A stretch of DNA of 64,000 nt from a virus (Duplodnaviria > Caudoviricetes), in IMG/VR virus record IMGVR_UViG_3300045450_000252, positions 1 to 64,000 of that record. One strand, written 5' to 3'. The notes under the pieces are model-generated. The model was not told the origin of the DNA. It ran no database searches and saw only the letters and a list, made by a program, of their open reading frames with translations. Within the stretch, counting starts at the first letter, position 1, and each line of letters begins with the position of its first letter. Below, in pieces: positions 1-64,000 of this stretch. The position numbers and the translations under genes are program-made.

Positions 1-456
1 ATGGAAGCCCCAGCCCCTCACATCGCCGCAGTAGCTTACCTCGAGGTGTTCGCGCCTTACGTCGCCGTACTGGAAGCAGAGGGCTTTGTGCTTGAAAAGC
101 GAACACTGAGAAAGATACTCCGCGTGTGTACCACTTGGGAGCCGGTACCGCAGCTGTATTACTTCTGCGACCTCGTGGTAGTGGAGGGCGCAATCCACGT
201 CTGGCTCGTGCGCAAGCCGCACAAGGAACCCCCGTTTCCTCTTTTTCACTGGATGCGCATTGAAACGCCTGAGGAGCTACGCTGGCTCTTGCAGCGCAGC
301 GTACATCTGGGCAATGCCCGCGCTAACCCGGTAGGTGAATCAGGAAATCCCGCACTCGCCCTAGCCAACTTTTCTGCGCGGCTGGCCCCTTGGGAGGTCG
401 TAGAGCAGCCGCCCGCAAATCCGCTAGCTCATCCCGCTGAGCTGGCTTCAGATTAG
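1..456 (+). CDS. Phage early hypothetical protein
   Basis: Weakly similar to P2 41732..42109 (MEA start, L...GF...R..L.V...W pattern); 3' tail overlaps a convergent ORF. Confidence 0.6.
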   Translation: MEAPAPHIAAVAYLEVFAPYVAVLEAEGFVLEKRTLRKILRVCTTWEPVPQLYYFCDLVVVEGAIHVWLVRKPHKEPPFPLFHWMRIETPEELRWLLQRSVHLGNARANPVGESGNPALALANFSARLAPWEVVEQPPANPLAHPAELASD

Positions 457-598
457 CCTCCCATTCCGCTGGGAAGTCTTGCAACGCTTCTTCAACTTCC
501 TCCAGGCCGCTTTCTAGCGCCGCTGTGTCCTTGCCACCACTCGCCAGCAGGATGTTATACAGATTATCGACGCGGTTGATATTCTTATGAAAGTCCAT
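323..598 (-). CDS. Small antisense accessory (moron) protein, 91 aa
   Basis: ATG start, ordinary helical protein composition, lower GC; no P2 counterpart. Confidence 0.6.
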   Translation of the reverse strand: MDFHKNINRVDNLYNILLASGGKDTAALESGLEEVEEALQDFPAEWEANLKPAQRDELADLRAAALRPPKGPAAQKSWLGRVRDFLIHLPG

Positions 599-652
599 AG
601 ACGAGGAGCATATATACGATTGCCAAACCTACGTCTTTTTTCTTAAAACCTC

Positions 653-919
653 ATGACGGACAAGCAGAAGTATTACCACCTCCTCGGGGAGGTCTGCGAA
701 GCCATGCCCTCATCGGCCGTGGATAGCGCCATCCGGGCCGGCTACGGCCAGGAGCACAAGTCGGCCAGCACGCGGCTGCACCACGTCAAGCAGGGCAAAG
801 TCGCCTCGCTCACCGACCTGCTGGCCCTGGTGCGCTTCTCCATGCCCGATTACGAGGTGCCGGCTTCCCTGCTTCCCGAAGAAGCGCCCGCCGCGCCGCC
901 CGCGCCGCTCTTCCGGTAG
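653..919 (+). CDS. Cro-like/early regulator candidate
   Basis: Homologous to P2 41490..41732, which sits divergent from the repressor. Confidence 0.65.
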   Translation: MTDKQKYYHLLGEVCEAMPSSAVDSAIRAGYGQEHKSASTRLHHVKQGKVASLTDLLALVRFSMPDYEVPASLLPEEAPAAPPAPLFR

Positions 920-962
920 CCTGCTCCTTACCCCGCTCTTACTCCTTAACACCTTCTTTTTC

Positions 963-1223
963 ATGCGCCTGAACACTACCCCCGACCCGCCGCCCGCCAA
1001 GCCCTGCATGCGCGACATGCACGAGCTGGTGCACGTGGTGCTCACCGAGCCGCTGCTGATGCTGGCCTCCCTGCCCGAGCTGGCCCGCCGCCTGCACGAA
1101 GTGGTGGCCGAGCAGCCGCGCTTTCGGGAGGAGGCCCCGCTGGTGCTGGCCGGCGAAACCTACCGCCGCCGCCGCTACAGCGGCGCGCTGAGCGTGGCCC
1201 GCAGCCACGCCGAAGTGGCCTAA
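963..1223 (+). CDS. Conserved phage hypothetical protein
   Basis: Near-identical to P2 42136..42390 (CMRDMHELVHVVLTEPLLML). Confidence 0.85.
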   Translation: MRLNTTPDPPPAKPCMRDMHELVHVVLTEPLLMLASLPELARRLHEVVAEQPRFREEAPLVLAGETYRRRRYSGALSVARSHAEVA

Positions 1224-1286
1224 CTATTTATCTGCCTACGCCTTCCACTCTTTTTTATTCTTTCCCTCTACGCGCTGCTTTTCCTC

Positions 1287-1586
1287 ATGCCACTCCCCAA
1301 GCTTTCCCTCCAGGATGCGCGCACCGGCAAGCGGGTGCGGGTCAATGCCTTCGCGCCCGGCGATGCGCTCGTGGCCGCGCCGCAGCCCATCCTGGGCTAC
1401 TGCTACACCACCGACAATAACTGGACCGTGTACGTGGCCGGCCGCATGCCCCCGCACCTGCGCTCGGCCGTGGAGCAGGGCCACACCGAGCGCGAGGTGC
1501 TGCTGGTGGCCGAGCTGCCGGCCGGCATCCAGGAAATCACCCTGCCCGACCACCGCCACGAGTTTCGCCTCCAAAAAGCCGCCTAA
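1287..1586 (+). CDS. Conserved phage hypothetical protein
   Basis: Near-identical to P2 42657..42953 (ILGYCYT..NNWTVYVAG). Confidence 0.85.
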   Translation: MPLPKLSLQDARTGKRVRVNAFAPGDALVAAPQPILGYCYTTDNNWTVYVAGRMPPHLRSAVEQGHTEREVLLVAELPAGIQEITLPDHRHEFRLQKAA

Positions 1587-1598
1587 CCCCGTTTTGCC

Positions 1599-2003
1599 AT
1601 GACTGCCCAGGATTTCGCCACGGCCGGCTTCATCGACGAGCGCTTTCGCTACATCATCGCCCAGCTGGCGCAGCTCGTGCCCGCGCCGGCCCCGCCGCAG
1701 ACTGAGGTGGTGCTCTACAGCTACAAGAAGCTGGCCCAGGTGCTCGACGTGACGGTCGAAACCGTAAGCGCCTGGGTCAACAAGGGCAAGCGCGTGGACG
1801 GCCGGGTGGTGAAGCTGCAAGTGTATCGCTTCACGAGCGAGCCGCGCATCCCCTGGCCGGCGCTGCTGGCCTACGAGCGGGGCGAAGACTTTGACCTCTC
1901 CAGCCTGCCCGCGCCCCTGCTGCTGCCCCCGGCCGAGCTGGAGGCGGCCCCGCTGCCCAAGTCGCCCACCTCGGCCCCCCCGCCGATGCGGGTGGCCTCC
2001 TAG
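1599..2003 (+). CDS. Excisionase-like winged HTH DNA-binding protein
   Basis: LYSYKKLAQVLDVTVETVSAWVNKG HTH motif; homolog at 42978..43397. Confidence 0.75.
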   Translation: MTAQDFATAGFIDERFRYIIAQLAQLVPAPAPPQTEVVLYSYKKLAQVLDVTVETVSAWVNKGKRVDGRVVKLQVYRFTSEPRIPWPALLAYERGEDFDLSSLPAPLLLPPAELEAAPLPKSPTSAPPPMRVAS

Positions 2004-2035
2004 CCGGGCGCTCACCTGCTTTTTTCCTTTTCCTG

Positions 2036-2218
2036 ATGCCCAGCGACCTGTTTACCGGGGCTGCGCCGGCTGGCCCCGTGGCCGAAGGTGCGCCCGCCGG
2101 GGCGCGCCCGACCCCCGATGCCCGGCGGGGCCGCCCGCCCGGCCGGGCCAGCCAGCGGCCCTTGCGCTGCCCAGCCAATCACTTCACTGCCCACGACCGT
2201 CCCGTTTTTCTTACCTAG
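2036..2218 (+). CDS. Small Pro/Ala/Arg-rich ORF conserved in both prophages
   Basis: Homolog at 43429..43620; conservation could be non-coding. Confidence 0.45.
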   Translation: MPSDLFTGAAPAGPVAEGAPAGARPTPDARRGRPPGRASQRPLRCPANHFTAHDRPVFLT

Positions 2219-2220
2219 CC

Positions 2221-2568
2221 ATGAGCCAAGTCACCGTGTATTCCTCGGCCCCCGAGACCACGCAGCTCGCCTGCGCCTTTCAGAACGCCCGCCGGGCGGG
2301 CCTGGGCGTGGTCGTGCTGCCCATCGCCCACATGCCCGCCACCGGCACCACCCGCAAGGAGCTGCTGCGCCTGCGCGACGAGCGCCACGAAGTGTACCAG
2401 CTGCTGGCCAACACGGGCCAGCTGCTGGACTTGTTTGAGAAAGGGGAGGTGCTGCTGGCCGCCGGCGAGGAGCAGGGCCTGCGCGCCGACCGCAACAGCT
2501 TGGAGGTGCGCCTGCGCGGGCTGCAAGGGGCCATCCAAAAGTTGGAAGGAGACCTGGGCCATGAGTAA
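2221..2568 (+). CDS. Phage hypothetical coiled-coil protein
   Basis: Start reassigned to ATG 2221 (MSQVTVYSS), matching P2 43617..43964. Confidence 0.8.
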   Translation: MSQVTVYSSAPETTQLACAFQNARRAGLGVVVLPIAHMPATGTTRKELLRLRDERHEVYQLLANTGQLLDLFEKGEVLLAAGEEQGLRADRNSLEVRLRGLQGAIQKLEGDLGHE

Positions 2569-3445
2569 CCCCTTTCGTGTGGTAATCGACGGCCAGCCCT
2601 CCACGGTGCTGGCCCGCTCGCTGGAGCTGCTGCTCACCACCGGCGGCAGCCTCGTAGCCGTGGATGGCTTTGCGGCTGCGCAGGATGCCACCTGGGCAGC
2701 CCACGCCGTGCCCCTGTTTAGTGAAACGCTCTTCACGGCCGGCCAGCAGCTGCCCGTGCAGCTAGCCTGGAACCGCTTCAGTTCCTCGCTCGTCTTCACC
2801 CTCGGGCTGGCCGGCGACCAGGTGCGCTACATCGTTGGGCAAAGCCAGCTGCTGGATGCCCTGCGCGATGAGGAGCGCCTGACCCGCGAGCGCCGGGCCG
2901 CGTTGGAGGTAACGATGTCGGTGCGGGCCGAGCGGGTCGAGGAGTTCCGCGAGCTCGTGCAGGAAATGTATGACAGGAGCTACGGCGAGCACGACGACGA
3001 GCCCTGGGATCCAAGCACCGCCTCTTTCTATAACGAGCATCCGGACTTGGCTCCGCAGCCCGGCTCGCAGCTGGGCATCCGCTCGGAGTCGGCGCACGAT
3101 ACGGCTACCGTCTTCACCCTGTGGGTGAGCGACGCGCAGCTGGCCCACTCGCTGGGCCACATCTGGGAGCAGCGCGAGCAGGCCTGGGAGCAGGCGCAGC
3201 CCGCCGGCTCGGCCACGGCCTTGCGCCAGGAGTTGGCCGAGGTGCTGACTGACCTGCAAGGCTACGGCTGGTCGCTGGCCCGTCTCACGGAGCTGGGCGA
3301 AAACTGGCTGGGCCAGCCGGTCGAGGCCGAGGAGGCCCAGCAAACGCTGGCCTACTTGCAGCTGCAACTCCAGGCCCTGGCGGCCCGGCACGCCTTGGTA
3401 AGTAAGCGGCTGTTGGAGCAGGAGGGAGGGAGGGGCAATGGCTAG
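2561..3445 (+). CDS. Phage hypothetical protein
   Basis: ATG 2561 overlaps upstream stop; GC3-rich coding pattern. Confidence 0.75.
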   Translation: MSNPFRVVIDGQPSTVLARSLELLLTTGGSLVAVDGFAAAQDATWAAHAVPLFSETLFTAGQQLPVQLAWNRFSSSLVFTLGLAGDQVRYIVGQSQLLDALRDEERLTRERRAALEVTMSVRAERVEEFRELVQEMYDRSYGEHDDEPWDPSTASFYNEHPDLAPQPGSQLGIRSESAHDTATVFTLWVSDAQLAHSLGHIWEQREQAWEQAQPAGSATALRQELAEVLTDLQGYGWSLARLTELGENWLGQPVEAEEAQQTLAYLQLQLQALAARHALVSKRLLEQEGGRGNG

Positions 3446-4106
3446 CCTGCTACTGCGTCCCGAGCAGGACGTTATCCTGGCCTCGTACTGGCCCTACGGC
3501 GTCACAGTGCACTATGTGGTCGAGCAGCCGGGTACCCGGGCGCGCGTCCTCAAGCCCGTCAGTGGCCTGCTCACGCGCCTGTTCTACGCGGGGCCGGACT
3601 ACCCGGCCGAGGCCACCATCAAGCGCCAGGGCCAGCCCGGGGCGCAGTTTCTGGCCCACGAGCTGGTGCTCGAGCTCTACGCCCTGCACGACCTGCCGCA
3701 GCTGGGCCACCGTCCACTGGAGCAGGTGGTGCGCCGCCTGCACCTGTGGGGCAGTGGCTTCGAGCAGTACGTGCAGGTGCGCGTGCTGGAGAGCTGGCTC
3801 AACCAGCTCACACTCGACGTCAAAGCCGGCGACTATCACCACCAGGTCAAGCTCAGCAGCTGGGGCCAGGTGCTGGTGCGCGATGTGCGCGCCGACTGCC
3901 GGGCCACGGCCCTCGACCAGCCGGAGGTGGCGCAGTGGGCGCTGCCGCTGGGCCAGCACGTGCTCGCCGTCTACGAGCTGCTGCGCCGCCTGCACGTGGC
4001 TGTCGGCCCGGTCGCCGATTGCCGGCAGACGATACGGGAGGGTAAGCCCTGGGGCGAGCCCGAGCACTACGTGCGCAAAGTGCTGCCCGTGCCGGCCAGC
4101 AACTAG
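3438..4106 (+). CDS. Phage hypothetical protein
   Basis: Translationally coupled ORF, 222 aa. Confidence 0.75.
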   Translation: MASLLLRPEQDVILASYWPYGVTVHYVVEQPGTRARVLKPVSGLLTRLFYAGPDYPAEATIKRQGQPGAQFLAHELVLELYALHDLPQLGHRPLEQVVRRLHLWGSGFEQYVQVRVLESWLNQLTLDVKAGDYHHQVKLSSWGQVLVRDVRADCRATALDQPEVAQWALPLGQHVLAVYELLRRLHVAVGPVADCRQTIREGKPWGEPEHYVRKVLPVPASN

Positions 4107-4134
4107 CCCGCGCTCTTTCTTATTCTTTCCCTTT

Positions 4135-4220
4135 TCGTCTAACGAGGACACGTAGCGCCCGCCCCTTCCCGGTCGGCACGGGGGCTACGGATGCCGGCTC
4201 GACGCCGGCCAGGGGAGCAC
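4135..4220 (+). ncRNA. Putative structured RNA, copy 1
   Basis: 79/86 nt identical to 45517..45602 with compensatory stem changes; T-loop-like hairpin. Confidence 0.6.
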
Positions 4221-5663
4221 AGGGCCTGCACGCAGGTTCGGCCGGCGCGCGGATTTTGGGCTGCCCATACCGCCGCCGGCCACTTCTTTTTTTCCACGTT
4301 TCAACTCGCCCGCCGCTTGTTGCCGCTTCCCTATACCCCCACCGCCGCCCATCGCCAGCTGGCGGCCTACCTCAAAAAGCTGAAAGGCGAGCTGCCGGCC
4401 CAGGTGCGCACCCGCACCGTGAAGGGCCAGGCGCAGCACTACCTCGTGCGGCCCAAGGCCGTGAGCGACGGGGCGCGCACTACTGCCCGCTTGCTGCTCG
4501 TGTGGGCCCTCGACGTGGTGGTGCAGCTGCGCCGGGTGCCCCTGCTGCTGGAGGCCGCCACCGACGAGGCCCCCGAGCGCCGCACCCCGCCGCCGGTGGC
4601 CACCAACTGCGAGACGCTGGCCCGCGCCCGGGGCATCTCGGCCCGCGCTATCCGCGACCACTTGCAGGAACTGTTGAAAATCGGGTTCATAACCCGTAAG
4701 AACAACCGGGGCTGGCAGGCCAATTTCGAGCTTTACATAGCCCCGGAGTTCGTGTGGGCAAAACCCGCCCAGAACGCCCCGGAAGGGCCTAAAAAGCGCC
4801 AATATGCCCCCTTGTTACCCTCGGAGGAAGCAACAAACTTTCCGCCTATTATAGTACAGGATAGACAGGATACAAGGAAAGTTGAAATAGGCCGTGTGGA
4901 AAAGTTAGTTAGTCCAACGCCCCCGGCAAGACCAGGCGAATTGACTGGCAACACAGGGCCGCAGCAGGCTCCGAAAACCGCCCCCCAACGGCCTGACGCG
5001 CCCCGTCAGGCGTCGAAAGCAGGGCAGGGGGGCGCGGCGGCCCACGAGCAGGCCGAGCGCCTGGGTTGGGTCAGCCAGGCCTGGCACTACGCCCAAAAAC
5101 GGCTCTACCCGGGCCGCCGCTTCAGCGAGGCCGAGCACGAAAAGGCCCGCGAGGCCATCTGGTACGGCACCTACCGGGGCTTTGGCCTGGCGGCCACGCC
5201 GGCCGAGTGGCAGCGCTACCACAACGAGGTGTTGCACCGCATCGACCTCGTGGCCCGCTACTTAGCGCGCCACCCCGACAAGTCCCTGCCCAGCCCCTAC
5301 GCCGAATTCGTGCAGGGGGCGGGCTACTTCGACGCCGAAAACAGCCGGGGCTTTGCCGGCACCGATGCCTGGCTGGCCCGGGCCGAGGCCACCAACCGCG
5401 AGCGCACCATCACCCGGGCCCTGCTCAAGGCCCGCCAGCAGCTCAAGGCCCACCGGCTGGGCATTGCCCCCAAGCGGGTGCAGGCCATGACCCACATTCA
5501 GCTCTACCGCTACCACGAAACCAAGCTGCGCGCCTTCGGCCCCGAGGCCCTCCAGCGCTACTACGCCCAGGTGGCCAACCCCACCGCCCCCACGGCCGAG
5601 CGCATCGCCTTCACGCCCCTGGTGCCAGCCGGCCTGACTGCCCGCCGCTTTGCTCACTCCTAA
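4191..5663 (+). CDS. Phage replication initiator-like protein (wHTH); true start uncertain
   Basis: TNCETLARARGISARAIRDHLQELLKIGFITRK winged HTH; internal AT-rich segment; position in early operon. Confidence 0.7.
   Translation: MPARRRPGEHRACTQVRPARGFWAAHTAAGHFFFSTFQLARRLLPLPYTPTAAHRQLAAYLKKLKGELPAQVRTRTVKGQAQHYLVRPKAVSDGARTTARLLLVWALDVVVQLRRVPLLLEAATDEAPERRTPPPVATNCETLARARGISARAIRDHLQELLKIGFITRKNNRGWQANFELYIAPEFVWAKPAQNAPEGPKKRQYAPLLPSEEATNFPPIIVQDRQDTRKVEIGRVEKLVSPTPPARPGELTGNTGPQQAPKTAPQRPDAPRQASKAGQGGAAAHEQAERLGWVSQAWHYAQKRLYPGRRFSEAEHEKAREAIWYGTYRGFGLAATPAEWQRYHNEVLHRIDLVARYLARHPDKSLPSPYAEFVQGAGYFDAENSRGFAGTDAWLARAEATNRERTITRALLKARQQLKAHRLGIAPKRVQAMTHIQLYRYHETKLRAFGPEALQRYYAQVANPTAPTAERIAFTPLVPAGLTARRFAHS
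4800..4920. other. Candidate P1 replication origin inside the initiator gene
   Basis: AT-rich; ACAGGATA at 4856 and 4865; DnaA-box match TGTGGAAAA at 4895..4903. Confidence 0.5.
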
Positions 5664-5688
5664 TTCGTTTACCCTTATCTACTTCCCC

Positions 5689-5958
5689 ATGAGCTACACC
5701 CGTTCCGCCTCCGTCCAGCAGCTGATAGCCAACGCCGAAACTAAGCTGCTTATTTACTTCCTCGACGGCAACGTGCGCACCCAGTACGGCCGCCACAACT
5801 TCAAATCCCAGCGCCCCGCCCGCAACCCCCGGGCGGTGGAAATCCGCCGCCACGAGCGCAGCATTGCCAAAAACGCCCCTTTCATCAAGGTAGCCATGAT
5901 TTACGACCTCGCCGACGGCCACGAGATTGCCCGCTTCAAAAAGGGGCAGTGGCTATGA
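5689..5958 (+). CDS. Phage hypothetical protein
   Basis: ATG after pyrimidine-rich tract; 89 aa. Confidence 0.7.
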   Translation: MSYTRSASVQQLIANAETKLLIYFLDGNVRTQYGRHNFKSQRPARNPRAVEIRRHERSIAKNAPFIKVAMIYDLADGHEIARFKKGQWL

Positions 5959-6311
5959 GGCTGCCCTACCTCGACCAGAAGATTCCGCTGCACTGGGGCG
6001 AGGCCCAACTGCTGGCCACCGCCATCGAGTGGGTGCTGACCCAGCAGCTTGTGCCCCCGGTGCGGCCCACGCAGCTCATGGTGCTCAGCTTCGGGCCGCT
6101 CACGCGGGTGGGCACGCGCCTGCTGGCCCGCCAGCGCCAGGAGGCGCGCCGCGTGGGCCCGCCGCCGCGCAAGCCCCGGCTCTTTACCCTGCGCTACGAC
6201 GAGGTGGCGGCGCTGCTCGTTATCCTGCCCCTGGCGCCCGCGGCGGGCGCGGCCTGGGGCGAGGTGCAGCGCGTGAGCCTGAACCTGGAGCGCTACATAG
6301 ACCTGGGGTAA
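5955..6311 (+). CDS. Conserved phage hypothetical protein
   Basis: Homolog at 47738..48100 (MRLP.LDQKI.LHWG...LRYDEV). Confidence 0.85.
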   Translation: MRLPYLDQKIPLHWGEAQLLATAIEWVLTQQLVPPVRPTQLMVLSFGPLTRVGTRLLARQRQEARRVGPPPRKPRLFTLRYDEVAALLVILPLAPAAGAAWGEVQRVSLNLERYIDLG

Positions 6312-6314
6312 AGG

Positions 6315-6488
6315 CTACAGCAAGGCCAGGCGCTCCATCACCTGGTCGAGGGTGAGAAAGCCCCGCGCAAACAAGTCTAGCAGGGCGCGCTCGTGCTGCT
6401 GCGTCGTGCTGAAGTCGGCGGCTACGGCGCGCCGTAGCCGCTGGGCCGTGGCCGGATGGAGGCGCTGGAGGAAGGAGAGAAAACGCAT
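6315..6488 (-). CDS. 57-aa antisense ORF below the ORF-track cutoff
   Basis: Hand-translated MRFLSFLQRLHPATAQRLRRAVAADFSTTQQHERALLDLFARGFLTLDQVMERLALL*; fills the intergenic gap. Confidence 0.6.
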   Translation of the reverse strand: MRFLSFLQRLHPATAQRLRRAVAADFSTTQQHERALLDLFARGFLTLDQVMERLALL

Positions 6489-6676
6489 GGTTTAAAGTTC
6501 GGGCCGGCCCTGGCCGCTCACTAGCGATTCTCGACTAAGCGGCCCAACTACTGGGCGGAAGCTGGGGCATTCTGTGTGAGCGCTTACCGTGCAAGTATCC
6601 CTAAAAGAGTAGTGCCTAAAACGGCTCCGAACGGGCTGTTTTTCTTTCCACAATAAGAAAAGCGTTATTCCGAATT

Positions 6677-6711
6677 GTCCTGTGCAGGGCGCGCTGGCAA
6701 GCCGAGCTTTG
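6677..6711 (+). promoter_or_regulatory. Phage late-promoter-like motif, site 1
   Basis: GTCCTGT at 6677, GAGCTTTG ending 34 bp later. Confidence 0.55.
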
Positions 6712-6714
6712 TTC

Positions 6715-7281
6715 ATGTCGATTTCACCCCTGATGGATAAACCTCTACCCGTGTACCTGGTGGTGCCGGTGCGCCCCGCCGTGGAGAAGTACCTGCGTCG
6801 GCGGCTGCACCTGCGCCCCGAGGAAGCCTTCCAGCTCACTAAGAAGGGTACGGCCGGCCGCTTTCTCTACCACGTGCTGCGTAACCCACAAGAGGACAGG
6901 CAGTACACGGCCTCCGTGGCCGAGTACCCGCGCCGGTTTGCCGTCACGATTTCCAACCAATTGGCCTGGCTCAACGGCTGCCGGCACCTCACGCCCCAGG
7001 GCGTGCACGACTTCAACCGGCAGATTGAGGACCTCATCGAGCAGGAGTTTCACACCAAGCTCGACACGCTGGCTGAGATGGGCATCAAGTTCGAGACCAA
7101 GGCCCAGGCCCTGCGCTTCATGGACGGCTACGGCTTCACGGAAGACGATTTGACGCTCGACGCGCTCATTAAGTCCTACTACCGCTACCGCAAGGCCCAG
7201 CACGTGGCCAAACAGCGCGAAAACATGCTGGCTGATATTCCGAATTGTCCGGCGGCCCCGGCGCTGGACCTGGCCGCCTAA
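6715..7281 (+). CDS. Conserved phage protein, candidate late-gene regulator
   Basis: Homolog at 48179..48697 (PVRP.V.KYL, DALIK/DALKK); lies between early and structural modules; start 6715 or 6732. Confidence 0.75.
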   Translation: MSISPLMDKPLPVYLVVPVRPAVEKYLRRRLHLRPEEAFQLTKKGTAGRFLYHVLRNPQEDRQYTASVAEYPRRFAVTISNQLAWLNGCRHLTPQGVHDFNRQIEDLIEQEFHTKLDTLAEMGIKFETKAQALRFMDGYGFTEDDLTLDALIKSYYRYRKAQHVAKQRENMLADIPNCPAAPALDLAA

Positions 7282-7285
7282 GCTC

Positions 7286-7936
7286 ATGCTCGCACCATCC
7301 CCCGGCCAGCTGCGCAACCTCGACCCACTCATCCTCGACAACGTGGGTGGGGTAGAGGCACTCTGGTATGCCGACGTGGCCGACGTGCTGCACGTGCCCG
7401 ACCCCGACGCCCCGCTTATCACCGCCGACGTGGTGCTCAAGCCCGGTGCCTCGTGGTATCAGCTCGTGGCCACGCGCACCACCCTGGGCTTCACCCAGGC
7501 CGGCAAGACCGACCGGCACGGGCCGTATTTCCAGCCCAGCCTGAAGGGCGTGCTGGCCAAGGCCACGGCCACGGTGGCCGCCGGGCTGGAGGCGCTCGAC
7601 GGGCGGCGCTTTCTGCTGCTCTACCGCGACCACAACGGCACCACCTGGCTGGTGGGCGCGCCCGACGAGCCGCTCACCTTCAGCGACAAGTACGACACGG
7701 GCACGGCCACGGCCCGCAATAACTACGATTTCACCTTCAGCGGCGAGACCACGCGCCGCGCCCGGCCCTACGAGGGCAGCTGGCTGGTGAGCGGCGTGGG
7801 CCTGAGCACGGGCGTGGGCGCGACCGCCGGGCTCGTCGAAATCCGCGATGCGGCGGGTCAGCTGCTGGCCACGGCCGCGCCCGGGCGCACGGTCGTCATC
7901 CGCTCGGGATTTCAGGTGGATTTTACCATTCTTTAG
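7286..7936 (+). CDS. Tail-tube-like paralog
   Basis: Shares DN.GG, LK.G, LLY...G...L.G.P..P and FTF patterns with 13366..13968; homolog at 48754..49413. Confidence 0.6.
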   Translation: MLAPSPGQLRNLDPLILDNVGGVEALWYADVADVLHVPDPDAPLITADVVLKPGASWYQLVATRTTLGFTQAGKTDRHGPYFQPSLKGVLAKATATVAAGLEALDGRRFLLLYRDHNGTTWLVGAPDEPLTFSDKYDTGTATARNNYDFTFSGETTRRARPYEGSWLVSGVGLSTGVGATAGLVEIRDAAGQLLATAAPGRTVVIRSGFQVDFTIL

Positions 7937-7946
7937 CCTCCTTGCC

Positions 7947-8840
7947 GTGAAGCCAGAAGACTTTCAAGTTGCCAGCAATCAGCGCTTTGCTGATAACGAG
8001 CTGATGCACATCCGGCCGGCGTATTTCCGGGCCTTTGCCGCCGATATCCGGGCCACGTTCGTGTCGCAGCTCGCGCCTAACGTGCCCGAGTACGACCCCA
8101 ACTACTTGTACCCCGTCGAGTACCTGGTGACGTATCAGGGGCCGTTTTACCGGGCCAGGCAGGAGGGCTTTCTGCCCGCGCCCACGCCCGGCCAGGAGAC
8201 GGCCGAGTGGAAACCGGTACAGCCCCCGCTGCCGGCGACGCTGCCTTACCGCGAGCTGACGGTGCTCCAGGCCCAGGACTGGGCCAGCGACGGGCTGCTG
8301 GTGCCCAGTACCTTATACCGCCTGCAAGGCCGCGTCGCTGCCACTGGCGACCCGCTCGCCGACGTGCTGGTGGTGGCCGTATCGCGGCACCACCTCAGTG
8401 AGGCCGACGCCTACACCGTAAGCCTCGACGCGCAAACCCGCCAGGAGCAGGTGCTGCCGGTGAGCTACTCGCTGGCCACCGATACGACGGGAGCACGGGC
8501 GGCCGGCGGGGGCGGTACCAGCTACAGCGACGAGCAGGCCCGCGCCGCGCCGCTGGACCGCGTGGCCCCGGCCGGCACGACCACCGTGACGCTCACGGCC
8601 GAGTCGCCAGAAGATTATGGCACGGCCGCCAGCGGCACCTTCACGGTGGACGGCACCGGCTGCGTGGTCGGCAAAGAGGCTTATTTCGACATCAGCGCGG
8701 GTGGCACGGCTCCGCTTTTCACCAAGGCCCCGGCTGGCCAGCCATTCGATACGACGCTGGCCAAGTTTGTACCGGGCGTTTTCAACCGCTATGCCGTGCG
8801 GGTTTTTTCAAGCCGCATTGAAGTAATCCGCACGAAATGA
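7947..8840 (+). CDS. Virion fibre/decoration-like protein
   Basis: GTG start; YDP..LY..EYLVTYQG.FYRA...W CBM5/12-like motif; homolog at 49422..50318. Confidence 0.65.
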   Translation: MKPEDFQVASNQRFADNELMHIRPAYFRAFAADIRATFVSQLAPNVPEYDPNYLYPVEYLVTYQGPFYRARQEGFLPAPTPGQETAEWKPVQPPLPATLPYRELTVLQAQDWASDGLLVPSTLYRLQGRVAATGDPLADVLVVAVSRHHLSEADAYTVSLDAQTRQEQVLPVSYSLATDTTGARAAGGGGTSYSDEQARAAPLDRVAPAGTTTVTLTAESPEDYGTAASGTFTVDGTGCVVGKEAYFDISAGGTAPLFTKAPAGQPFDTTLAKFVPGVFNRYAVRVFSSRIEVIRTK

Positions 8841-9574
8841 GTACTTACTACGCCCGCCGCCGGGCCGCCGCTGCCCTCAGCTTCGAGCGCCCGGCCGGCG
8901 CGGCTTACCGCTTCACGCCCGCTTCGCTTCAGGCCAGCGGCGGCCTGGTGACGAGTTGGCGTGACGAAGTGAGTGGCCTCGTGCTCAACGCCACGGGCCA
9001 GATAGCCTACACCGCCGCCGACGCCCGGCTCGGGGGCCAGGCCACGGCTGAGCTGACCAGGTCGAGCCACTTCGACACGTTCCCGCTCGAAATCACTGGC
9101 TCGCTCACAGTTGCAGTAGTACTCAAGCAGCTACCCTTACCGGATGAATTCTACATTCAGAACCCGCTGGTGCTCAAAACGGCCGGGGGTGCCTATTCCG
9201 GCTTCGGAAATGGGGAGTACGGCCGGCTGCCAAACTTTAACGGGCGCGGCTACGACCTGATTAATAATCAAAACTTTGACCCTTTCGCGCCGCGGGCGCA
9301 ACTCGCCACCTTCGCACAGTACAGCGACCAAAGCACGCTGCGCCTCTTGCTCAACAACGTGGAACTGGCCCCGCTCAACGGCGGCGTGGGCTTTGTGCCC
9401 AAACAGCAGTACACCGCCTCGCTGGGCTACCTACCGGCCGATACGCGCTACGGCTACAGTGGCCTCATTAGCTACGTGGAAATCTTCCAACGTCAGCTCA
9501 GCGAGCAGGAATTGCAGGAGTATGCTGGCTGGCTGAACCAGCAATTTGACCTCACCGAAATCAACCCGTACTAA
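8837..9574 (+). CDS. LamG/concanavalin-like receptor-binding candidate
   Basis: W.DEVSG, LTVAVV and G.ISYVEIFQRQLSEQE pattern typical of LamG-like tail domains. Confidence 0.55.
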   Translation: MSTYYARRRAAAALSFERPAGAAYRFTPASLQASGGLVTSWRDEVSGLVLNATGQIAYTAADARLGGQATAELTRSSHFDTFPLEITGSLTVAVVLKQLPLPDEFYIQNPLVLKTAGGAYSGFGNGEYGRLPNFNGRGYDLINNQNFDPFAPRAQLATFAQYSDQSTLRLLLNNVELAPLNGGVGFVPKQQYTASLGYLPADTRYGYSGLISYVEIFQRQLSEQELQEYAGWLNQQFDLTEINPY

Positions 9575-9575
9575 G

Positions 9576-10112
9576 ATGCTGCTCACCTCCCCGCGCAAAA
9601 ACCTGCGCCTGTTGCTGCCTGATGTGGTTATCGGCCGCACCACCTTCAAACAAGTGGCCTACGTCACCCGGCAAGGCTTCACGCAGCCCCGCTCGACGGG
9701 CGAGGTTTCTGCCGCCATCGTGGCCGAGGTCGTGCGCTACGCCGTCGACGAGAGCCAGCCGGACGGGCTGGGCGTGGAGCTGGCCGAGTTCAACCCCCGC
9801 GACCCGGTGCGCCTGATTGGCACCAACGACACGCTCCTGTATGCCGACACGGGCGAGGTGGCCGTGCAGCGCACCACCGAGACGCTGCCCGACTGGCTGG
9901 CTGCTTGCCAGGCGAAGGCAGTGGAGGCGGAGCCCCGGCCGGTGATTCTGCAAGGCGATGCGTTCGAGCTGCTGCTGGAGCAGCAGGTGGTCGTCGCCGC
10001 GCAGATTCGCCACCACCTGGCCGCTGCGCCCGCCTACCATTTCGCGCCCAAGGATGCAACTGGTCAACCCATTTTGTGCCATGCGTCAGCGGCGTCGCTA
10101 CTTAGCGAATGA
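9576..10112 (+). CDS. Conserved phage protein following the fibre module
   Basis: N-terminal ~95 aa nearly identical to the 51048 ORF. Confidence 0.75.
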   Translation: MLLTSPRKNLRLLLPDVVIGRTTFKQVAYVTRQGFTQPRSTGEVSAAIVAEVVRYAVDESQPDGLGVELAEFNPRDPVRLIGTNDTLLYADTGEVAVQRTTETLPDWLAACQAKAVEAEPRPVILQGDAFELLLEQQVVVAAQIRHHLAAAPAYHFAPKDATGQPILCHASAASLLSE

Positions 10113-10194
10113 CTAGGGCCGCTGTCTGCCGCTGGCCCTGGCTGCTGTAACATTCGCCCGACTGGACCCCCGAGCCGTTTTCGTAGTAGTTTAG
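10081..10194 (+). pseudogene. Broken homolog of the P2 38-aa membrane peptide
   Basis: MRQRRRYLAND*GRCLPLALAAV vs MHHLLHYLANNWGRCLLVALTAAV; TGG to TAG. Confidence 0.5.
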
Positions 10195-10198
10195 TGGC

Positions 10199-10645
10199 AT
10201 GAAACATTATATACTGACAGGGCTGCTGTTAGGTGGGCTAGCCAGCTGTGCTAAAAAAGACTCCGACCCTAGTCCGCCGGCACCCCCCGCGCCAACACTG
10301 ACGGGCGGCACTTGGACTTTTCAGTCTGAAACTGTTGTCACGACCCCTAAAAGTGGCGGAGCTACCACTACTGCAACGACCACACCTGCTGGTACTACGA
10401 CACTAGCCTTTACCGATGCGACCCATTACACTCTGTTCACTAATGAACATAATGCGCCGCTCACTGGTAGTGGCACTTATACATACAGTGCAAATACCAT
10501 TACCTCCACGTCTGCCACCGGTTCTGGCGTGTTACTAGCTGAAAAACTCTATGTAAGTGAGCTAAGTGCCAAGAAATTAGTGCTGATTGACAATAGCGAG
10601 GACGCTACCAACAGGTACGTAACGACGGATACGTTTACGCGCTAG
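10199..10645 (+). CDS. Lipoprotein, lipocalin-like (moron)
   Basis: Lipobox LASC; LTGGTWTF and GSGTYTY beta motifs; lower GC; absent from P2. Confidence 0.75.
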   Translation: MKHYILTGLLLGGLASCAKKDSDPSPPAPPAPTLTGGTWTFQSETVVTTPKSGGATTTATTTPAGTTTLAFTDATHYTLFTNEHNAPLTGSGTYTYSANTITSTSATGSGVLLAEKLYVSELSAKKLVLIDNSEDATNRYVTTDTFTR

Positions 10646-10665
10646 TCTACTTTTTCTAGCTATTC

Positions 10666-10697
10666 AGCCCCGTGCCTAGCCGGCCGGGGCTTTTTTA
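10666..10697 (+). terminator. Rho-independent terminator
   Basis: AGCCCCG...CGGGGCT followed by T-run. Confidence 0.7.
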
Positions 10698-10760
10698 TGC
10701 TCGTTGCGCTAGTCTTTGGAAAACATGGCGTCCACGTACCAGTAGAGTCTGGTTTTTTCT

Positions 10761-10795
10761 GTCCTTTCTACCCCCCTGGTGAGCGGGCAGTTTTG
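10761..10795 (+). promoter_or_regulatory. Late-promoter-like motif, site 2 (head operon)
   Basis: TTTTTTCT-GTCCTTT...CAGTTTTG, 34-bp spacing. Confidence 0.65.
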
Positions 10796-10814
10796 CATCA
10801 TTCAACCCTGAACG

Positions 10815-12206
10815 ATGCAACTCAACAGTGCCCTCGCGGCAGTTCTTGGCGGGCAATTCCTGCTCGAAGAGTCGGCCGTGCCGGCCTTTATGCTCCAGTC
10901 GGCCCGCCTGCTGATGGAAGGTAGCCCGGCCGCCCCCCGGCCGGCCGAGCAGTCCGCGCCGGCGGCTCATTTCGCTATCGATATGGCAGCCACGAGCCTG
11001 GAGCTGCGCGGCTACGGCTCGCTCGACGACGTGCCCGCCGGCTCAGTGGCCATCACGACCCTCAACGGCGTGATGATGCCCGACGACGCCTGGGACTATG
11101 ACTACGGCTACGTGCCCGGCACGCGCACGCTGGCCGCCCGCATCCAGCAGGCCGATGCTCACCCCAACATCGTGGCCCACGTCGTGGTGGCCCGCACGCC
11201 GGGCGGCAGCACGATGGGCCTGGAGCACTTCGGTGACGTGATTGCGGGCACCGCCAAGCCGCTCATCGGCTACGTGGAAATGATGTGCAGCGCGGGCCTG
11301 TGGGCCGTGTCCGGGGCCGATAAAATCGTGATTGCCCGCACGGGCATCGCCGGCAGCATCGGCACGAAGTGGGACGGCATGGACTTCTCGAAATTCTACG
11401 AGAAGATGGGCATTACCCCGGTCACGGTGACGGCCACCGACTCGGTGGACAAGACTCGCATGTTCGACGAGGCCCTCAAGGGCAAGCCCGGCCTGCTGCG
11501 CACGCAGCTGCTCGACCCGCTCAACAATGAATTCCTGGCCACTGTGAAGGCCAATCTGCCCGAGGCCACCGCTGACACGCTCACCGGCAAGCTCTACGTG
11601 GGCCAGGCCGCCATCGACAACGGCCTGGCTGACCAGCTGGGCTCGCTTCAGGATGCCATTCAACTGGGCATCGACCTGGCCGACGCGGCCGGGCTCGTCG
11701 GGGCCGGCTCTTTTTCTGCTTCTACCACTTTTTCCCCTTCAACCCTTTCTCACTCAACTACTACTATGGGACTGTTCGGCAGTAACAAAAACGCTACCCT
11801 GGCTTTTGCAGCCCTGGGTGCCCTCGCGGGCAAGACTGGTCTGACGGCCGACAGCGCCAAAGCCGCCAACGAGGAGCTGATTGCCGCCGGCGTGACCGAC
11901 GCGGCCATTATCACCCGTGCCGAGTTTCAAGACCTCTCGGCCAAGGCCGCTCGCGCCGATGCCGCTGAGGGCAAGGTAACCGAGCTCACGGCGCAGGTGG
12001 GCACGCTCACCACGGCCAAAACTGAACTCGAAACCAAGCTCACGGCCGCCAATCAAGAGGTGGTTCGTCTCGGTGCTCTGCCCGGCGCGGCCCCCACCGC
12101 GGCCGGCAAGGCCGCCGGTGACACCCAGGAGCCGGCTAAGGCCCATGCCTGGTTCAACCCCGAAGCCGACCACAACGCCGAGGCCATTGCCCTGCTGGGC
12201 AAGTAA
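10815..12206 (+). CDS. S49 (ClpP/SppA-like) prohead protease fused to scaffold
   Basis: RTPGGS, MCSAGLW, GSIGT motifs; C-terminal Ala-rich coiled coil. Confidence 0.88.
   Translation: MQLNSALAAVLGGQFLLEESAVPAFMLQSARLLMEGSPAAPRPAEQSAPAAHFAIDMAATSLELRGYGSLDDVPAGSVAITTLNGVMMPDDAWDYDYGYVPGTRTLAARIQQADAHPNIVAHVVVARTPGGSTMGLEHFGDVIAGTAKPLIGYVEMMCSAGLWAVSGADKIVIARTGIAGSIGTKWDGMDFSKFYEKMGITPVTVTATDSVDKTRMFDEALKGKPGLLRTQLLDPLNNEFLATVKANLPEATADTLTGKLYVGQAAIDNGLADQLGSLQDAIQLGIDLADAAGLVGAGSFSASTTFSPSTLSHSTTTMGLFGSNKNATLAFAALGALAGKTGLTADSAKAANEELIAAGVTDAAIITRAEFQDLSAKAARADAAEGKVTELTAQVGTLTTAKTELETKLTAANQEVVRLGALPGAAPTAAGKAAGDTQEPAKAHAWFNPEADHNAEAIALLGK
11766..12206 (+). CDS. Nested in-frame scaffold protein
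   Basis: Internal ATG after pyrimidine-rich tract; matches the separate P2 gene 52725..53183. Confidence 0.6.
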   Translation: MGLFGSNKNATLAFAALGALAGKTGLTADSAKAANEELIAAGVTDAAIITRAEFQDLSAKAARADAAEGKVTELTAQVGTLTTAKTELETKLTAANQEVVRLGALPGAAPTAAGKAAGDTQEPAKAHAWFNPEADHNAEAIALLGK

Positions 12207-12294
12207 GCGGCCTCAGCCCCGGCCCCCGCTCACCAGGAGAGGCGGTCGGTTAAGTCCTGTTTTCCCCTCTCTCAACTTTTTTCTGCCCCTTTTT

Positions 12295-13290
12295 ATGGCT
12301 ATCAATGCCACTCAACTAAAAGACGAACTCGGCAACTTCTCGCGAAGCAACAACAAGGAGATTCGCAGCATGGCCTACCAACAGTCGGTTACGGCCAAGT
12401 TCATGCGCCTCGTCGCTTCGGTGAAGGGCCGCTTTCCCGCTCTCCAGGCAATTTCAAGCCACGTTGTGCAGGGCTTTACGGCCGTGTGGAGCCCGATGGG
12501 TATCACCGAGTTTCGGGTAAACGAGCTCAAAAATTTCCGCCAGAAGGTCAACTACCCGATTAAGCCGGACGATATCCAGGCCTCGTGGCTTGCGGAGCTG
12601 TACAAGGAGAATACGAAGCCGGCCGACATGCCCATTTCGCAGTATATCATCAACGACCAGCTGATGAAGAAGGTCGTAGCCGACCGGGAACTGCTCTTGT
12701 GCAAGGGTAAATACGACGCTGCACGAAAAAACGAGTTTGGTAAGTCGATGGACGGTATCGCCGAAATCATCCGCCAGGCCTGCTTGCCTGGCACTGAGAA
12801 CCCGGTCTTTCAGGTGCCGCTCCAAGCCATCACGTCGAGCAACATCACGGACCAGGTGACTGACTTCGAGATGGCCATTCCTGAGCCGCTGAAGGACTTG
12901 CTCACGCGTGTATTCATGAGCAAGAGCAACCTGGAGAAATATCGCATCGATTACTTCAAGAGGTACGGTGTGTATCCCAGTTACACCGACAACAAGGGCT
13001 ATCGCACCATTTTGGGCGACCGTGAGCTGATTGGCTTACCCGGTCTGAATGGCTCGGATGTCATCTTCTCAACCCCTGACGAGAACTTCTTGCGCCTCAT
13101 CGATATCAACGATGACCCGGTAATTACCGACGTGCAGGCCCAGGATTACGACGTGAAAATCTTCATGGAGTGGTGGGAAGGTGTGCAGTTCTACACTAAC
13201 CAAATGGTAGTTGTTGGCGTGGTGGGCGGCACGGTAAGCGGCCTGGGTAGCGACGAGTTGGACGAGAAATATTACCCCAGCCTCAACTAA
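12295..13290 (+). CDS. Major capsid protein
   Basis: Follows protease/scaffold; distant homolog of 53245..54240 (SWL..L, K.MDGI..II). Confidence 0.8.
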   Translation: MAINATQLKDELGNFSRSNNKEIRSMAYQQSVTAKFMRLVASVKGRFPALQAISSHVVQGFTAVWSPMGITEFRVNELKNFRQKVNYPIKPDDIQASWLAELYKENTKPADMPISQYIINDQLMKKVVADRELLLCKGKYDAARKNEFGKSMDGIAEIIRQACLPGTENPVFQVPLQAITSSNITDQVTDFEMAIPEPLKDLLTRVFMSKSNLEKYRIDYFKRYGVYPSYTDNKGYRTILGDRELIGLPGLNGSDVIFSTPDENFLRLIDINDDPVITDVQAQDYDVKIFMEWWEGVQFYTNQMVVVGVVGGTVSGLGSDELDEKYYPSLN

Positions 13291-13365
13291 GTCAGCGGCG
13301 CTAAAAGCCCAGCAGCCCACCACGTCGAGCGGGTTATTTTTCCACTTATCATTCAGCTACTACCT

Positions 13366-13968
13366 ATGACACTAGACTTTGAAGACATTGAGGGTACCGC
13401 CGGCGAAGACAATAGCGCGGGTATTCAGCAGAACATCTACCTCATCGACCACCGCGACGTGGCCGGCCACCCCGCCTTCCCGAAAATCGACGTGAAGTCG
13501 GCCACGGCCCAGACGCTGGCCGACCTGGTGACGGTGCCGGATGACATTCTGCTTAAAAACGGCCGCAAGGCCTTCCGCCTCCAATGCACGCTGGAGAAGG
13601 GGGCGGGCACGAGCGACTCGCAAGGGGAAATCGACGGCATGAGCTTTAAAAACGGCCTCAAGCTGCTCATTCCCGGCAACAAGGCCAACGCCGACGGCTT
13701 CGCCCGCTACGCCAAAAACGGCTCGTTCTACCTGCTCTACTTCGAGCTGGACGGCTCGCCCCGCCTGCTGGGCAACCCCGGCTACCCGGCCAAGATGGTG
13801 AGCGCGCCCGGCACCACGGGCGAGAAATCGGCCGACCTGAAGGGCCGCACCTTCACTTTCCAGAGCGTGTGGAGCGGCCCGGCCCCGATTTTCGCCGGCC
13901 AGGTGATGATTGCCGGGGCCACAGCTAACGACCCGGCTACGGAGCAGGAGTTGGTGTACCTGAAGTAG
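13366..13968 (+). CDS. Major tail tube protein
   Basis: ~200 aa after capsid; homolog at 54720..55256; inferred from size, position and beta-rich pattern. Confidence 0.65.
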   Translation: MTLDFEDIEGTAGEDNSAGIQQNIYLIDHRDVAGHPAFPKIDVKSATAQTLADLVTVPDDILLKNGRKAFRLQCTLEKGAGTSDSQGEIDGMSFKNGLKLLIPGNKANADGFARYAKNGSFYLLYFELDGSPRLLGNPGYPAKMVSAPGTTGEKSADLKGRTFTFQSVWSGPAPIFAGQVMIAGATANDPATEQELVYLK

Positions 13969-14009
13969 CTTTGTGGCACTTCGGGTGTTCAGCCCGATGA
14001 GATAAATCT

Positions 14010-14044
14010 AAAAAGCCCGCTGGCCTTGCCAGCGGGCTTTTTTT
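14010..14044 (+). terminator. Rho-independent terminator
   Basis: AAAAAGCCCGCTGGC-CTT-GCCAGCGGGCTTTTT. Confidence 0.85.
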
Positions 14045-14045
14045 C

Positions 14046-14080
14046 GTCCTTTCGGGGCGGTAATTACCAAGGGAATTTCG
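14046..14080 (+). promoter_or_regulatory. Late-promoter-like motif, site 3 (terminase operon)
   Basis: GTCCTTT...GAATTTCG, 34-bp spacing; GGTAATTACC in spacer. Confidence 0.65.
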
Positions 14081-14084
14081 GGGC

Positions 14085-14723
14085 ATGACTCCGAAAGAAT
14101 GGCTCGACGGCGAGCGCAACTATGAGGTAGGGCGACAGCTCTACGAGCAGCTGGGCGACAATGCCCGGCTCAAGCAGGTGCTGGGCCACGGCCCCAGCGC
14201 CTACAACCAGGAGGCCCTGGCCTGGGAAATCGACAAGCTGGCCCGGGACGGGGTGGCGGTCGCCGTTGCCCTGGTCGTGCCGGTGCCGGTCGTAGTGGCC
14301 AGCGCCCCGGAAGCGACGCCGAGCGAGCCCGCGCCCGAAAACCCGCTACTGGCGGAGCTGCGCGAGGCCCGCCGCCCGCTCTACGATGAGCGCACCCACC
14401 TGCACGCGCAGCTGGAGGTGCTGGCCGAGCACGGCAGCCAGGACGACGTGCATCAGGCCGCCCTGCGCATCATGGGCCTGAGCCGCGAGCTGGAGGTCAG
14501 CAAGCAAACTGAGGCCTACGTGGCTGAGCATGGCCAGCTGCCCCCGCCGCCGGTCGCCGCGCCCGGTCTCGACGCGCTGAGCCCGGTGGACTTGCTCAAA
14601 AAGCGCAATAGCCTGCGCAGCCAGGTGAGCCGGCTCAAAAAGCGTGAAGACCGCGCCGCCGACCTGGTGCAGGCCCAAACCGATTTGAGCGTGGTGGAGG
14701 AGGCGCTGTTGGGCCATGAGTAA
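14085..14723 (+). CDS. Conserved phage protein upstream of terS
   Basis: Homolog at 55559..56176 (WL..G..Y..G..LY..LG). Confidence 0.8.
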   Translation: MTPKEWLDGERNYEVGRQLYEQLGDNARLKQVLGHGPSAYNQEALAWEIDKLARDGVAVAVALVVPVPVVVASAPEATPSEPAPENPLLAELREARRPLYDERTHLHAQLEVLAEHGSQDDVHQAALRIMGLSRELEVSKQTEAYVAEHGQLPPPPVAAPGLDALSPVDLLKKRNSLRSQVSRLKKREDRAADLVQAQTDLSVVEEALLGHE

Positions 14724-15354
14724 GAAAGCCACCAACCTGCCGGCCGTCGTGCCCACCGAGCTCAAAACGACCTTCGACCGCATCTACTACTCCTATTTGA
14801 GCGAGGAGGTGGAGGCGCTGCTCACGCCTGACGAGCTGGAGCGGCGCGTGCGCATTGATGAGGCCTGGCACCACATGGTCACGCTCAAATCGCCGCTGGC
14901 CACGGCCGAGTGGGTGCAGGGCAAGTTCGACGTGGCGCGCGCGACGGCCTACCGCATCGTGCGCGAGGCGCTGCAAATCTTCGGCGACGTGGTGGAAACC
15001 AGCAAGGCCGCCAAGCGCCGTCTGCTGTGGGAGTATTCGCTCAAAGGGCTGGACAAGGCGCTGGAAATCGAGGATATGCGCGCCTACGCCGCCATTCTCA
15101 AGAACATGACCACGTTCGAGGGCCTCAACCTCGAAGACAACACCTTCGACGGCGAAGCCATCCAGGCACACACCTACCTCATCCAAATCGACGGCCCTGG
15201 GGGCGGCCTGCGCTTCAATGCCAACGCTATCGAGGAGTTGACGCCTGACCAATACGAAGTGGTGCTCGACAGCGTGGAGGATATGACTACCAGCGTGGAG
15301 CAGATGGAGAAAATGCTCGACCGGGCCGAAAAGAAAGGAAAAAAGCAGTCGTGA
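14716..15354 (+). CDS. terS: Terminase small subunit
   Basis: HTH (F.V.RATAYR) immediately upstream of and overlapping terL. Confidence 0.7.
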   Translation: MSKKATNLPAVVPTELKTTFDRIYYSYLSEEVEALLTPDELERRVRIDEAWHHMVTLKSPLATAEWVQGKFDVARATAYRIVREALQIFGDVVETSKAAKRRLLWEYSLKGLDKALEIEDMRAYAAILKNMTTFEGLNLEDNTFDGEAIQAHTYLIQIDGPGGGLRFNANAIEELTPDQYEVVLDSVEDMTTSVEQMEKMLDRAEKKGKKQS

Positions 15355-17012
15355 GCGCCCAGAACGTAAAAACGAAACCGCTGCACTTCAACCGGCCCCA
15401 GATGCGGTTTTTGGTCACGCTGATGATGTCGGCCGTGAGCATCTGGGGCCGGGCCACGGGTAAGTCGTCGCTCATTGCCTGGCTGATGCACCTGATAGTG
15501 CAGAACCTGCCCCGCAGCGCCTGGGCGCTGTGCGGGCAGACCTATCAGCAAATCCTGACCCGCACGCTGCCCTCGACGATTGCCTCGCTCGAGCGCATCG
15601 GCTACTTCCAGGACGTGCACTACGTCATCGGGGTAAAGCCGCCCAAGCACTTTGCCCGGCCCTTCGAGCCGCCGCAGACCTGGGGGCATACCATCTGCTT
15701 TGCCAATGGCACGGCCTTTCACCTGATTTCGCTCGACGGGGGCGGAGGCAGCGCCCGCGGCCTGAACCTGGACGGGGTGCTGGCCGACGAGTCGCTCACG
15801 CTCAACCGCGAGAAGTTCGACGACGAGGTGCTGCCCGCCAACCGGGGCAATGAGCGCCAGGCCTGGAGCGGGCACCGCCTGCACCACGGCGTATTTCACT
15901 TCACGTCCATGCCCTACGGCAACCAGGGCAAGTGGCTGCTGGAGGGCAGCAAGCACTACCAGGAAAACGGGAAGGACTACGAGGCGCTCAGCCGCGAGCT
16001 CGTGCGCCTCCAGCTGCGCTACATCGACAACAAGGACCGCGAAACCCGGCGGGCCGTGTGGGAGGATATCCAGCAGCTTACGCGCCAGCTGCGCTACTAC
16101 GTCGATGGCGATGGCCAGCTCTATAGCGAGGCCAACGTGTTCGAGAACCTCACCAACGTCGGTATCCGCTACCTGGAGCAGCTGCGCCGCCTGCTCACCG
16201 ACTTCACCTTCCGGGTGGAGGTGCTCAACCAGCGCCCTCTGGCCGTGGAGGCGGGCTTTTATCCCACGCTCGACACGGCCAAGCACAGTTACGAGGCCTT
16301 CAACTACAGCCACCTGGAGGGCGAGAACTTCAGCGCGGCCCGGCTGAAGCGCCTGAGCGAGTTTCCCGATAGTCGGCAGGATGCCGATTGCGACGCCACG
16401 CTGCCCCTGCGCATCGCGGCCGACTGGGGCAAGGCCTCGTTCATTACCGTGGCCCAGGTGCACGCCAAGGTGCGGGAGTATCGCTTCCTCAAGGGCTTCT
16501 ACGTCAAGCACCCGCAGCTCATTCGCCACCTGGCCAAGCTCTTCACCGACTACTACGCCCACCACCTGATTAAGCGCGTCGTCTTTATCGAGGATGCTGA
16601 GTATGGCAACAGCCGCAACCCCAACAGCGAGGAAACCTACAACCAGGAGTTCTGCCGCCTGCTGCGCGAGGCGGGCTGGAAGGTGGAAGTGAAGAAGCTC
16701 GGCCGCGTGCCGGGCTACCGCACGCGCTACCTGCTGGCCCACGAGCTGCTGGCCGAGCTCGACTCCGCCCAGCCCCGCCTGCGCTTCAACAAGTACCACT
16801 GCAAGGAGGTGCTGCTGGCCATGCAGATGACCGAAATCCGGCAGGGCAAGAATGGTATTGAGAAGAACAAGACCAGCGAGAAACTCAAGAGCGTGCCGGC
16901 CGAGGAGGCCCCGCACTTCACCGATACCTTCGACCTACACCTGCTCAGCATCGACGACACGCTCATCAAGCCCACGGCCGACTTCAGCGGCTTCGTGATG
17001 CTCACGAGCTGA
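15351..17012 (+). CDS. terL: Terminase large subunit
   Basis: Walker A WGRATGKS, Walker B VLADES, C-terminal nuclease (AADWG...HFTDTFD). Confidence 0.9.
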   Translation: MSAQNVKTKPLHFNRPQMRFLVTLMMSAVSIWGRATGKSSLIAWLMHLIVQNLPRSAWALCGQTYQQILTRTLPSTIASLERIGYFQDVHYVIGVKPPKHFARPFEPPQTWGHTICFANGTAFHLISLDGGGGSARGLNLDGVLADESLTLNREKFDDEVLPANRGNERQAWSGHRLHHGVFHFTSMPYGNQGKWLLEGSKHYQENGKDYEALSRELVRLQLRYIDNKDRETRRAVWEDIQQLTRQLRYYVDGDGQLYSEANVFENLTNVGIRYLEQLRRLLTDFTFRVEVLNQRPLAVEAGFYPTLDTAKHSYEAFNYSHLEGENFSAARLKRLSEFPDSRQDADCDATLPLRIAADWGKASFITVAQVHAKVREYRFLKGFYVKHPQLIRHLAKLFTDYYAHHLIKRVVFIEDAEYGNSRNPNSEETYNQEFCRLLREAGWKVEVKKLGRVPGYRTRYLLAHELLAELDSAQPRLRFNKYHCKEVLLAMQMTEIRQGKNGIEKNKTSEKLKSVPAEEAPHFTDTFDLHLLSIDDTLIKPTADFSGFVMLTS

Positions 17013-17033
17013 GCACACGTGGTAATTACCACG

Positions 17034-17068
17034 AAAACCCCGTTTGCAGCCTGCAAACGGGGTTTTTT
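17034..17068 (+). terminator. Terminator after terL
   Basis: AAAACCCCGTTTGCA-GCC-TGCAAACGGGGTTTT. Confidence 0.85.
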
Positions 17069-17084
17069 GTTGCCCGGAGCCCAG

Positions 17085-17270
17085 TCATATATCCCCTTTT
17101 TGCCCCCGGTAATTACCGCAACAGGTTAGCGCAAGCTGGGGTCATTTCCGGCGCGATGAGACGAAAAAACCGAAAAAACGGGCAAAATCTGCGTTTCCAG
17201 CGCGCTGGGGCACTTTGCCGTGAGACTGGCTTTTCGAGGCCCGCCGCAGGAGTCCTGATAGGGTAGTTGT
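17085..17270. other. Conserved non-coding block between terL and portal operon
   Basis: Alignable to 59355..59510 (ATATCCCC, GCCCCCGG, GCAAGC.GGGG, TGAGAC, GTTTCCAGCGCGC). Confidence 0.5.
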
Positions 17271-17282
17271 CGGCTTTTTTGT

Positions 17283-17317
17283 GTCCTTTCGCTGGCCGGC
17301 CGCGGCGGGGAATTTCG
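17283..17317 (+). promoter_or_regulatory. Late-promoter-like motif, site 4 (portal operon)
   Basis: TTTTTTGT-GTCCTTT...GAATTTCG, 34-bp spacing. Confidence 0.65.
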
Positions 17318-17324
17318 TGGCACC

Positions 17325-17669
17325 ATGGACCCAAAACCTACCATTCCCCTGAAGGCCGTGCTGGCCGCGATGGCGGCCGCCGTCGAGCCCTTCGACCTGC
17401 GCTACGTCAAGCTCAACGAGCAGAAAGGTACCGGTGGCGAGGTAGTGCCGCTGACCGGGCAACTGCTCAGCGGCAAGGGCGCGGGCCAGCAGCTGGCCCC
17501 GGCCCAGCCCGCCGCCCCGGCCGAGGAGTCGGCTCCGGCCGCCGGCCGTCGCGACCCCCACCACCACGCCAACATGACGCGCAACCTGAAGAGCACCCTC
17601 AACGGCCGCTACACCAAGGTGCACATCTATCTCATCACCGAATTCAACGGTAAAAAGGTCATTATCTGA
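17325..17669 (+). CDS. Conserved phage protein upstream of portal
   Basis: Homolog at 59582..59968 (H..N.TRNL, K.HIYL.T). Confidence 0.8.
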   Translation: MDPKPTIPLKAVLAAMAAAVEPFDLRYVKLNEQKGTGGEVVPLTGQLLSGKGAGQQLAPAQPAAPAEESAPAAGRRDPHHHANMTRNLKSTLNGRYTKVHIYLITEFNGKKVII

Positions 17670-19000
17670 TGTCTGTTCACGTTACCCCCGACCTCTCCTT
17701 TGGCTACGTGGACGGTCTCGGCGCGCTCGTGCGCACCGGTGCCGGCAGCCAGGGCGCGCCCGGCGCTGCTGCCGCCGTCTCGCTCACCAAGCAGAGCAGC
17801 GGCAGCAGCGACGTGGCTTTCTGGGGGCCGGATAACGGCTTTCCGCAACAGGTAGTGGCCGATGCCGAGGCCAACACGTCGCTGGCCACCATGCTCAACT
17901 GGAAAGCCAAGGCCTGGTACGGCGGCGGCCTCTGCTACGGCCTGGTGAGCTACGACGAGGCCGGCGAGGAAGTCTTCAAGCAGGTGCGCCTGCCGCAGGT
18001 CGAGGAGTTCAGCCGCCGCTCCAACCTGGCCCGCTACGCGATGGAGGCCCTCATCGACATCAGCTGGTTCGGCCAGGCCTTCCCGGAGCTGATTCTGACC
18101 CGCAACCGCCAGGAAATCTACTCGGTGTCGGCCCTCGATACCACCTGGTGCCGCTACGCCAAGGCCAAACGGCCGCAAGACCTGATGAAGCAGGTGTACT
18201 ACAACGCCAACTGGACGACTGGCGGCCGCTTCGACGACGAGTACTGCACCCGCCTACCGGTGCTCGACCCCTACTATGACGCCGTGGCCGGCCTGAAGGC
18301 CCGCACCGACGGCTTCAGCTACGTCTACCCCATAGCTTTTCCCTCGCCGGACAAATCGGAATACCAGCTCGCCAGCTGGAATACCGTGCGCCGGTCGGGC
18401 TGGCTCGACATCGGCCGGGCGGTGGTCGAGTTCAAGAAGATGCTGCTCAAAAACATCCTCAACATCGAGTGGATGATTGAGATAAACCCGGCCTACTGGC
18501 ACTGGAAATACAAGGATTGGGACGAGAAAACCGACGACGAGCGGCGCACGCTCATGGCGGCCGAGTTGAAGAATTTTGGCGACGTGATGACGGGAAGTAA
18601 CGGGGCCGGCAAGTCCCTGATGACCACTACCGTCAAGGATAGCGCGGGCAACGACGTGGCCGCCTTCAAGGTCACGGCGCTCGACAAAAAAATGAAGGAG
18701 GGCCTCTTCAACGAGGACTCGCAGGAGTCAGCCAGCCACGTGTTCACCGCCGGCGGCGTGGCCCCCACGCTGATGGGCATCCAGCCGGGCAAAAACATGG
18801 GGGCCGGCAGTGGGAGCGACGCCCGGGTGGCCTTCAACAACTTCATCAGCACGAGCACTTTCGAGCAGCACCTGGTGCTGGAGGTGCTGCACTTCATCCG
18901 CGACTACAACGGCTGGCCCGAAAACCTGGAGTTCCGCTTCAAACAGCCCCTCATCATGACCCTGGACAAGGGCAAGCAAACTCAACAGCAGACCTCCTGA
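17669..19000 (+). CDS. Portal protein
   Basis: 443 aa after terL; WGP.N.FPQ and GAGSGSDARVAF motifs shared with 59972..61339. Confidence 0.8.
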   Translation: MSVHVTPDLSFGYVDGLGALVRTGAGSQGAPGAAAAVSLTKQSSGSSDVAFWGPDNGFPQQVVADAEANTSLATMLNWKAKAWYGGGLCYGLVSYDEAGEEVFKQVRLPQVEEFSRRSNLARYAMEALIDISWFGQAFPELILTRNRQEIYSVSALDTTWCRYAKAKRPQDLMKQVYYNANWTTGGRFDDEYCTRLPVLDPYYDAVAGLKARTDGFSYVYPIAFPSPDKSEYQLASWNTVRRSGWLDIGRAVVEFKKMLLKNILNIEWMIEINPAYWHWKYKDWDEKTDDERRTLMAAELKNFGDVMTGSNGAGKSLMTTTVKDSAGNDVAAFKVTALDKKMKEGLFNEDSQESASHVFTAGGVAPTLMGIQPGKNMGAGSGSDARVAFNNFISTSTFEQHLVLEVLHFIRDYNGWPENLEFRFKQPLIMTLDKGKQTQQQTS

Positions 19001-19005
19001 GTCCT

Positions 19006-20004
19006 ATGGCCACTCTCCTTATCGCCAATATCGACGAGTTCAAGCAGCACGTCGCCCTCAACGCCTCGACCGACGAGGATTACTTCGCCCTGCTCCAGCC
19101 CGACCTGCTGCTGGCCGAGCACGACCACCTGCGCCCCGCCCTGGGCGAGGACTTCTTCGACGAGCTGCTCGCCGCCGCCTCGGCCGAGGCCACCGAGCTG
19201 CGCCGGCTGCTGGCCTTCTCGCTGGCCAACCTCACGATGGTGTCGTTTCTGGACGTGGCCCAGGTGCAAATCAGTGGGAGCGGGGTGCAGATTATCAGCA
19301 CCGACCACGAGAAAACGGCCTTCCAGTGGCAGATAAACGCCCTCAAGGCCAACCTGAGCCGCAAGGGCTTCAACGGGTTGGAAAAGGCGCTGGCCTACCT
19401 GGAGCGGCACGCAGCCGACTTCCCCACCTGGGCCAGCTCCGAAACCGCCCAGCGCGCCCGGGGGCAGTTTATCGCCACGGCCAGCGAGTTCTCGACCTAC
19501 TACAACATCAGCAACGCCCGCCTCACCTTCCAGGCCCTGGCCTCGCTGCTGCCCAAAACCGAGAGCTTCCGGCTGGCCCCCGCCCTGGGCGCTGACTTCT
19601 TCGAGGAGCTGAAGCAGCAGCTGCGTACCGCCACGCTCACGCCCGAAAACGAGCAGCTCGTCACCGGTTACCTGCGCCCGGCGCTGGCCCACCTCACGAT
19701 GGCGCAGGCCATCGGCGAGCTGGGTTTCAGCCTCAACGGCCAGAACCTGGAGCTCAACGTCTACCGCTTCGACGACAGCAACAGCAAGGAGTCCGACCCG
19801 GGCCTGACGCAGCTGCTCGACATGAAGGCTGGCCAGGCCCTGCACGATGGCGAGCGCTACCTGCGCCGCCTCGTCACGCACCTCAACGCCACGGCATCCG
19901 CCACCCGCTACGCCACCTACTTCGCCAGCCCCACCTACGCCGCGCCGGCTGTGCCCAACTATCACACCACGAGCGCTTCCGCGCCACTTTTTCTAGGTTT
20001 TTAA
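19006..20004 (+). CDS. Head-tail connector-like protein (DUF6712-like)
   Basis: Follows portal; internal duplication; homolog at 61339..62364; family name recalled, not searched. Confidence 0.6.
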   Translation: MATLLIANIDEFKQHVALNASTDEDYFALLQPDLLLAEHDHLRPALGEDFFDELLAAASAEATELRRLLAFSLANLTMVSFLDVAQVQISGSGVQIISTDHEKTAFQWQINALKANLSRKGFNGLEKALAYLERHAADFPTWASSETAQRARGQFIATASEFSTYYNISNARLTFQALASLLPKTESFRLAPALGADFFEELKQQLRTATLTPENEQLVTGYLRPALAHLTMAQAIGELGFSLNGQNLELNVYRFDDSNSKESDPGLTQLLDMKAGQALHDGERYLRRLVTHLNATASATRYATYFASPTYAAPAVPNYHTTSASAPLFLGF

Positions 20005-20005
20005 G

Positions 20006-20353
20006 ATGGCTGAGAATACAACCGATAAAATCGAAATCAGCCAGCAGCAGACCCGTAACTGGATACTCGTGGGCGTGGTGGCCTTCCTCATGCTGCTCGT
20101 GCAGGGCCTCTACACCTTCGCCATCAACAGCACCGGCACCGAGCTGCGCGAAACTAACCGCAGCCTCGTCGAACTGCTGAGCACGGTAAAGGTGCACCAG
20201 GCCCAGCTGGACTATCAGCGCTCCGAAATCGCCGAGCTCAAGCAGGCCCGCAAGGATGCCGAGGCCACGCACAAGCTCCTCGACACCCGCCTTAACTCAG
20301 TCGAGCAGCGCGCCGCCCTGCACGACCAATGGATTCAAGCCCACAACCACTAA
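20006..20353 (+). CDS. Single-TM coiled-coil protein (lysis cassette)
   Basis: Hydrophobic WILVGVVAFLMLLVQGLY followed by heptad region. Confidence 0.7.
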   Translation: MAENTTDKIEISQQQTRNWILVGVVAFLMLLVQGLYTFAINSTGTELRETNRSLVELLSTVKVHQAQLDYQRSEIAELKQARKDAEATHKLLDTRLNSVEQRAALHDQWIQAHNH

Positions 20354-20372
20354 CCTTTTTTCAATCCCCTCC

Positions 20373-20780
20373 ATGCGCGCCTTCCTGCACGACCGCAACC
20401 CCCAAAATCTGGCCTGGCCCCAGCTGCTCTACGGCTGGCTGCTTCGCCACAACGAGCTACACCTGGCGGCGCTGCTCATGCTGCTGTGGTACCCCATCCA
20501 GCTGGCCTTTGCGTGGTACTTCCCCGACGCGGCCCCACTGAGCTCGACCCAGCTGCACAAGGTGCTGCTCACGGCCCTGGTCTTCGCCTTCGCCCACGGC
20601 TACCTCTGGCTGGGCCTGCGCTTCAACCTGCCCATCATCCCGCGCTGGCTGAAAAAGAACTTTACCACCACCTTCTTATCCCTTACCCCGTGGCAAAAAA
20701 TGCAGTTTTTCGCGTTCTTGTGGTCGGCCTATTTGCTCTGCTTTGCCATCATGTGGCATGGAGCGAGCCAGGCCGCCTAG
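20373..20780 (+). CDS. Multi-TM holin candidate
   Basis: Three hydrophobic segments; directly upstream of endolysin; near-identical to 62675..63082. Confidence 0.7.
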   Translation: MRAFLHDRNPQNLAWPQLLYGWLLRHNELHLAALLMLLWYPIQLAFAWYFPDAAPLSSTQLHKVLLTALVFAFAHGYLWLGLRFNLPIIPRWLKKNFTTTFLSLTPWQKMQFFAFLWSAYLLCFAIMWHGASQAA

Positions 20781-21271
20781 CGCCCGCGCCGCCCTCACCG
20801 GCTGTCCGCCAGGCCAACGCCCGGCGCATCCTCGACTGGGAGCGCTCGCAGCTGCCCGTACGCGAGCACGGCTACAATCGCGGCCCCGAGGTCGAGAGCT
20901 ACCAGCGCACCACCGGCAACGCGCCGGGCAGCGAGTGGTGCGGCTCGTTCCAAGCCACGGCCAACGCCCGCTGTGGGCTGCCTTTCCCTACGGCGGCCGG
21001 CGGCGCACGCTACTGGTTTCTGCTCACGAGCCCGCGCACCCTGTTTTTCCTGGGCGTGGTGGGCAGCGTGGAAGCCATCGAGCCCGGCGATAGGGTAGGG
21101 TTCTGGAGCCCCAGCGCCCGGCGCATCGGCCACATCGGTATCGTCGAGGCGAAGACCCGGCACGGCTTCACCACCATCGAAGGCAACACCGGCCGCCAGG
21201 CCAACGCCGGCGTGCACCGCCTCAGCCGGGGCCGGGGCGAAATCCACGCTGCTTCCAACTGGAGCTACTGA
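20690..21271 (+). CDS. CHAP-family endolysin with N-terminal signal-like segment
   Basis: NRGP.V..Y, EWCGSF (Cys), GHIGIV (His), TTIEGNT; GTG start inside upstream gene. Confidence 0.85.
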   Translation: MAKNAVFRVLVVGLFALLCHHVAWSEPGRLAPAPPSPAVRQANARRILDWERSQLPVREHGYNRGPEVESYQRTTGNAPGSEWCGSFQATANARCGLPFPTAAGGARYWFLLTSPRTLFFLGVVGSVEAIEPGDRVGFWSPSARRIGHIGIVEAKTRHGFTTIEGNTGRQANAGVHRLSRGRGEIHAASNWSY

Positions 21272-21273
21272 CC

Positions 21274-21642
21274 ATGAAAAACCGCTACCTCTTTGCCCTG
21301 CTCCTTGTGGCCAGCAGCTGCGAAACCACCCAGTACATTCCCGCCGCCGTCGATGCCAAGGTGGACTCGACCCTGCGCGCCGCCGGCATCGGCCCGCTCC
21401 AGGCCGGCAAAATCAAGATTGCCGGCAACGTCATTATAAATACCGGCCCGGGCGAGGTGCAGGTGGCCGACAACCGCAAGGCCGGCCAGAAGCAGGGCAG
21501 CGCCGCCACCGGCCCGGCCAGCCAGGCCGCGACCACGGCCAGGAACACGGGCCAACCGTGGCTGGCCTTTGCCGTGGTGGCCGTAGTAGGCCTGGCTGCC
21601 GGAGCCTGGCTGCGCGGCCAGCTGCCCCGCCTGCCGTTTTAA
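21274..21642 (+). CDS. Unimolecular spanin candidate
   Basis: N-terminal lipobox (ASSC) plus C-terminal TM (WLAFAVVAVVGLAAGAWL), directly after endolysin. Confidence 0.7.
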   Translation: MKNRYLFALLLVASSCETTQYIPAAVDAKVDSTLRAAGIGPLQAGKIKIAGNVIINTGPGEVQVADNRKAGQKQGSAATGPASQAATTARNTGQPWLAFAVVAVVGLAAGAWLRGQLPRLPF

Positions 21643-21665
21643 CCGCCAGTAGACGCTAACCACCC

Positions 21666-21695
21666 AGCCCGCCGGCCCTGCCGGCGGGCTTTTTT
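21666..21695 (+). terminator. Terminator after lysis cassette
   Basis: AGCCCGCCGGC-CCT-GCCGGCGGGCT-TTTTT. Confidence 0.85.
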
Positions 21696-21697
21696 CT

Positions 21698-21732
21698 GTC
21701 CTTTCAGACCGGTAATTACCAGGGGAATTTCG
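21698..21732 (+). promoter_or_regulatory. Late-promoter-like motif, site 5 (tail operon)
   Basis: GTCCTTT...GAATTTCG, 34-bp spacing; GGTAATTACC in spacer. Confidence 0.65.
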
Positions 21733-21753
21733 GGGCAAATCACCCTATTCCCC

Positions 21754-22554
21754 ATGCTCGACGCGCAATTTGGCCGGTATCGCCGCCGGCTGGCCACCAC
21801 CTGGAACGAGCTCACCGGCGCGCAGCTGCTGGCCGTGGTGGCCCTGCGCCAGCGCCCGCCCGCCCAGCCGGCGGCGCTGGCCGATGCCCTGCTGGCCATC
21901 CTGCTCGACCTGCCCGCCCGGTCCTTCGCCCGCCTCACCGTGGTGCAGCGCGTGGAGCTGCGCCCCCGCGTCCGGTTCCTGGCCACCACCGCCCCGGCGC
22001 TCACGGCCCAGCTGCTGCCCGAGCTCACGCTGCCCTTCCTGCGCTTCATCGAGGAGCCCCAGCGCTTCTACGGCCCCCGCGAAGCCTTCCGCAACCTGCG
22101 CTTCGACGAGTTCATCTTCGCCGATACCTACTACCTGCGCTACCTCCAGACCCAGCAAGCCAGCTGGCTCGACCAGCTCGTGGCCGTGCTCTACCGCCCC
22201 GAGCGCCGGCCCTACCGCCCCCGGGCCGTGGACTACGCCGGCGACCGGCGCGAGGACTTCAACGAGCACCTCGTGGCCGCCCGGGCCGCCCGGCTGGCCC
22301 ACCTGCCACTGGCCACCAAGCTCGCCGTGCTGCTCTACTACCAGGCCTGCCGCCGGCTGCTCGAGCAGCGCTACCCCTACGTCTTCAGCGACGACACCAC
22401 CCAGCAGGCCGGCACCGGCGGCTGGCAGGAGGTGCTGCACGAGCTGGCCGGCGGCGTGGTGCACCTCGAAGACACCGCCCACCAGGCGCTGCACAACGTG
22501 CTGCGCGAAATGAACCGCGTGCTGCGCCAGCACGCCGAACGTCAACCCGCCTGA
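21754..22554 (+). CDS. Phage tail-operon hypothetical protein
   Basis: 266 aa; strong coding bias. Confidence 0.75.
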   Translation: MLDAQFGRYRRRLATTWNELTGAQLLAVVALRQRPPAQPAALADALLAILLDLPARSFARLTVVQRVELRPRVRFLATTAPALTAQLLPELTLPFLRFIEEPQRFYGPREAFRNLRFDEFIFADTYYLRYLQTQQASWLDQLVAVLYRPERRPYRPRAVDYAGDRREDFNEHLVAARAARLAHLPLATKLAVLLYYQACRRLLEQRYPYVFSDDTTQQAGTGGWQEVLHELAGGVVHLEDTAHQALHNVLREMNRVLRQHAERQPA

Positions 22555-22567
22555 TTTCTGCTTACTT

Positions 22568-23113
22568 ATGCTTAATCAAACGACTTACTCCGAGCTGCTG
22601 CGCGACCTGGCTACGCGCCACGTGGACATTCGGCACAGCACCGCGCCCAAGGGCTGCCGCTACCAAAAGGTACTTGTGGCCGCCGACCCCATCCAGAAGC
22701 AGCTCAACCTGGCCAGCTTCTACGACAAGGCCAAAGCCAGCTGGCCCGGTACCGCCTCCTTCCTGCTGCAACTGAGCTACGATACGCTCTACGAGGATAC
22801 CGGCAGCGACCAGGTACTGGCCCATCGCCGGGGCGGCTTTATTGTGCTGCACAAGGCCAAGGACACCGAGGAGAGCCGCGATGAAGTGCTGACCCGCACC
22901 GAGCGCATCGGCCACGAGCTCATGGCGGCCGTGTGCGATTTCTTCCGGGGGCCGGCCGGCCGGCGCGCCGGGCGCGTGCTCCAGCGCTCCAGCATCGCGG
23001 CCGATGCCGTCGGCCCCATCGGTGACAATTTCTACGGCACCCGCTTCGAGTTCGACTTCACCGAGTCGGCCACGCTACTGCTGCAATTCAACCCCGCCAA
23101 ATTCCTTCCTTAA
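22568..23113 (+). CDS. Tail completion/terminator-like protein
   Basis: 181 aa in tail operon; function inferred from position only. Confidence 0.5.
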   Translation: MLNQTTYSELLRDLATRHVDIRHSTAPKGCRYQKVLVAADPIQKQLNLASFYDKAKASWPGTASFLLQLSYDTLYEDTGSDQVLAHRRGGFIVLHKAKDTEESRDEVLTRTERIGHELMAAVCDFFRGPAGRRAGRVLQRSSIAADAVGPIGDNFYGTRFEFDFTESATLLLQFNPAKFLP

Positions 23114-23115
23114 TT

Positions 23116-25161
23116 ATGGCCGGCGAATACTACGCACGCATAACCATCCAGGTCGCGCTCAGTTACGACGACAAGCTGCGTGCCACCCAGACCATTTCGG
23201 CCGGCTTCCTGCTGGCGGGGCAGTGGCAAACGTTTTACCGGGGCGGCAATGCCGGGCAGTTTACCGTGCCCGACCCCAACGACGTGGGCGACGAGTACGT
23301 GATGCAGGCCGTCAAGAGCCTGCTGGGCGTGCTCGGGCAGCGCATCTACAGCCTGGGCCTGCCCTACGTGGTGAGCGAGCCCCGCAAGGCGGGCACCGTC
23401 AACGAAACCGTGAACGCGGGGAGCTCTACCCTCGTGCTGCCCATCCCCGTGGTCGAGTTCGACATCACGGCCACCGACTACGGCCGGCAGTACAACCTCG
23501 ACTTCCGGCCGCACACCACCAGCGGCTTTGCCATCAGCCAGAATCAGGGCAGCGTTTCGCCCATTACGGCCACGGACGCCGTCACGCACGCCACCGTGTT
23601 CGGTCGGGCTGATGGGGCCATCACCGTCACGGCCAGCGGCGAGGCCCTGCCGGGCAGCCCCTTTTTTACCTACGCCTGGGACGATGGCTTTATCGGGGCC
23701 ACCCGCACGCAGCTGCGCGCCGGGCTCTACGCCTGCACCGTCCGGTATAGCACCGGGGCCAGCACGCGCCTGGTGGTCGAGGTCAAGCAAGACCCCGCGC
23801 TCGTGGTGACGGTCACCAACACGCCCAACTCCATCACCCTGCTCGTGAGCGGGGGCGTGGCCCCCTACGCCTACGCCTGGGCCGACGGCGACGTGACACC
23901 CGCCCGCACCAACCTGCCGGAGGGCACCTACCGGTGCGTGGTGACCGATGCCCACGGGGCGCAGGTGACGGTCGAGGTGGTGCTTTCCTTCAACAGCCGC
24001 TACTGGTTCGCGGGCAATCCCATCACGCTCAGCCTCGATGCCGGGCCGGCCTACCGCCTCGACCCCACCACCAAGCCCGGCCTGGGCTTCGTGTGCCAGG
24101 TCTGGGTCGAGCGGGAGTACCTGAGCGGCACCTTCGAGCCGGTGGGCCAAGAACTGGAGCAGCCCGCCGACGCCGCCGGCCGCACCACCTTCGAAGTGCA
24201 GGAGTTGCTCGAGCCCTTCGTGGCCCCCGTGGTGCCGGCCGTGGGCCAGGTCGCCGTGCAGCGCCAGGATGGCGCGTTCTGCCGCTTCTTCCTGCGCTAC
24301 TTTGAGCGCACCGCGCTCGGCGACGGGGCCGTAACTACCGTCAATACCAACTACCTGCTCACCGGCGGGCTCGACTACTGGGAGGCCGCGGTGGGCACGT
24401 GGTTCAACGGCTACCAACAGACGCACCTGCCCTTTCTGACGTGGGAGCCGGTGGTGAAAAAGGTGCTGCCCGACCAACCTGAGCACCTGTTTTTCATGCT
24501 CGTCACGCCCAACGTGGCCGCCTTCCGCTACCGCGCCCGCCTCACCTGGGCCGATGGCACCACTACCGAGGAGCTGCTGGCCGCCCGCGCTGGCCTGCTG
24601 CGCTACGAGGTGTTCTGCCTGCCCGCCGGCCCGCTCCAGCTCGACCTGCCATCGCGTGAGGCGCTGGCCGGCCAGCTCGTGGTGAGCTACGTGCTCGACG
24701 TGCTCGACGACGCGGGCCAGGCCCTGAGCGAGGCGCGCACCTTCGTGCTCGACCGCCGGCCCTGCCCCGTGCGCCGCTACTTTTTGTACACCAACTCGCT
24801 GGGCGGCTGGAATACGCTCGTGTGCCGGGGCCGGGCCTCGCGGGAGCTGGCCACCAGGACGAGCAGCAGCGAGAACGCCCGCGCCGCCGGCTACGACCCG
24901 CTGCGCGGCGAGCTGACCACCAGCCGGCGCACCGGTGCGCCGGTGCTCAAGTGCTACACCGGGCCACGCTCGGCCGGGCAGCTCGTGGCCGACAGCGACT
25001 TTATGCTCAGCGAGCGGGTGCTGCTGCTGGCCGGCGAGCGCTACCAGCCAGGCCAGGTGAAGGACCGCACCTACACGGTCTACGACGAGGACGAAACCCG
25101 GCGCGTGGTGCAGTTCGATTTCGAGCTGCCCCGCGAACGCTACCATACCCCCGCTTTATGA
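23116..25161 (+). CDS. Tail protein with SprB-like repeats
   Basis: DGAITVTASG...TYAW.DG...RT.L.AG.Y.CTV repeated twice. Confidence 0.7.
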   Translation: MAGEYYARITIQVALSYDDKLRATQTISAGFLLAGQWQTFYRGGNAGQFTVPDPNDVGDEYVMQAVKSLLGVLGQRIYSLGLPYVVSEPRKAGTVNETVNAGSSTLVLPIPVVEFDITATDYGRQYNLDFRPHTTSGFAISQNQGSVSPITATDAVTHATVFGRADGAITVTASGEALPGSPFFTYAWDDGFIGATRTQLRAGLYACTVRYSTGASTRLVVEVKQDPALVVTVTNTPNSITLLVSGGVAPYAYAWADGDVTPARTNLPEGTYRCVVTDAHGAQVTVEVVLSFNSRYWFAGNPITLSLDAGPAYRLDPTTKPGLGFVCQVWVEREYLSGTFEPVGQELEQPADAAGRTTFEVQELLEPFVAPVVPAVGQVAVQRQDGAFCRFFLRYFERTALGDGAVTTVNTNYLLTGGLDYWEAAVGTWFNGYQQTHLPFLTWEPVVKKVLPDQPEHLFFMLVTPNVAAFRYRARLTWADGTTTEELLAARAGLLRYEVFCLPAGPLQLDLPSREALAGQLVVSYVLDVLDDAGQALSEARTFVLDRRPCPVRRYFLYTNSLGGWNTLVCRGRASRELATRTSSSENARAAGYDPLRGELTTSRRTGAPVLKCYTGPRSAGQLVADSDFMLSERVLLLAGERYQPGQVKDRTYTVYDEDETRRVVQFDFELPRERYHTPAL

Positions 25162-26651
25162 CCGGCTTCTTTATCCCCGCCGCCGGCGAGTGGCTCGACT
25201 TTGCCGGCACCATCGGGCTCGAAATCCGCAGCCCCCTGTTCGACTTTGGCTCCATCCCGGGCGTACTCAGCTACCCGGTTTCCTTCGCTGACTCGCCCGC
25301 CAACCGCCGGCTGCTGGCCTTTCCGGCCGTGCGCGCCCGGCGCGCCGGCCCGGTGCCGGCGGTGGAGGCCGACCTGTACATCGGCGGCAGCCTCTGGCGG
25401 CGCGGCGTGCTTCAGTATAAGGACTTTGATTCGGACAAAGGCGAGTACAGCTACCAATTTCAGGCCGACGCCGACGCCCTTGCCGGGCGCATCCAGGACG
25501 TGCTTTTGTCGGAGCTCGACCTGGGCACGCTGCCCGTGCAGTTGGTGCCCGAAACGGCCGATTACGTGCTGGCCCCGGTGCGCAACACGGCCTTTTATGA
25601 TAAGGACAAGAACGCCGACTGGAACGGCGTAGTCAACTACTACGCCCTGGGCGCGGCCACCCCGGCCACCAATGCCGGCGCGGCCCACCGCTACGCCATT
25701 GTACCCCTGCTGAAGGTGGTGCCGCTGCTGCGGCGCTGCTTCGCCGCGTTCGGCTACGAGGTGAGCGGGGCCTGGCTCGACGATGCCGAAATTCAGCAGC
25801 TGGTGGTGTACGGCCGCACCGCGCTCGACGAGGCTACCGGCAGCGCCGTGGCCAGCCACTTTGACCTAGCCGCCTGCCTGCCCGACGTGCGCCTGGCCGA
25901 GCTGCTGCTCACGCTCCAGCAGCTCTTCGCCCTGGGCTTCGTGTTCAACCCGGTGCACCGGCGCGTGGACATCGTAGCCCTGCGCGACGTGGTAGCCCGC
26001 CCCGGCTACGTGACCCGTACGCCGGGCCGCAGCTACCGCGACGTGGCCAGCGAGGTGGACGGCTTCACGCTCAGCTTCACGGCCGATACCGACGACGAGC
26101 TGCTCAAGTCGTCGGCCTGGCCCGCGTTCCCCATCGGCGGGGGCAAGGAGAAAATCCAGCCGGCGGCCGATACGCTACGCATGGTGCGCGAGGCCGACCC
26201 GCCGGCCGTGCGGCAGTGGCTCGTGCCGGCGGCCGAGCAGGCCGGGCAGTCGGCCCGCACCGACTTCGAGCAAACCGACGTGCGCGCCAGCCAGCTACGG
26301 TTCCTGTTTTACCGGGGCCTCCAGCCCGACTCGACGTCGCACGAGTACCCGCTGGCCAGCGCCGGTACCGTCAACGCCCGCGGCGTGACGGTGGGACAGT
26401 ACGCCCTGGAGTGGGGCGGCCCGGCCGGCCTCTATGCCCAGTGGCATAAGCCCTGGCTCGACTTTCGGGCCAACGCCCGCCTCGAGGAGCGCCCGGTGAA
26501 CCTGACGCTGGGCGAGTTTCTCAGCCTCGACCCCACGCGCAAAGACTTGGTGCAGGGGCTCAAGTTTTTCTGGGAGAGCATCAGCCTCACCGTGGGCGGC
26601 ACCCAGACGCTGGAGCCGGCCACCATTACCTACCACCAGGTAGCCCGCTAG
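25158..26651 (+). CDS. Tail tip/hub-like protein
   Basis: Start ATG 25158 overlaps upstream stop; SPLFD...SYP.SF..SP.N motif. Confidence 0.6.
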   Translation: MTGFFIPAAGEWLDFAGTIGLEIRSPLFDFGSIPGVLSYPVSFADSPANRRLLAFPAVRARRAGPVPAVEADLYIGGSLWRRGVLQYKDFDSDKGEYSYQFQADADALAGRIQDVLLSELDLGTLPVQLVPETADYVLAPVRNTAFYDKDKNADWNGVVNYYALGAATPATNAGAAHRYAIVPLLKVVPLLRRCFAAFGYEVSGAWLDDAEIQQLVVYGRTALDEATGSAVASHFDLAACLPDVRLAELLLTLQQLFALGFVFNPVHRRVDIVALRDVVARPGYVTRTPGRSYRDVASEVDGFTLSFTADTDDELLKSSAWPAFPIGGGKEKIQPAADTLRMVREADPPAVRQWLVPAAEQAGQSARTDFEQTDVRASQLRFLFYRGLQPDSTSHEYPLASAGTVNARGVTVGQYALEWGGPAGLYAQWHKPWLDFRANARLEERPVNLTLGEFLSLDPTRKDLVQGLKFFWESISLTVGGTQTLEPATITYHQVAR

Positions 26652-26654
26652 CCC

Positions 26655-27086
26655 ATGCCCACGCAGTTCGAAACCGTCGAGAAGTGGCTGGAATACACCC
26701 TCGACGACTTGCGCGCCGCCCTGCGCAAATTAAAAATTCAGGATACGGGCCACCTGCTGGCCAGCGTGCAGGGCCACCTGGTGGCCGCCGCCGGCGGCGA
26801 CGTGCAGAAACTCAGCATCGCCTACGCCGCCTACGGCAAGTTCGTGGACATGGGCGTGGGCCGGGGCATGGGGGCGGGCGTGCGCAAGCGCGACAGCGAC
26901 TACGCCCGCATGCGCGACGAGCGCGGCCGCCTGCACCAGCATAGCCGCACGCCCCGGCAATTCTCCAGCAAGGTTATCGGCAAGCAGTCGATGCGCCTGA
27001 GCCTCATTCTCTCCGACTACTACGGCCGCACCACCATCGCCAGCCTCCAGAACGCCCTGCCCGGGCAAGTCACCATCAACCTGTAA
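26655..27086 (+). CDS. Tail/neck hypothetical protein
   Basis: DTGHLLASV, YGKFVDMGVGRG; directly upstream of tape measure. Confidence 0.6.
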   Translation: MPTQFETVEKWLEYTLDDLRAALRKLKIQDTGHLLASVQGHLVAAAGGDVQKLSIAYAAYGKFVDMGVGRGMGAGVRKRDSDYARMRDERGRLHQHSRTPRQFSSKVIGKQSMRLSLILSDYYGRTTIASLQNALPGQVTINL

Positions 27087-27099
27087 TTCATAAGCTATC

Positions 27100-30000
27100 A
27101 TGGCCAACGACACCGAACAACGGACCATCGAGATTATCCTGAAGGCGCAGGATGCCAACGCCAGCCTGAAGGAAATGGCGGCCGGCGCGGCCGTGATGAC
27201 CGCCCAGCTCAACCGCATGGGGGCCGACGACCCCGGCCGGGGCAAGCTGCTCACCGACCTGCAACTGCTCAACGGGCGGCTCCAGGCCCAGCGCGCCGAA
27301 ATGCGCGGCACGGCCCAGTCGGCTGAGCAGCTGGCCGCCGCCCAGGGCGAGCTGGCCCGCAAAAACATGCAGGTCGTGGTGGACGGCCAGAAGGTCAACG
27401 CCACGTTCAACGAGATGAAGGCCAGCGCCAGCCAGCTGGAAAAGGAGCTGAACGACCTCAACCGCGACGACCCCGGCCGGGCCAAGATGCTGGCCGACTA
27501 CAAGGCCCTGGGCGAGCGCATCGAGGAGGTGAAAAACGAGATGGGCCAGACCACCGAGAAAGGCAGCCTGCTGAAGGACGCGCTGGCCTTCGCCGGTGTC
27601 GCCGTGGGGGCCGAGGCCGTGCTGGAGGGTATCAAGGAATTGGGGGCCGAGGTCATCAACACGACCAAGGAGGTGGCCGAGCTGCGGGGCCAGATTAACA
27701 CGCTCACCGGGGCTACCGGCGCGGAGCTCGATGGGCTCACCACGTCGGTGCTGGCGGTGTCGCGCACCTTCGGCAAGGATTTCAACGAGGTGCTGGCCAG
27801 CAGTAACACCCTCTCCAAGCAGATGGGCGTGAGCCAGCAGGAGGCGCTGCGCCTGATTCAGCAGGGGTTTCTGGCCGGGGCCGACGCCGGCGGCGACTTC
27901 CTCGACCAGGTGAAGGAGTACGCCCCGCAGTTCAAGGATGCGGGTTTTGCGGCCCAGGATTTCATCGGCCACATCAGCCAGGCCAGCACCCAGGGCATTT
28001 TTTCCGACAAGGGGGCCGACGTGGTGAAGGAGTTCGGCCTGCGCATCCGCGAGCAGACCAAGGCCACGAGCGAGGCCATGCAGGCCGCGTTCGGTAGCGA
28101 CTTCACCAAGGAAATCTTCGACGGCATCAAGAACGGCTCCATGACCGTGGAGCAGGCCTTGCAGAAAGTGGGCAAGGAGCTGGATGAGACTAAGATTCCG
28201 GCCAACCAACTCCAGACCGTGATTGCTGACGTGTTCGGCGGCCCGGGGGAGGATGCCGGTATCGCCTACCTGAAGTCGCTCAAAAACGTGGGCAAGGGCG
28301 TGGATGAGCTGGTCGATAAAACCAACGCCTACACCCAGCGCCAGGCCGCGCTGCTCGACTCGCAGACCGAGCTGGCCGAGGCCCAGAACGAGCTCACGAA
28401 GCAATTCGAGGGCGGCGGCACCATCCTCGACACACTTACCAACAAGAGCATGACGGTGCTCTACACCCTGCTGGCCAGCCTGGGCACCACGTTCAAGGAG
28501 CTGTTCCAGCCGGTGCAGGAAATCTGGCAATCGCTCACCGGCCTGGCCGAGGCAATGGGCTGGGTGAGCACCAAAACGCTCACGGCCAAGTCGGCCGGGG
28601 AGCTGCTGGGCAACGTGGTGCACTTCATGCTCACCAACACCCGCGTGCTCGTGGGCGTGCTGGCCGAGGTGGTGAAGGCCACGGTGGAGTGGGCCAAAAC
28701 CAGTGACAACGCCCGGGGCTACTTGCAGCTCGTGGCCGCGCCTGTGCGGGTGCTGTTCGACCTGCTCAGCAACGGGCCGGCCTATTTTCAGGGCTTCTCG
28801 GCCGCCGCAGAGGCGAGCTTCGGGGCGCTGGGCCGGGCCTGGAAAAAGGTGAAGGAGGGCGACTTCAGCGGGGCCAAGCAGGAATTCACCAACCTGGGCC
28901 AGACGGCGGGCGAGGCCTACCGCCTGGCCTTTGCCGCCGCCAGCGCCCGGAAAGCGGCGGCAGCGGCCGCCACGGCCAGCGCCGGCGACGAGCCGGGCGA
29001 GAAGCGCGCCCAGGGCGGCGACGGCATCACCGATGCCGACCGCCAGAAAGCGGCCGAAAAAGCCAAAAAAGACCGCGAAAAGGCGGAGAAGGAAGCAAAA
29101 GCCGCCCGCGACAAAGCCGACCAGGCCCACCTCGACGACCTCAAAATGTGGGTAAAAGAGGAGGGGGGCCTCCTCGACCAGCGCAACGTGTTGCGGGCGC
29201 AGCGCGAGCGCCAGGCTCAGACCGACGAAGAAATGCGCCGCGAGCTCGAGCGCCAGAAGCTGTTCGACGAGGCCGATAAAAAGACCGAGGCCCTCACCGG
29301 CAAGGAGGCCGACTACACCGAGCGGGTGGCCGCCATCATGGAGGAGCGCGACCTGCGCCTGCGCGAGCTGCAAGCCAGGTTCAACGAGCAGGACGAGCAG
29401 GAGCGCCAGAAAAAGCTGGAGGAGAAGCTGGCCGGCATCGAGGCCGACGAGGCCGAGGATGCGGCCCTGCTGGAAAACAAGCGGGCCTGGGGCCTGCTCT
29501 CCGAGCAGGAATACCAGGACCAACTCTACGCCCTCAAACGGGACGCGCTGGAGAAGCAGTTGCAGCTGCTCGTCACTGCCGGCAAGGGCGAAACCGACGC
29601 AGCCAAGAAAATCAGTACCCAACTCGTGCAAAACGAGACCGACCGCATCAAGAAGGAAAAGGCGCTGAAAGATGACCTCAAGGCCTTCGACCTGAAGATG
29701 CAGGCCGGGGGAGCTACGCTGCTGAAGGAAAGTCTCCAGCTCGTAGAGGATAATCTGGACAAGAAGAGTGCGGCCTATCAGCTATTCAAAGCCGCCCGCA
29801 AAACAGCGGAATTAGCTGAGATTGGCATCAACCTGGCGGCCGAAATGCAGGCCAACGCCAAGGCCTCCTCCGAAAACCCGCTCAACGGTATCACAGGCGG
29901 CGCGGCCGGGGCCACGCAGCTGGCCATCGCCAACGGCCTGGCCATCGCCCGCTCGGTGGCCGCCGGCATCAAGATTGCCGCCTTCGCCAAGGGCGGCCGC

Positions 30001-30456
30001 ACCGACCAGCTGCTGAATAATATGCTGCCGCTTTCCTCCCTGGCGGGCCTGCTCACCGGAGCCAGCGGGGGTAGCTTCGCCGGCGGCGGCCCGGTGGAGC
30101 AGAGTACCATCGGTCTCATCGGCGAGGCCGGCCCCGAGCTCGTGATTCCCAACTGGCTCTACAGCGACCCCAAGCAGGCCAACCTGATGGGCTTCCTCGA
30201 GGCGCAGATTGCCAGCCGGGGCAATGCCTTCGCCACCGGTGGCTCCACCACGGGCACCAGCGCGGTGGCCAGCCCCGCCGCCGAAGATGATGGTGCCGTA
30301 GTCTCGTTGCTCCAGCAGTTAGTGCAGGGGCAACGGGAGTTTCGGGAGGAACTCAATCAGTGGCCCGACCGACTGGAGGTCGGCCTTGACCTACCGGGCC
30401 TGAGCAAGAAGCTCGATACCGTGAAGCAAGTGAAGACGGGCGGCGGCCTTCGCTAA
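27100..30456 (+). CDS. Tail tape measure protein
   Basis: 1118 aa, helical/coiled-coil, phage minor-tail-like core, C-terminal FA.GG motifs. Confidence 0.9.
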   Translation: MANDTEQRTIEIILKAQDANASLKEMAAGAAVMTAQLNRMGADDPGRGKLLTDLQLLNGRLQAQRAEMRGTAQSAEQLAAAQGELARKNMQVVVDGQKVNATFNEMKASASQLEKELNDLNRDDPGRAKMLADYKALGERIEEVKNEMGQTTEKGSLLKDALAFAGVAVGAEAVLEGIKELGAEVINTTKEVAELRGQINTLTGATGAELDGLTTSVLAVSRTFGKDFNEVLASSNTLSKQMGVSQQEALRLIQQGFLAGADAGGDFLDQVKEYAPQFKDAGFAAQDFIGHISQASTQGIFSDKGADVVKEFGLRIREQTKATSEAMQAAFGSDFTKEIFDGIKNGSMTVEQALQKVGKELDETKIPANQLQTVIADVFGGPGEDAGIAYLKSLKNVGKGVDELVDKTNAYTQRQAALLDSQTELAEAQNELTKQFEGGGTILDTLTNKSMTVLYTLLASLGTTFKELFQPVQEIWQSLTGLAEAMGWVSTKTLTAKSAGELLGNVVHFMLTNTRVLVGVLAEVVKATVEWAKTSDNARGYLQLVAAPVRVLFDLLSNGPAYFQGFSAAAEASFGALGRAWKKVKEGDFSGAKQEFTNLGQTAGEAYRLAFAAASARKAAAAAATASAGDEPGEKRAQGGDGITDADRQKAAEKAKKDREKAEKEAKAARDKADQAHLDDLKMWVKEEGGLLDQRNVLRAQRERQAQTDEEMRRELERQKLFDEADKKTEALTGKEADYTERVAAIMEERDLRLRELQARFNEQDEQERQKKLEEKLAGIEADEAEDAALLENKRAWGLLSEQEYQDQLYALKRDALEKQLQLLVTAGKGETDAAKKISTQLVQNETDRIKKEKALKDDLKAFDLKMQAGGATLLKESLQLVEDNLDKKSAAYQLFKAARKTAELAEIGINLAAEMQANAKASSENPLNGITGGAAGATQLAIANGLAIARSVAAGIKIAAFAKGGRTDQLLNNMLPLSSLAGLLTGASGGSFAGGGPVEQSTIGLIGEAGPELVIPNWLYSDPKQANLMGFLEAQIASRGNAFATGGSTTGTSAVASPAAEDDGAVVSLLQQLVQGQREFREELNQWPDRLEVGLDLPGLSKKLDTVKQVKTGGGLR

Positions 30457-30457
30457 G

Positions 30458-30489
30458 AAAAAAGCCCGGCCAATCGGCCGGGCTTTTTT
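30458..30489 (+). terminator. Bidirectional terminator at P1 right end
   Basis: AAAAAAGCCCGGCC-AATC-GGCCGGGCTTTTTT. Confidence 0.88.
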
Positions 30490-30500
30490 GTGCCGTCGCT

Positions 30501-30624
30501 TAGTCCACAGAAGGGAGGTTTAGTAGTCCACAAAAGGGTGTTGAAAAACGGCCCCGAAAAACTGCGTTTTCGATGGTGTAAAGGCGGTTTGCAAAACCAT
30601 CCACAAAAGACCCGTTTTGTGGAT
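30501..30624. repeat. TCCACA(A/G)AAG repeats, candidate attR arm sites of P1
   Basis: TAGTCCACAGAAGGG 30501, TAGTCCACAAAAGGG 30524, ATCCACAAAA 30599, inverted TTTTGTGGAT 30615. Confidence 0.55.
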
Positions 30625-30657
30625 GATACTTGGGGGCACCTATTAGTTAGCGTCGGC

Positions 30658-30665
30658 TACATTTG
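30658..30665 (+). promoter_or_regulatory. Bacteroidota -7 promoter element
   Basis: TACATTTG matches TAnnTTTG, 37 bp upstream of ATG 30702. Confidence 0.45.
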
Positions 30666-30701
30666 AGTGCTTAACACTACTTGCTACCCATCTGCCATCT
30701 T

Positions 30702-31448
30702 ATGAAATATTACGTAGGAACTGCTCTTTGCTTCATCAGTTGGGCTAGCCATGCCCAAACGCAGCTCCCGGCTTTTCCTCCAACAGCTTCCCCTAACCAA
30801 GCTATCCCGCTGGGCCAAAACCCGGGTAGCCCTGTAGCGTACCCCGACCTGCTTGTGACGCGTACGCGTCTGGGCGTAAAAGTCGGGGGAGCAATGACTA
30901 CCAAGATAGGCGATTTGCTCACGGCTCCGGCCACCAAGCTGTTAGCTGGGGGCGTAGCGGGCGTCTACCAACTTGTGCCGCTGAGCCAGCGCAGGGGCCG
31001 TCAGCGGGTACAATTCTATTTTCAGCCCGAACTACTGTTTAGTATGCAGGGCTTTCGGCTTGAGAATGTCCCCACCCAATACGAAGCGCGGATTCGTTCC
31101 TATTACGCCTGTCTCCCTCTGCTGGTGACGGCCAGCTGGAAGGGCTTGTTGGTGCAGGCGGGCGTGCAAGGAGGGTACATGCTAAGCGTTTCCGAGCGCT
31201 ACGACTTCAGCCTCCCCACCCCAGGGGTTGGCTATAGCTACGATACCTCTGTTTATCAGCGGAAGGAAATCGCTTACGTGGTAGGTGCCGGCTATCGCTT
31301 GCCGCAGGGGCTGGGACTGGAGGTGCGGTACATAGCTGGCCTTACAGACTTGTATGACAAGAATGGAAGAAGCCTTTACGCGCTCTATACCAACCAGCAC
31401 AACGCGGGCGTGCAAGTACAGTTGAGCTATCCGTTATTAAAAAAGTAA
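30702..31448 (+). CDS. Outer-membrane beta-barrel (porin-family/PorT-like) protein
   Basis: Signal peptide, GVKVGG, FQPELLFS.QG, GLEVRY..GL, terminal YPLLKK. Confidence 0.8.
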   Translation: MKYYVGTALCFISWASHAQTQLPAFPPTASPNQAIPLGQNPGSPVAYPDLLVTRTRLGVKVGGAMTTKIGDLLTAPATKLLAGGVAGVYQLVPLSQRRGRQRVQFYFQPELLFSMQGFRLENVPTQYEARIRSYYACLPLLVTASWKGLLVQAGVQGGYMLSVSERYDFSLPTPGVGYSYDTSVYQRKEIAYVVGAGYRLPQGLGLEVRYIAGLTDLYDKNGRSLYALYTNQHNAGVQVQLSYPLLKK

Positions 31449-31452
31449 GACC

Positions 31453-32031
31453 ATGCGCGTTGCTATCTACGCCCGCGTCTCGACCAAAGATAAAGGCCAG
31501 TCCACCGATAACCAACTGCCCGACCTGCGCCGCCATGCCCAAGCTCACGGCTGGAACATATACAAGGAGTACTCCGAAGAGGAGTCGGGCGGCACGGCCA
31601 ACCGCACTGAGTTCAAGAAGCTCTTCAGCGATGCCCACCAGCGCAAGTTCGACCTCGTGCTGTTCTGGAGCCTCGACCGCTTCAGCCGCGAGGGGGCCAG
31701 CGCGACGCTTCAGCACCTCAATACCCTGGAGAGCTACGGCGTGGGCTTCAAGTCCTACACTGAGCAGTACCTCGATAGTACCGGCATTTTTAAGGAGGCC
31801 GTCATTTCCATCTTGGCGACAGTGGCCAAGCAGGAGCGCGTGCGCCTAAGCGAGCGCACTCGCGCCGGCATCGAGCGAGCTAGGGGCAAGGGCACGAAGC
31901 TGGGCAAGCCCGGCCTGGAGCAGGAGCAGGTCGAGCAGATACGCCGGCTGAAGGGTGGGGGCCTGTCGAACTACGCCATCAGCAAGGCGCTGAAGCTATC
32001 TGCCACAACGGTGGCCAAGTATGTGGGATAA
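31453..32031 (+). CDS. Serine recombinase (resolvase/invertase family)
   Basis: YARVST catalytic Ser, LDRFSR, ERTRAG, C-terminal HTH. Confidence 0.93.
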   Translation: MRVAIYARVSTKDKGQSTDNQLPDLRRHAQAHGWNIYKEYSEEESGGTANRTEFKKLFSDAHQRKFDLVLFWSLDRFSREGASATLQHLNTLESYGVGFKSYTEQYLDSTGIFKEAVISILATVAKQERVRLSERTRAGIERARGKGTKLGKPGLEQEQVEQIRRLKGGGLSNYAISKALKLSATTVAKYVG

Positions 32032-32142
32032 CTACTTACGCAGTGTTTGAGCCGCCGCAAGATTGCCGAGGCCACCGGCGTGTCGGTGGGTACGGTGCAG
32101 AACTACCTTGCGGCCAGCCCTCTCCGTCTAGGAGAGGGGTAG
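32032..32142 (+). pseudogene. Second recombinase-type HTH fragment in frame after the stop
   Basis: LSRRKIAEATGVSVGTVQNYLAAS follows TAA 32029..32031 in the same frame. Confidence 0.6.
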
Positions 32143-33675
32143 GCGCACCTGCACTTGGGTGCCCTGGCCTAGGGCGGAATCCAGGCGCACCAGGCCGCCG
32201 AGCGAGGCCCTGCGGCTGCGTAAGGTTTTCATCCCCAAGCCCTCTTGTACAGTAACTGGGTCAAAGCCCCGGCCATTGTCTTCTACCCGTAGCACGACCC
32301 AGTCAGGCAGCAGCTCGACCTCCAACGTAGACTCGCTGGCCTGGGCATGACGGGCCACGTTGTGGGCCAGGCCCTGCGCCAGCCGGTACACGGCCAACTG
32401 CAAATACTTGGGCAGCGGCACGGCTGCGTCCAGGTCGATGCGGCAGTGCCAGCGCAGATGGGGTACGTGCAGCTGCTGGCAGATAGTTTCCAGCGCCACC
32501 TGTAAGCCAAAGTCTTCCAGCATAATGGGGCTTAGCTCGTGCGAGAGCACGCGCGTCTGGCGGATGGCGTCGGTGAGTAGGCGAATGGCCTCGCGACGAA
32601 CAGGCTCCACAGGCGACACGGGCAGGCATTCGAGTTGGAGCTTGGTGGCAAACAGCAGCTGGCCCAACCCGTCGTGCAGGCTTGCGGCAATACGCCGGCG
32701 CTCTTCTTCCTGGCCCAGCTGCACGGCCTCGAACAGGGCTTGCTGCTGCTCGCGTTCGCGCAGGACTCTTTCGGCGCGGGCGCGCTCTGCCGTCGCCCAG
32801 GTGCGCTCGGCCACTTCCTCGACTAAGTGTACTTCCGCCACCGTCCACTGGCGCGGCGTCAGGCTGTGCACGGCCAGCGTGGCCACCCACTGGCCAGCCT
32901 TCACCAAGGGTACCGTGAGGTAGGCCTGGATGCGAGCCTGCCGCAGCACCTGACGCTCGATTGTCGTAATCGAGTCGTCGGTTTCGATGTCGTGCACTAC
33001 CTGCACGATGCCCGCCCGGTGGGTGGCCGTGAGCCGCTCGCCAAAGTCGGGCGAGTAAAAGCGGCCGACCATCGCGGGCAGCCCGTCGCCGTAGCCTTGG
33101 TGAATCACCACATAGTCGCCCTCGGTTTCGCCATAATGCACTTGGTTGGCACCTAAGTGCTGGCCGAGCAGGCGGGCGGCTACGGTTTGTATTTCCCCCG
33201 CATCGAAAAGGGGGCGCAGCGCGTCGGCCAACGCCAGCCGGAACATGTGGTGCCGCTCGGCGTGCTGGCGGGCGGTGATGTCGGTGAACAGCAAGGCCAC
33301 TTGGTGGCTGCTCGGCGGGCCGGTGGGCAGCGCGTGCACCTCGTACCAGCGGTTGCTGGCGTGCCACGCGCGCTGCTGCACCTGGGCGGCCTGCCCGGTG
33401 CGCGCCACCTCGCCCAGCACCTCGTACCAGTAGGCTTCGTGCGCGGGGGCCAGCTCACGCATGGTACGCCCCACGGGGTTCGCCAGCCCGGTTTGCTGCG
33501 TGAAGGCGGGGTTGATTTCCAGAAAGCGATAGTCCACGGCCGTGCCGTGCGTATCGAAGAGCACTTCTAGTAGGCAAAACGCCTGGGGCAAGTGATGCAG
33601 AATGGCCCGGTAACGGTCGTCCACGAAAGGCGTCAGGCTTTGCCAGCCCTCAGGGCTATGAGACTCAGGAAGCAT
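32128..33675 (-). CDS. PAS-GAF sensor histidine kinase (HisKA_3 type)
   Basis: PAS-like N-terminus, GAF, EEERRRIAASLHDGLGQLL, NVARHA, DNGRGF, GQGT. Confidence 0.9.
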   Translation of the reverse strand: MLPESHSPEGWQSLTPFVDDRYRAILHHLPQAFCLLEVLFDTHGTAVDYRFLEINPAFTQQTGLANPVGRTMRELAPAHEAYWYEVLGEVARTGQAAQVQQRAWHASNRWYEVHALPTGPPSSHQVALLFTDITARQHAERHHMFRLALADALRPLFDAGEIQTVAARLLGQHLGANQVHYGETEGDYVVIHQGYGDGLPAMVGRFYSPDFGERLTATHRAGIVQVVHDIETDDSITTIERQVLRQARIQAYLTVPLVKAGQWVATLAVHSLTPRQWTVAEVHLVEEVAERTWATAERARAERVLREREQQQALFEAVQLGQEEERRRIAASLHDGLGQLLFATKLQLECLPVSPVEPVRREAIRLLTDAIRQTRVLSHELSPIMLEDFGLQVALETICQQLHVPHLRWHCRIDLDAAVPLPKYLQLAVYRLAQGLAHNVARHAQASESTLEVELLPDWVVLRVEDNGRGFDPVTVQEGLGMKTLRSRRASLGGLVRLDSALGQGTQVQVRLPLS

Positions 33676-33849
33676 AGGTAGGGAAAGCAGGTAGCTAGGT
33701 TATACAGGCACCCTTGGCCGGGGCAGCCCAATAAAGAAAGTAGTGCCGTGGCCCTGCTGGCTTTCACACCAACTGCGCCCTTCATCATGAACGGCAAGGT
33801 GGTACTACAAAGTTGTACAATCTTCGATGGTCTTGCTTTATTTGTGAGA

Positions 33850-34008
33850 ATGAAGCACTTCCTGCCCACCCTCACCCTGTTGCTGGCCCTGGCCGGCACC
33901 TCCTTAGCCGCGCCCCCGCGCCCGGCTGCGCCAGTGGCCGCCGCCCCGGCCCGCCCCACGGCCACCGTGTACGTGTGCATGAGCAAAACGCCAATAATTG
34001 TGAGATAA
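33850..34008 (+). pseudogene. Truncated small secreted protein gene
   Basis: Signal peptide, PA-rich linker, VYVCMSK, then abrupt AT-rich junction and stop. Confidence 0.55.
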
Positions 34009-34038
34009 CAAGCCGAACAGCCCCACTTATAGATTAAG

Positions 34039-34271
34039 CTGCCCCTAAATCTGCCCCTACTTTTGAGAAAAAGCTTCTTAATCGCGTTTAAAAGGGGTAT
34101 GATTGTTACCGGGTGGCGCGGCCTTTTTTTATGCCCATACTTTTCTGACGCACCTAAAATGCCCTTGCAGGACCGCCAGGGCACATTGCCCGCGTCAGGC
34201 TGCGTCAGACTTGGGCAGCTTGAAGGTGGGTTTGCCACCCTTTTCTGCCACCCTTTTTTCGAGGGGTGGCA
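34039..34271. repeat. Integrase arm-type-like repeats (attL region of P2)
   Basis: CTGCCCCTA at 34039 and 34051; TGCCACCCTTTT at 34233 and 34246; inverted GGGTGGC at 34111 and 34264. Confidence 0.6.
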
Positions 34272-35610
34272 GCCGGCGGGCTGTCTGCTCGTGGGAGGCC
34301 AGCAGCTCCTCCTCGTTTATGCCCAGGTACTCGTTGAACTGGGCCTCGGTCTGGTGGCCGGTGGCCAGCATCACGAGCGACTTGGGCACGCCCTGGTAGA
34401 CCTTGAGCGTAGCGTAGGTCTTGCGCCCGATGTGCATGCCGAGCTTGAGGCGGGTGAGGCCGGCCAGGTGCCCGAGGTGGGGCAGGTAGCGCCAGGGGTC
34501 GCGCACGAAGGGCAGGCAGGTGGCCAGCTGCAGGGGGGCGTACTTGGTGAGTAGGGCCACGGGCTGAAACACATCGTCGTCCAGGTAGGGGATGAGGCCG
34601 GTGATGGTGGTTTTGTTGAGCAGCTTCTTGATGAGGCGCTGCTCGGGGAAGACGTGCTGCCAGCCCAGCTCCTGGGCGTCGCCGTGCCGAAGACTTGTGT
34701 AGGCGCAGAGCAGGAACACGTCGCGGGTCCACTCGCAGCGCTGCACGTGGGCGGCCGTGCTGAGCACGCCGCGCCCGCCCCGGCCCTGGCGGGGTGGGGG
34801 CTCGGGGAAGGCGGTGGCCAGGTAGGCCAGCACGTCGGGGGCGGTGAAGTCGAGGGCGGCCACGCGCAGCAGTTCGGCCTGGGTGAGGGCATCGACGCCC
34901 ACGTAGCTGGGGGCCAGGCGCAGGGTCTTGCGAAACTTGGGCGGCACGGGCAAGTCCTGGCCCTCGGCCCAGAACAGGAAGGAGCGCAGGCGCTTGACGT
35001 AGGTGTTGAAGGTGCGCGGGCTACGGCCGGCCACGCCGAGCATGTAGTTGCGCAGGTGGTCGTAGAAGCTTTTGTTGAGGGTCTCGAAGGAGACGGTAAG
35101 CTTGTAGTGGGCGGCCATCGCGGCCAGCTCGCGGCCCACGGCCTGGTGGGTCCAGATGGTGTCGGGGGCGAGCAGGCGGCCGGTGCGCACCGAGACCTTC
35201 TGCTTTTCTTCCTCGACCCAGCGGTCGTAATGGGCAAAGAAGCCCAGTGGGGCCGGGGCCGGTGGGGGCGGCAAGGGCACGCGGCCGGCGCGCTTGTCGA
35301 GCAGGGCTTGGTAGCGGCGCTCGAGCTCCCCGCGCAGGCCGTCCTTAGTCAGGGGCTGGCCCAGGCGCTCGGTTTCGTGGTGCAGGGCCTGGGCCAGGTC
35401 GGTGTAGTCGTCGAGCACCTGGTTGATGTCGTCGGCGTAGGTGTCGGGCTTGTTCTTAACCCGGTTGCGGCGGGCGTCCCAGTCCTTGGGGTGGCACTTC
35501 TGGCCCGTGCCCAGGCGCAGGCGCTGGCTGGCCCAGCAAAAGGTGAGCTGGATGCGGCAGAGGCCCGTTTTGCCGGCTCGCTCCGTGAGGAGTTGGCGAG
35601 TAACTTCCAT
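34195..35610 (-). CDS. int: Tyrosine integrase
   Basis: N-terminal arm-binding domain; SLRHGD (R), HIGRKT (HxxR), GHQ (H), EYL (Y). Confidence 0.93.
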   Translation of the reverse strand: MEVTRQLLTERAGKTGLCRIQLTFCWASQRLRLGTGQKCHPKDWDARRNRVKNKPDTYADDINQVLDDYTDLAQALHHETERLGQPLTKDGLRGELERRYQALLDKRAGRVPLPPPPAPAPLGFFAHYDRWVEEEKQKVSVRTGRLLAPDTIWTHQAVGRELAAMAAHYKLTVSFETLNKSFYDHLRNYMLGVAGRSPRTFNTYVKRLRSFLFWAEGQDLPVPPKFRKTLRLAPSYVGVDALTQAELLRVAALDFTAPDVLAYLATAFPEPPPRQGRGGRGVLSTAAHVQRCEWTRDVFLLCAYTSLRHGDAQELGWQHVFPEQRLIKKLLNKTTITGLIPYLDDDVFQPVALLTKYAPLQLATCLPFVRDPWRYLPHLGHLAGLTRLKLGMHIGRKTYATLKVYQGVPKSLVMLATGHQTEAQFNEYLGINEEELLASHEQTARRLPPLEKRVAEKGGKPTFKLPKSDAA

Positions 35611-35702
35611 AGAGCGGCAAGGTAGGAAGGCGGCTGGGAATAGAATTATTTCCCGTTATCACGCAGAACTAGGGCATCTTTATCCTGATGCTCACTCTAA
35701 TC

Positions 35703-36101
35703 TTACTGTGGTTTTCCGAAGTCTACCGTTGTTGCGTGGCTCGGAGACGTTGGTGCTTTCTCTAGACCTGTCCAGCATATTCTTCCATTATTCATTTCAG
35801 CTACTAAAACGGCACCGTAGAGGGTAGAAAAGGGATGTGTTTTCTTGACGGCAGCTACTACAGCTTCAATAGAGGCCTTAGCTAATGCCCGCACATGGTC
35901 AACTGTAAAATTGCCTTCTGTCTTTAAGGTAAAGGATTCATACATAGCATCAGGCAGAAGGTATACGACTTTGTCATCACCCCTAATTTCTTTATAAAAG
36001 TCTCTATTAGCTAACTCACTATGTAAATCGTTGTAGAGATTGCGATTGTTTTCTTTGGGGAGGTTGTGCAATTGCACTCGAGTAAGGAAATAACGTTTCA
36101 T
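35703..36101 (-). CDS. DUF2622/GhoS-like (Cas2-like fold) protein
   Basis: TRVQLH...Y..LH..L....F...I.GDD...Y.LP.A.Y and AVLV.E..GR..W.GL patterns recalled for this family; low GC. Confidence 0.6.
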   Translation of the reverse strand: MKRYFLTRVQLHNLPKENNRNLYNDLHSELANRDFYKEIRGDDKVVYLLPDAMYESFTLKTEGNFTVDHVRALAKASIEAVVAAVKKTHPFSTLYGAVLVAEMNNGRICWTGLEKAPTSPSHATTVDFGKPQ

Positions 36102-36132
36102 TAAATCAAAAAGTAGACTGGTTATGAATATT

Positions 36133-36309
36133 TTAAGCCTCTATCTGCATCCATACCTCACTGAAGTCTAACGGCTTAATCGAGACCGAACAGCAGGTGA
36201 TACCCCAGCATGTGGCTGAGTTGTAGTACTTCACAGTGTTGCTGTTGGCGCAATAGTAAACTAGCTTCTTGCCGACAGTGGGTGCGGCGTCGATAGGGTA
36301 TGCAGGTGA
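36133..36309 (-). pseudogene. Decayed fragment of a small Cys-rich secreted protein gene
   Basis: KLVYYCANSNTVKYYNSATCWGITCCSVSIKPL; no start codon. Confidence 0.4.
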
Positions 36310-36318
36310 TAACTAACC

Positions 36319-37404
36319 TTAGCTAGCCACCGGTACTGCCTTGCGGGCCTCAATCTGCCCCACAGTCGCGGCCAATTGGTCGCTGAACTTGTAGAGGTCG
36401 TCGAGGCCGTTGATTTCGGTTTTCACGTCCTTCTTGCTTTCGTCGAAGAAGGAGATGTAGTGCTTCGAGCCGTTGAGCCAGAGGCGGCACACAATCTTGT
36501 TCTTGTTGTCGTCGAGCAGGATGTTGAGGTAGCTTGTGGTGTCGCGGTGGGTGATGCGCTTGGCATCCACCACGGGGCGCAGGATGGTTTTGACGATGAG
36601 GAAGGCTTCCTTTTCCAGCTCCGTGAACTCGGTGCCGCCCTTAGGCGCGTCGGTAGTGGCGGCGGGCTCTTCCTCCAGTATCTGGGCGACTTCCTCCTTG
36701 GCCAGGGCCGACTTGAGGCGGTCGTTGATGATGTCGTTGAGCAGCTGGGCGGCCGACTTCTTCACCAGCGGGTTGAACTGCTCCATCACTTTCTCGGTGA
36801 GCTTGCCGGGGGCCACCTGCTTGGCGAAGTAGCGCACAAACTCGATGCTGGGGTCGCGCAGCTCCTCGGCCAGCAGCTTCTTGATTTCGCGGGTGTACTT
36901 GAGCTCCGAGGCGGTGCTCAGAATCTGGCTCACGTCGAAGCCGGTTTTGTGGAATTTCTTCAGCTCGAAGACGTTGGCCTCGTTGAGGTCGGAGATGTTG
37001 ATTTCCCAGAAGGGCTTGTCATCCATCTTGTTGGGCTCCACCAGGTCGGTGTAGAAGCGGTAGATGATGCCGTTGGTGAGGATGCCGAAGCGGGTGGTGG
37101 TGACGTGGAAGTAGCGGTGCAGCTGGGAGTTGTGCACGTCGAGGCTCTCTTTCCAGTGCTTACACTCCACGATGATAATGGGCTGGCCATCCTTCTGGAT
37201 GCAGTAGTCTACCTTCTCACCCTTCTTGATGCCGAGGTCGGCCACAAATTCGGGGATGACCTCGAAGGGGTTGAAGACGTCGTAGCCCAGGGCGGCGATG
37301 AAGGGCATGACGAAGGCATTCTTGGTGGCTTCCTCCGTGAGAATGCTGTCTTTGAGGCGACTTACTTTCTCGCCCAGGGCTTTAATGACGTCAATGAAGT
37401 CCAT
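36319..37404 (-). CDS. HsdR N-terminal-like (PD-(D/E)xK) nuclease, COG4748-like
   Basis: TEEATKNAFVMPFI, EKVDY, IVECK, QLHRYF, ILTNG. Confidence 0.85.
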   Translation of the reverse strand: MDFIDVIKALGEKVSRLKDSILTEEATKNAFVMPFIAALGYDVFNPFEVIPEFVADLGIKKGEKVDYCIQKDGQPIIIVECKHWKESLDVHNSQLHRYFHVTTTRFGILTNGIIYRFYTDLVEPNKMDDKPFWEINISDLNEANVFELKKFHKTGFDVSQILSTASELKYTREIKKLLAEELRDPSIEFVRYFAKQVAPGKLTEKVMEQFNPLVKKSAAQLLNDIINDRLKSALAKEEVAQILEEEPAATTDAPKGGTEFTELEKEAFLIVKTILRPVVDAKRITHRDTTSYLNILLDDNKNKIVCRLWLNGSKHYISFFDESKKDVKTEINGLDDLYKFSDQLAATVGQIEARKAVPVAS

Positions 37405-37632
37405 GCAGGTAAAACGGGTAAGAGTTTTTGAATAGTAGATATGACTTTTAGGTATTGATAGTCAGACGACACCAATAGGCAAAAGTCAGCTAAATACTAC
37501 CTTTTCCTTCCACGTATAAATACCTGTTTTTTAGAAATAAAATATTTGTAGGCCGGATGTGTAAGAAAGCTAGGGATTGTACAGTACGACTGCTAGTATT
37601 GCGAAGCAAACAATCCCACTCAAAGTAAATTA

Positions 37633-40344
37633 ATGGCAACTTCTCCGCACCAAACTGTCACCAAACCTAAAGGGCTTACTGGTAGGTCGCTGGCTGTAGA
37701 TAGTAAAGAACTAATAAAATCTTTAGGTAAAGGTATAGTACATCTTGCTCAGAATAAATGGGAAGAGGTTGCTATTGACGCGGTGGATGCCGTAACGGCT
37801 CTAGGCATCAGTAACGAACCATCAGCGCTAGGATACATTCTCATTCGCCGTGCTGCTACTGCCGCAATGTTTGAGATTGTGGGTGAAACGGTCAAGTCCA
37901 GCTTTTTTGGTGCTAAGCCCTACGAGTCTACTGTTGAGGACGCGCTCGATTATTCTATCACAGAGCATGACATTCCGATAAACAAGGCCTTTTTTGAGCG
38001 ACCTCTTGACTTAGAAGTGGTTCAAAGTTTACAAGAGTTATTAGGTAGATGGCTGTCGCTACTAGGAGTGGCATCACATATGGTGGAAACTGTACTGAAA
38101 CGGTTTCCTTCCTATTTTTTATACTCCTTAAATGAAGAATGGAGAATGCGTGGTAAAATGTATGAGCCACTTTTGGCTAGTACTGAGACTCCATTTAATG
38201 ATGCTACCGAGCGTCAGTGGGCATGGCGTTCATATTCTTCATTGCTTCAGTTCCGAATAGAAGAGAGCATCTTTGAAGAAGCCTTTAGTTTAAATCAAGT
38301 ATATGTACCTCTCCGGGCTTATTACGAGACTTCCGCAAAAGGAGAATACGAAGACCTTGACAAACGTAGGAAGACAAAGAATATTGTTGACCTAGAAGCT
38401 GAATTAATAAGTTGGTTAGGTGCAGCAAAGAAGGAAGACGCCATTCGTATAATCAGCGGAGGGCCAGGTAGTGGTAAGTCATCCTTCACTAAAGTATTTG
38501 CGGCACATATAGCTAATTCACAAGCCTTGAAGGTTTTATTTATACCGCTTCATCTAATTGACCCAACAAGAGATTTAATAGATGAGGTTGGGCGTTTTGT
38601 ATTAGCAGAAGGTGTTCTTACGGCCAACCCACTGAGCCTAGAAAATGGGGAGTCAGACTTGCTTATCATCTTTGATGGACTCGACGAACTCGCGAGTCAA
38701 GGTAAGGCAGCGGTTGAAACAGCTCGCTCGTTTGTTCGGGAAGTAGAACTAACGTTGGGTAAGCGTAACAGCAACTCTTTAAAACTGCGCGTTATTATTA
38801 GCGGTCGAGAAATAGTAGTACAGGATAATGAAGCAGAGTTCAGCCGGCGCCCTCACCAACTACTCACATTACTGCCCTATTTTTTAGAAAAGGACTCTTT
38901 AGGTGGTCCCATCTCAGACCCTAAAAAATTGCTGCCAGTAGACCAGCGGCGGGAATGGTGGTCTCAATATGGTCGTCTGACGGGGCAAGAGTATAAAGGT
39001 TTGCCTAAGCACTTAGACCGAGAAGACCTATTAGAAATCACGTCACAGCCTCTACTCAACTATTTGGTGGCTTTGAGCTATACTCGCAAGCACTTAGATT
39101 TTAGTAAGGATGTTAATATCAATCAGGTGTATGGTGATTTAGTGAGTGCCGTGCACGAACGGGCTTATGAAAAGAAGCGTCCATACGTGCAAATCCGCAA
39201 TATGACTCTGGATAACTTCGAACGTATCCTTGAAGAAGTAGGGTTGGCATCTTGGCACGGGGATGGACGCACTACTACGGTACGAGAGATTGAGCAACAT
39301 TGTACGAGTAGTGGATTGGGTACCTTACTCGAAAAGTTTGAAGAGGGGGCAAAAGCAGGTGTTACCCGCTTGCTGGCCGCTTTTTTCTTCCGGCAGTATG
39401 GTCGGCGTAGTGCTAGTGGTGATGCAACATTCGTTTTTACTCACAAGAGCTTTGGGGAATATCTAACCGCCAGACGGATTGTGCGGGCTATGATGCGAAT
39501 GACAACGGAAAGAAAAGCACGAACCGATAGCCACGATGCTGGCTGGGATGAGCGGCAAGCGCTGCACCACTGGGTTCAGATAGCAGGGTCAAGTGCTATG
39601 ACCCCTTATCTGGTCAACTTTGTACGTAACGAGCTAGCCCTACGAGGGAAAGAACTGGTACGCAGAGTCCAACTCTGCTTTGCAGAATTGTTCGGTTCAG
39701 TGTTGCGTAATGGATTACCTATGGAAATGCTAGCACCTCGTACCTCGTTTAGGGAAGAATCTTATATGGCAAGAAACGCAGAGGAGTCTTTACTAGTCTG
39801 CATGTCAGCTTGTGCCCGAGTAACGCGTAAAATAAGTCCTATTATTCAGCATGAACTTACATCGTTTGGGACATGGTTTAAGAGGGTCCAAGGGCAACGA
39901 AAAGGGCATGATTCTATTTTGGCAGCAGCCCACTTGGATTACTTAGACTTAAAAAATAGTATCTTCTTTATGGCTGATTTTTATGGGTGTAACCTATCTT
40001 ATTCAAACCTTACGAATGCCAAGTTAACTTATGCAAACTTTGGCCATGCTAGACTGATAGAATCAAATTTGTCAGGCGTATTTGCTCATGAGACTGCTTT
40101 TCATTGGGTAGCCTTTAGGAATACTAATTTAAATAGAGCAAAGCTTGAAGGTGCTAGTTTTAGGGGTTCAGTAATGCGTGCAGTAAAACTAGACAAAACT
40201 TTATTTAGCAGCAGGCAAGCTTTGGCCCAAATTCACACAGAGGAAACCAATACTGATACGGCTAAATTTGCTGACGAAGAAGAGGCCGCGCGTATTGATA
40301 AACAAAGGGGGAGTGCTAAGCAGAAGGATGACGAAACTAATTAG
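37633..40344 (+). CDS. NACHT NTPase with C-terminal pentapeptide repeats
   Basis: Walker A GGPGSGKS, Walker B IIFDGLDE, PLL, F.HKSFGEYL; A(D/N)LxxxxL repeats; low GC. Confidence 0.88.
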   Translation: MATSPHQTVTKPKGLTGRSLAVDSKELIKSLGKGIVHLAQNKWEEVAIDAVDAVTALGISNEPSALGYILIRRAATAAMFEIVGETVKSSFFGAKPYESTVEDALDYSITEHDIPINKAFFERPLDLEVVQSLQELLGRWLSLLGVASHMVETVLKRFPSYFLYSLNEEWRMRGKMYEPLLASTETPFNDATERQWAWRSYSSLLQFRIEESIFEEAFSLNQVYVPLRAYYETSAKGEYEDLDKRRKTKNIVDLEAELISWLGAAKKEDAIRIISGGPGSGKSSFTKVFAAHIANSQALKVLFIPLHLIDPTRDLIDEVGRFVLAEGVLTANPLSLENGESDLLIIFDGLDELASQGKAAVETARSFVREVELTLGKRNSNSLKLRVIISGREIVVQDNEAEFSRRPHQLLTLLPYFLEKDSLGGPISDPKKLLPVDQRREWWSQYGRLTGQEYKGLPKHLDREDLLEITSQPLLNYLVALSYTRKHLDFSKDVNINQVYGDLVSAVHERAYEKKRPYVQIRNMTLDNFERILEEVGLASWHGDGRTTTVREIEQHCTSSGLGTLLEKFEEGAKAGVTRLLAAFFFRQYGRRSASGDATFVFTHKSFGEYLTARRIVRAMMRMTTERKARTDSHDAGWDERQALHHWVQIAGSSAMTPYLVNFVRNELALRGKELVRRVQLCFAELFGSVLRNGLPMEMLAPRTSFREESYMARNAEESLLVCMSACARVTRKISPIIQHELTSFGTWFKRVQGQRKGHDSILAAAHLDYLDLKNSIFFMADFYGCNLSYSNLTNAKLTYANFGHARLIESNLSGVFAHETAFHWVAFRNTNLNRAKLEGASFRGSVMRAVKLDKTLFSSRQALAQIHTEETNTDTAKFADEEEAARIDKQRGSAKQKDDETN

Positions 40345-40434
40345 GCCGATTATAGCTAGTCCGTAGCAGGTTAAGCATATCGTCTTTACTGGAAATAGTA
40401 ATATTCTTACTGGCTAACAAGATACCTTTCGAGG

Positions 40435-40461
40435 CGAGCTGCTCTTTGAGCAGCTCGTTTT
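40435..40461. terminator. Hairpin between convergent genes
   Basis: CGAGCTGCTC-TTT-GAGCAGCTCG-TTTT. Confidence 0.65.
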
Positions 40462-40514
40462 CGTTCTTATAGGTGCCGCGTTTCTTCACGCAATCGGAAC
40501 GCGTGTATCTGTTC

Positions 40515-40853
40515 TTATAGTTTTTTAGTAGGTGTCAGCCCTCGAGTTAATACATAGCCTTGCCGATACCGCTTCTTTCCAAAGCGCACTATTGTCCAAC
40601 CATCCTTCGTGTAGTTGGTAACTGCAACTGTATCGTGCTCGTGTAGATTACCAATTATCTCGGATGCGTCATTAGGCCTCTCCCAGATGGGGAACTCGCG
40701 AAATATCACCCTAGCGGTTCCAACTATCGGCCTCAAGTCTGGGTCAGGCTCGAGCACTGCCGCCTCAGGCTTTGAGGGCGTGTGACCAGCAAGTACTATC
40801 AAGTAGACTCCTACTGCAGCGAGTATCCAAATCCATTTGCGTGAGAGGCGCAT
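40515..40853 (-). CDS. Membrane-anchored SH3b-like protein
   Basis: N-terminal TM; IWERPND.SEIIG.L.....V.V......GW..V....GYV pattern. Confidence 0.7.
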   Translation of the reverse strand: MRLSRKWIWILAAVGVYLIVLAGHTPSKPEAAVLEPDPDLRPIVGTARVIFREFPIWERPNDASEIIGNLHEHDTVAVTNYTKDGWTIVRFGKKRYRQGYVLTRGLTPTKKL

Positions 40854-40871
40854 AGAAGGGGGTAATGGTAA

Positions 40872-41345
40872 TTAGTTGGGGCGATTAAAGGCAGCTTTGA
40901 GTAGCTCAATCGTCTCCTCCTTCGAGGCAATCAACGCATCCTTTGTCGCGAGCTGAGCCCTGAGATGCTCAACTTCCTTCTGAAGGTCGGAGGTCATGCG
41001 CTTCGTCTGCTCTAACTCTTGTTGGCAGGCTTCAAGGGTTATGACTTGGTTACCGGTGCCACTATTTACGGCACCGCCGGAGACTTTTTTTATGCGGGTA
41101 GTCGTGGTATTGGTTACTGGTGGCATTGCGCCTGTTAGCGGCTCACCATTTCCAGTAATCAGCCAGGTTAGATTGACGTTGGTGAAATGTGATGCTATCC
41201 GTTCAAGATAATCAGTGCTAGGCTTGGTGCCCTTATCTAAGTAATTGCGAGTGGTACTTTCTGAAACCTCAATGGTTTGGCTAAACGCACGCGCACTAAT
41301 ATCTAAGGCGCTTATCAAAATTTTAAGCCTCTCGTTAATAGACAC
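40872..41345 (-). CDS. CI-like XRE repressor with C-terminal coiled coil
   Basis: INERLK...FSQTIEVSESTTRNY...KPS...VNLTWLITGNG; divergent from Cro-like gene. Confidence 0.85.
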   Translation of the reverse strand: MSINERLKILISALDISARAFSQTIEVSESTTRNYLDKGTKPSTDYLERIASHFTNVNLTWLITGNGEPLTGAMPPVTNTTTTRIKKVSGGAVNSGTGNQVITLEACQQELEQTKRMTSDLQKEVEHLRAQLATKDALIASKEETIELLKAAFNRPN

Positions 41346-41415
41346 TTGTCAGATATGATTGATTAATTTCAGCCTTTTTTGGTCTGAAATGATTGACTAC
41401 ATTAGACTGACAGCG

Positions 41416-41423
41416 TATGTTTG
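41416..41423 (+). promoter_or_regulatory. -7 element of the rightward early promoter
   Basis: TATGTTTG matches TAnnTTTG in the repressor/Cro intergenic region. Confidence 0.6.
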
Positions 41424-41489
41424 TGGCATGTACAGTACTGAGCGAGTGCAAGAAAGCACCCGCCGGGCGAACTGTGTCAAACATGAGCT

Positions 41490-41732
41490 ATGACTGAGCG
41501 CCAGAAGTACCTGCGGTTGCTGTCCATCGTCATCGAGGACTTGCCCACCAGCGCCATCGACGCGCTCATTCGAAAGGACTACGAGGCCTCGGCCTCCATG
41601 CTCAACAACGTGCGCATTGGCCGCTCGCACAACCTGGCGCACCTCGTGGCCCTGGTGCGGGTGGGCCTGCCCAAGTTCGCGATTCCGGCCGAGCTGCTGC
41701 CGGCCCCGGCACCTGCCCCCCTGCTGGCGTGA
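41490..41732 (+). CDS. Cro-like early regulator
   Basis: First gene divergent from repressor; homolog at 653..919. Confidence 0.7.
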   Translation: MTERQKYLRLLSIVIEDLPTSAIDALIRKDYEASASMLNNVRIGRSHNLAHLVALVRVGLPKFAIPAELLPAPAPAPLLA

Positions 41733-42109
41733 TGGAAGCCCGGGCACTCTACCACACCGCCGCCCCGCAGGGGCCGCGCAACCTGGCCGCGCCGCTGGCC
41801 GCCTGGCTGCGCCAGCAAGGCTTCACGGCCACCGAGCAACTGCGCGACACCCTGGCCACGGTAGCCGCGCACTGGGTGGCAGTGGGAGGGGAGCGCTTCG
41901 AGCTCAGCTACACCTGGGCGCTCGGCCCCGCGCCCGACGCCACCTGCACGCTGCGCGTGCTCTACCCCAGCTCCGTGTGGGTCGAAACGCTCTTCACGGC
42001 CCAGCGCGTGCGCCGCCTCAAGGAAGTGCGCCTGCTGCTACTCGGCAATGTGCGCTACCACAACGCCCGGCTGCTGGCCCGGCCCGCTACTACCCCCGCT
42101 ACTCCCTGA
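41732..42109 (+). CDS. Phage hypothetical protein
   Basis: Coupled to upstream stop; weak homolog of 1..456. Confidence 0.7.
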   Translation: MEARALYHTAAPQGPRNLAAPLAAWLRQQGFTATEQLRDTLATVAAHWVAVGGERFELSYTWALGPAPDATCTLRVLYPSSVWVETLFTAQRVRRLKEVRLLLLGNVRYHNARLLARPATTPATP

Positions 42110-42135
42110 TTCTTTCACCTAACCTCTTCGCTACC

Positions 42136-42390
42136 ATGCACCGAAATAATACCCCCGACGACCCACCGCGCCTGCCCTGCATGCGCGACATGCACGAGCT
42201 AGTGCATGTCGTGCTCACCGAGCCGCTGCTGATGCTCTCGCCGCTGGAGGAGCTGGCGCGCCGCCTGCACGAGGTCACGGCCCAGCACCCGCGCTTTCGG
42301 GAGGAAGCGCCCCTGGTGCTGGCCGGCGAAACCGCCCGGCGGCGGCGCTACAGCGGGGAACTGGCCGTGAGCCACGCCGAAGTCGCCTAA
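42136..42390 (+). CDS. Conserved phage hypothetical protein
   Basis: Homolog at 963..1223; start ATG 42136. Confidence 0.85.
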   Translation: MHRNNTPDDPPRLPCMRDMHELVHVVLTEPLLMLSPLEELARRLHEVTAQHPRFREEAPLVLAGETARRRRYSGELAVSHAEVA

Positions 42391-42425
42391 GCTATTCTTT
42401 TTCTACCCCTTCCACCTCTTTTGCC

Positions 42426-42650
42426 ATGCCCGAATCCCGCGCCGACCACCTGCACTGGGCCAAGACCCGCGCCCTCGAATACGTCGAAGCCGGCGACCTC
42501 GCCGGCGCGTGCGCCTCCTTCCTCTCCGACCTGGGCAAGCACCCGCAGATTGACCCCAGCGCCGCCCAACTGGTGTACGGCATCGAGGCGATGACCGGGG
42601 GGCTGAATACGCCCCAGAAGGTGCGTCACTTTATCGAGGGTACTCACTAG
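42426..42650 (+). CDS. P2-specific small early protein
   Basis: 74 aa, HL.WAK.RALEY; no P1 counterpart at the syntenic position. Confidence 0.75.
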   Translation: MPESRADHLHWAKTRALEYVEAGDLAGACASFLSDLGKHPQIDPSAAQLVYGIEAMTGGLNTPQKVRHFIEGTH

Positions 42651-42656
42651 CCGCCC

Positions 42657-42953
42657 ATGCGCCCGCCTTTTCCCAAGCTCTCGCTCACCGACGCGGCCAC
42701 CGGCCGGCGCGTGCGGGTGGATGCCTTCCAGCCCGGCGACGCGCTGGTGCAGCCCATCCTGGGCTACTGCTACACGGCCGAAAATAACTGGACCGTGTAC
42801 GTGGCCGGCCCCATGCCCCCGCACCTGCGCTCGGCCGTGGAGCAGGGCCACACCGACTGCGAAGTGCTGCTGGTGGCCGAGCTGCCGGCCGGCATCCAGG
42901 AAATTACCCTGCCCGACCACCGCCGCGAGTACTGCCTGCGCAAAGCTGCCTGA
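42657..42953 (+). CDS. Conserved phage hypothetical protein
   Basis: Homolog at 1287..1586. Confidence 0.85.
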   Translation: MRPPFPKLSLTDAATGRRVRVDAFQPGDALVQPILGYCYTAENNWTVYVAGPMPPHLRSAVEQGHTDCEVLLVAELPAGIQEITLPDHRREYCLRKAA

Positions 42954-42977
42954 TTCACCGCTTTTCCCCGCCCCGCC

Positions 42978-43397
42978 ATGACTGCCAACGACCTGGCCAC
43001 CGCCGGCTTTATCGATACCTGGATGCGCGCCCTCGTGGCCCTGGTGACCTCGCACGTAGCCGGCGCGGCCCCCCCGGCGGCGGGCCAGGCCGAGGTCGTG
43101 CTCTACAGCGTGCAGAAGCTGGCCCAGGTGCTCGACGTGGACCCAAGCACCGTGCGCGCCTGGCTCAAGAAGGGCAAGCGCGGCAAGGCCGGCGGGGTGG
43201 TGAGGCTGCAAGCCTACCAGTTTACGAGCGAGCCGCGCATTCCCTGGCCCGCGCTGCTGGCCTACCACCGGGGCGAAGACTTCGACCTCGACACGCTGCC
43301 CGCGCCGCTGCTGCTGCCCCCGGCCGAGCTAGTGCCGGCCGCCTTTCCCAAGCTTACTACGCCCACGGTGCCCCCGCCGATGCGGGTGGCTTCCTAG
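42978..43397 (+). CDS. Excisionase-like winged HTH protein
   Basis: LYSVQKLAQVLDVDPSTVRAWLKKG; homolog at 1599..2003. Confidence 0.75.
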   Translation: MTANDLATAGFIDTWMRALVALVTSHVAGAAPPAAGQAEVVLYSVQKLAQVLDVDPSTVRAWLKKGKRGKAGGVVRLQAYQFTSEPRIPWPALLAYHRGEDFDLDTLPAPLLLPPAELVPAAFPKLTTPTVPPPMRVAS

Positions 43398-43428
43398 CCG
43401 GGCGCTCACCTGCTTTTTCCCTTTTCCC

Positions 43429-43620
43429 ATGCCCAGCGACCTGCTCACCGGGTCCGCGCCAGCCGGCCCTGTGGCCGAAGGTGCGCCCGCAGCGACCTGC
43501 CCGGCCCCTCCAGGTGCTCGGCGGGGCCGCCCGCCGGGCCGGGCCAGCCGGCGGTCCTTGCGCTGCCCGGCCAATCACTTTATCGCCCACGACCGTCCCG
43601 TTTTTCTTACCCAGCCATGA
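43429..43620 (+). CDS. Small Pro/Ala/Arg-rich ORF
   Basis: Homolog at 2036..2218. Confidence 0.45.
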   Translation: MPSDLLTGSAPAGPVAEGAPAATCPAPPGARRGRPPGRASRRSLRCPANHFIAHDRPVFLTQP

Positions 43621-43964
43621 GTCAAGTCACTGTGTATTCCTCAGCCCCCGAGACCACGCAGCTCGCCTGCGCCTTTCAGAACGCCCGCCGGGCGGGCCTG
43701 GGCGTGGTCGTGCTGCCCATCGCCCAGCTGCCGGCCACCGGCTCCAGTCGCAAGGAACTGCTGCGCCTGCGCGAGCAGCTGCTCGACGTCACGCAGCTGC
43801 TGGCCAACGTCGGCCTCAAGCTCGACCTGATAGAGACGGGCCAGCTCGTGCCCGACGCAGGGGAGGAGCCAGGCCTGCGCGCCGAGCGCGACAGCTTATT
43901 TGCCCGCCAGCGCGGGCTGTTGGCCAGCATTAAGCAGTTGGAAGGAGGGGTGGTAGGTGGCTGA
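43617..43964 (+). CDS. Phage hypothetical coiled-coil protein
   Basis: Homolog at 2221..2568. Confidence 0.8.
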   Translation: MSQVTVYSSAPETTQLACAFQNARRAGLGVVVLPIAQLPATGSSRKELLRLREQLLDVTQLLANVGLKLDLIETGQLVPDAGEEPGLRAERDSLFARQRGLLASIKQLEGGVVGG

Positions 43965-44745
43965 GACGAAGAAAATCCACCTGGCGCTGGACATTCCCGC
44001 GCCGCAGGCCGAGCTGTTTCGGGTGCTGGTGCACAACCTGAATTACCAAGACGTTGAAGACCCGACCAAGTACACCGGCCCCTCCGGCGTCGAGATTCTC
44101 TACGAGGAGGCGTGCCGGAGCAACGACGAGCCCACGGTCGAGTTCTCGCTCTGGTTCGACAAACCTGCGACAGCTTACTGGTTTGCCGGGCGCCTGCACG
44201 AGGCCAAAGCCGCGTGGCAGGTGATGGCGGCCGACGAGGCCGCCCGCGCGGCTTACCCTAAGTTTTTCTACCACCCGAAGCTGGTTACGTGGCTGCGCTA
44301 CAACTCGCCCGAGTGCTTCTGCCTCGTGTCGAGCACCCAGCTCCAAGTGCGGCGCGAGCGGGCGCAGGACTTATTCAAGGCGGAAGAAGTCGAGCCCACC
44401 ACGGAGCATGCTTTTCTGGAGGTCTACCTGCGCACCCGCGACGAGCTGCGCGGGTGCGCTACCAAGTCAGCCACCTACCAGCGCCGGGGCGCGCCGGGCC
44501 ACGAGTGGTTCTACTGCAATCCGCTGCACGCGGGCTCCTCCCTGCCCCAGCACGTACGGCTCTGCGCCACGGACGACGAATATGGCCGCTCGTGGCAGCT
44601 CATGTGGGCGCACGATACGAACCGGTTCGACGGCCGCCGCGTGGCCAGTACGGAACAGGAGTTTGAGCAGCAGCTGGCGGCTATGCTGGCTGACATCGCA
44701 GCTGTGGCCACAGGCCAGGCGGGAAGGGAGGTACGCCGTGGCTAA
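43957..44745 (+). CDS. Phage hypothetical protein
   Basis: GTG start overlapping upstream gene; not alignable to P1. Confidence 0.7.
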   Translation: MAETKKIHLALDIPAPQAELFRVLVHNLNYQDVEDPTKYTGPSGVEILYEEACRSNDEPTVEFSLWFDKPATAYWFAGRLHEAKAAWQVMAADEAARAAYPKFFYHPKLVTWLRYNSPECFCLVSSTQLQVRRERAQDLFKAEEVEPTTEHAFLEVYLRTRDELRGCATKSATYQRRGAPGHEWFYCNPLHAGSSLPQHVRLCATDDEYGRSWQLMWAHDTNRFDGRRVASTEQEFEQQLAAMLADIAAVATGQAGREVRRG

Positions 44746-45493
44746 GCTTTACAGCGTGCGCATCGACGAGGTGGCCACGGGCACGGGGCGCGTCGAGCTT
44801 ATCGGCAAGCGCCAGCCCCTGTATAGCCTGGAAGAAGTGTGCGTTTTTCTGCTGGAGTACACCCAGGCCTGGCAGCAACTGCCGCCGCCCTTGCCGGAAG
44901 CAATAGAGGCAGAATTCGAGGCGCAGCGGGCCACGCTGGCGGCCGAGGACGGCCCGCCGCTGCCCGGCTCGCGCAAATGCTACTTCACGCTGCACCCCTA
45001 CGAGCCCGACGAGCAGGGCGAAGTCATCGAGCAAATTATCACAATTCTGGAGATAATGGGTACGCTCTCGCCCGTGGGCCAGGCGGCGCTGGCGAGCCAG
45101 CAGGTGCTCGTGTCGGTGCTGCGCGCCCGCCAGTGCCGGGTGTGCGGCTGCACCGACACGGATAGTCGGGCCTGTATCGAGGCCACCGGCGGCCCCTGCC
45201 ACTGGGTCGGCCCCAACCTGTGCAGCGCCTGCACGCCGCAGGCCGAGCCGCTGGTCGAGATGCAGTGGGCGCTGAGTTTCGCCCAGGCCGCCGTCATCGA
45301 GCGCGCCCTGGCCGACCACAATGCGTTCGAGCACCGGCGGCACGAGGAGGCCTGGCAGCTGCGGGTAGTACACCGCAACGAGCGCGACTACTTCGTGTAC
45401 CTGACCATCGCTAAGGGCAATCTGGTGAGCGACGAACACTTGTTTGACCTGGGCTGGCAGGCTAGCCAGCTCGCTGGGCTACCCACCGACTAG
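44738..45493 (+). CDS. Phage hypothetical protein with CxxC...C..C metal-binding motif
   Basis: GTG 44738; RQCRVCGCTD...AC...GGPCHWVGPNLCSAC. Confidence 0.7.
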   Translation: MAKLYSVRIDEVATGTGRVELIGKRQPLYSLEEVCVFLLEYTQAWQQLPPPLPEAIEAEFEAQRATLAAEDGPPLPGSRKCYFTLHPYEPDEQGEVIEQIITILEIMGTLSPVGQAALASQQVLVSVLRARQCRVCGCTDTDSRACIEATGGPCHWVGPNLCSACTPQAEPLVEMQWALSFAQAAVIERALADHNAFEHRRHEEAWQLRVVHRNERDYFVYLTIAKGNLVSDEHLFDLGWQASQLAGLPTD

Positions 45494-45516
45494 TAACACG
45501 CTGACTTTATCCCCTC

Positions 45517-45602
45517 TCGTCTAACGAAGACACGCAGCGCCCGCCTCTTCCCGGTCGGCTCGGGTGCTGTGGATGCCGGCTCGACGCCGGCCAGGGGAGC
45601 AC
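45517..45602 (+). ncRNA. Putative structured RNA, copy 2
   Basis: 79/86 nt identical to 4135..4220 with covariation. Confidence 0.6.
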
Positions 45603-45637
45603 CATTTATCCGTTTCCACTACTCTTTCCGCTTGCTC

Positions 45638-46219
45638 ATGTCCCGTTCTGCCTTTACCCCCAAGCTGCGCCTCAACTTCACTAAAACCTGGAAAAAGGTG
45701 CTGCACTACGTGCGCCAGCCCCAACTCATCGCCCCGGCCCCGCCACCCGCGCACCTGGCCGAGGCCCTGGCCCCGCAGCAGACCATCAAGCGGCCCCAGC
45801 TCAAGGGCAACCTGGTGCATACGCTCAAGGAAATCCTGCGCATTTTCATTGCCAACTGGACGGCCGCCCGCGCCCCCATCAACCTGGCCATCCAAACCAC
45901 CCGCGCCGCCATGGCCAAGGCCGGCAACAACCGTGACCCTAAAACGGCCTACCGCCACATCCTGGCCCTCATCGAGTACGGCTTCCTGCGCGGCAAAGTG
46001 CAGGTCAAGGGCGGGCTGCAACTGCTGCTCAACCCCGACCTGCTCGTGTTCGACGAGGCCAAGGGTGGGGGCGCTACGGCCGCTGGAGCCGCCCCGGCCA
46101 TCCTGGGCCTGACGCCGGCCGCTCTGGCCGGGCCAGTCGCCCCCACGCCTGCTGCCGGCCTGGCCGGGCTGCTGGCCGCCGCCCAAAATTTGAAAGGGCC
46201 GATGTGGATAACTTCTTAA
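45638..46219 (+). CDS. Winged-HTH replication-associated protein
   Basis: TTRAAMAKAGNNRDPKTAYRHILALIEYGFL wHTH; start ATG 45638. Confidence 0.65.
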   Translation: MSRSAFTPKLRLNFTKTWKKVLHYVRQPQLIAPAPPPAHLAEALAPQQTIKRPQLKGNLVHTLKEILRIFIANWTAARAPINLAIQTTRAAMAKAGNNRDPKTAYRHILALIEYGFLRGKVQVKGGLQLLLNPDLLVFDEAKGGGATAAGAAPAILGLTPAALAGPVAPTPAAGLAGLLAAAQNLKGPMWITS

Positions 46220-46380
46220 AAAGCTTAATGCGGGCATTTTTCCCAGCTTTATAGCAGTGGGGCGCAGCCCCACTGCCTGAGGACTCCCATAAAAGCTATG
46301 CATGATAGGAACGGTCGTTTTTCGCCCGACTTATCCACGCCCCGGGTGTCGATAAGTCGGGGCTAGCTGAAAAAAAAAGA
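46200..46380. other. Candidate P2 replication origin
   Basis: DnaA box TGTGGATAA 46203..46211, TTATCCACG 46331, hairpin CCCGACTTATC/GATAAGTCGGG, A-run. Confidence 0.6.
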
Positions 46381-46476
46381 GGGGCGGGCCGCGTCGAGCG
46401 GCTCGCAGGCACCTGCCCCACCGCCCCCGGCGCGTGGGTAGGGGCCGCCAGTGCCAACATTTTTAAAAACCCACCC

Positions 46477-47757
46477 GTGCAGCTCACTTCTCCCACCCTG
46501 AGCGCGAAGGCCGCCCGTGCGGCCGACAAGCAGATTCCGCTGCTCAGCATCATGGCCAAGCTCGGCCACCAGCCCGCCGGCCCGCCGGCCGCGGGCGGCA
46601 ACTACTACTACACCTCGCCCTTCCGGCCGCAGGAAAAAACGCCCAGCTTCGTAGTGTGCGCACCCAAAAACGTGTGGAGCGACTTCGGCGGCACGCCCAA
46701 GCCCGGCAAGAAGGCCGACGGCGGCGACGTGCTGGAGTTGATAATGCGCCTCACCGACTTTGACCTGCCTCGGGCGCGCCTGGTGCTGCGGGCCTGGGCC
46801 GCCGACCTGGCCACGCCGGCCGAGCTGGCGCTGCCGGCCGCCACGCCGGGGCAGACCTACGTCATGGATAAAGTCACTTTTAGCGACGTGCGGGTCGAGC
46901 CCCTGACGTGGGCTCCACTCGTAGAGTACCTCACGAGTCGGGGCATCAACTGGCCTCTGGTGCAGCGCAACGCCAGTACGCTGGCCCACTTGCAGCAGAT
47001 TTTCTACCGCACGAGTACCAGCACCCGCGAGAAGCCCTACTTCGGGCTGGGCTGGAAGACATCGGCCGGCTGGGAGGTGCGTAGCAAGAATTTCCAGGGC
47101 ACCATCGGCGGCAAGGGCCTGACCTGGTTGCTGGGTCAGAACCGCAGCGAGGTGATGATTTTCGAGGGCTTCCTCGACTACCTCTCGGCCCTGACGCACT
47201 TTGGCCAGAGCCGCTTCGAGCAGACGGTGCTCATCCTCAACTCGGTGAGCATGCTGGCCGAGGCCCTGCCCACGCTGCTGCAGGCGCGGGGCGTGCACTG
47301 GTTCGGTGACAACGACGCGGCCGGCGAGCGCGCCCTGTGGCTGCTGCGCGAAGCCCTGGGCCACGCCCGGGTAAAGGCTCACAACGAACTCTACCGGGGC
47401 TACAAGGACGTCAACGACTTCCTGACCAACACCCCGCCGGCCAAGCCCCTGCCCCCCAGGCGGGCCGAGCCCAGCCCGCTCAGCCAAACCGCGCAGTACT
47501 GGCTCTACGTGGTCTTCAACGAGCGCGCCCCCGGCACGCCGGCCGCGGCCGGCAAGAAGCGCACCTGCACCTTCTACTCCTGGACCAACGACGCCACCGG
47601 CCTGGAATACCTGCGCGTGCTACGCAACCGCCTGGGCGAGCAGATGGCCTACTTCCGCCTCTGCGAGCGCACCCACGGCCGCAGCTTCAAGATTTTAGAA
47701 TACGCTGGCCTGCACCAGCCCGTACCGCAGATTCCGCATGAGACTGCCGCATCTTGA
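46477..47757 (+). CDS. DNA primase (CHC2-like N-terminus plus Toprim)
   Basis: SPFR..EKTPSF, W.DFG, IFEGFLDYLS, GDNDAAG, YKDVNDFL. Confidence 0.88.
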   Translation: MQLTSPTLSAKAARAADKQIPLLSIMAKLGHQPAGPPAAGGNYYYTSPFRPQEKTPSFVVCAPKNVWSDFGGTPKPGKKADGGDVLELIMRLTDFDLPRARLVLRAWAADLATPAELALPAATPGQTYVMDKVTFSDVRVEPLTWAPLVEYLTSRGINWPLVQRNASTLAHLQQIFYRTSTSTREKPYFGLGWKTSAGWEVRSKNFQGTIGGKGLTWLLGQNRSEVMIFEGFLDYLSALTHFGQSRFEQTVLILNSVSMLAEALPTLLQARGVHWFGDNDAAGERALWLLREALGHARVKAHNELYRGYKDVNDFLTNTPPAKPLPPRRAEPSPLSQTAQYWLYVVFNERAPGTPAAAGKKRTCTFYSWTNDATGLEYLRVLRNRLGEQMAYFRLCERTHGRSFKILEYAGLHQPVPQIPHETAAS

Positions 47758-48100
47758 CCAAAAAATCGACCTACACTGGGGTGATGCGGCACTGTTGGCC
47801 CACGCCATCGAGCACGTGCTCTGCGAGCAACTCGAGCTCGAGCAGCCCGCCCGGCCCAGCTGGGAGATGGCCCTGGCCATGGGGCCGCTCTACCGGGTGC
47901 GCGCCCGCCTGCTGGGCCGCGCCGGCGTGGAGCGCCACCACCAGGGGCCGCGCCCCCGCAAGCCCTGGAAGCTCACCCTGCGCTACGACGAGGTAGTAGC
48001 CCTCCTGTTCATTCTGCCCCAGGCCCCGCTGGCCGGCCAGGCCTGGGGCGCGGTGCAGCAGGCCAGCTTCGCCCTGGAGCGTTACGTGAATTTTTCGTGA
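47738..48100 (+). CDS. Conserved phage hypothetical protein
   Basis: Homolog at 5955..6311. Confidence 0.85.
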   Translation: MRLPHLDQKIDLHWGDAALLAHAIEHVLCEQLELEQPARPSWEMALAMGPLYRVRARLLGRAGVERHHQGPRPRKPWKLTLRYDEVVALLFILPQAPLAGQAWGAVQQASFALERYVNFS

Positions 48101-48116
48101 GAAGCCCGGCTTGTTC

Positions 48117-48151
48117 GTCCTTGAGGGCAGGGGAGGGGGACGGTAATTTTC
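48117..48151 (+). promoter_or_regulatory. Late-promoter-like motif, site 6 (variant)
   Basis: GTCCTTG...TAATTTTC at the same spacing; syntenic with 6677. Confidence 0.5.
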
Positions 48152-48178
48152 TACACCCAACCTAGCGCCGCACGTGTT

Positions 48179-48697
48179 ATGCTCCACACCTTTACCATTC
48201 CCGTCAAGCCCCACGTGCGCAAGTACCTGCTGCACCACCTGCGTGCGGGCTACAAGCTCACGCAGCTCGACGCCTTCGGCCGGCACCTGCGCCTGCTGCT
48301 GGAGCGCAAGCGCAAGAACAATTTTCTCAACGGCTTCACCGAGCGATACACGGCCAGCTTCGGGGTGTCGGTAGAGGGTAACCTCATCTTGCAGAAGCGC
48401 TTGCGGGCGCTCAACTCGAAGGAGATTATCGACTTCAACAACTTCGTGGAGGACGTTATCAAGACCGAGTTCTACGGCCTGGTCGACAACCGCCTCAGCT
48501 TCGGGCTGAGCCAGTACGGGGCCATTCAGCAGTTTCGGGCCAAGTACGATTTCCAGGACGAGGACATTACCCACGACGCTCTCAAGAAGGCCTGGCAGCG
48601 CTACGATGCTGAGCGCCGGCTCGCGGCCGCGCCCCAGAATTGTGTTTCAGTTTGTCCCCTACCCGTGGCCGTGGCCCAGCACCGGCTCGTGGCCTAG
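48179..48697 (+). CDS. Conserved phage protein, candidate late-gene regulator
   Basis: Homolog at 6715..7281. Confidence 0.75.
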   Translation: MLHTFTIPVKPHVRKYLLHHLRAGYKLTQLDAFGRHLRLLLERKRKNNFLNGFTERYTASFGVSVEGNLILQKRLRALNSKEIIDFNNFVEDVIKTEFYGLVDNRLSFGLSQYGAIQQFRAKYDFQDEDITHDALKKAWQRYDAERRLAAAPQNCVSVCPLPVAVAQHRLVA

Positions 48698-48753
48698 CAA
48701 AAAGGCAGCATTCGACAAGAAAAATGTTTCAGTTTGTCCCCTAGTCCCGGCTG

Positions 48754-49413
48754 ATGCTTTCCCCCTACGAGCTGCGCAACGTGGTGCAGGTGCCCGCCGA
48801 TAACCTGGGCGGCATTGAGGCGCTCTGGTACGCCCGCGTGAGCGACCTGCTTGACTTCGACGACTTGGGTGAGCTGCCCATTGGCCAGCTCACCCTCAAG
48901 CCGGGTGCCTGTTGGTATCAGCTCGTGAGCACCCGGGGCACGGTGCGCTACAAGCAGACTCCGAAACCCCTGGGCCGGCACGGCGAGAGCTACGGCCAGA
49001 AGCTCACGGGCACCGTGCCCCGGCACACGGCCGAGCTGGTGGCCGGCCTCGAGGCGCTCGAGGGCCAGGAGCTGGTCGTGCTCTACCGCGACCACAACGG
49101 GCAGGTGCAGCTCGTAGGCACGCCCGAGCAGCCGCTGGCCTGGTCTGACACCTACGACTCGGGCGAGGTAATGCAGGGCCAGCGCAACAACTACGACTGG
49201 ACGCTGGAGGGCGAAACACCCCGCCGCGCCCGGCCTTACCTGGGCACCTGGCTCGTGAGCGGCGTGGGCCTGGCCGGCGGCGTGAGCCTGGGCAGTGGGG
49301 CCGGGGGCGAAGTCTACCTGCGCGACCGCGCCGGCAACCTGCTGGCCACCGTGCCCGCCGGCAAAACCATCATTGTGCGCTCGGGCTTCCGGGTCGCTTT
49401 CTCCATTATATAG
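48754..49413 (+). CDS. Tail-tube-like paralog
   Basis: Homolog at 7286..7936. Confidence 0.6.
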   Translation: MLSPYELRNVVQVPADNLGGIEALWYARVSDLLDFDDLGELPIGQLTLKPGACWYQLVSTRGTVRYKQTPKPLGRHGESYGQKLTGTVPRHTAELVAGLEALEGQELVVLYRDHNGQVQLVGTPEQPLAWSDTYDSGEVMQGQRNNYDWTLEGETPRRARPYLGTWLVSGVGLAGGVSLGSGAGGEVYLRDRAGNLLATVPAGKTIIVRSGFRVAFSII

Positions 49414-49421
49414 CCCCGCCC

Positions 49422-50318
49422 GTGCTTACTCCCGCTCAACTTAAGCAGCGCACCGACGACCGCTTCCCTGATAACGATTTCTTATTCATCACGCCCAAGT
49501 CGTTCCGCGACCAGGGCGATGATATGCTGGCCACCTTCGTGCCGCTGGCCGAAGCCAATGTGCCCGCCTATGACCCCACGCGCTTTTATGCCGAGGAGTA
49601 CCTGGTCACCTTCGACGGCCTCTACTACCGGGCCAAGGTGCAGGGCTTTCTACCCGCGCCCACCCCGGGCCAGGAAACAGCCGAGTGGCTGCCGGACTTA
49701 AAGCCACTGCCGGCGACGGTGCCCTACCGCGAGCTGACGGTGCTCCAGGCCCAGGACTGGGCCAGCGACGGGCTACTGGTGCCCAGCACCTTATACCGCC
49801 TGCAAGGCCGCGTCACTGCCACTGGCGACCCGCTCGCCGACGTGCTGGTGGTGGCCGTATCGCGGCACCACCTCAGTGAGGCCGACGCCTACACCGTAAG
49901 CCTCGACGCGCAAACCCGCCAGGAGCAGGTGCTGCCGGTGAGCTACTCGCTGGCCACCGATACGACGGGAGCACGGGCGGCCGGCGGGGGCGGTACCAGC
50001 TACAGCGACGAGCAGGCCCGCGCCGCGCCGCTGGACCGCGTGGCCCCGGCCGGCACGACCACCGTGACGCTCACGGCCGAGTCGCCAGAAGATTATGGCA
50101 CGGCCGCCAGCGGCACCTTCACGGTGGACGGCACCGGCTGCGTGGTCGGCAAAGAGGCTTATTTCGACATCAGCGCGGGTGGCACGGCTCCGCTTTTTAC
50201 CAAGGCCCCGTCTGGCCAGCCCTTCGATATGACGCTGGCCAAGTTCGTGAGCGGTGTTCTCAACCGCTATGCCGTGCGGGTATTTCCAAACCGGATTGAG
50301 GTAATCCGTACCAAATGA
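49422..50318 (+). CDS. Virion fibre/decoration-like protein
   Basis: Homolog at 7947..8840; contains 382-bp identical block. Confidence 0.65.
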   Translation: MLTPAQLKQRTDDRFPDNDFLFITPKSFRDQGDDMLATFVPLAEANVPAYDPTRFYAEEYLVTFDGLYYRAKVQGFLPAPTPGQETAEWLPDLKPLPATVPYRELTVLQAQDWASDGLLVPSTLYRLQGRVTATGDPLADVLVVAVSRHHLSEADAYTVSLDAQTRQEQVLPVSYSLATDTTGARAAGGGGTSYSDEQARAAPLDRVAPAGTTTVTLTAESPEDYGTAASGTFTVDGTGCVVGKEAYFDISAGGTAPLFTKAPSGQPFDMTLAKFVSGVLNRYAVRVFPNRIEVIRTK

Positions 50319-51046
50319 GCGCCTACTACGCCCGCCGCCGCGCCGCTGCGCTTCAGTTCGACCGCCCCACCGGGGCGGCCTTTCGCTTCACGGGCGAGTC
50401 GCTGCAAGCCAGTGGCGGGCTGGTGAGCGGCTGGCGTGATGAAGTCAGCGGCCTCGTGCTGCCAGCAAACGGGCAGATAGCCTACACGCCAGCCGACGCC
50501 CGGCTCAATAATCAGCCCACTGCTACCATCAGCCGCACCGACTACTTCGGCAGCTTTCAGCTCAACGTCACGGGGCCGCTGACCGTGGCCATCGTCTGCC
50601 GTCTGGAGCGCCGGGCCGACGAGTTTTACCAGAGTGGCCTCTTTGTGCAGCAGGCCCCGAACGGTAGTTTTTCGGGCCTCAATGCTGGCCAGTACGGGCG
50701 CAACCCCGCCTGGAACGGGCGCGGGCGGGACTTCGTCAACACCACCGGCTACGATGCATTGGCCCCACGCGCCCACGTGGCCAGCCTGCGCAATGCCTTT
50801 GATATTAGTACTCTACGCTTATTTCAAAACAATACCGAGCTCAGTCCGCTCCAGGTTGGCGACAACGTGCAGGCCACCTCTTCGACCTGCTGGATAGGCC
50901 ATTTGTACGCGGATACCCAGTTCAATATCTGTGGCCCCGTCGCCTACGCGGAGGGGTTTACCCGCGTGCTTACAGAAGACGAATTGCTGAGCCTGAATGG
51001 CTGGCTGGCTCAGCAGTATGACCTCACCGAACTTATCCTCGACTAA
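50315..51046 (+). CDS. LamG-like receptor-binding candidate
   Basis: N-terminus conserved with 8837..9574, remainder strongly diverged. Confidence 0.55.
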   Translation: MSAYYARRRAAALQFDRPTGAAFRFTGESLQASGGLVSGWRDEVSGLVLPANGQIAYTPADARLNNQPTATISRTDYFGSFQLNVTGPLTVAIVCRLERRADEFYQSGLFVQQAPNGSFSGLNAGQYGRNPAWNGRGRDFVNTTGYDALAPRAHVASLRNAFDISTLRLFQNNTELSPLQVGDNVQATSSTCWIGHLYADTQFNICGPVAYAEGFTRVLTEDELLSLNGWLAQQYDLTELILD

Positions 51047-51047
51047 G

Positions 51048-52049
51048 ATGCTCGTACGTGCCCCGCGCAAAAACCTGCGCCTACTGCTGCCAGATGTGGT
51101 TATCGGCCGCACCACCTTCAAACAAGTGGCCTACGTCACCCGGCAAGGCTTCACGCAGCCCCGCTCGACTGGCGAGGTTTCTGCCGCCATCGTGGCCGAG
51201 GTCGTGCGCTACGCCGTGGACGAGAGCCAGCCGGACGGGCTGGGCGTGGAGCTGGCCGAGTTCAACCCCCGCGACCCGGTGCGCCTGATTGGCACCAACG
51301 ACACGCTCCTGTATGCCGACACGGGCGAGGTATCCCTACAGCGCACCACCGAGGCGCTGCCCGACTGGCTGGCTGCTTGCCAGGCGAAGGCAATGGAGGA
51401 GGAGCCCCGGTCGGTGATTTGGCAAAGCGATGCGTTCGAGCTGCTGCTGGAGCAAGAGGTAGTCGTCGCGCAGATTCGCCACCACTTAGCTGCTGCGCTA
51501 GCCTATCATTTCGCGCCCAATGATGCCGCCGATCAACTCATGTTGTGCAATGCACCACCTACTTCACTACTTAGCGAACAACTGGGGCCGCTGCCTGCTG
51601 GTAGCTCTGACTGCCGCTGTTGTCGCTGCCGGCACGTTACTACTACCTGTCTCTTTTCAACCCTAACCTCGCGCCCCGGCCCACTCGGCCGGGGCTTTTT
51701 ATTGTCCTTTTTGCGGGCGCGGACCGCTGGCAGCTTTGCATCATTCAATCCTGCAAGATGCTCGGTCTCGTTTCCCGCTTATCCTCTTCGCCCTGGGCGC
51801 TTTCGCTGGCCCACGCGCACTCCTCGCTGCCGCTACTGGCCAGCCTACTCATGGGCACGGCCTCGGTGCAGGAGGCTGACTTTGCCGCGGCCCGCGCCGC
51901 CGCTGCTCCCGTCGACTACCAGGTTACGCTGGCCACGCGCTCGGGCTTCGTGGCCTACGGTGCCCGCCAACAGGCCGGCCCGGGCGGCACCGGCGGGGGT
52001 ACCACCGACGGCATCCTGGTGCGCGTCATGTCGGTGGAGGGGCCGCTGA
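51048..52049 (+). CDS. Homolog of 9576..10112 lacking its stop; tail past ~51590 probably spurious
   Basis: GAA-TGA in P1 is GAA-CAA here, so the frame runs through a terminator into the protease gene. Confidence 0.55.
   Translation: MLVRAPRKNLRLLLPDVVIGRTTFKQVAYVTRQGFTQPRSTGEVSAAIVAEVVRYAVDESQPDGLGVELAEFNPRDPVRLIGTNDTLLYADTGEVSLQRTTEALPDWLAACQAKAMEEEPRSVIWQSDAFELLLEQEVVVAQIRHHLAAALAYHFAPNDAADQLMLCNAPPTSLLSEQLGPLPAGSSDCRCCRCRHVTTTCLFSTLTSRPGPLGRGFLLSFLRARTAGSFASFNPARCSVSFPAYPLRPGRFRWPTRTPRCRYWPAYSWARPRCRRLTLPRPAPPLLPSTTRLRWPRARASWPTVPANRPARAAPAGVPPTASWCASCRWRGR
51550..51666 (+). CDS. 38-aa single-TM peptide
   Basis: MHHLLHYLANNWGRCLLVALTAAVVAAGTLLLPVSFQP*, ends just before terminator. Confidence 0.45.
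   Translation: MHHLLHYLANNWGRCLLVALTAAVVAAGTLLLPVSFQP
51673..51700 (+). terminator. Rho-independent terminator
   Basis: GCCCCGGCC-CACTC-GGCCGGGGC-TTTTT. Confidence 0.85.
51704..51738 (+). promoter_or_regulatory. Late-promoter-like motif, site 7
   Basis: GTCCTTT...CAGCTTTG, 34-bp spacing; ATG 20 nt later as at site 2. Confidence 0.65.
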
Positions 52050-52699
52050 TGAAGGCCGACCAGTTTTGCGGCCCCACGGGCCTGATGACGCTGGCCAGCA
52101 ACCTACAGCGCACGGCCAAGGACTCGGATATCTCGGCCGTACTGCTCAAGGTGGACTCGCCCGGTGGCCAGGTATATGGCACCCAGAGCGTGGTCGACGC
52201 CATCCAGGCGTGCCAGGATGCGGGTAAGCCCGTCGTCGCCCTGTGCGAGGACGGGCTGATGTGCTCGGCCGCCTACTGGATTGGCTCCAAGGCCAATACC
52301 ATCATCGCCAGCCACGAGTCGTGCACCATCGGCAGCATCGGCGTGATGGCGAGCTGGACCGACGTGCAGCCCTACTTCGAGAAGCTGGGCGTGGCCTTCC
52401 ACCAGGTGTATGCCGAGCAGTCGAGCCAGAAGAACGCCGACTTCGCCGCCGCTGCCCAGGGCGACTACTCGGGCGTGCAGGCTGGCCTGACGGCTATCGC
52501 CGGCTCCTTCCTGGGCGCGGTGCAGGCCAACCGCGCCGGTAAGCTCGACGCCAGAAAATTCGACAAGTCGGGGGCCAGCCAGGGCAAGACCTTCTTCGCC
52601 AGCGAGGCCGGCGACATCGGCCTTATTGACGCCATCGGCTCCTTCCAGGACGCGCTGGGCGAGTGCGTGCGCCTGGTGCAAGCCCAGCAAAAATCATAG
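51758..52699 (+). CDS. S49 prohead protease
   Basis: DSPGG, MCSAAYWI, GSIGV; start ATG 51758. Confidence 0.88.
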   Translation: MLGLVSRLSSSPWALSLAHAHSSLPLLASLLMGTASVQEADFAAARAAAAPVDYQVTLATRSGFVAYGARQQAGPGGTGGGTTDGILVRVMSVEGPLMKADQFCGPTGLMTLASNLQRTAKDSDISAVLLKVDSPGGQVYGTQSVVDAIQACQDAGKPVVALCEDGLMCSAAYWIGSKANTIIASHESCTIGSIGVMASWTDVQPYFEKLGVAFHQVYAEQSSQKNADFAAAAQGDYSGVQAGLTAIAGSFLGAVQANRAGKLDARKFDKSGASQGKTFFASEAGDIGLIDAIGSFQDALGECVRLVQAQQKS

Positions 52700-52724
52700 T
52701 CTCCTCTTTTTCACCTCACTACTC

Positions 52725-53183
52725 ATGAAGTTTTTTGGATTGGGCGCTGCTGCGCCGCTTACCCTGGGCGTGGCCATGCAGGCCCTCATTGGCCAGGAAA
52801 CCGTCTCGGCCGAGCAGGTCGATGCCGCCAACACCGAACTCGCCACTGCCGGCCTCAAGGGTGCGCAGCTCGTGCCCGGCGCGGTACTCGACGAGCTGAC
52901 CACTAAGGCCGGCCGCGCCGAGACCGCCGAGGCCAGCATCAACGCCACCACGGCCGCCCTGGCGGCCGCTGGGGTCGCCGACCTGACCGCCCTGGTCGCC
53001 GAGCGCGATGCCTACAAGCTCAAGGCCGACAAGTTCGACAAGGCCCCCGGTGCCAGCCACACCACGCCCACGCTCACCCCCGGTGCCTCCGACGTGACTC
53101 CGACCGAGCCCGATGCTGACCAGAAGGCCATCGGCGAGCTGAGTCACAACAAGGCGCTGGCCGGCCACCCCATGTTCGGCTAG
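52725..53183 (+). CDS. Capsid scaffold protein
   Basis: Ala-rich helical protein between protease and capsid; homolog of 11766..12206. Confidence 0.7.
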   Translation: MKFFGLGAAAPLTLGVAMQALIGQETVSAEQVDAANTELATAGLKGAQLVPGAVLDELTTKAGRAETAEASINATTAALAAAGVADLTALVAERDAYKLKADKFDKAPGASHTTPTLTPGASDVTPTEPDADQKAIGELSHNKALAGHPMFG

Positions 53184-53244
53184 GCTCTTCGCTGGCTCTC
53201 ACCGCTCGTTTTCTCATTCGTCACCTTTTTACCGTCAAGCCCTT

Positions 53245-54240
53245 ATGGCCATTGATATCGACGAACTCAAAGCCGAGTTCGGCATTTACTACCGCGACGG
53301 CGGCCAGAACCTGGCCCGTGTACTCAAGAAGCCTTACCTCTCCTCGCAGACCGAGGCGCTGTTTGGCTTACTGCCCACCGACGACACGTCGTACCAGATG
53401 GCGATTGCCGAACTGGACCGCGTGCTGCAGCCCTTTCAGATTGGCTGGACCCCGGTGGGCAGCCTCCAGGTCGCCCCCATCACCCTGACCCAGACCCCCT
53501 TCAAGGTTGACGTCGAGGAGAACCCCGACAAGCTCGAAAACTCCTGGCTGGGTTTCCTGGCCGATAGCAACCTCGACCGTGCGCAGTGGCCGTTCGTGCG
53601 CTGGCTGGTGGAGGAGCACCTCTACGCCCGCATGGACCAGGACTACGAGCTGGGCGAGATTTACCTCGGTAAGTACGCGGCTCCTACGCCTGGCGTAGCT
53701 GGGGCGCTGGGCACGGGCATGGATGGCATCCGCACCATCATCAACCGGGCCGTGCAGCAGAGCAAAATCACGCCCATCGCGATGGGGGCCATCCCCACCG
53801 ACCCGCTGGCCTTCTGCGAGTACATCGAGAGCTTCGTTGACAAGTTCACCCTGCGCTATCGGGGCCAGGCGATGGAGGTGTGCATGAACCTGACGCTGGC
53901 CCGGCGCTACGCCAAGGGTCGCCACCAGAAGTACAAGTCCGATATCGCCGACCCCACGGCCCGCCAGATTCTCGACGGCAATGGCAACGTGCTGCTCACC
54001 TCGCCGATTGAATTCACCAACCACACGGTGGTGGGCCTGCTCTCGATGGGCGACTCGCTCAAAATCTGGGCGACCAACAAGGAAAACCGCAAGCGCCTGG
54101 CCAAGAAGACGGTCAACACCCGCCAGGTGCGCATCGAAAGCGCTAAACGCTCGGTGAGCATCCTCACCGACTTCTATAAGGGCGTGGGCTTCCCCATCCT
54201 GGAAGCCGTGTTCACCAACGAGCAGGATTTGACCTTGTAA
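53245..54240 (+). CDS. Major capsid protein
   Basis: 331 aa after scaffold; homolog of 12295..13290. Confidence 0.8.
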   Translation: MAIDIDELKAEFGIYYRDGGQNLARVLKKPYLSSQTEALFGLLPTDDTSYQMAIAELDRVLQPFQIGWTPVGSLQVAPITLTQTPFKVDVEENPDKLENSWLGFLADSNLDRAQWPFVRWLVEEHLYARMDQDYELGEIYLGKYAAPTPGVAGALGTGMDGIRTIINRAVQQSKITPIAMGAIPTDPLAFCEYIESFVDKFTLRYRGQAMEVCMNLTLARRYAKGRHQKYKSDIADPTARQILDGNGNVLLTSPIEFTNHTVVGLLSMGDSLKIWATNKENRKRLAKKTVNTRQVRIESAKRSVSILTDFYKGVGFPILEAVFTNEQDLTL

Positions 54241-54342
54241 AGCCCCCGCTCGCCCGTCCCACCGGGGCAACACGCCGGCCCATTCCAGTAGCGAGTGGGC
54301 CGGCTTTGGCGGCAGCACCCCGTTCATTTTTCCCTTACTACT

Positions 54343-54675
54343 ATGGCCGATACGCCGAAAACCGACGCGCAACTCATTGCTGACTTGCAGGAACAACTCA
54401 AAAAGGTCACCGAAGAATCGGAGGCCAAGGACAACATCATCGAGACCCAGGGCGAGCAGCTCGTGGCCGCCCAGGCCCAGGGTGCGGGCCAGCTCTCGGT
54501 GGTGACCCACGACAAGCAGACCTACCAGGTGCTGGCCGGCCAGTTCAGCCTCGACGACGAGCTCATCAAGCACCACGAGCTGAAGGGCAAGCCCGAGCTG
54601 GTGAAAAAGCTCGTGGAGGAGAACTCGCCCCTGCTCCAGCTGCTGCCCAAAAAAGAGGAGAAGGCCAAGAAATAG
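54343..54675 (+). CDS. P2-specific protein after capsid
   Basis: Coiled-coil N-terminus; ATG after pyrimidine tract. Confidence 0.7.
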   Translation: MADTPKTDAQLIADLQEQLKKVTEESEAKDNIIETQGEQLVAAQAQGAGQLSVVTHDKQTYQVLAGQFSLDDELIKHHELKGKPELVKKLVEENSPLLQLLPKKEEKAKK

Positions 54676-54719
54676 CCCGCCTGGCCCACGCTTAATCGCT
54701 CATCCGCAACTTATTCAGC

Positions 54720-55256
54720 ATGAATACTTACGCACTCACTCATCAGCTCGGCCCGCAGGGCGACGATAACACGCCTGGCTTGCTGGGCTACGTGCTCGTC
54801 GCCCGCGAGGACGCCTTCAAGACCCTCGCCAAAGCGCCCAAAGTGGGCGTCAACCCCGGCGACACGGCCATCATCGTCGACAGCCACGTGTTCAAAGACC
54901 CAGCCGATGGCTGGGCCAAGGTGTACATGACCCTGGAATCGAACAAGCTCAAGGCCGCCCTTGTGGGCGAGCGCGACGGCAAGGGCATCAAGATTGATTT
55001 CGAGGGCTTCCACCCCGGCAACAAGGCCTCCACGCTCGAGTTTGCCCGCATCGTCAAAAACCTGGGCCTCATCATGCTCGTGCCCGATGCCGACGGCACC
55101 TACCTGCAGGTGGGCCAGGAGGGCCTGCCTGTGGAGCTGGCCCCCGACTATGACTCGGGCACGCTCAACGCCGGCCGTCGGGGCTTCACTATCAAGGGCA
55201 CGGCCTACGCCACGGGCCTCTACATCTACGCCGGGGCCGCTAACCTGAAAAACTAG
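54720..55256 (+). CDS. Major tail tube protein
   Basis: Homolog of 13366..13968 (GDDNTPGL, PGNKA, GRRGFT). Confidence 0.65.
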   Translation: MNTYALTHQLGPQGDDNTPGLLGYVLVAREDAFKTLAKAPKVGVNPGDTAIIVDSHVFKDPADGWAKVYMTLESNKLKAALVGERDGKGIKIDFEGFHPGNKASTLEFARIVKNLGLIMLVPDADGTYLQVGQEGLPVELAPDYDSGTLNAGRRGFTIKGTAYATGLYIYAGAANLKN

Positions 55257-55454
55257 ATGGCTGCCTCTCCCCACCAGCTCCAGCCCGAGGTAGCGGCCAG
55301 GTACCGCTGCACCGTCGAGCCCTGCGTAGTGCTGCTGCTCTGGCTCGACCGCCGCGTCGACCTGCGCACGCTCAGCCTGGCTGAGGCCGATGAGCTGGTG
55401 AAAGACCGCAGGTTCACCTACCTCGTCCCACGTCGCACCCGCAAGAAACCGTGA
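55257..55454 (+). CDS. Small phage protein
   Basis: 65 aa, RVDLRTLSLAEADELVK...YL; abuts tail tube stop. Confidence 0.65.
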   Translation: MAASPHQLQPEVAARYRCTVEPCVVLLLWLDRRVDLRTLSLAEADELVKDRRFTYLVPRRTRKKP

Positions 55455-55485
55455 GCGAGCGAGGTGTAGGGTAGCCTGCTCCAAC

Positions 55486-55517
55486 GCCCCGCTGCCAGCG
55501 TGCAGTGGGGCTTTTTT
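55486..55517 (+). terminator. Rho-independent terminator
   Basis: GCCCCGCTGC-CAGCGT-GCAGTGGGGC-TTTTTT. Confidence 0.75.
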
Positions 55518-55519
55518 AT

Positions 55520-55554
55520 GTCCTTTCGGCCCGGGGGGCTCGCCAGCAACTTCG
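55520..55554 (+). promoter_or_regulatory. Late-promoter-like motif, site 8
   Basis: GTCCTTT...CAACTTCG, 34-bp spacing. Confidence 0.65.
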
Positions 55555-55558
55555 GGGT

Positions 55559-56176
55559 ATGAATGCTGCCGACATCCGCACCTGGCTGGCCTCGGGCCAG
55601 GATTTTGCCCCGGGCGTGGCCCTCTACGACGAGCTGGGCACTAGTGACGTGTTCAAGCGCCTGTTCAGCCTGGGAGCGTCGGCTTACAGCCAGGGTGTGC
55701 TGCTGCGCGAGCTGAAGGCTCTGGCCGCAGAGCCGCCCGCCGCCGTAGCCCCGCCCGCCCCTGCGCCGGCTGGCCCAGCAGCGCCTCAGCCGGCCCACGC
55801 CCCGGCTGAAGCGCTGCTCGTGGACCTGGCCCGCCAGCTCAAGGCCGTGCGCGACGAGCGCAGCCACCTGCATCCGCAGCTCACTGCGCCGGGCCTGCGC
55901 AAGACCGGCCGCCAGAAGCTGGCCCAGCAAATCGTGGGGCTAACCGACCGGGAAAACGAGTTAAAGGCCACCCTGGCCCACGTGCGGGAGCACGGCCGCC
56001 TGCCCGGCCCGGTGCCCGTGGCAGACATCGCTGACCGCGAGCAGCTACGCCGGCTGCTTACCAACCGCCGCGCCCAGCGCAGCAAACTCAAGAAAGACCT
56101 GCCCGCCCGTGCGGCCGACTTGGCCCGCGTGCAGGCCGATATCGACCTGCTTATCCAAAAACTTGCTTCTGCATGA
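55559..56176 (+). CDS. Conserved phage protein upstream of terS
   Basis: Homolog of 14085..14723. Confidence 0.8.
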   Translation: MNAADIRTWLASGQDFAPGVALYDELGTSDVFKRLFSLGASAYSQGVLLRELKALAAEPPAAVAPPAPAPAGPAAPQPAHAPAEALLVDLARQLKAVRDERSHLHPQLTAPGLRKTGRQKLAQQIVGLTDRENELKATLAHVREHGRLPGPVPVADIADREQLRRLLTNRRAQRSKLKKDLPARAADLARVQADIDLLIQKLASA

Positions 56177-56844
56177 GTACCTCCTTGCCTTCTGTAACTG
56201 ATTTGCCCGGTGCCGACCAAGTGCCTCTGCCCAGCTCCACGGCCATTGAGCGCATCTACGCGGCCTACATCGAGAACACGCTCTCGCAGCTCAACGCGGC
56301 CGATAAGACCACCCATGCCGAGCTGGAGGCGGCCTACGCTTTGATTCTCAACTACCACACCTTTGAGCAGGCCTGGCCCCTGCTGGCCCGGCAGTTTGAG
56401 CTGAGCCGGGCTTCTTGCTACCGCCGCCTGGCTGACTCGCAAAACCTGTTTGGCGACCTCAAAAAAGTCAAGAAGGAGGGACGCCGGACGGTGCTGGCGG
56501 ATTTCGCCCGCAAGTTGCTCCAACTCTGCCTGGGCCAGCGCCCACCCGACGTGAAGGGCGCGCTGGCGGCCATGAAATTTGAGGCCAACCTTACGGGCCT
56601 GCTGCGGGCCGATGCCCACGGCGAGGAGGGCACCGGCGGGGTAGGAGCGACCACTTACATCATCAATTTGCAGGTGCAGGGCCGCAAGGCCCGGCCCATC
56701 GACATTCACAAGCTCGACGACATTTCCGATGCCGATTATGAGCTGGTGCAGGAGGCCGTGGCCAGCCAGGTGTTCGGGGCCACTGCGATGGAAGTCATGC
56801 TCGCTGACCGCCGGGCCTTGGAGGAAGGGGGGGCGGCGTCGTGA
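56173..56844 (+). CDS. terS: Terminase small subunit
   Basis: FELSRASCYRRL HTH; overlaps terL start. Confidence 0.7.
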   Translation: MSTSLPSVTDLPGADQVPLPSSTAIERIYAAYIENTLSQLNAADKTTHAELEAAYALILNYHTFEQAWPLLARQFELSRASCYRRLADSQNLFGDLKKVKKEGRRTVLADFARKLLQLCLGQRPPDVKGALAAMKFEANLTGLLRADAHGEEGTGGVGATTYIINLQVQGRKARPIDIHKLDDISDADYELVQEAVASQVFGATAMEVMLADRRALEEGGAAS

Positions 56845-58541
56845 GCCTCATCGACCGGGTACAACTCGACTTCAACCAGGCCCAGCTGCGCTACGTCACG
56901 GCCCGGGGCACCAAGGAGGGCATCAGCATCTGGGGCCGGGGCACGGGCAAGTCCAGCATCATTGCCTGGGACATGCACAAAATCGTGACCACCATGCCCC
57001 GCTCGTGCTGGGTGATTGTGGGCTCGACCTACAAGCAGGTGCTCACCCGCACGTTGCCCTCCACGGTGGCCAGCCTCGAGCGCCTGGGCTACAAGCTGGG
57101 CCGCGATTTCTACATCGGCCGCAAGCCGCCGCCCTCCCAAAACTGGGAGCATCCCTTTCAGGGGCCGCTGAGCTACGACCACTTCATCATTTTTCGCAAT
57201 GGCACGGGCTTTCACCTGGTGAGCCTGGATGCCGGGGGCTCGGCCTCGCGGGGCCTGAACGTGGATGGCTTTATCGGTGACGAGGCCCTGCTCTTCGATA
57301 AAAATAAGCTCGACGCCGACCTCTCGGCCACCAACCGGGGCAACGGCCAGTACTTCGGCAAAAACCCCATGCACCACGGCGTTTTTCTTTTCAGCTCGAT
57401 GCCCTGGGGCGACCAGGGCCGCTGGCTGCTGGATAAGGCCAAATACTATGAGAATGAGGGTATAGACCTCGTGGAGCAGCGCCGCGAGCTGCTCGATGCC
57501 CAGGTGCGCTTTCTGGACGCCAACAGCGAGGGCGACGAGGCCATGCTGGCCATCTGGCGCGACGAGGTGGTGCCCTTGCTTCAGAAGGTGCAGTTTTTCC
57601 CGTCCAAGGCGCAGCGCGGCACTTTCTACTCGGAGGCCAACGCCTTTGACAACATCCGGAACCTGGGCTTGCAGTACTTGCTTGACCAGCGCCGGTTTAT
57701 GACCGATTTTACGTTTCAGATTGAGATGATGAACCGCCGGCCTACGACGGTCAAAAACGGCTTTTACCCCCGGCTCAACCAGGCCGTGCACGTGCAGGAG
57801 TGCGCCGCCGACGACACGCTGCTGGGCCTGGTCGACGAGCAGGGCCTGGGCCACCACCTCAAGCTGCTCAAGGGCCTGGTGGACAAGCCCGACTCGCGCC
57901 TCGATAGCGATTGCCGCTCGCACCAGCCCCTGCGCATCTCGGTGGACTTTGGGGCGCGCATCACTACCTGCTGGGTGGGCCAGCCCCACCGCGACGTGGG
58001 CGAGTATCGCCACCTGGGTGGCTTCCACGTCAAGTTTCCCGCCTTCATCGACGAGTTGGTGGGTAATATCTGCGAGTACTACCGCTACCACCTGCGCCGC
58101 GAGGTGGAGTTTCTCTCCGACGAGGAGTACGGTGACGCCCGCCGGCCCGACAGTGAGTTTACGCTCAACGAGCGCTTCATGCGGGCCTTCCTCAAGCGGG
58201 GCTGGCGCATTCAGCGCTTCGGGCTGGGCCGCATCCCAGGCCACCCCACGCGCTACATGCTAGCCCATGACCTGCTCGCCGAGGACGACCCCAAGCTGCT
58301 GCGCCAGCGCTTCAACAAGGAGCGCTGCAAGGACGGCATCACGGCCATGCTGCTGGCCCCGGTTAGTCAGGACAGCAAGGGCCGCATCAAAAAGGTGAAA
58401 ACCAGCGAGCAGAAGGAGAGCTTCCCCGCCGAGCACGCCACCCACTACACCGACAACATCGACCTGCATTTCCTCTCCTGCGGCACCGATATCGTCAACG
58501 CCTCGGTGGACTTCAGTCAGTTGGGGGTGTTTAGCACGTAA
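56841..58541 (+). CDS. terL: Terminase large subunit
   Basis: WGRGTGKS, FIGDEA, SVDFG...HYTDNID. Confidence 0.9.
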   Translation: MSLIDRVQLDFNQAQLRYVTARGTKEGISIWGRGTGKSSIIAWDMHKIVTTMPRSCWVIVGSTYKQVLTRTLPSTVASLERLGYKLGRDFYIGRKPPPSQNWEHPFQGPLSYDHFIIFRNGTGFHLVSLDAGGSASRGLNVDGFIGDEALLFDKNKLDADLSATNRGNGQYFGKNPMHHGVFLFSSMPWGDQGRWLLDKAKYYENEGIDLVEQRRELLDAQVRFLDANSEGDEAMLAIWRDEVVPLLQKVQFFPSKAQRGTFYSEANAFDNIRNLGLQYLLDQRRFMTDFTFQIEMMNRRPTTVKNGFYPRLNQAVHVQECAADDTLLGLVDEQGLGHHLKLLKGLVDKPDSRLDSDCRSHQPLRISVDFGARITTCWVGQPHRDVGEYRHLGGFHVKFPAFIDELVGNICEYYRYHLRREVEFLSDEEYGDARRPDSEFTLNERFMRAFLKRGWRIQRFGLGRIPGHPTRYMLAHDLLAEDDPKLLRQRFNKERCKDGITAMLLAPVSQDSKGRIKKVKTSEQKESFPAEHATHYTDNIDLHFLSCGTDIVNASVDFSQLGVFST

Positions 58542-58571
58542 CGCAAAGCAGACGGGCGATAGCCTGAGTTG

Positions 58572-58634
58572 TACGAAGCCACCAAAAAGGGGGCGTTAGC
58601 CAGTAGCTAACGCCCCCTTTTTGGTGGCTTCGTA
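58572..58634. terminator. Perfect 29-bp inverted repeat (bidirectional terminator)
   Basis: TACGAAGCCACCAAAAAGGGGGCGTTAGC-CAGTA-exact complement. Confidence 0.8.
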
Positions 58635-58674
58635 TAGCGCGAATTAGGAGCTTGTGATAAGCCCGCGGCTACGA

Positions 58675-58986
58675 TTAATAGTCGTCCAGACCACGGACAT
58701 ACGCACGCCAGTAGAACGGGTCATAGCCAACTTCCCGGGCGTGCCGAACTGCAATGGCCCGCTCGGCCTCCAGCGCTTCTTCGTACTCGGGGGTTCCCTT
58801 GCCGTACTGCTGGTCTAGTTGAGCCGCAAACGCCGTTCCATCTGCATAGCCCGACGCAGTTAGCGCAACCTGCGACGTGAGGGCTACCTGCGTAGGTACA
58901 CTGCCCCGCGCAGTGGCTGGGGTTGCACAGCAGTAACTGCCTGCCAGCAATAGCGCTAGCGAGAAAGCAACATTAGCTTTTTTCAT
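58675..58986 (-). CDS. Secreted accessory protein (moron)
   Basis: MKKANVAFSLALLLAG signal peptide; antisense; AT-rich upstream region. Confidence 0.65.
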   Translation of the reverse strand: MKKANVAFSLALLLAGSYCCATPATARGSVPTQVALTSQVALTASGYADGTAFAAQLDQQYGKGTPEYEEALEAERAIAVRHAREVGYDPFYWRAYVRGLDDY

Positions 58987-59354
58987 GAGGAAAGGGAAAA
59001 GGAATGGAGAGAATACGCCCTTGCTGTAGGTAAAGGCGCAGTAGCAAAGGAAGGGGTCCTCGCAACTGTGCAAAAGGACATAATAGGAAAATTCAGGACA
59101 TCGAGCCTGGTGCTTACTTAAGGGTTTTATGCTGCTTATTCCGACTTACTTCTTATTTTAATTATATTTCAAGGGTTGTTCGATTTGTGTTGTTGCTAGT
59201 AGCCAGGATGTTATCACAAGGGGTTAGGATAGGTTAGGCCAGTGCGTAAAATAAACTTTGCCTCGAAGTATAGCGCACGAAATACAGCTAGTTAGTTCTG
59301 GATTAGGGCAAGTGAGCCACTTATCAGGTAGCGCTACTCAGCAACGGCCCCAGG

Positions 59355-59510
59355 CAGATATCCCCCGAGGCAGCCCCCGGCAACTGCCAGTGCCCGACAG
59401 TGCAAGCCGGGGAATCCTGCTCGACCCGTGAGACTGTGAAACGCCAAAACGGCCCAAAATCGCTGTTTCCAGCGCGCCAGGGTACTTCGCGTTGAGATTG
59501 GACTTTTACC
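59355..59510. other. Conserved non-coding block homologous to 17085..17270
   Basis: Shared motifs in the same order upstream of the portal operon. Confidence 0.5.
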
Positions 59511-59538
59511 CTTTTGCGGGCCGCTGAGGGGTTTTTGT

Positions 59539-59573
59539 GTCCTTTTGGCTGGCAGTGGTCGGCGGGTACTTCG
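59539..59573 (+). promoter_or_regulatory. Late-promoter-like motif, site 9
   Basis: GTCCTTT...GTACTTCG, 34-bp spacing. Confidence 0.65.
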
Positions 59574-59581
59574 TGGCACCA

Positions 59582-59968
59582 ATGAAGGCCCCGACTACTC
59601 CCGTTATCCGCTTAAAAGATGCCCTGGCCCTGCTCGACGGGCCGGCCCCGGTCGCCGTGCGCTGGGTCACCTACGACCGCCGCCGGGGCACGGGCGGCGA
59701 GTTCCGCGAGCTGGCCGGCGCGCGCCTGGGCCGGGGCCAGCCCACTACCGGGCAGGCTACGCTGCGCCCTCCCGCGGCCGCTGAGGAAACCGACGACGAG
59801 CGCGCCGCCGTCGCGGCCACCGGCCAGGTACCGATACCCAGCGGCGGCAAAGACCCCGCCCACTGGCTCAACGCCACCCGCAACCTAGTGGATACGGCCA
59901 CGGGCAAGCTTATCAAAATCCACCTCTACCTGCTCACGCACGTCGCGGGGCGCAAAGTCTACCTCTAA
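59582..59968 (+). CDS. Conserved phage protein upstream of portal
   Basis: Homolog of 17325..17669. Confidence 0.8.
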   Translation: MKAPTTPVIRLKDALALLDGPAPVAVRWVTYDRRRGTGGEFRELAGARLGRGQPTTGQATLRPPAAAEETDDERAAVAATGQVPIPSGGKDPAHWLNATRNLVDTATGKLIKIHLYLLTHVAGRKVYL

Positions 59969-59971
59969 TCC

Positions 59972-61339
59972 ATGCAGCAACTGGTATTTGCCGGCAACGG
60001 CACCGCCTACCACCGGGGCCTGGGCGCGGCCGTGCGCCTGGGCGGTGCCCTGGCCGCCAGCGGCAGCAGCCGCACCGGGCCGATTCTCGCCGGCGGGGCC
60101 ACGCCCTCGGCCCCGGTCGATAAGGGAGCCACGGCGGGCGTGGTGGCCCCGTGGGGGCCGGGCAACGACTGGCCGCAGCAGGTGCTGGCCGCCCTGGCCA
60201 AGAGCACCATTCTGTACCCGGTGCTGGATTGGAAAAACCGCGCCGTGTACGGCAGCGGCATCGTCTACGGCAAGGTTAGCGGCTATAAGCCGGACGGCTC
60301 CGAGATTTTTCAGCCCGTTAAAGACCCGGTACTGCGCGAGTTTTTCCGGCGCAGCAACCTGGAGCGCTACGGCTTCGAGGGCTTGCAGGGCCTGCTCTAC
60401 TTCGGCCAGGGCTTTCCCGAGCTGATTCTCAGCAACGACCGCAGCCAGATTACGAGCGTCACCATCCAGGACGCGCCCTTCTGCCGCTACGCCACCCAGC
60501 AGCCGGGCCAGGCCCTGCCGCCGCACGTGTACATCTCGGCTGGCTGGCCGGATGCCCGGCCCGGCGACGGCTACACCGAGCAAGTGCCCACGCTCGACCC
60601 CTACTACAGTGACATCGAGCACCTGCGGGCCGACAAGCGCGGCTTCAAATACATCTGGCCGCTCTCGGTGTCGAGCCCAGGTAACGCGCTCTACCAGGTG
60701 CCGGCCTGGAGCGTCATTCTCAAGTCGCGCTGGTTCGACGTGGCCCTGGCCGTGCCCGAATTTAAGAAGCAGCTCTTCGATAACCAGCTCTCCATCAAGT
60801 ACCTTATTGAGGCCGACGTGCGCTATTGGGAGTGGAAATACCCCAGTTGGAAGGATAAGAAGGACGAGGAACGCAAGCGCATCATCGCCGAGGAGCTGGA
60901 TGCCTTCGAGAAGACGATGGCCGGCACGGCGGGCGCGGGCAAGACGCTGCTGAGCGTGACTATGCCCGACCCCACCGACCCGAGCAAGACGATTAAGGTG
61001 TTCACCATCACGGCCATCGACGACAAAATCAAGTCGGGCCTCTACATCGAGGACTCGCAGGAGGCGGCCAGCCACTTCTACACTGCCCTGCAGGTAGACG
61101 CTACCCTGGCCGGCGTATCGCCCGGCAAGGATATTGGGTCGGGGAGTGGCTCGGACAAGCGGGTGGCCTTCAACGTGTTCGTGGCTACCCATAGCTTCTA
61201 CCAGTCGCTGCTGCTGGAGGTGCTCAACTTCATCCGCGACTACAACGGCTGGGACCCCGACCTGGAATTCCGCTTCCTCGTGCCACAGGTCAACACGGCC
61301 GATGCCAGTAAGGAAACCAACAAAAAAGCTGACGGCTAA
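59972..61339 (+). CDS. Portal protein
   Basis: Homolog of 17669..19000. Confidence 0.8.
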   Translation: MQQLVFAGNGTAYHRGLGAAVRLGGALAASGSSRTGPILAGGATPSAPVDKGATAGVVAPWGPGNDWPQQVLAALAKSTILYPVLDWKNRAVYGSGIVYGKVSGYKPDGSEIFQPVKDPVLREFFRRSNLERYGFEGLQGLLYFGQGFPELILSNDRSQITSVTIQDAPFCRYATQQPGQALPPHVYISAGWPDARPGDGYTEQVPTLDPYYSDIEHLRADKRGFKYIWPLSVSSPGNALYQVPAWSVILKSRWFDVALAVPEFKKQLFDNQLSIKYLIEADVRYWEWKYPSWKDKKDEERKRIIAEELDAFEKTMAGTAGAGKTLLSVTMPDPTDPSKTIKVFTITAIDDKIKSGLYIEDSQEAASHFYTALQVDATLAGVSPGKDIGSGSGSDKRVAFNVFVATHSFYQSLLLEVLNFIRDYNGWDPDLEFRFLVPQVNTADASKETNKKADG

Positions 61340-62364
61340 TGCTTCTCAAAACCCTCCCCGAGTTCCAGGGCTACGTGGCCGTGGACTTCAACCTGCAGAC
61401 CGGCCTGCCGCCCAGCTTCGTGCTGGAGCTGGCCGAGACCGAGGCCACGCTCCTGGCCCCGTTGCTGGGTGCCCCGCTCTATACCTGGCTGCAAGCGGCT
61501 TACGACGCTCCGGACTTCGATGCCCAGGCCCCGACGCCCGCCGCCGGCCTGCTGCGGGCCGTGCAGGCCCCGCTGGCCCGCCTGGCGGCCAGCACCGGCA
61601 TCACGACCCACCAGGCCAGGATTGACGGCACGGGCGTGCACATCGTCAGCACCGACAAAATCAAGACGGCCTTCCAGTGGCAGAGCCGCGAACTGCAGGC
61701 CCTGCACCAGCGCCGCGGCTACCAGGGCCTCGACGCCTTGGTGCAGTGGCTCGAAGACCACCGCGACGACGCGCCCGAGCTGCGGGCCTGGGCCGCCTCG
61801 CCCGCTGGCCGCCGGCACCGGTGCGAGCTGTTCACCAGTGCCACGGCCTTTCAGGAGTACCAAAACATCGGTGGCTCCTGGCTCGTGTTCGAGGCCCTGC
61901 GCCCGGTGCGCCGCCGGCTGGAGGCCCAGGAGCTACGCACGGTGCTCGGCGAGGCGTTCCTGCAGGAGCTGCTTGAGCAGGTCGAGGCCCGCACGCTTAC
62001 CAGCGAAAACGAGAACCTGCTGCGCAGCCGCGTGTACCCGGCCCTGGCCAGCCTCACCATCGCCCACGCCGTGCCCGCGCTGGCCCTGCGCCTGACACCG
62101 AGCGGCATCGACCTGGCCGTAGCCCGCCTTGACGATGCCAACGCCAAGGAAGCCGATGCGGGCCTCAACGAGCTGCTGCGCCAACTAGCCCAGGAGTGCC
62201 TGGCCGTGGGCGAGCGCTACCTGCGTCAGCTCACCGACCACCTCGACGCCAACGCCTCGGCCACGCGCTTCGCTACCTACTTCGCTTCCCCGGCCTACAC
62301 CCCGCCTAATCGGCCGGCGGCGGTGCTCAATACGCCCACTTCCAAAGTCCTCCGATTCTGCTAA
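61339..62364 (+). CDS. Head-tail connector-like protein (DUF6712-like)
   Basis: Homolog of 19006..20004. Confidence 0.6.
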   Translation: MLLKTLPEFQGYVAVDFNLQTGLPPSFVLELAETEATLLAPLLGAPLYTWLQAAYDAPDFDAQAPTPAAGLLRAVQAPLARLAASTGITTHQARIDGTGVHIVSTDKIKTAFQWQSRELQALHQRRGYQGLDALVQWLEDHRDDAPELRAWAASPAGRRHRCELFTSATAFQEYQNIGGSWLVFEALRPVRRRLEAQELRTVLGEAFLQELLEQVEARTLTSENENLLRSRVYPALASLTIAHAVPALALRLTPSGIDLAVARLDDANAKEADAGLNELLRQLAQECLAVGERYLRQLTDHLDANASATRFATYFASPAYTPPNRPAAVLNTPTSKVLRFC

Positions 62365-62366
62365 TC

Positions 62367-62669
62367 ATGGACTTACTCTTCAAAATCCTGGCGGCGCTCT
62401 TTGGCTGCGTGAGCGTGGGGGCGGCCCTCTACAACATCGCCACGAGCCGTAGCACGGCCAAGCAGCTGGCCAAGGAGCGCCGCGACGACGAGCGCCTCGA
62501 CAACGTGTGCCTGCTGGCGGCCCGCACCGACCAGCGCGTCACCGGCATCGAGAGTCGCATCGGCAGCTTCGAGCAGCGGGTAGAAAAGCGCCTCGACCAA
62601 ATCGCCGACGACGTGGGCGACTTCAAAGAAATGTTCACCAAGTTTCTCATCAACCACCACAAATCCTGA
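62367..62669 (+). CDS. Single-TM coiled-coil protein (lysis cassette)
   Basis: N-terminal TM plus heptads; same topology as 20006..20353 but not alignable by eye. Confidence 0.7.
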   Translation: MDLLFKILAALFGCVSVGAALYNIATSRSTAKQLAKERRDDERLDNVCLLAARTDQRVTGIESRIGSFEQRVEKRLDQIADDVGDFKEMFTKFLINHHKS

Positions 62670-62674
62670 CGCTT

Positions 62675-63082
62675 ATGCGCGCTTTCCTGCACAACCGTAA
62701 CCCTGAAAATCTGGCCCGGCCCCAGCTGCTCTACGGCTGGCTGCTTCGCCACAACGAGCTGCACCTGGCGGCCCTGCTCATGCTACTCTGGTATCCTATC
62801 CAGTTGGCTTTCGCCTGGTACTTCCCCGACGCGGCCCCGCTGAGTTCCACCCAGCTGCACAAGGTGCTGCTCACGGCCCTGGTCTTTGCCTTCGCCCACG
62901 GCTTTCTCTGGCTGGGCCTGCGCCTGAACCTGCCCATCATTCCGCGCTGGCTCAAAAAGCACTTCACCACCACCTTCTTATCCCTTACCCCGTGGCAAAA
63001 AATGCAGTTTTTCGCGTTCTTGTGGTCAGCCTACTTGCTCTGCTTTGCCCTGATGTGGCACGGGGCCAGCCAAGCCGCGTAA
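62675..63082 (+). CDS. Multi-TM holin candidate
   Basis: Near-identical to 20373..20780. Confidence 0.7.
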   Translation: MRAFLHNRNPENLARPQLLYGWLLRHNELHLAALLMLLWYPIQLAFAWYFPDAAPLSSTQLHKVLLTALVFAFAHGFLWLGLRLNLPIIPRWLKKHFTTTFLSLTPWQKMQFFAFLWSAYLLCFALMWHGASQAA

Positions 63083-63549
63083 GGCCTGCCGCCAACGTGC
63101 AGCGCCTGCTCGACTGGGAGCGCTCGCAGCTACCCGTGCGCGAGCATGGCTACAACCGTGGCCCCGCGGTCGAGAGCTACCAGCGCACTACCGGCAACGC
63201 GCCGGGCTCGGAGTGGTGCGGCTCGTTTCAGGCTACGGCCAACGCTCGCTGCGGGCTGCCTTTTCCCGCGGCCGCCGGCGGCGCACGCTACTGGTTTCTG
63301 CTCACGAGCCCGCGCACGCTCTTTTTCCTGGGCGTGATGGGCAACGTGGATGCCATCGAGCCTGGCGACCGGGTGGGCTTCTGGAGCCCCGCCGCCCGGC
63401 GTATCGGCCACATCGGCATCGTCGAGGCCAAGACCCGCCACGGCTTCACCACCATCGAAGGCAATACCGGCCGGCTGGCCAACGCGGGCGTGCACCGCCT
63501 CAGCCGCGGCCGGGGCGAAATCCACGCCGCCGCCAACTGGAGCTATTAG
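62992..63549 (+). CDS. CHAP-family endolysin with signal-like N-terminus
   Basis: EWCGSF, GHIGIV, IEGNT; near-identical to 20690..21271. Confidence 0.85.
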   Translation: MAKNAVFRVLVVSLLALLCPDVARGQPSRVRPAANVQRLLDWERSQLPVREHGYNRGPAVESYQRTTGNAPGSEWCGSFQATANARCGLPFPAAAGGARYWFLLTSPRTLFFLGVMGNVDAIEPGDRVGFWSPAARRIGHIGIVEAKTRHGFTTIEGNTGRLANAGVHRLSRGRGEIHAAANWSY

Positions 63550-63551
63550 CT

Positions 63552-64000
63552 ATGACCAGCAACTACACCCGCCCCCGTCGTTACGTGACCTTTCTCCTTC
63601 GCCTGTTCGCCCTACTAGCCGGCACTGCCCTGGTAGCCGGTACGCTGCCCAGCTGCGCCGGCAGCCAGGACGTGGCCGCGCTGCTCAGCCAGCCCCTCGA
63701 CTCGACCATCCGCGCACAGGTAGCCCGCCAGGCTCCGACCGGTAAGGTCAAGCTCAAGGGCCACGTGACGATTCAGGTGGGCACCGGCAATGTCAGCGCG
63801 CCCAAGGCCCAAGCCCCGGTGGCCGCCGGGGCCAGCCAGGCCCAGGACTACACCAGGGCCGGTGCCCACGGCGGGGCACTGGCCACCGCGCCCCGCGCCT
63901 CGGCCGTGTCTACCACCCACGGCGGCGTGCCGCCCTGGCTGCTGGGCGCGGGCACAGTGCTCCTGGTGCTGGCGCTAGTAATCGGGCTGGTTTACAGGGT
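63552..64000 (+). CDS. Unimolecular spanin candidate (truncated by window edge)
   Basis: Hand-translated: lipobox LPSC, GKVKLKGHVTIQVG core, C-terminal TM WLLGAGTVLLVLALVIGLVY. Confidence 0.65.
   Translation, partial: MTSNYTRPRRYVTFLLRLFALLAGTALVAGTLPSCAGSQDVAALLSQPLDSTIRAQVARQAPTGKVKLKGHVTIQVGTGNVSAPKAQAPVAAGASQAQDYTRAGAHGGALATAPRASAVSTTHGGVPPWLLGAGTVLLVLALVIGLVYR

Follow-up and report, generated by a model that had tools for sequence, protein, structure and literature searches.

The virion-gene blocks of both Hymenobacter prophages in the window (the whole 64,000-nt stretch of viral DNA analyzed here) begin with the same two-part signal, and in our preferred reading, which we hold more likely than not, these sites are late promoters whose activity requires a phage activator or sigma appropriation. 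The layout of a site is (terminator hairpin, T-run) GTCCTTTY, a 19-bp unconserved spacer, sArYTTYG, and CA. All nine sites of the original prediction were found at their coordinates, with exactly 34 bp from the first G to the last base in each, and they head the gpX-first, protease/capsid, terminase, portal, and tail blocks, as had been proposed (Table 1). Symmetry between the prophages predicted a tenth site, which is present at contig position 65162, just beyond the window, as the prophage-2 counterpart of 21698. Since the sites pair by synteny (prophage 1/prophage 2: 6677/48117, 10761/51704, 14046/55520, 17283/59539, and 21698/65162), they represent five independent positions, each seen twice; the nine sites are real, but they should not be counted as nine independent events. 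Site 59539, originally listed as a variant, has an exact GTCCTTT box and a variant 3′ box (GGTACTTCG).

Table 1. Positions of the two-box sites, adjoining hairpins, and gene blocks in the window
Feature	Position	Strand	Details
Class A site, prophage 1, before gpX	6677..6711	+	GTCCTGTG-N19-GAGCTTTG; same variant at the syntenic place in relatives G004 and G005
gpX of prophage 1, 188 aa, candidate late activator	6715..7281	+	Start possibly at the second ATG, 6733
Class B late promoter-like site before head-maturation protease	10761..10795	+	ATG 20 nt past last G
Head block: S49 protease, putative major capsid protein, 200-aa protein	10815..13968	+	Protease by Pfam S49 and phrog_53
Terminator hairpin, 15 pairs, bidirectional	14010..14042	+	−27.2 kcal/mol; T-run end 2 nt before GTCC
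Class C site before terminase block	14046..14080	+	ATG 14085 at +5; spacer palindrome GGTAATTACC
Terminase block	14085..17012	+	Large subunit 15351-17012
Class D site before 114-aa gene and portal	17283..17317	+	ATG at +8
Terminator hairpin, 11 pairs (10 G-C), adjoins T-run	21666..21690	+	−25.0 kcal/mol
Class E site before tail block	21698..21732	+	Spacer palindrome GGTAATTACC
Tail block, prophage 1	21754 onward	+	Tape measure 27100-30456
Class A site, prophage 2, before gpX	48117..48151	+	GTCCTTGA-N19-TAATTTTC; same variant in G002
gpX of prophage 2, 172 aa	48179..48697	+	AlphaFold2 model
Terminator hairpin before site 51704	51673..51695	+	−22.5 kcal/mol
Class B site before protease, prophage 2	51704..51738	+	ATG 51758
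Terminator hairpin before site 55520	55486..55511	+	−22.8 kcal/mol over the folded stretch
Class C site before terminase block, prophage 2	55520..55554	+	ATG 55559 at +5
Class D site before small gene and portal (59972-61339), prophage 2	59539..59573	+	ATG at +9

Several lines of evidence support a strand-specific, phage-only two-box signal of fixed geometry. Every GTCCTTT heptamer on the plus strand of the window (7 of 7) belongs to a site, and none of the three on the minus strand does. A loose pattern gave 9 plus-strand matches and 1 minus-strand match in the window, compared with 0.3 ± 0.56 (maximum 3) in 200 Markov-1 simulations. A position weight matrix with a threshold of at least 18 bits yielded 61 forward and 0 reverse matches across 532 kb of DNA from related Hymenobacter phages, while the matrix found 0 matches on both strands of 800 kb of host sequence; the motif is phage-specific. 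All matches of a strict pattern lay in Hymenobacter genomes, mis-binned MAG contigs, or viral contigs. Four Hymenobacter genomes showed no overall excess and carried five-site same-strand clusters inside prophages only, and six viral records contained 4 to 6 matches each on a single strand (control: 0).

Housekeeping promoters recognized by σABfr carry TTTG at −33 and TAnnTTTG or TAHHTTTG at −7 (PMC6847099 and references therein), and in Flavobacterium johnsoniae T-12, A-11, T-8, T-7, T-6, and G-5 are nearly invariant, with the G of the −7 element at −5 (PMC6847099). Among the 61 Hymenobacter-phage sites, the information content sits in the two boxes; the spacer is uninformative and shows no conserved pairing. 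The sites resemble σABfr promoters in the 19-bp spacing, A-11 (53/61), T-8, T-7, G-5, the TTT at −33, and a predicted start 5 nt past the G, and class A sites of relatives are nearly perfect examples of such promoters (GTCCTTTG...TAGGTTTG, with one reading GTACTTTG-N19-TAAGTTTG). T-8, T-7, and G-5 were imposed on the 61-site set by the search pattern, but the window heptamers, together with 28 low-GC sites from a less strict scan, show that the pattern did not create them. Unlike σABfr promoters, the late phage sites lack T-12 (present in 2/61, with C or G instead in 59/61), often have C at −6 (C in 35/61, T in 26/61), and have T or C in place of the G of TTTG (59/61; G occurs only in some class A sites). 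They also carry an invariant GTCC at −39 to −36, within an asymmetric box that spans −39 to −32. The earlier proposal can be refined in two respects. GTCCTTT does not simply replace the −33 TTTG: TTT(C/T) occupies that position at the canonical spacing, and GTCC is an upstream extension absent from host promoters. Host promoters of the type TTG-N19-TAnnTTTG occur without GTCC. The later sites systematically lack T-12; the class A sites of relatives have the full −7 element and come near to canonical TTTG-N19-TAnnTTTG. Two site classes can be distinguished, namely the class A site before gpX, with neither terminator nor T-run, and the later sites without T-12.

CA follows the 3′ box, and in 46 of the 61 sites its A is at +5, counted from the final G. 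This A is the expected transcription start, as judged from sequence: with the G of the F. johnsoniae −7 element at −5 (PMC6847099), the conserved A of CA falls at +1. An ATG lies exactly 5 nt past the last G at 24 sites across Hymenobacter phages and at 36 of 97 low-GC sites, and the start codons at 14085, 55559, and contig position 65201 coincide with the predicted +1. The CA start site would thus yield leaderless mRNAs for the terminase blocks of both prophages and for the tail block of prophage 2 (65162); in F. johnsoniae, by contrast, leaders exceed 10 nt in 87% of mRNAs (PMC6847099). The frequent start codon 5 nt downstream, together with the location after terminator hairpins, could also fit an element that is no promoter at all but acts on the RNA of polycistronic read-through transcripts, for example in processing, translation, or antitermination. 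We regard this as the least probable of the readings considered, since the box-to-box distance is fixed while the distance to the ATG varies from 4 to 38 nt, the spacer has neither conservation nor conserved pairing, class A sites have no hairpin, and the 3′ box fits a DNA-level −7 consensus.

The original prediction that the U-run of a terminator doubles as the T-run of the promoter was borne out at 14046, 21698, 51704, and 55520, where strong hairpins adjoin the T-run, and the same arrangement is present at 65162 (hairpin at contig positions 65131-65153). Each of these five is a G+C-rich hairpin directly followed by a T-run, as expected of intrinsic terminators, with folding energies of −21.9 to −27.2 kcal/mol compared with a window background of −11.2 ± 5.0 kcal/mol, and in all five the T-run stops exactly 2 nt ahead of GTCC. 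Sites 10761, 17283, and 59539 are preceded by weak hairpins at background level, and at 6677 and 48117 both hairpin and T-run are absent. At the five fused sites, the terminator of the previous block and the GTCC site would together form an insulated stop-restart module. Because every virion block would be transcribed from a promoter of its own placed after a terminator, and silence is required in the lysogen, the switch would most likely operate at initiation.

The T-run lies at −46 to −42, the region of the proximal UP subsite in E. coli, and may be merely a terminator tail. Its position, the resemblance of both boxes to the host consensus, and the lack of a demonstrable DNA-binding fold in gpX would be compatible with strong, factor-independent host σA promoters in which GTCC and the T-run are intrinsic enhancers (extended −33 or UP-like) and late timing is set otherwise. 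This seems improbable to us: with constitutive promoters, a prophage would express its terminase, portal, tail, and lysis blocks, GTCC is unused by host promoters in the sampled 400 kb, the motif is confined to prophages in the four host genomes, and the avoidance of T-12 by the late class looks like selected weakness.

We favor factor-dependent initiation, in which the two prophages, related temperate siphoviruses of Hymenobacter, would use these sites as middle and late promoters, each a modified host-type (σABfr) promoter. Their 3′ box retains the A-11, T-8, T-7, and G-5 needed by every σ70-family sigma, without T-12 and often without T-6 in the late class, and TTT(C/T), lacking the G of TTTG, lies at −33. 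A phage product would bind or exploit the GTCC box and recruit host RNA polymerase, either as a class II activator does or by T4-style sigma appropriation. The best candidate for this product is gpX, an uncharacterized small phage protein whose gene follows the first, more canonical site and which probably switches the signal on. The two gpX copies are homologues with 29% identity. In 13 of 13 related elements (11 relatives and the two prophages here), the class A site is directly followed by a gene for a gpX homologue, and gpX also occurs in 8 of the 10 viral records with multiple sites, among them all three with a completeness of 90% or more, but this co-occurrence is confounded by shared ancestry, as all carriers belong to one broad lineage that shares structural genes too. 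In several low-GC phages, the promoter of gpX itself is canonical and lacks GTCC, as expected from a regulatory cascade; in the Hymenobacter phages it carries GTCC, so basal activity or autoactivation would be needed. A point against gpX is that identity among its homologues drops to about 25% while the GTCC box stays nearly invariant. The two prophages may also activate each other's sites, as originally suggested.

Pfam and PHROG scans of gpX returned no match. The AlphaFold2 model of the prophage-2 protein (pLDDT 82, pTM 0.75) has a sole clear structural relative, an uncharacterized protein of Polaribacter phage Leef_1 (TM 0.70-0.76), and no DNA-binding or sigma family was significant in VIA-align comparisons (Z ≤ 5.7, in the range of common helical arrangements). 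The C-terminal three-helix part bears a weak likeness to helix-turn-helix domains, including sigma region 4, with Z of only 4.2-4.5 against region 4 of σ28 and SigK. This weak match, the size of gpX, which is that of an ECF sigma (145-260 aa), and the systematic deviation of late sites from the host consensus at −12, −6, and −32 raise the question of whether both boxes are read by a far-diverged alternative sigma, be it gpX or a different phage protein, by analogy with T4 gp55 or the phiEco32 sigma, and not by an activator acting with host σA. We consider this unlikely, if slightly less so than factor-independent promoters, because the 3′ box keeps the host A-11, T-8, T-7, and G-5 at canonical spacing, class A sites shade into perfect host promoters, gpX and 10 distant family members have no Pfam match to Sigma70_r2/r4, and structure comparison found no region-2-like fold in gpX.

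Phages whose proteins are only 25-33% identical and whose GC content spans 30-63% carry this design at the corresponding gene junctions. Six GTCCTATT sites lie in a prophage of a 36%-GC genome (G353), a variant matched by 81 viral stretches, and the motif also occurs in the cultured Polaribacter phage Leef_1, which encodes gpX as Leef1_39, and in a record named Microcystis phage Mea-Yong924-1. The signal is common to a large, little-studied lineage of Bacteroidota phages. This breadth bears on a further reading, which we hold to be very improbable, that the GTCC box is a repressor operator keeping otherwise active late promoters shut in the lysogen. The box does overlap the −33 region, and a separate palindrome in some spacers (GGTAATTACC or GGCAATTGCC) makes protein binding inside the promoters plausible. 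However, GTCC is asymmetric and is kept across hosts of 30% to 63% GC and in two co-resident prophages, whereas immunity operators normally diversify fast, and the CI-like repressor gene (40872-41345) adjoins a canonical early promoter without GTCC.

The proposed activator- or appropriation-dependent late promoters have parallels in other phages. As in T4 middle promoters, where a MotA box is combined with a host −10 element and MotA/AsiA carry out sigma appropriation, a host-type downstream element is kept, a phage-specific box at a fixed position replaces or extends the upstream element, and the proposed logic is that a phage product redirects host RNA polymerase. The box sequence and position differ, however, the phages here are temperate siphoviruses of Bacteroidota, and Pfam found no MotA or AsiA homologue among 50 window proteins; the resemblance is a functional analogy only and implies no membership. 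Similarly, the late promoters of Mu (Plys, PI, PP, and Pmom, activated by C) and P2 (activated by Ogr) serve four or five separate late operons through the same promoter with a poor upstream element, and the activator gene lies at the early-late junction. Mu C and Mor bind dyad-symmetric sites and P2 Ogr is a zinc finger acting from about −55, whereas the box described here is asymmetric and adjoins the −33 element; no scanned protein matched the C/Mor or Ogr families, and gpX has no similarity to them. RinA, ArpU, and Ltr of Gram-positive temperate phages are small proteins encoded just ahead of the packaging and structural genes that activate late transcription (PMC3152322), usually from one late promoter upstream of terS, in contrast to the five or six terminator-insulated promoters here, and no sequence relationship was detected.

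To our knowledge, almost nothing is known about the timing of gene expression in Bacteroidota phages, and we found no paper describing this promoter signal. A strictly spaced signal that marks every virion-gene block, from phages of leaf-surface Hymenobacter to those of marine Polaribacter, is a ready tool for annotating late operons and recognizing such prophages, and it points to one concrete, testable regulator family. Clustered at 50% identity, the gpX family comprises about 1,400 clusters; it corresponds to no Pfam family and has no relative of solved structure. It is possible, although we would put it at somewhat under even chances, that gpX is the first member of a new phage transcription factor family that reads or exploits GTCC and thereby controls late transcription in Helgolandviridae-like phages of Bacteroidota from soil, leaf, marine, gut, and oral habitats. 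It might then act by remodelling region 4 of σABfr, which would make it the first sigma-appropriation system outside the T4-like phages of Proteobacteria. The sites may also supply insulated, inducible promoter-terminator parts for Bacteroidota, which have unusual promoters and few genetic tools.

Since Leef_1 is in culture and has both the motif and gpX, the hypothesis is directly testable there. Several prophage-1 proteins have counterparts in Leef_1: the putative major capsid protein (12325-13275) shares 39% identity with Leef1_42, the portal (17669-19000) shares 31% with that of Leef_1, and 15444-16952 of the terminase large subunit shares 32% with Leef1_48; the prophage-2 paralogue of this subunit (56841-58541) matches annotated terminase large subunits.

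We found all nine promoter-like sites of the original prediction, which had described a late-promoter regulon with a fixed 34-bp offset, at their coordinates, with the first G and the last base spanning exactly 35 nt in each. Every site consists of a GTCCTTT or closely related box, a 19-bp spacer and a −7-like 3′ box, and is named here by its first G. Site 59539, previously regarded as a variant, has an exact GTCCTTT box and departs from the others only in its 3′ box. The window forms the first 64 kb of a single IMG/VR virus record of 77.5 kb (63% G+C), and a loose-pattern search of the whole contig revealed a tenth site outside the window at 65162 (GTCCTTTTCTACCGAGGCAGGCTCCGGCAATTTCG, then gggcATG), which corresponds in prophage 2 to site 21698 of prophage 1. 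Together, the sites therefore represent five syntenic positions (classes A to E) in two related prophages and are not ten independent events. All seven plus-strand GTCCTTT heptamers in the window are sites, compared with none of the three on the minus strand. The loose pattern matched nine times on the plus strand and once on the minus strand, while 200 first-order Markov simulations gave 0.3 ± 0.56 matches (maximum 3). Box variants met so far are GTCCTTTY, GTCCTATT, ACACGCT-GTCCTTTTT and ACGTGTCACA.

Genes and classes of promoter-like sites of the two prophages (gpX, candidate late activator; Leef_1, cultured Polaribacter phage).
Feature	Coordinates	Strand	Basis or genes headed
Replication initiator-like	4191-5663		Pfam/PHROG
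gpX	6715-7281 and 48179-48697		
S49 head-maturation protease	10815-12206		Pfam/PHROG
Putative major capsid protein, gene 3′ of protease	12325-13275		39% to Leef1_42
Terminase large subunit	15351-17012 and 56841-58541		tblastn to annotated phages; ~30% identity to Polaribacter phage Leef_1
Portal	17669-19000 and 59972-61339		31-33% to Leef_1 portal
Tape measure	27100-30456		Pfam
Resolvase	31453-32031		Pfam
Bacteroidota-type integrase	34195-35610	minus	Pfam
CI-like repressor	40872-41345	minus	Pfam
Toprim primase	46477-47757		Pfam
Class A sites	6677, 48117		gpX (small conserved gene) and the genes behind it
Class B sites	10761, 51704		protease and capsid
Class C sites	14046, 55520		terminase block
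Class D sites	17283, 59539		small gene and portal
Class E sites	21698, 65162		tail block

A profile built from 61 sites, with the first G as position 0, comprised a T-run (−7 to −3), T at −1, GTCCTTT (0 to 6), T or C at 7, a spacer without information (9 to 24), GG (25 to 26), C or G at 27, A at 28 (53/61 sites), A or G at 29, C or T at 30, TT (31 to 32), C or T at 33, G at 34 and GGCA (36 to 39, with A at 39 in 46/61). In the −7 box of Flavobacterium johnsoniae, the G lies at −5, and T-12, A-11, T-8, T-7, T-6 and G-5 are nearly invariant (PMC6847099). Applying this numbering makes position 39 the predicted +1, A28 equivalent to A-11 and T32 to T-7; TTTY (positions 4 to 7) then falls at −35 to −32, followed by the canonical 19-bp spacer, while GTCC falls at −39 to −36 and the T-run at −46 to −42. 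In the late sites, T-12 is present in only 2 of 61 cases, T-6 is frequently missing and the −33 TTTG is without its G; these sites appear to retain the bases needed by every sigma-70-family sigma. At 24 sites of classes C, D and E in Hymenobacter phages (including 14085, 55559 and contig position 65201), an ATG stands at +5 after the last G, i.e., at the predicted start, so leaderless mRNAs would result. Most class D sites have the ATG at +8 or +9 after the last G, and class B sites have it at approximately +20, behind a conserved leader, CATCATTCAAYCCTGAA. A 20-nt leader CATCATTCAAYCCTGAAMG (window 10796-10814 and 51739-51757) separates the class B site from the protease ATG; it is kept across Hymenobacter phages despite unconserved promoter spacers and could serve in translation as a signal or belong to the initially transcribed sequence.

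The class A sites have neither terminator nor T-run. In relatives, class A reads GTCCTTTG...TAGGTTTG, and in one prophage it is a perfect host promoter (GTACTTTG-N19-TAAGTTTG); defective boxes were found in classes B to E. Strong terminator hairpins (−21.9 to −27.2 kcal/mol; background, −11.2 ± 5.0 kcal/mol) abut the T-run at 14046, 21698, 51704, 55520 and 65162, with weak hairpins at 10761, 17283 and 59539, and the T-run, where present, always stops exactly 2 nt before GTCC. The gene 3′ of gpX (window 7286-7936 and 48754-49413) encodes the best-conserved protein of the block, with ~50% identity among Hymenobacter phages. This protein is distantly paralogous to the product of a 200-aa gene (13366-13968) located 3′ of the capsid gene. 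Since the protein encoded 3′ of gpX is probably a virion protein, the class A transcript would already carry structural genes.

Next, we explored whether the signal is specific to phage DNA. A strict pattern (T-run, box and GGSAATTTCG) matched 10 stretches each among viral and genome sequences; the genome matches come from Hymenobacter genomes and from three contigs whose MAGs carry Janthinobacterium or Bdellovibrio labels. Six related viral records contained the loose pattern 4 to 6 times each, always on one strand, with zero matches on their other strand and in the reversed control. Across four Hymenobacter genomes (5 to 6 Mb), the overall loose-pattern frequency was no higher than in the control; clusters of five same-strand sites, 3 to 6 kb apart, occurred within prophages. 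Lysogens with prophages of this kind include H. humi JCM 19635 and H. aranciens ASUV-10-1. In 532 kb of phage records, a weight matrix derived from the sites reached ≥18 bits at 61 positions on the forward strand and at none on the reverse strand; it gave no match on either strand of 400 kb of the H. humi chromosome, where the canonical host promoter TTG-N19/20-TAnnTTTG is present without GTCC. The prophage clusters in four genomes and the zero weight-matrix matches in the 400 kb of host chromosome led us to reject a host regulon with the same motif; the motif proved restricted to phage DNA rather than equally common in host genes, the outcome that would have spoken against the original prediction. 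Canonical-looking promoters inside the window also lack GTCC, e.g., TTGA-N19-TATGTTTG at 41416, beside the repressor gene. This promoter (window 41381-41423) is followed by tggcATG and points away from the CI-like repressor; prophage 2 likely has its early promoter and immunity region here, with no GTCC box.

A gpX homologue is the first gene 3′ of the class A site in 13 of 13 related elements (11 relatives and the two prophages here). The gpX proteins of prophages 1 and 2 are 29% identical. In the set clustered at 90%, a profile search recovered 112 gpX proteins; all are annotated as hypothetical, and the named sources are limited to Hymenobacter or mis-binned MAGs. With E ≤ 0.001, 1,415 clusters were recovered at the 50% identity level. 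We found no Pfam or PHROG function for gpX, no PDB match by sequence and, with the model, no Foldseek hit in the PDB at E ≤ 0.001. The AlphaFold2 model is confident (pLDDT 82, pTM 0.75), and its three C-terminal helices align weakly (Z ≤ 5.7, VIA-align) with helix-turn-helix domains of the small-terminase, LuxR-type and sigma region 4 kinds, a model-based resemblance that is suggestive only. The N-terminal domain modelled alone (pLDDT 62.5) was too uncertain as a search query. Only one protein, an uncharacterised one from Leef_1, is clearly related in structure (TM 0.70 to 0.76), and it was detected solely via fold search and profile; tblastn of gpX and one distant member against 50,697 phage records gave no match, and a related-locus search with one protein gave one close relative only and none among genome contigs.

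Motif and gpX also occur together far from Hymenobacter. Of 401 Bacteroidota genomes sampled, six encode gpX. In a 36%-GC genome (G353), the proteins of one prophage are only 27 to 33% identical to those of the window; this prophage carries six same-strand GTCCTATT-N19-nAnnTTYG sites, located before gpX, the protease, the terminase block, the portal block and at two further places. Scanning viral contigs for the GTCCTATT-type variant gave 81 stretches, 15 of which had a gpX homologue on the same strand within the fetched piece; among multi-site viral records, gpX was present in 8 of 10, including all three that are ≥90% complete. The consensus was unchanged in 97 distinct low-GC sites (ATG at +5 in 36). 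The A and G of the 3′ box also remained with a pattern not forcing them. Several low-GC phages have a canonical promoter without GTCC in front of gpX itself. In Leef_1 (Helgolandviridae, cultured, infecting Polaribacter sp. AHE13PA, 30% GC), gpX is Leef1_39, and a terminator, T-run and GTCCTTTTTT site precede the portal, neck/tail, protease and terminase blocks; the Leef_1 paper does not mention promoters or terminators. Microcystis phage Mea-Yong924-1 (MZ447863.1) has both motif and gpX, with Bacteroidota-type AACACGCT-GTCCTTTTT-N-nAnnTTTG sites at 13089, 17598, 19633 and 28690 and the gpX homologue at 8977-9450; the record is labelled a cyanophage, but the phage may in fact infect a Bacteroidota bacterium that was present in the Microcystis culture. 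A gpX-bearing prophage of a 48%-GC genome (G053) has ACGTGTCACA instead of the GTCC box, at ~27090 and ~35290 (joined coordinates), before the portal and small-terminase-like blocks, and this box possibly covaries with its gpX.

Since every virion block starts with a predicted promoter of its own behind a terminator, read-through control would not be the main switch. Given that these promoters must also be silent in the lysogen, the most economical reading is that a positive factor encoded by the phage controls initiation. Because the 3′ box and the spacing remain of the host type, we favour the host sigma-A holoenzyme aided by a factor at the GTCC box, which would work as a class II activator or through sigma appropriation, over a new sigma. 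For the GTCC-box factor, we consider gpX the best candidate because of its location at the early/late junction, its universal co-occurrence with the motif, its own more canonical promoter and its possible helix-turn-helix part. Because the box is shared, cross-activation between the two prophages is plausible from the sequence; the prophages differ in gpX (only 29% identity) and, slightly, in their 3′ boxes (GGGAATTTCG vs GGCAAYTTCG).

Other candidates were examined and rejected. A sigma-54 reading of TGGCAC 3′ of class D lacks a TTGC at the right distance, and these bases are the gene leader and start; a phage RNA polymerase has no candidate gene; and the Leef_1 LuxR-type regulator, considered as a possible conserved factor, is without a homologue in the window. 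Phage-specific late promoter regulons are well known from T4, Mu and P2. Our literature search found no description of this motif. The window shows a high-GC Hymenobacter branch of the regulon, two co-resident prophages with a common promoter code, a class A set apart from the late classes and a systematic loss of T-12, with leaderless starts predicted.

A 10-bp palindrome, GGTAATTACC, fills spacer positions 13 to 22 at the prophage-1 sites of classes C and E; the palindrome positions noted in the window are 13119, 14059, 17021, 17108 and 21711. At those spacer places, two close relatives (G004 and G005) carry GGCAATTGCC, a symmetric change in both half-sites, which they also carry in an extra site near the genome end. 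The spacer palindrome occurs in one sub-lineage. A further copy ~160 to 175 bp upstream of the class D site, just 3′ of the terminase gene, is present in most of the other Hymenobacter phages examined. The palindrome could serve in packaging or as an operator bound by a dimeric regulator. A host repeat, GTCCTT(T)CGCTGCGCTCAGGATGAC, is present in Hymenobacter genomes G007 and G008 in many copies per genome on both strands; it is unrelated to the phage motif and looks REP-like and dispersed.
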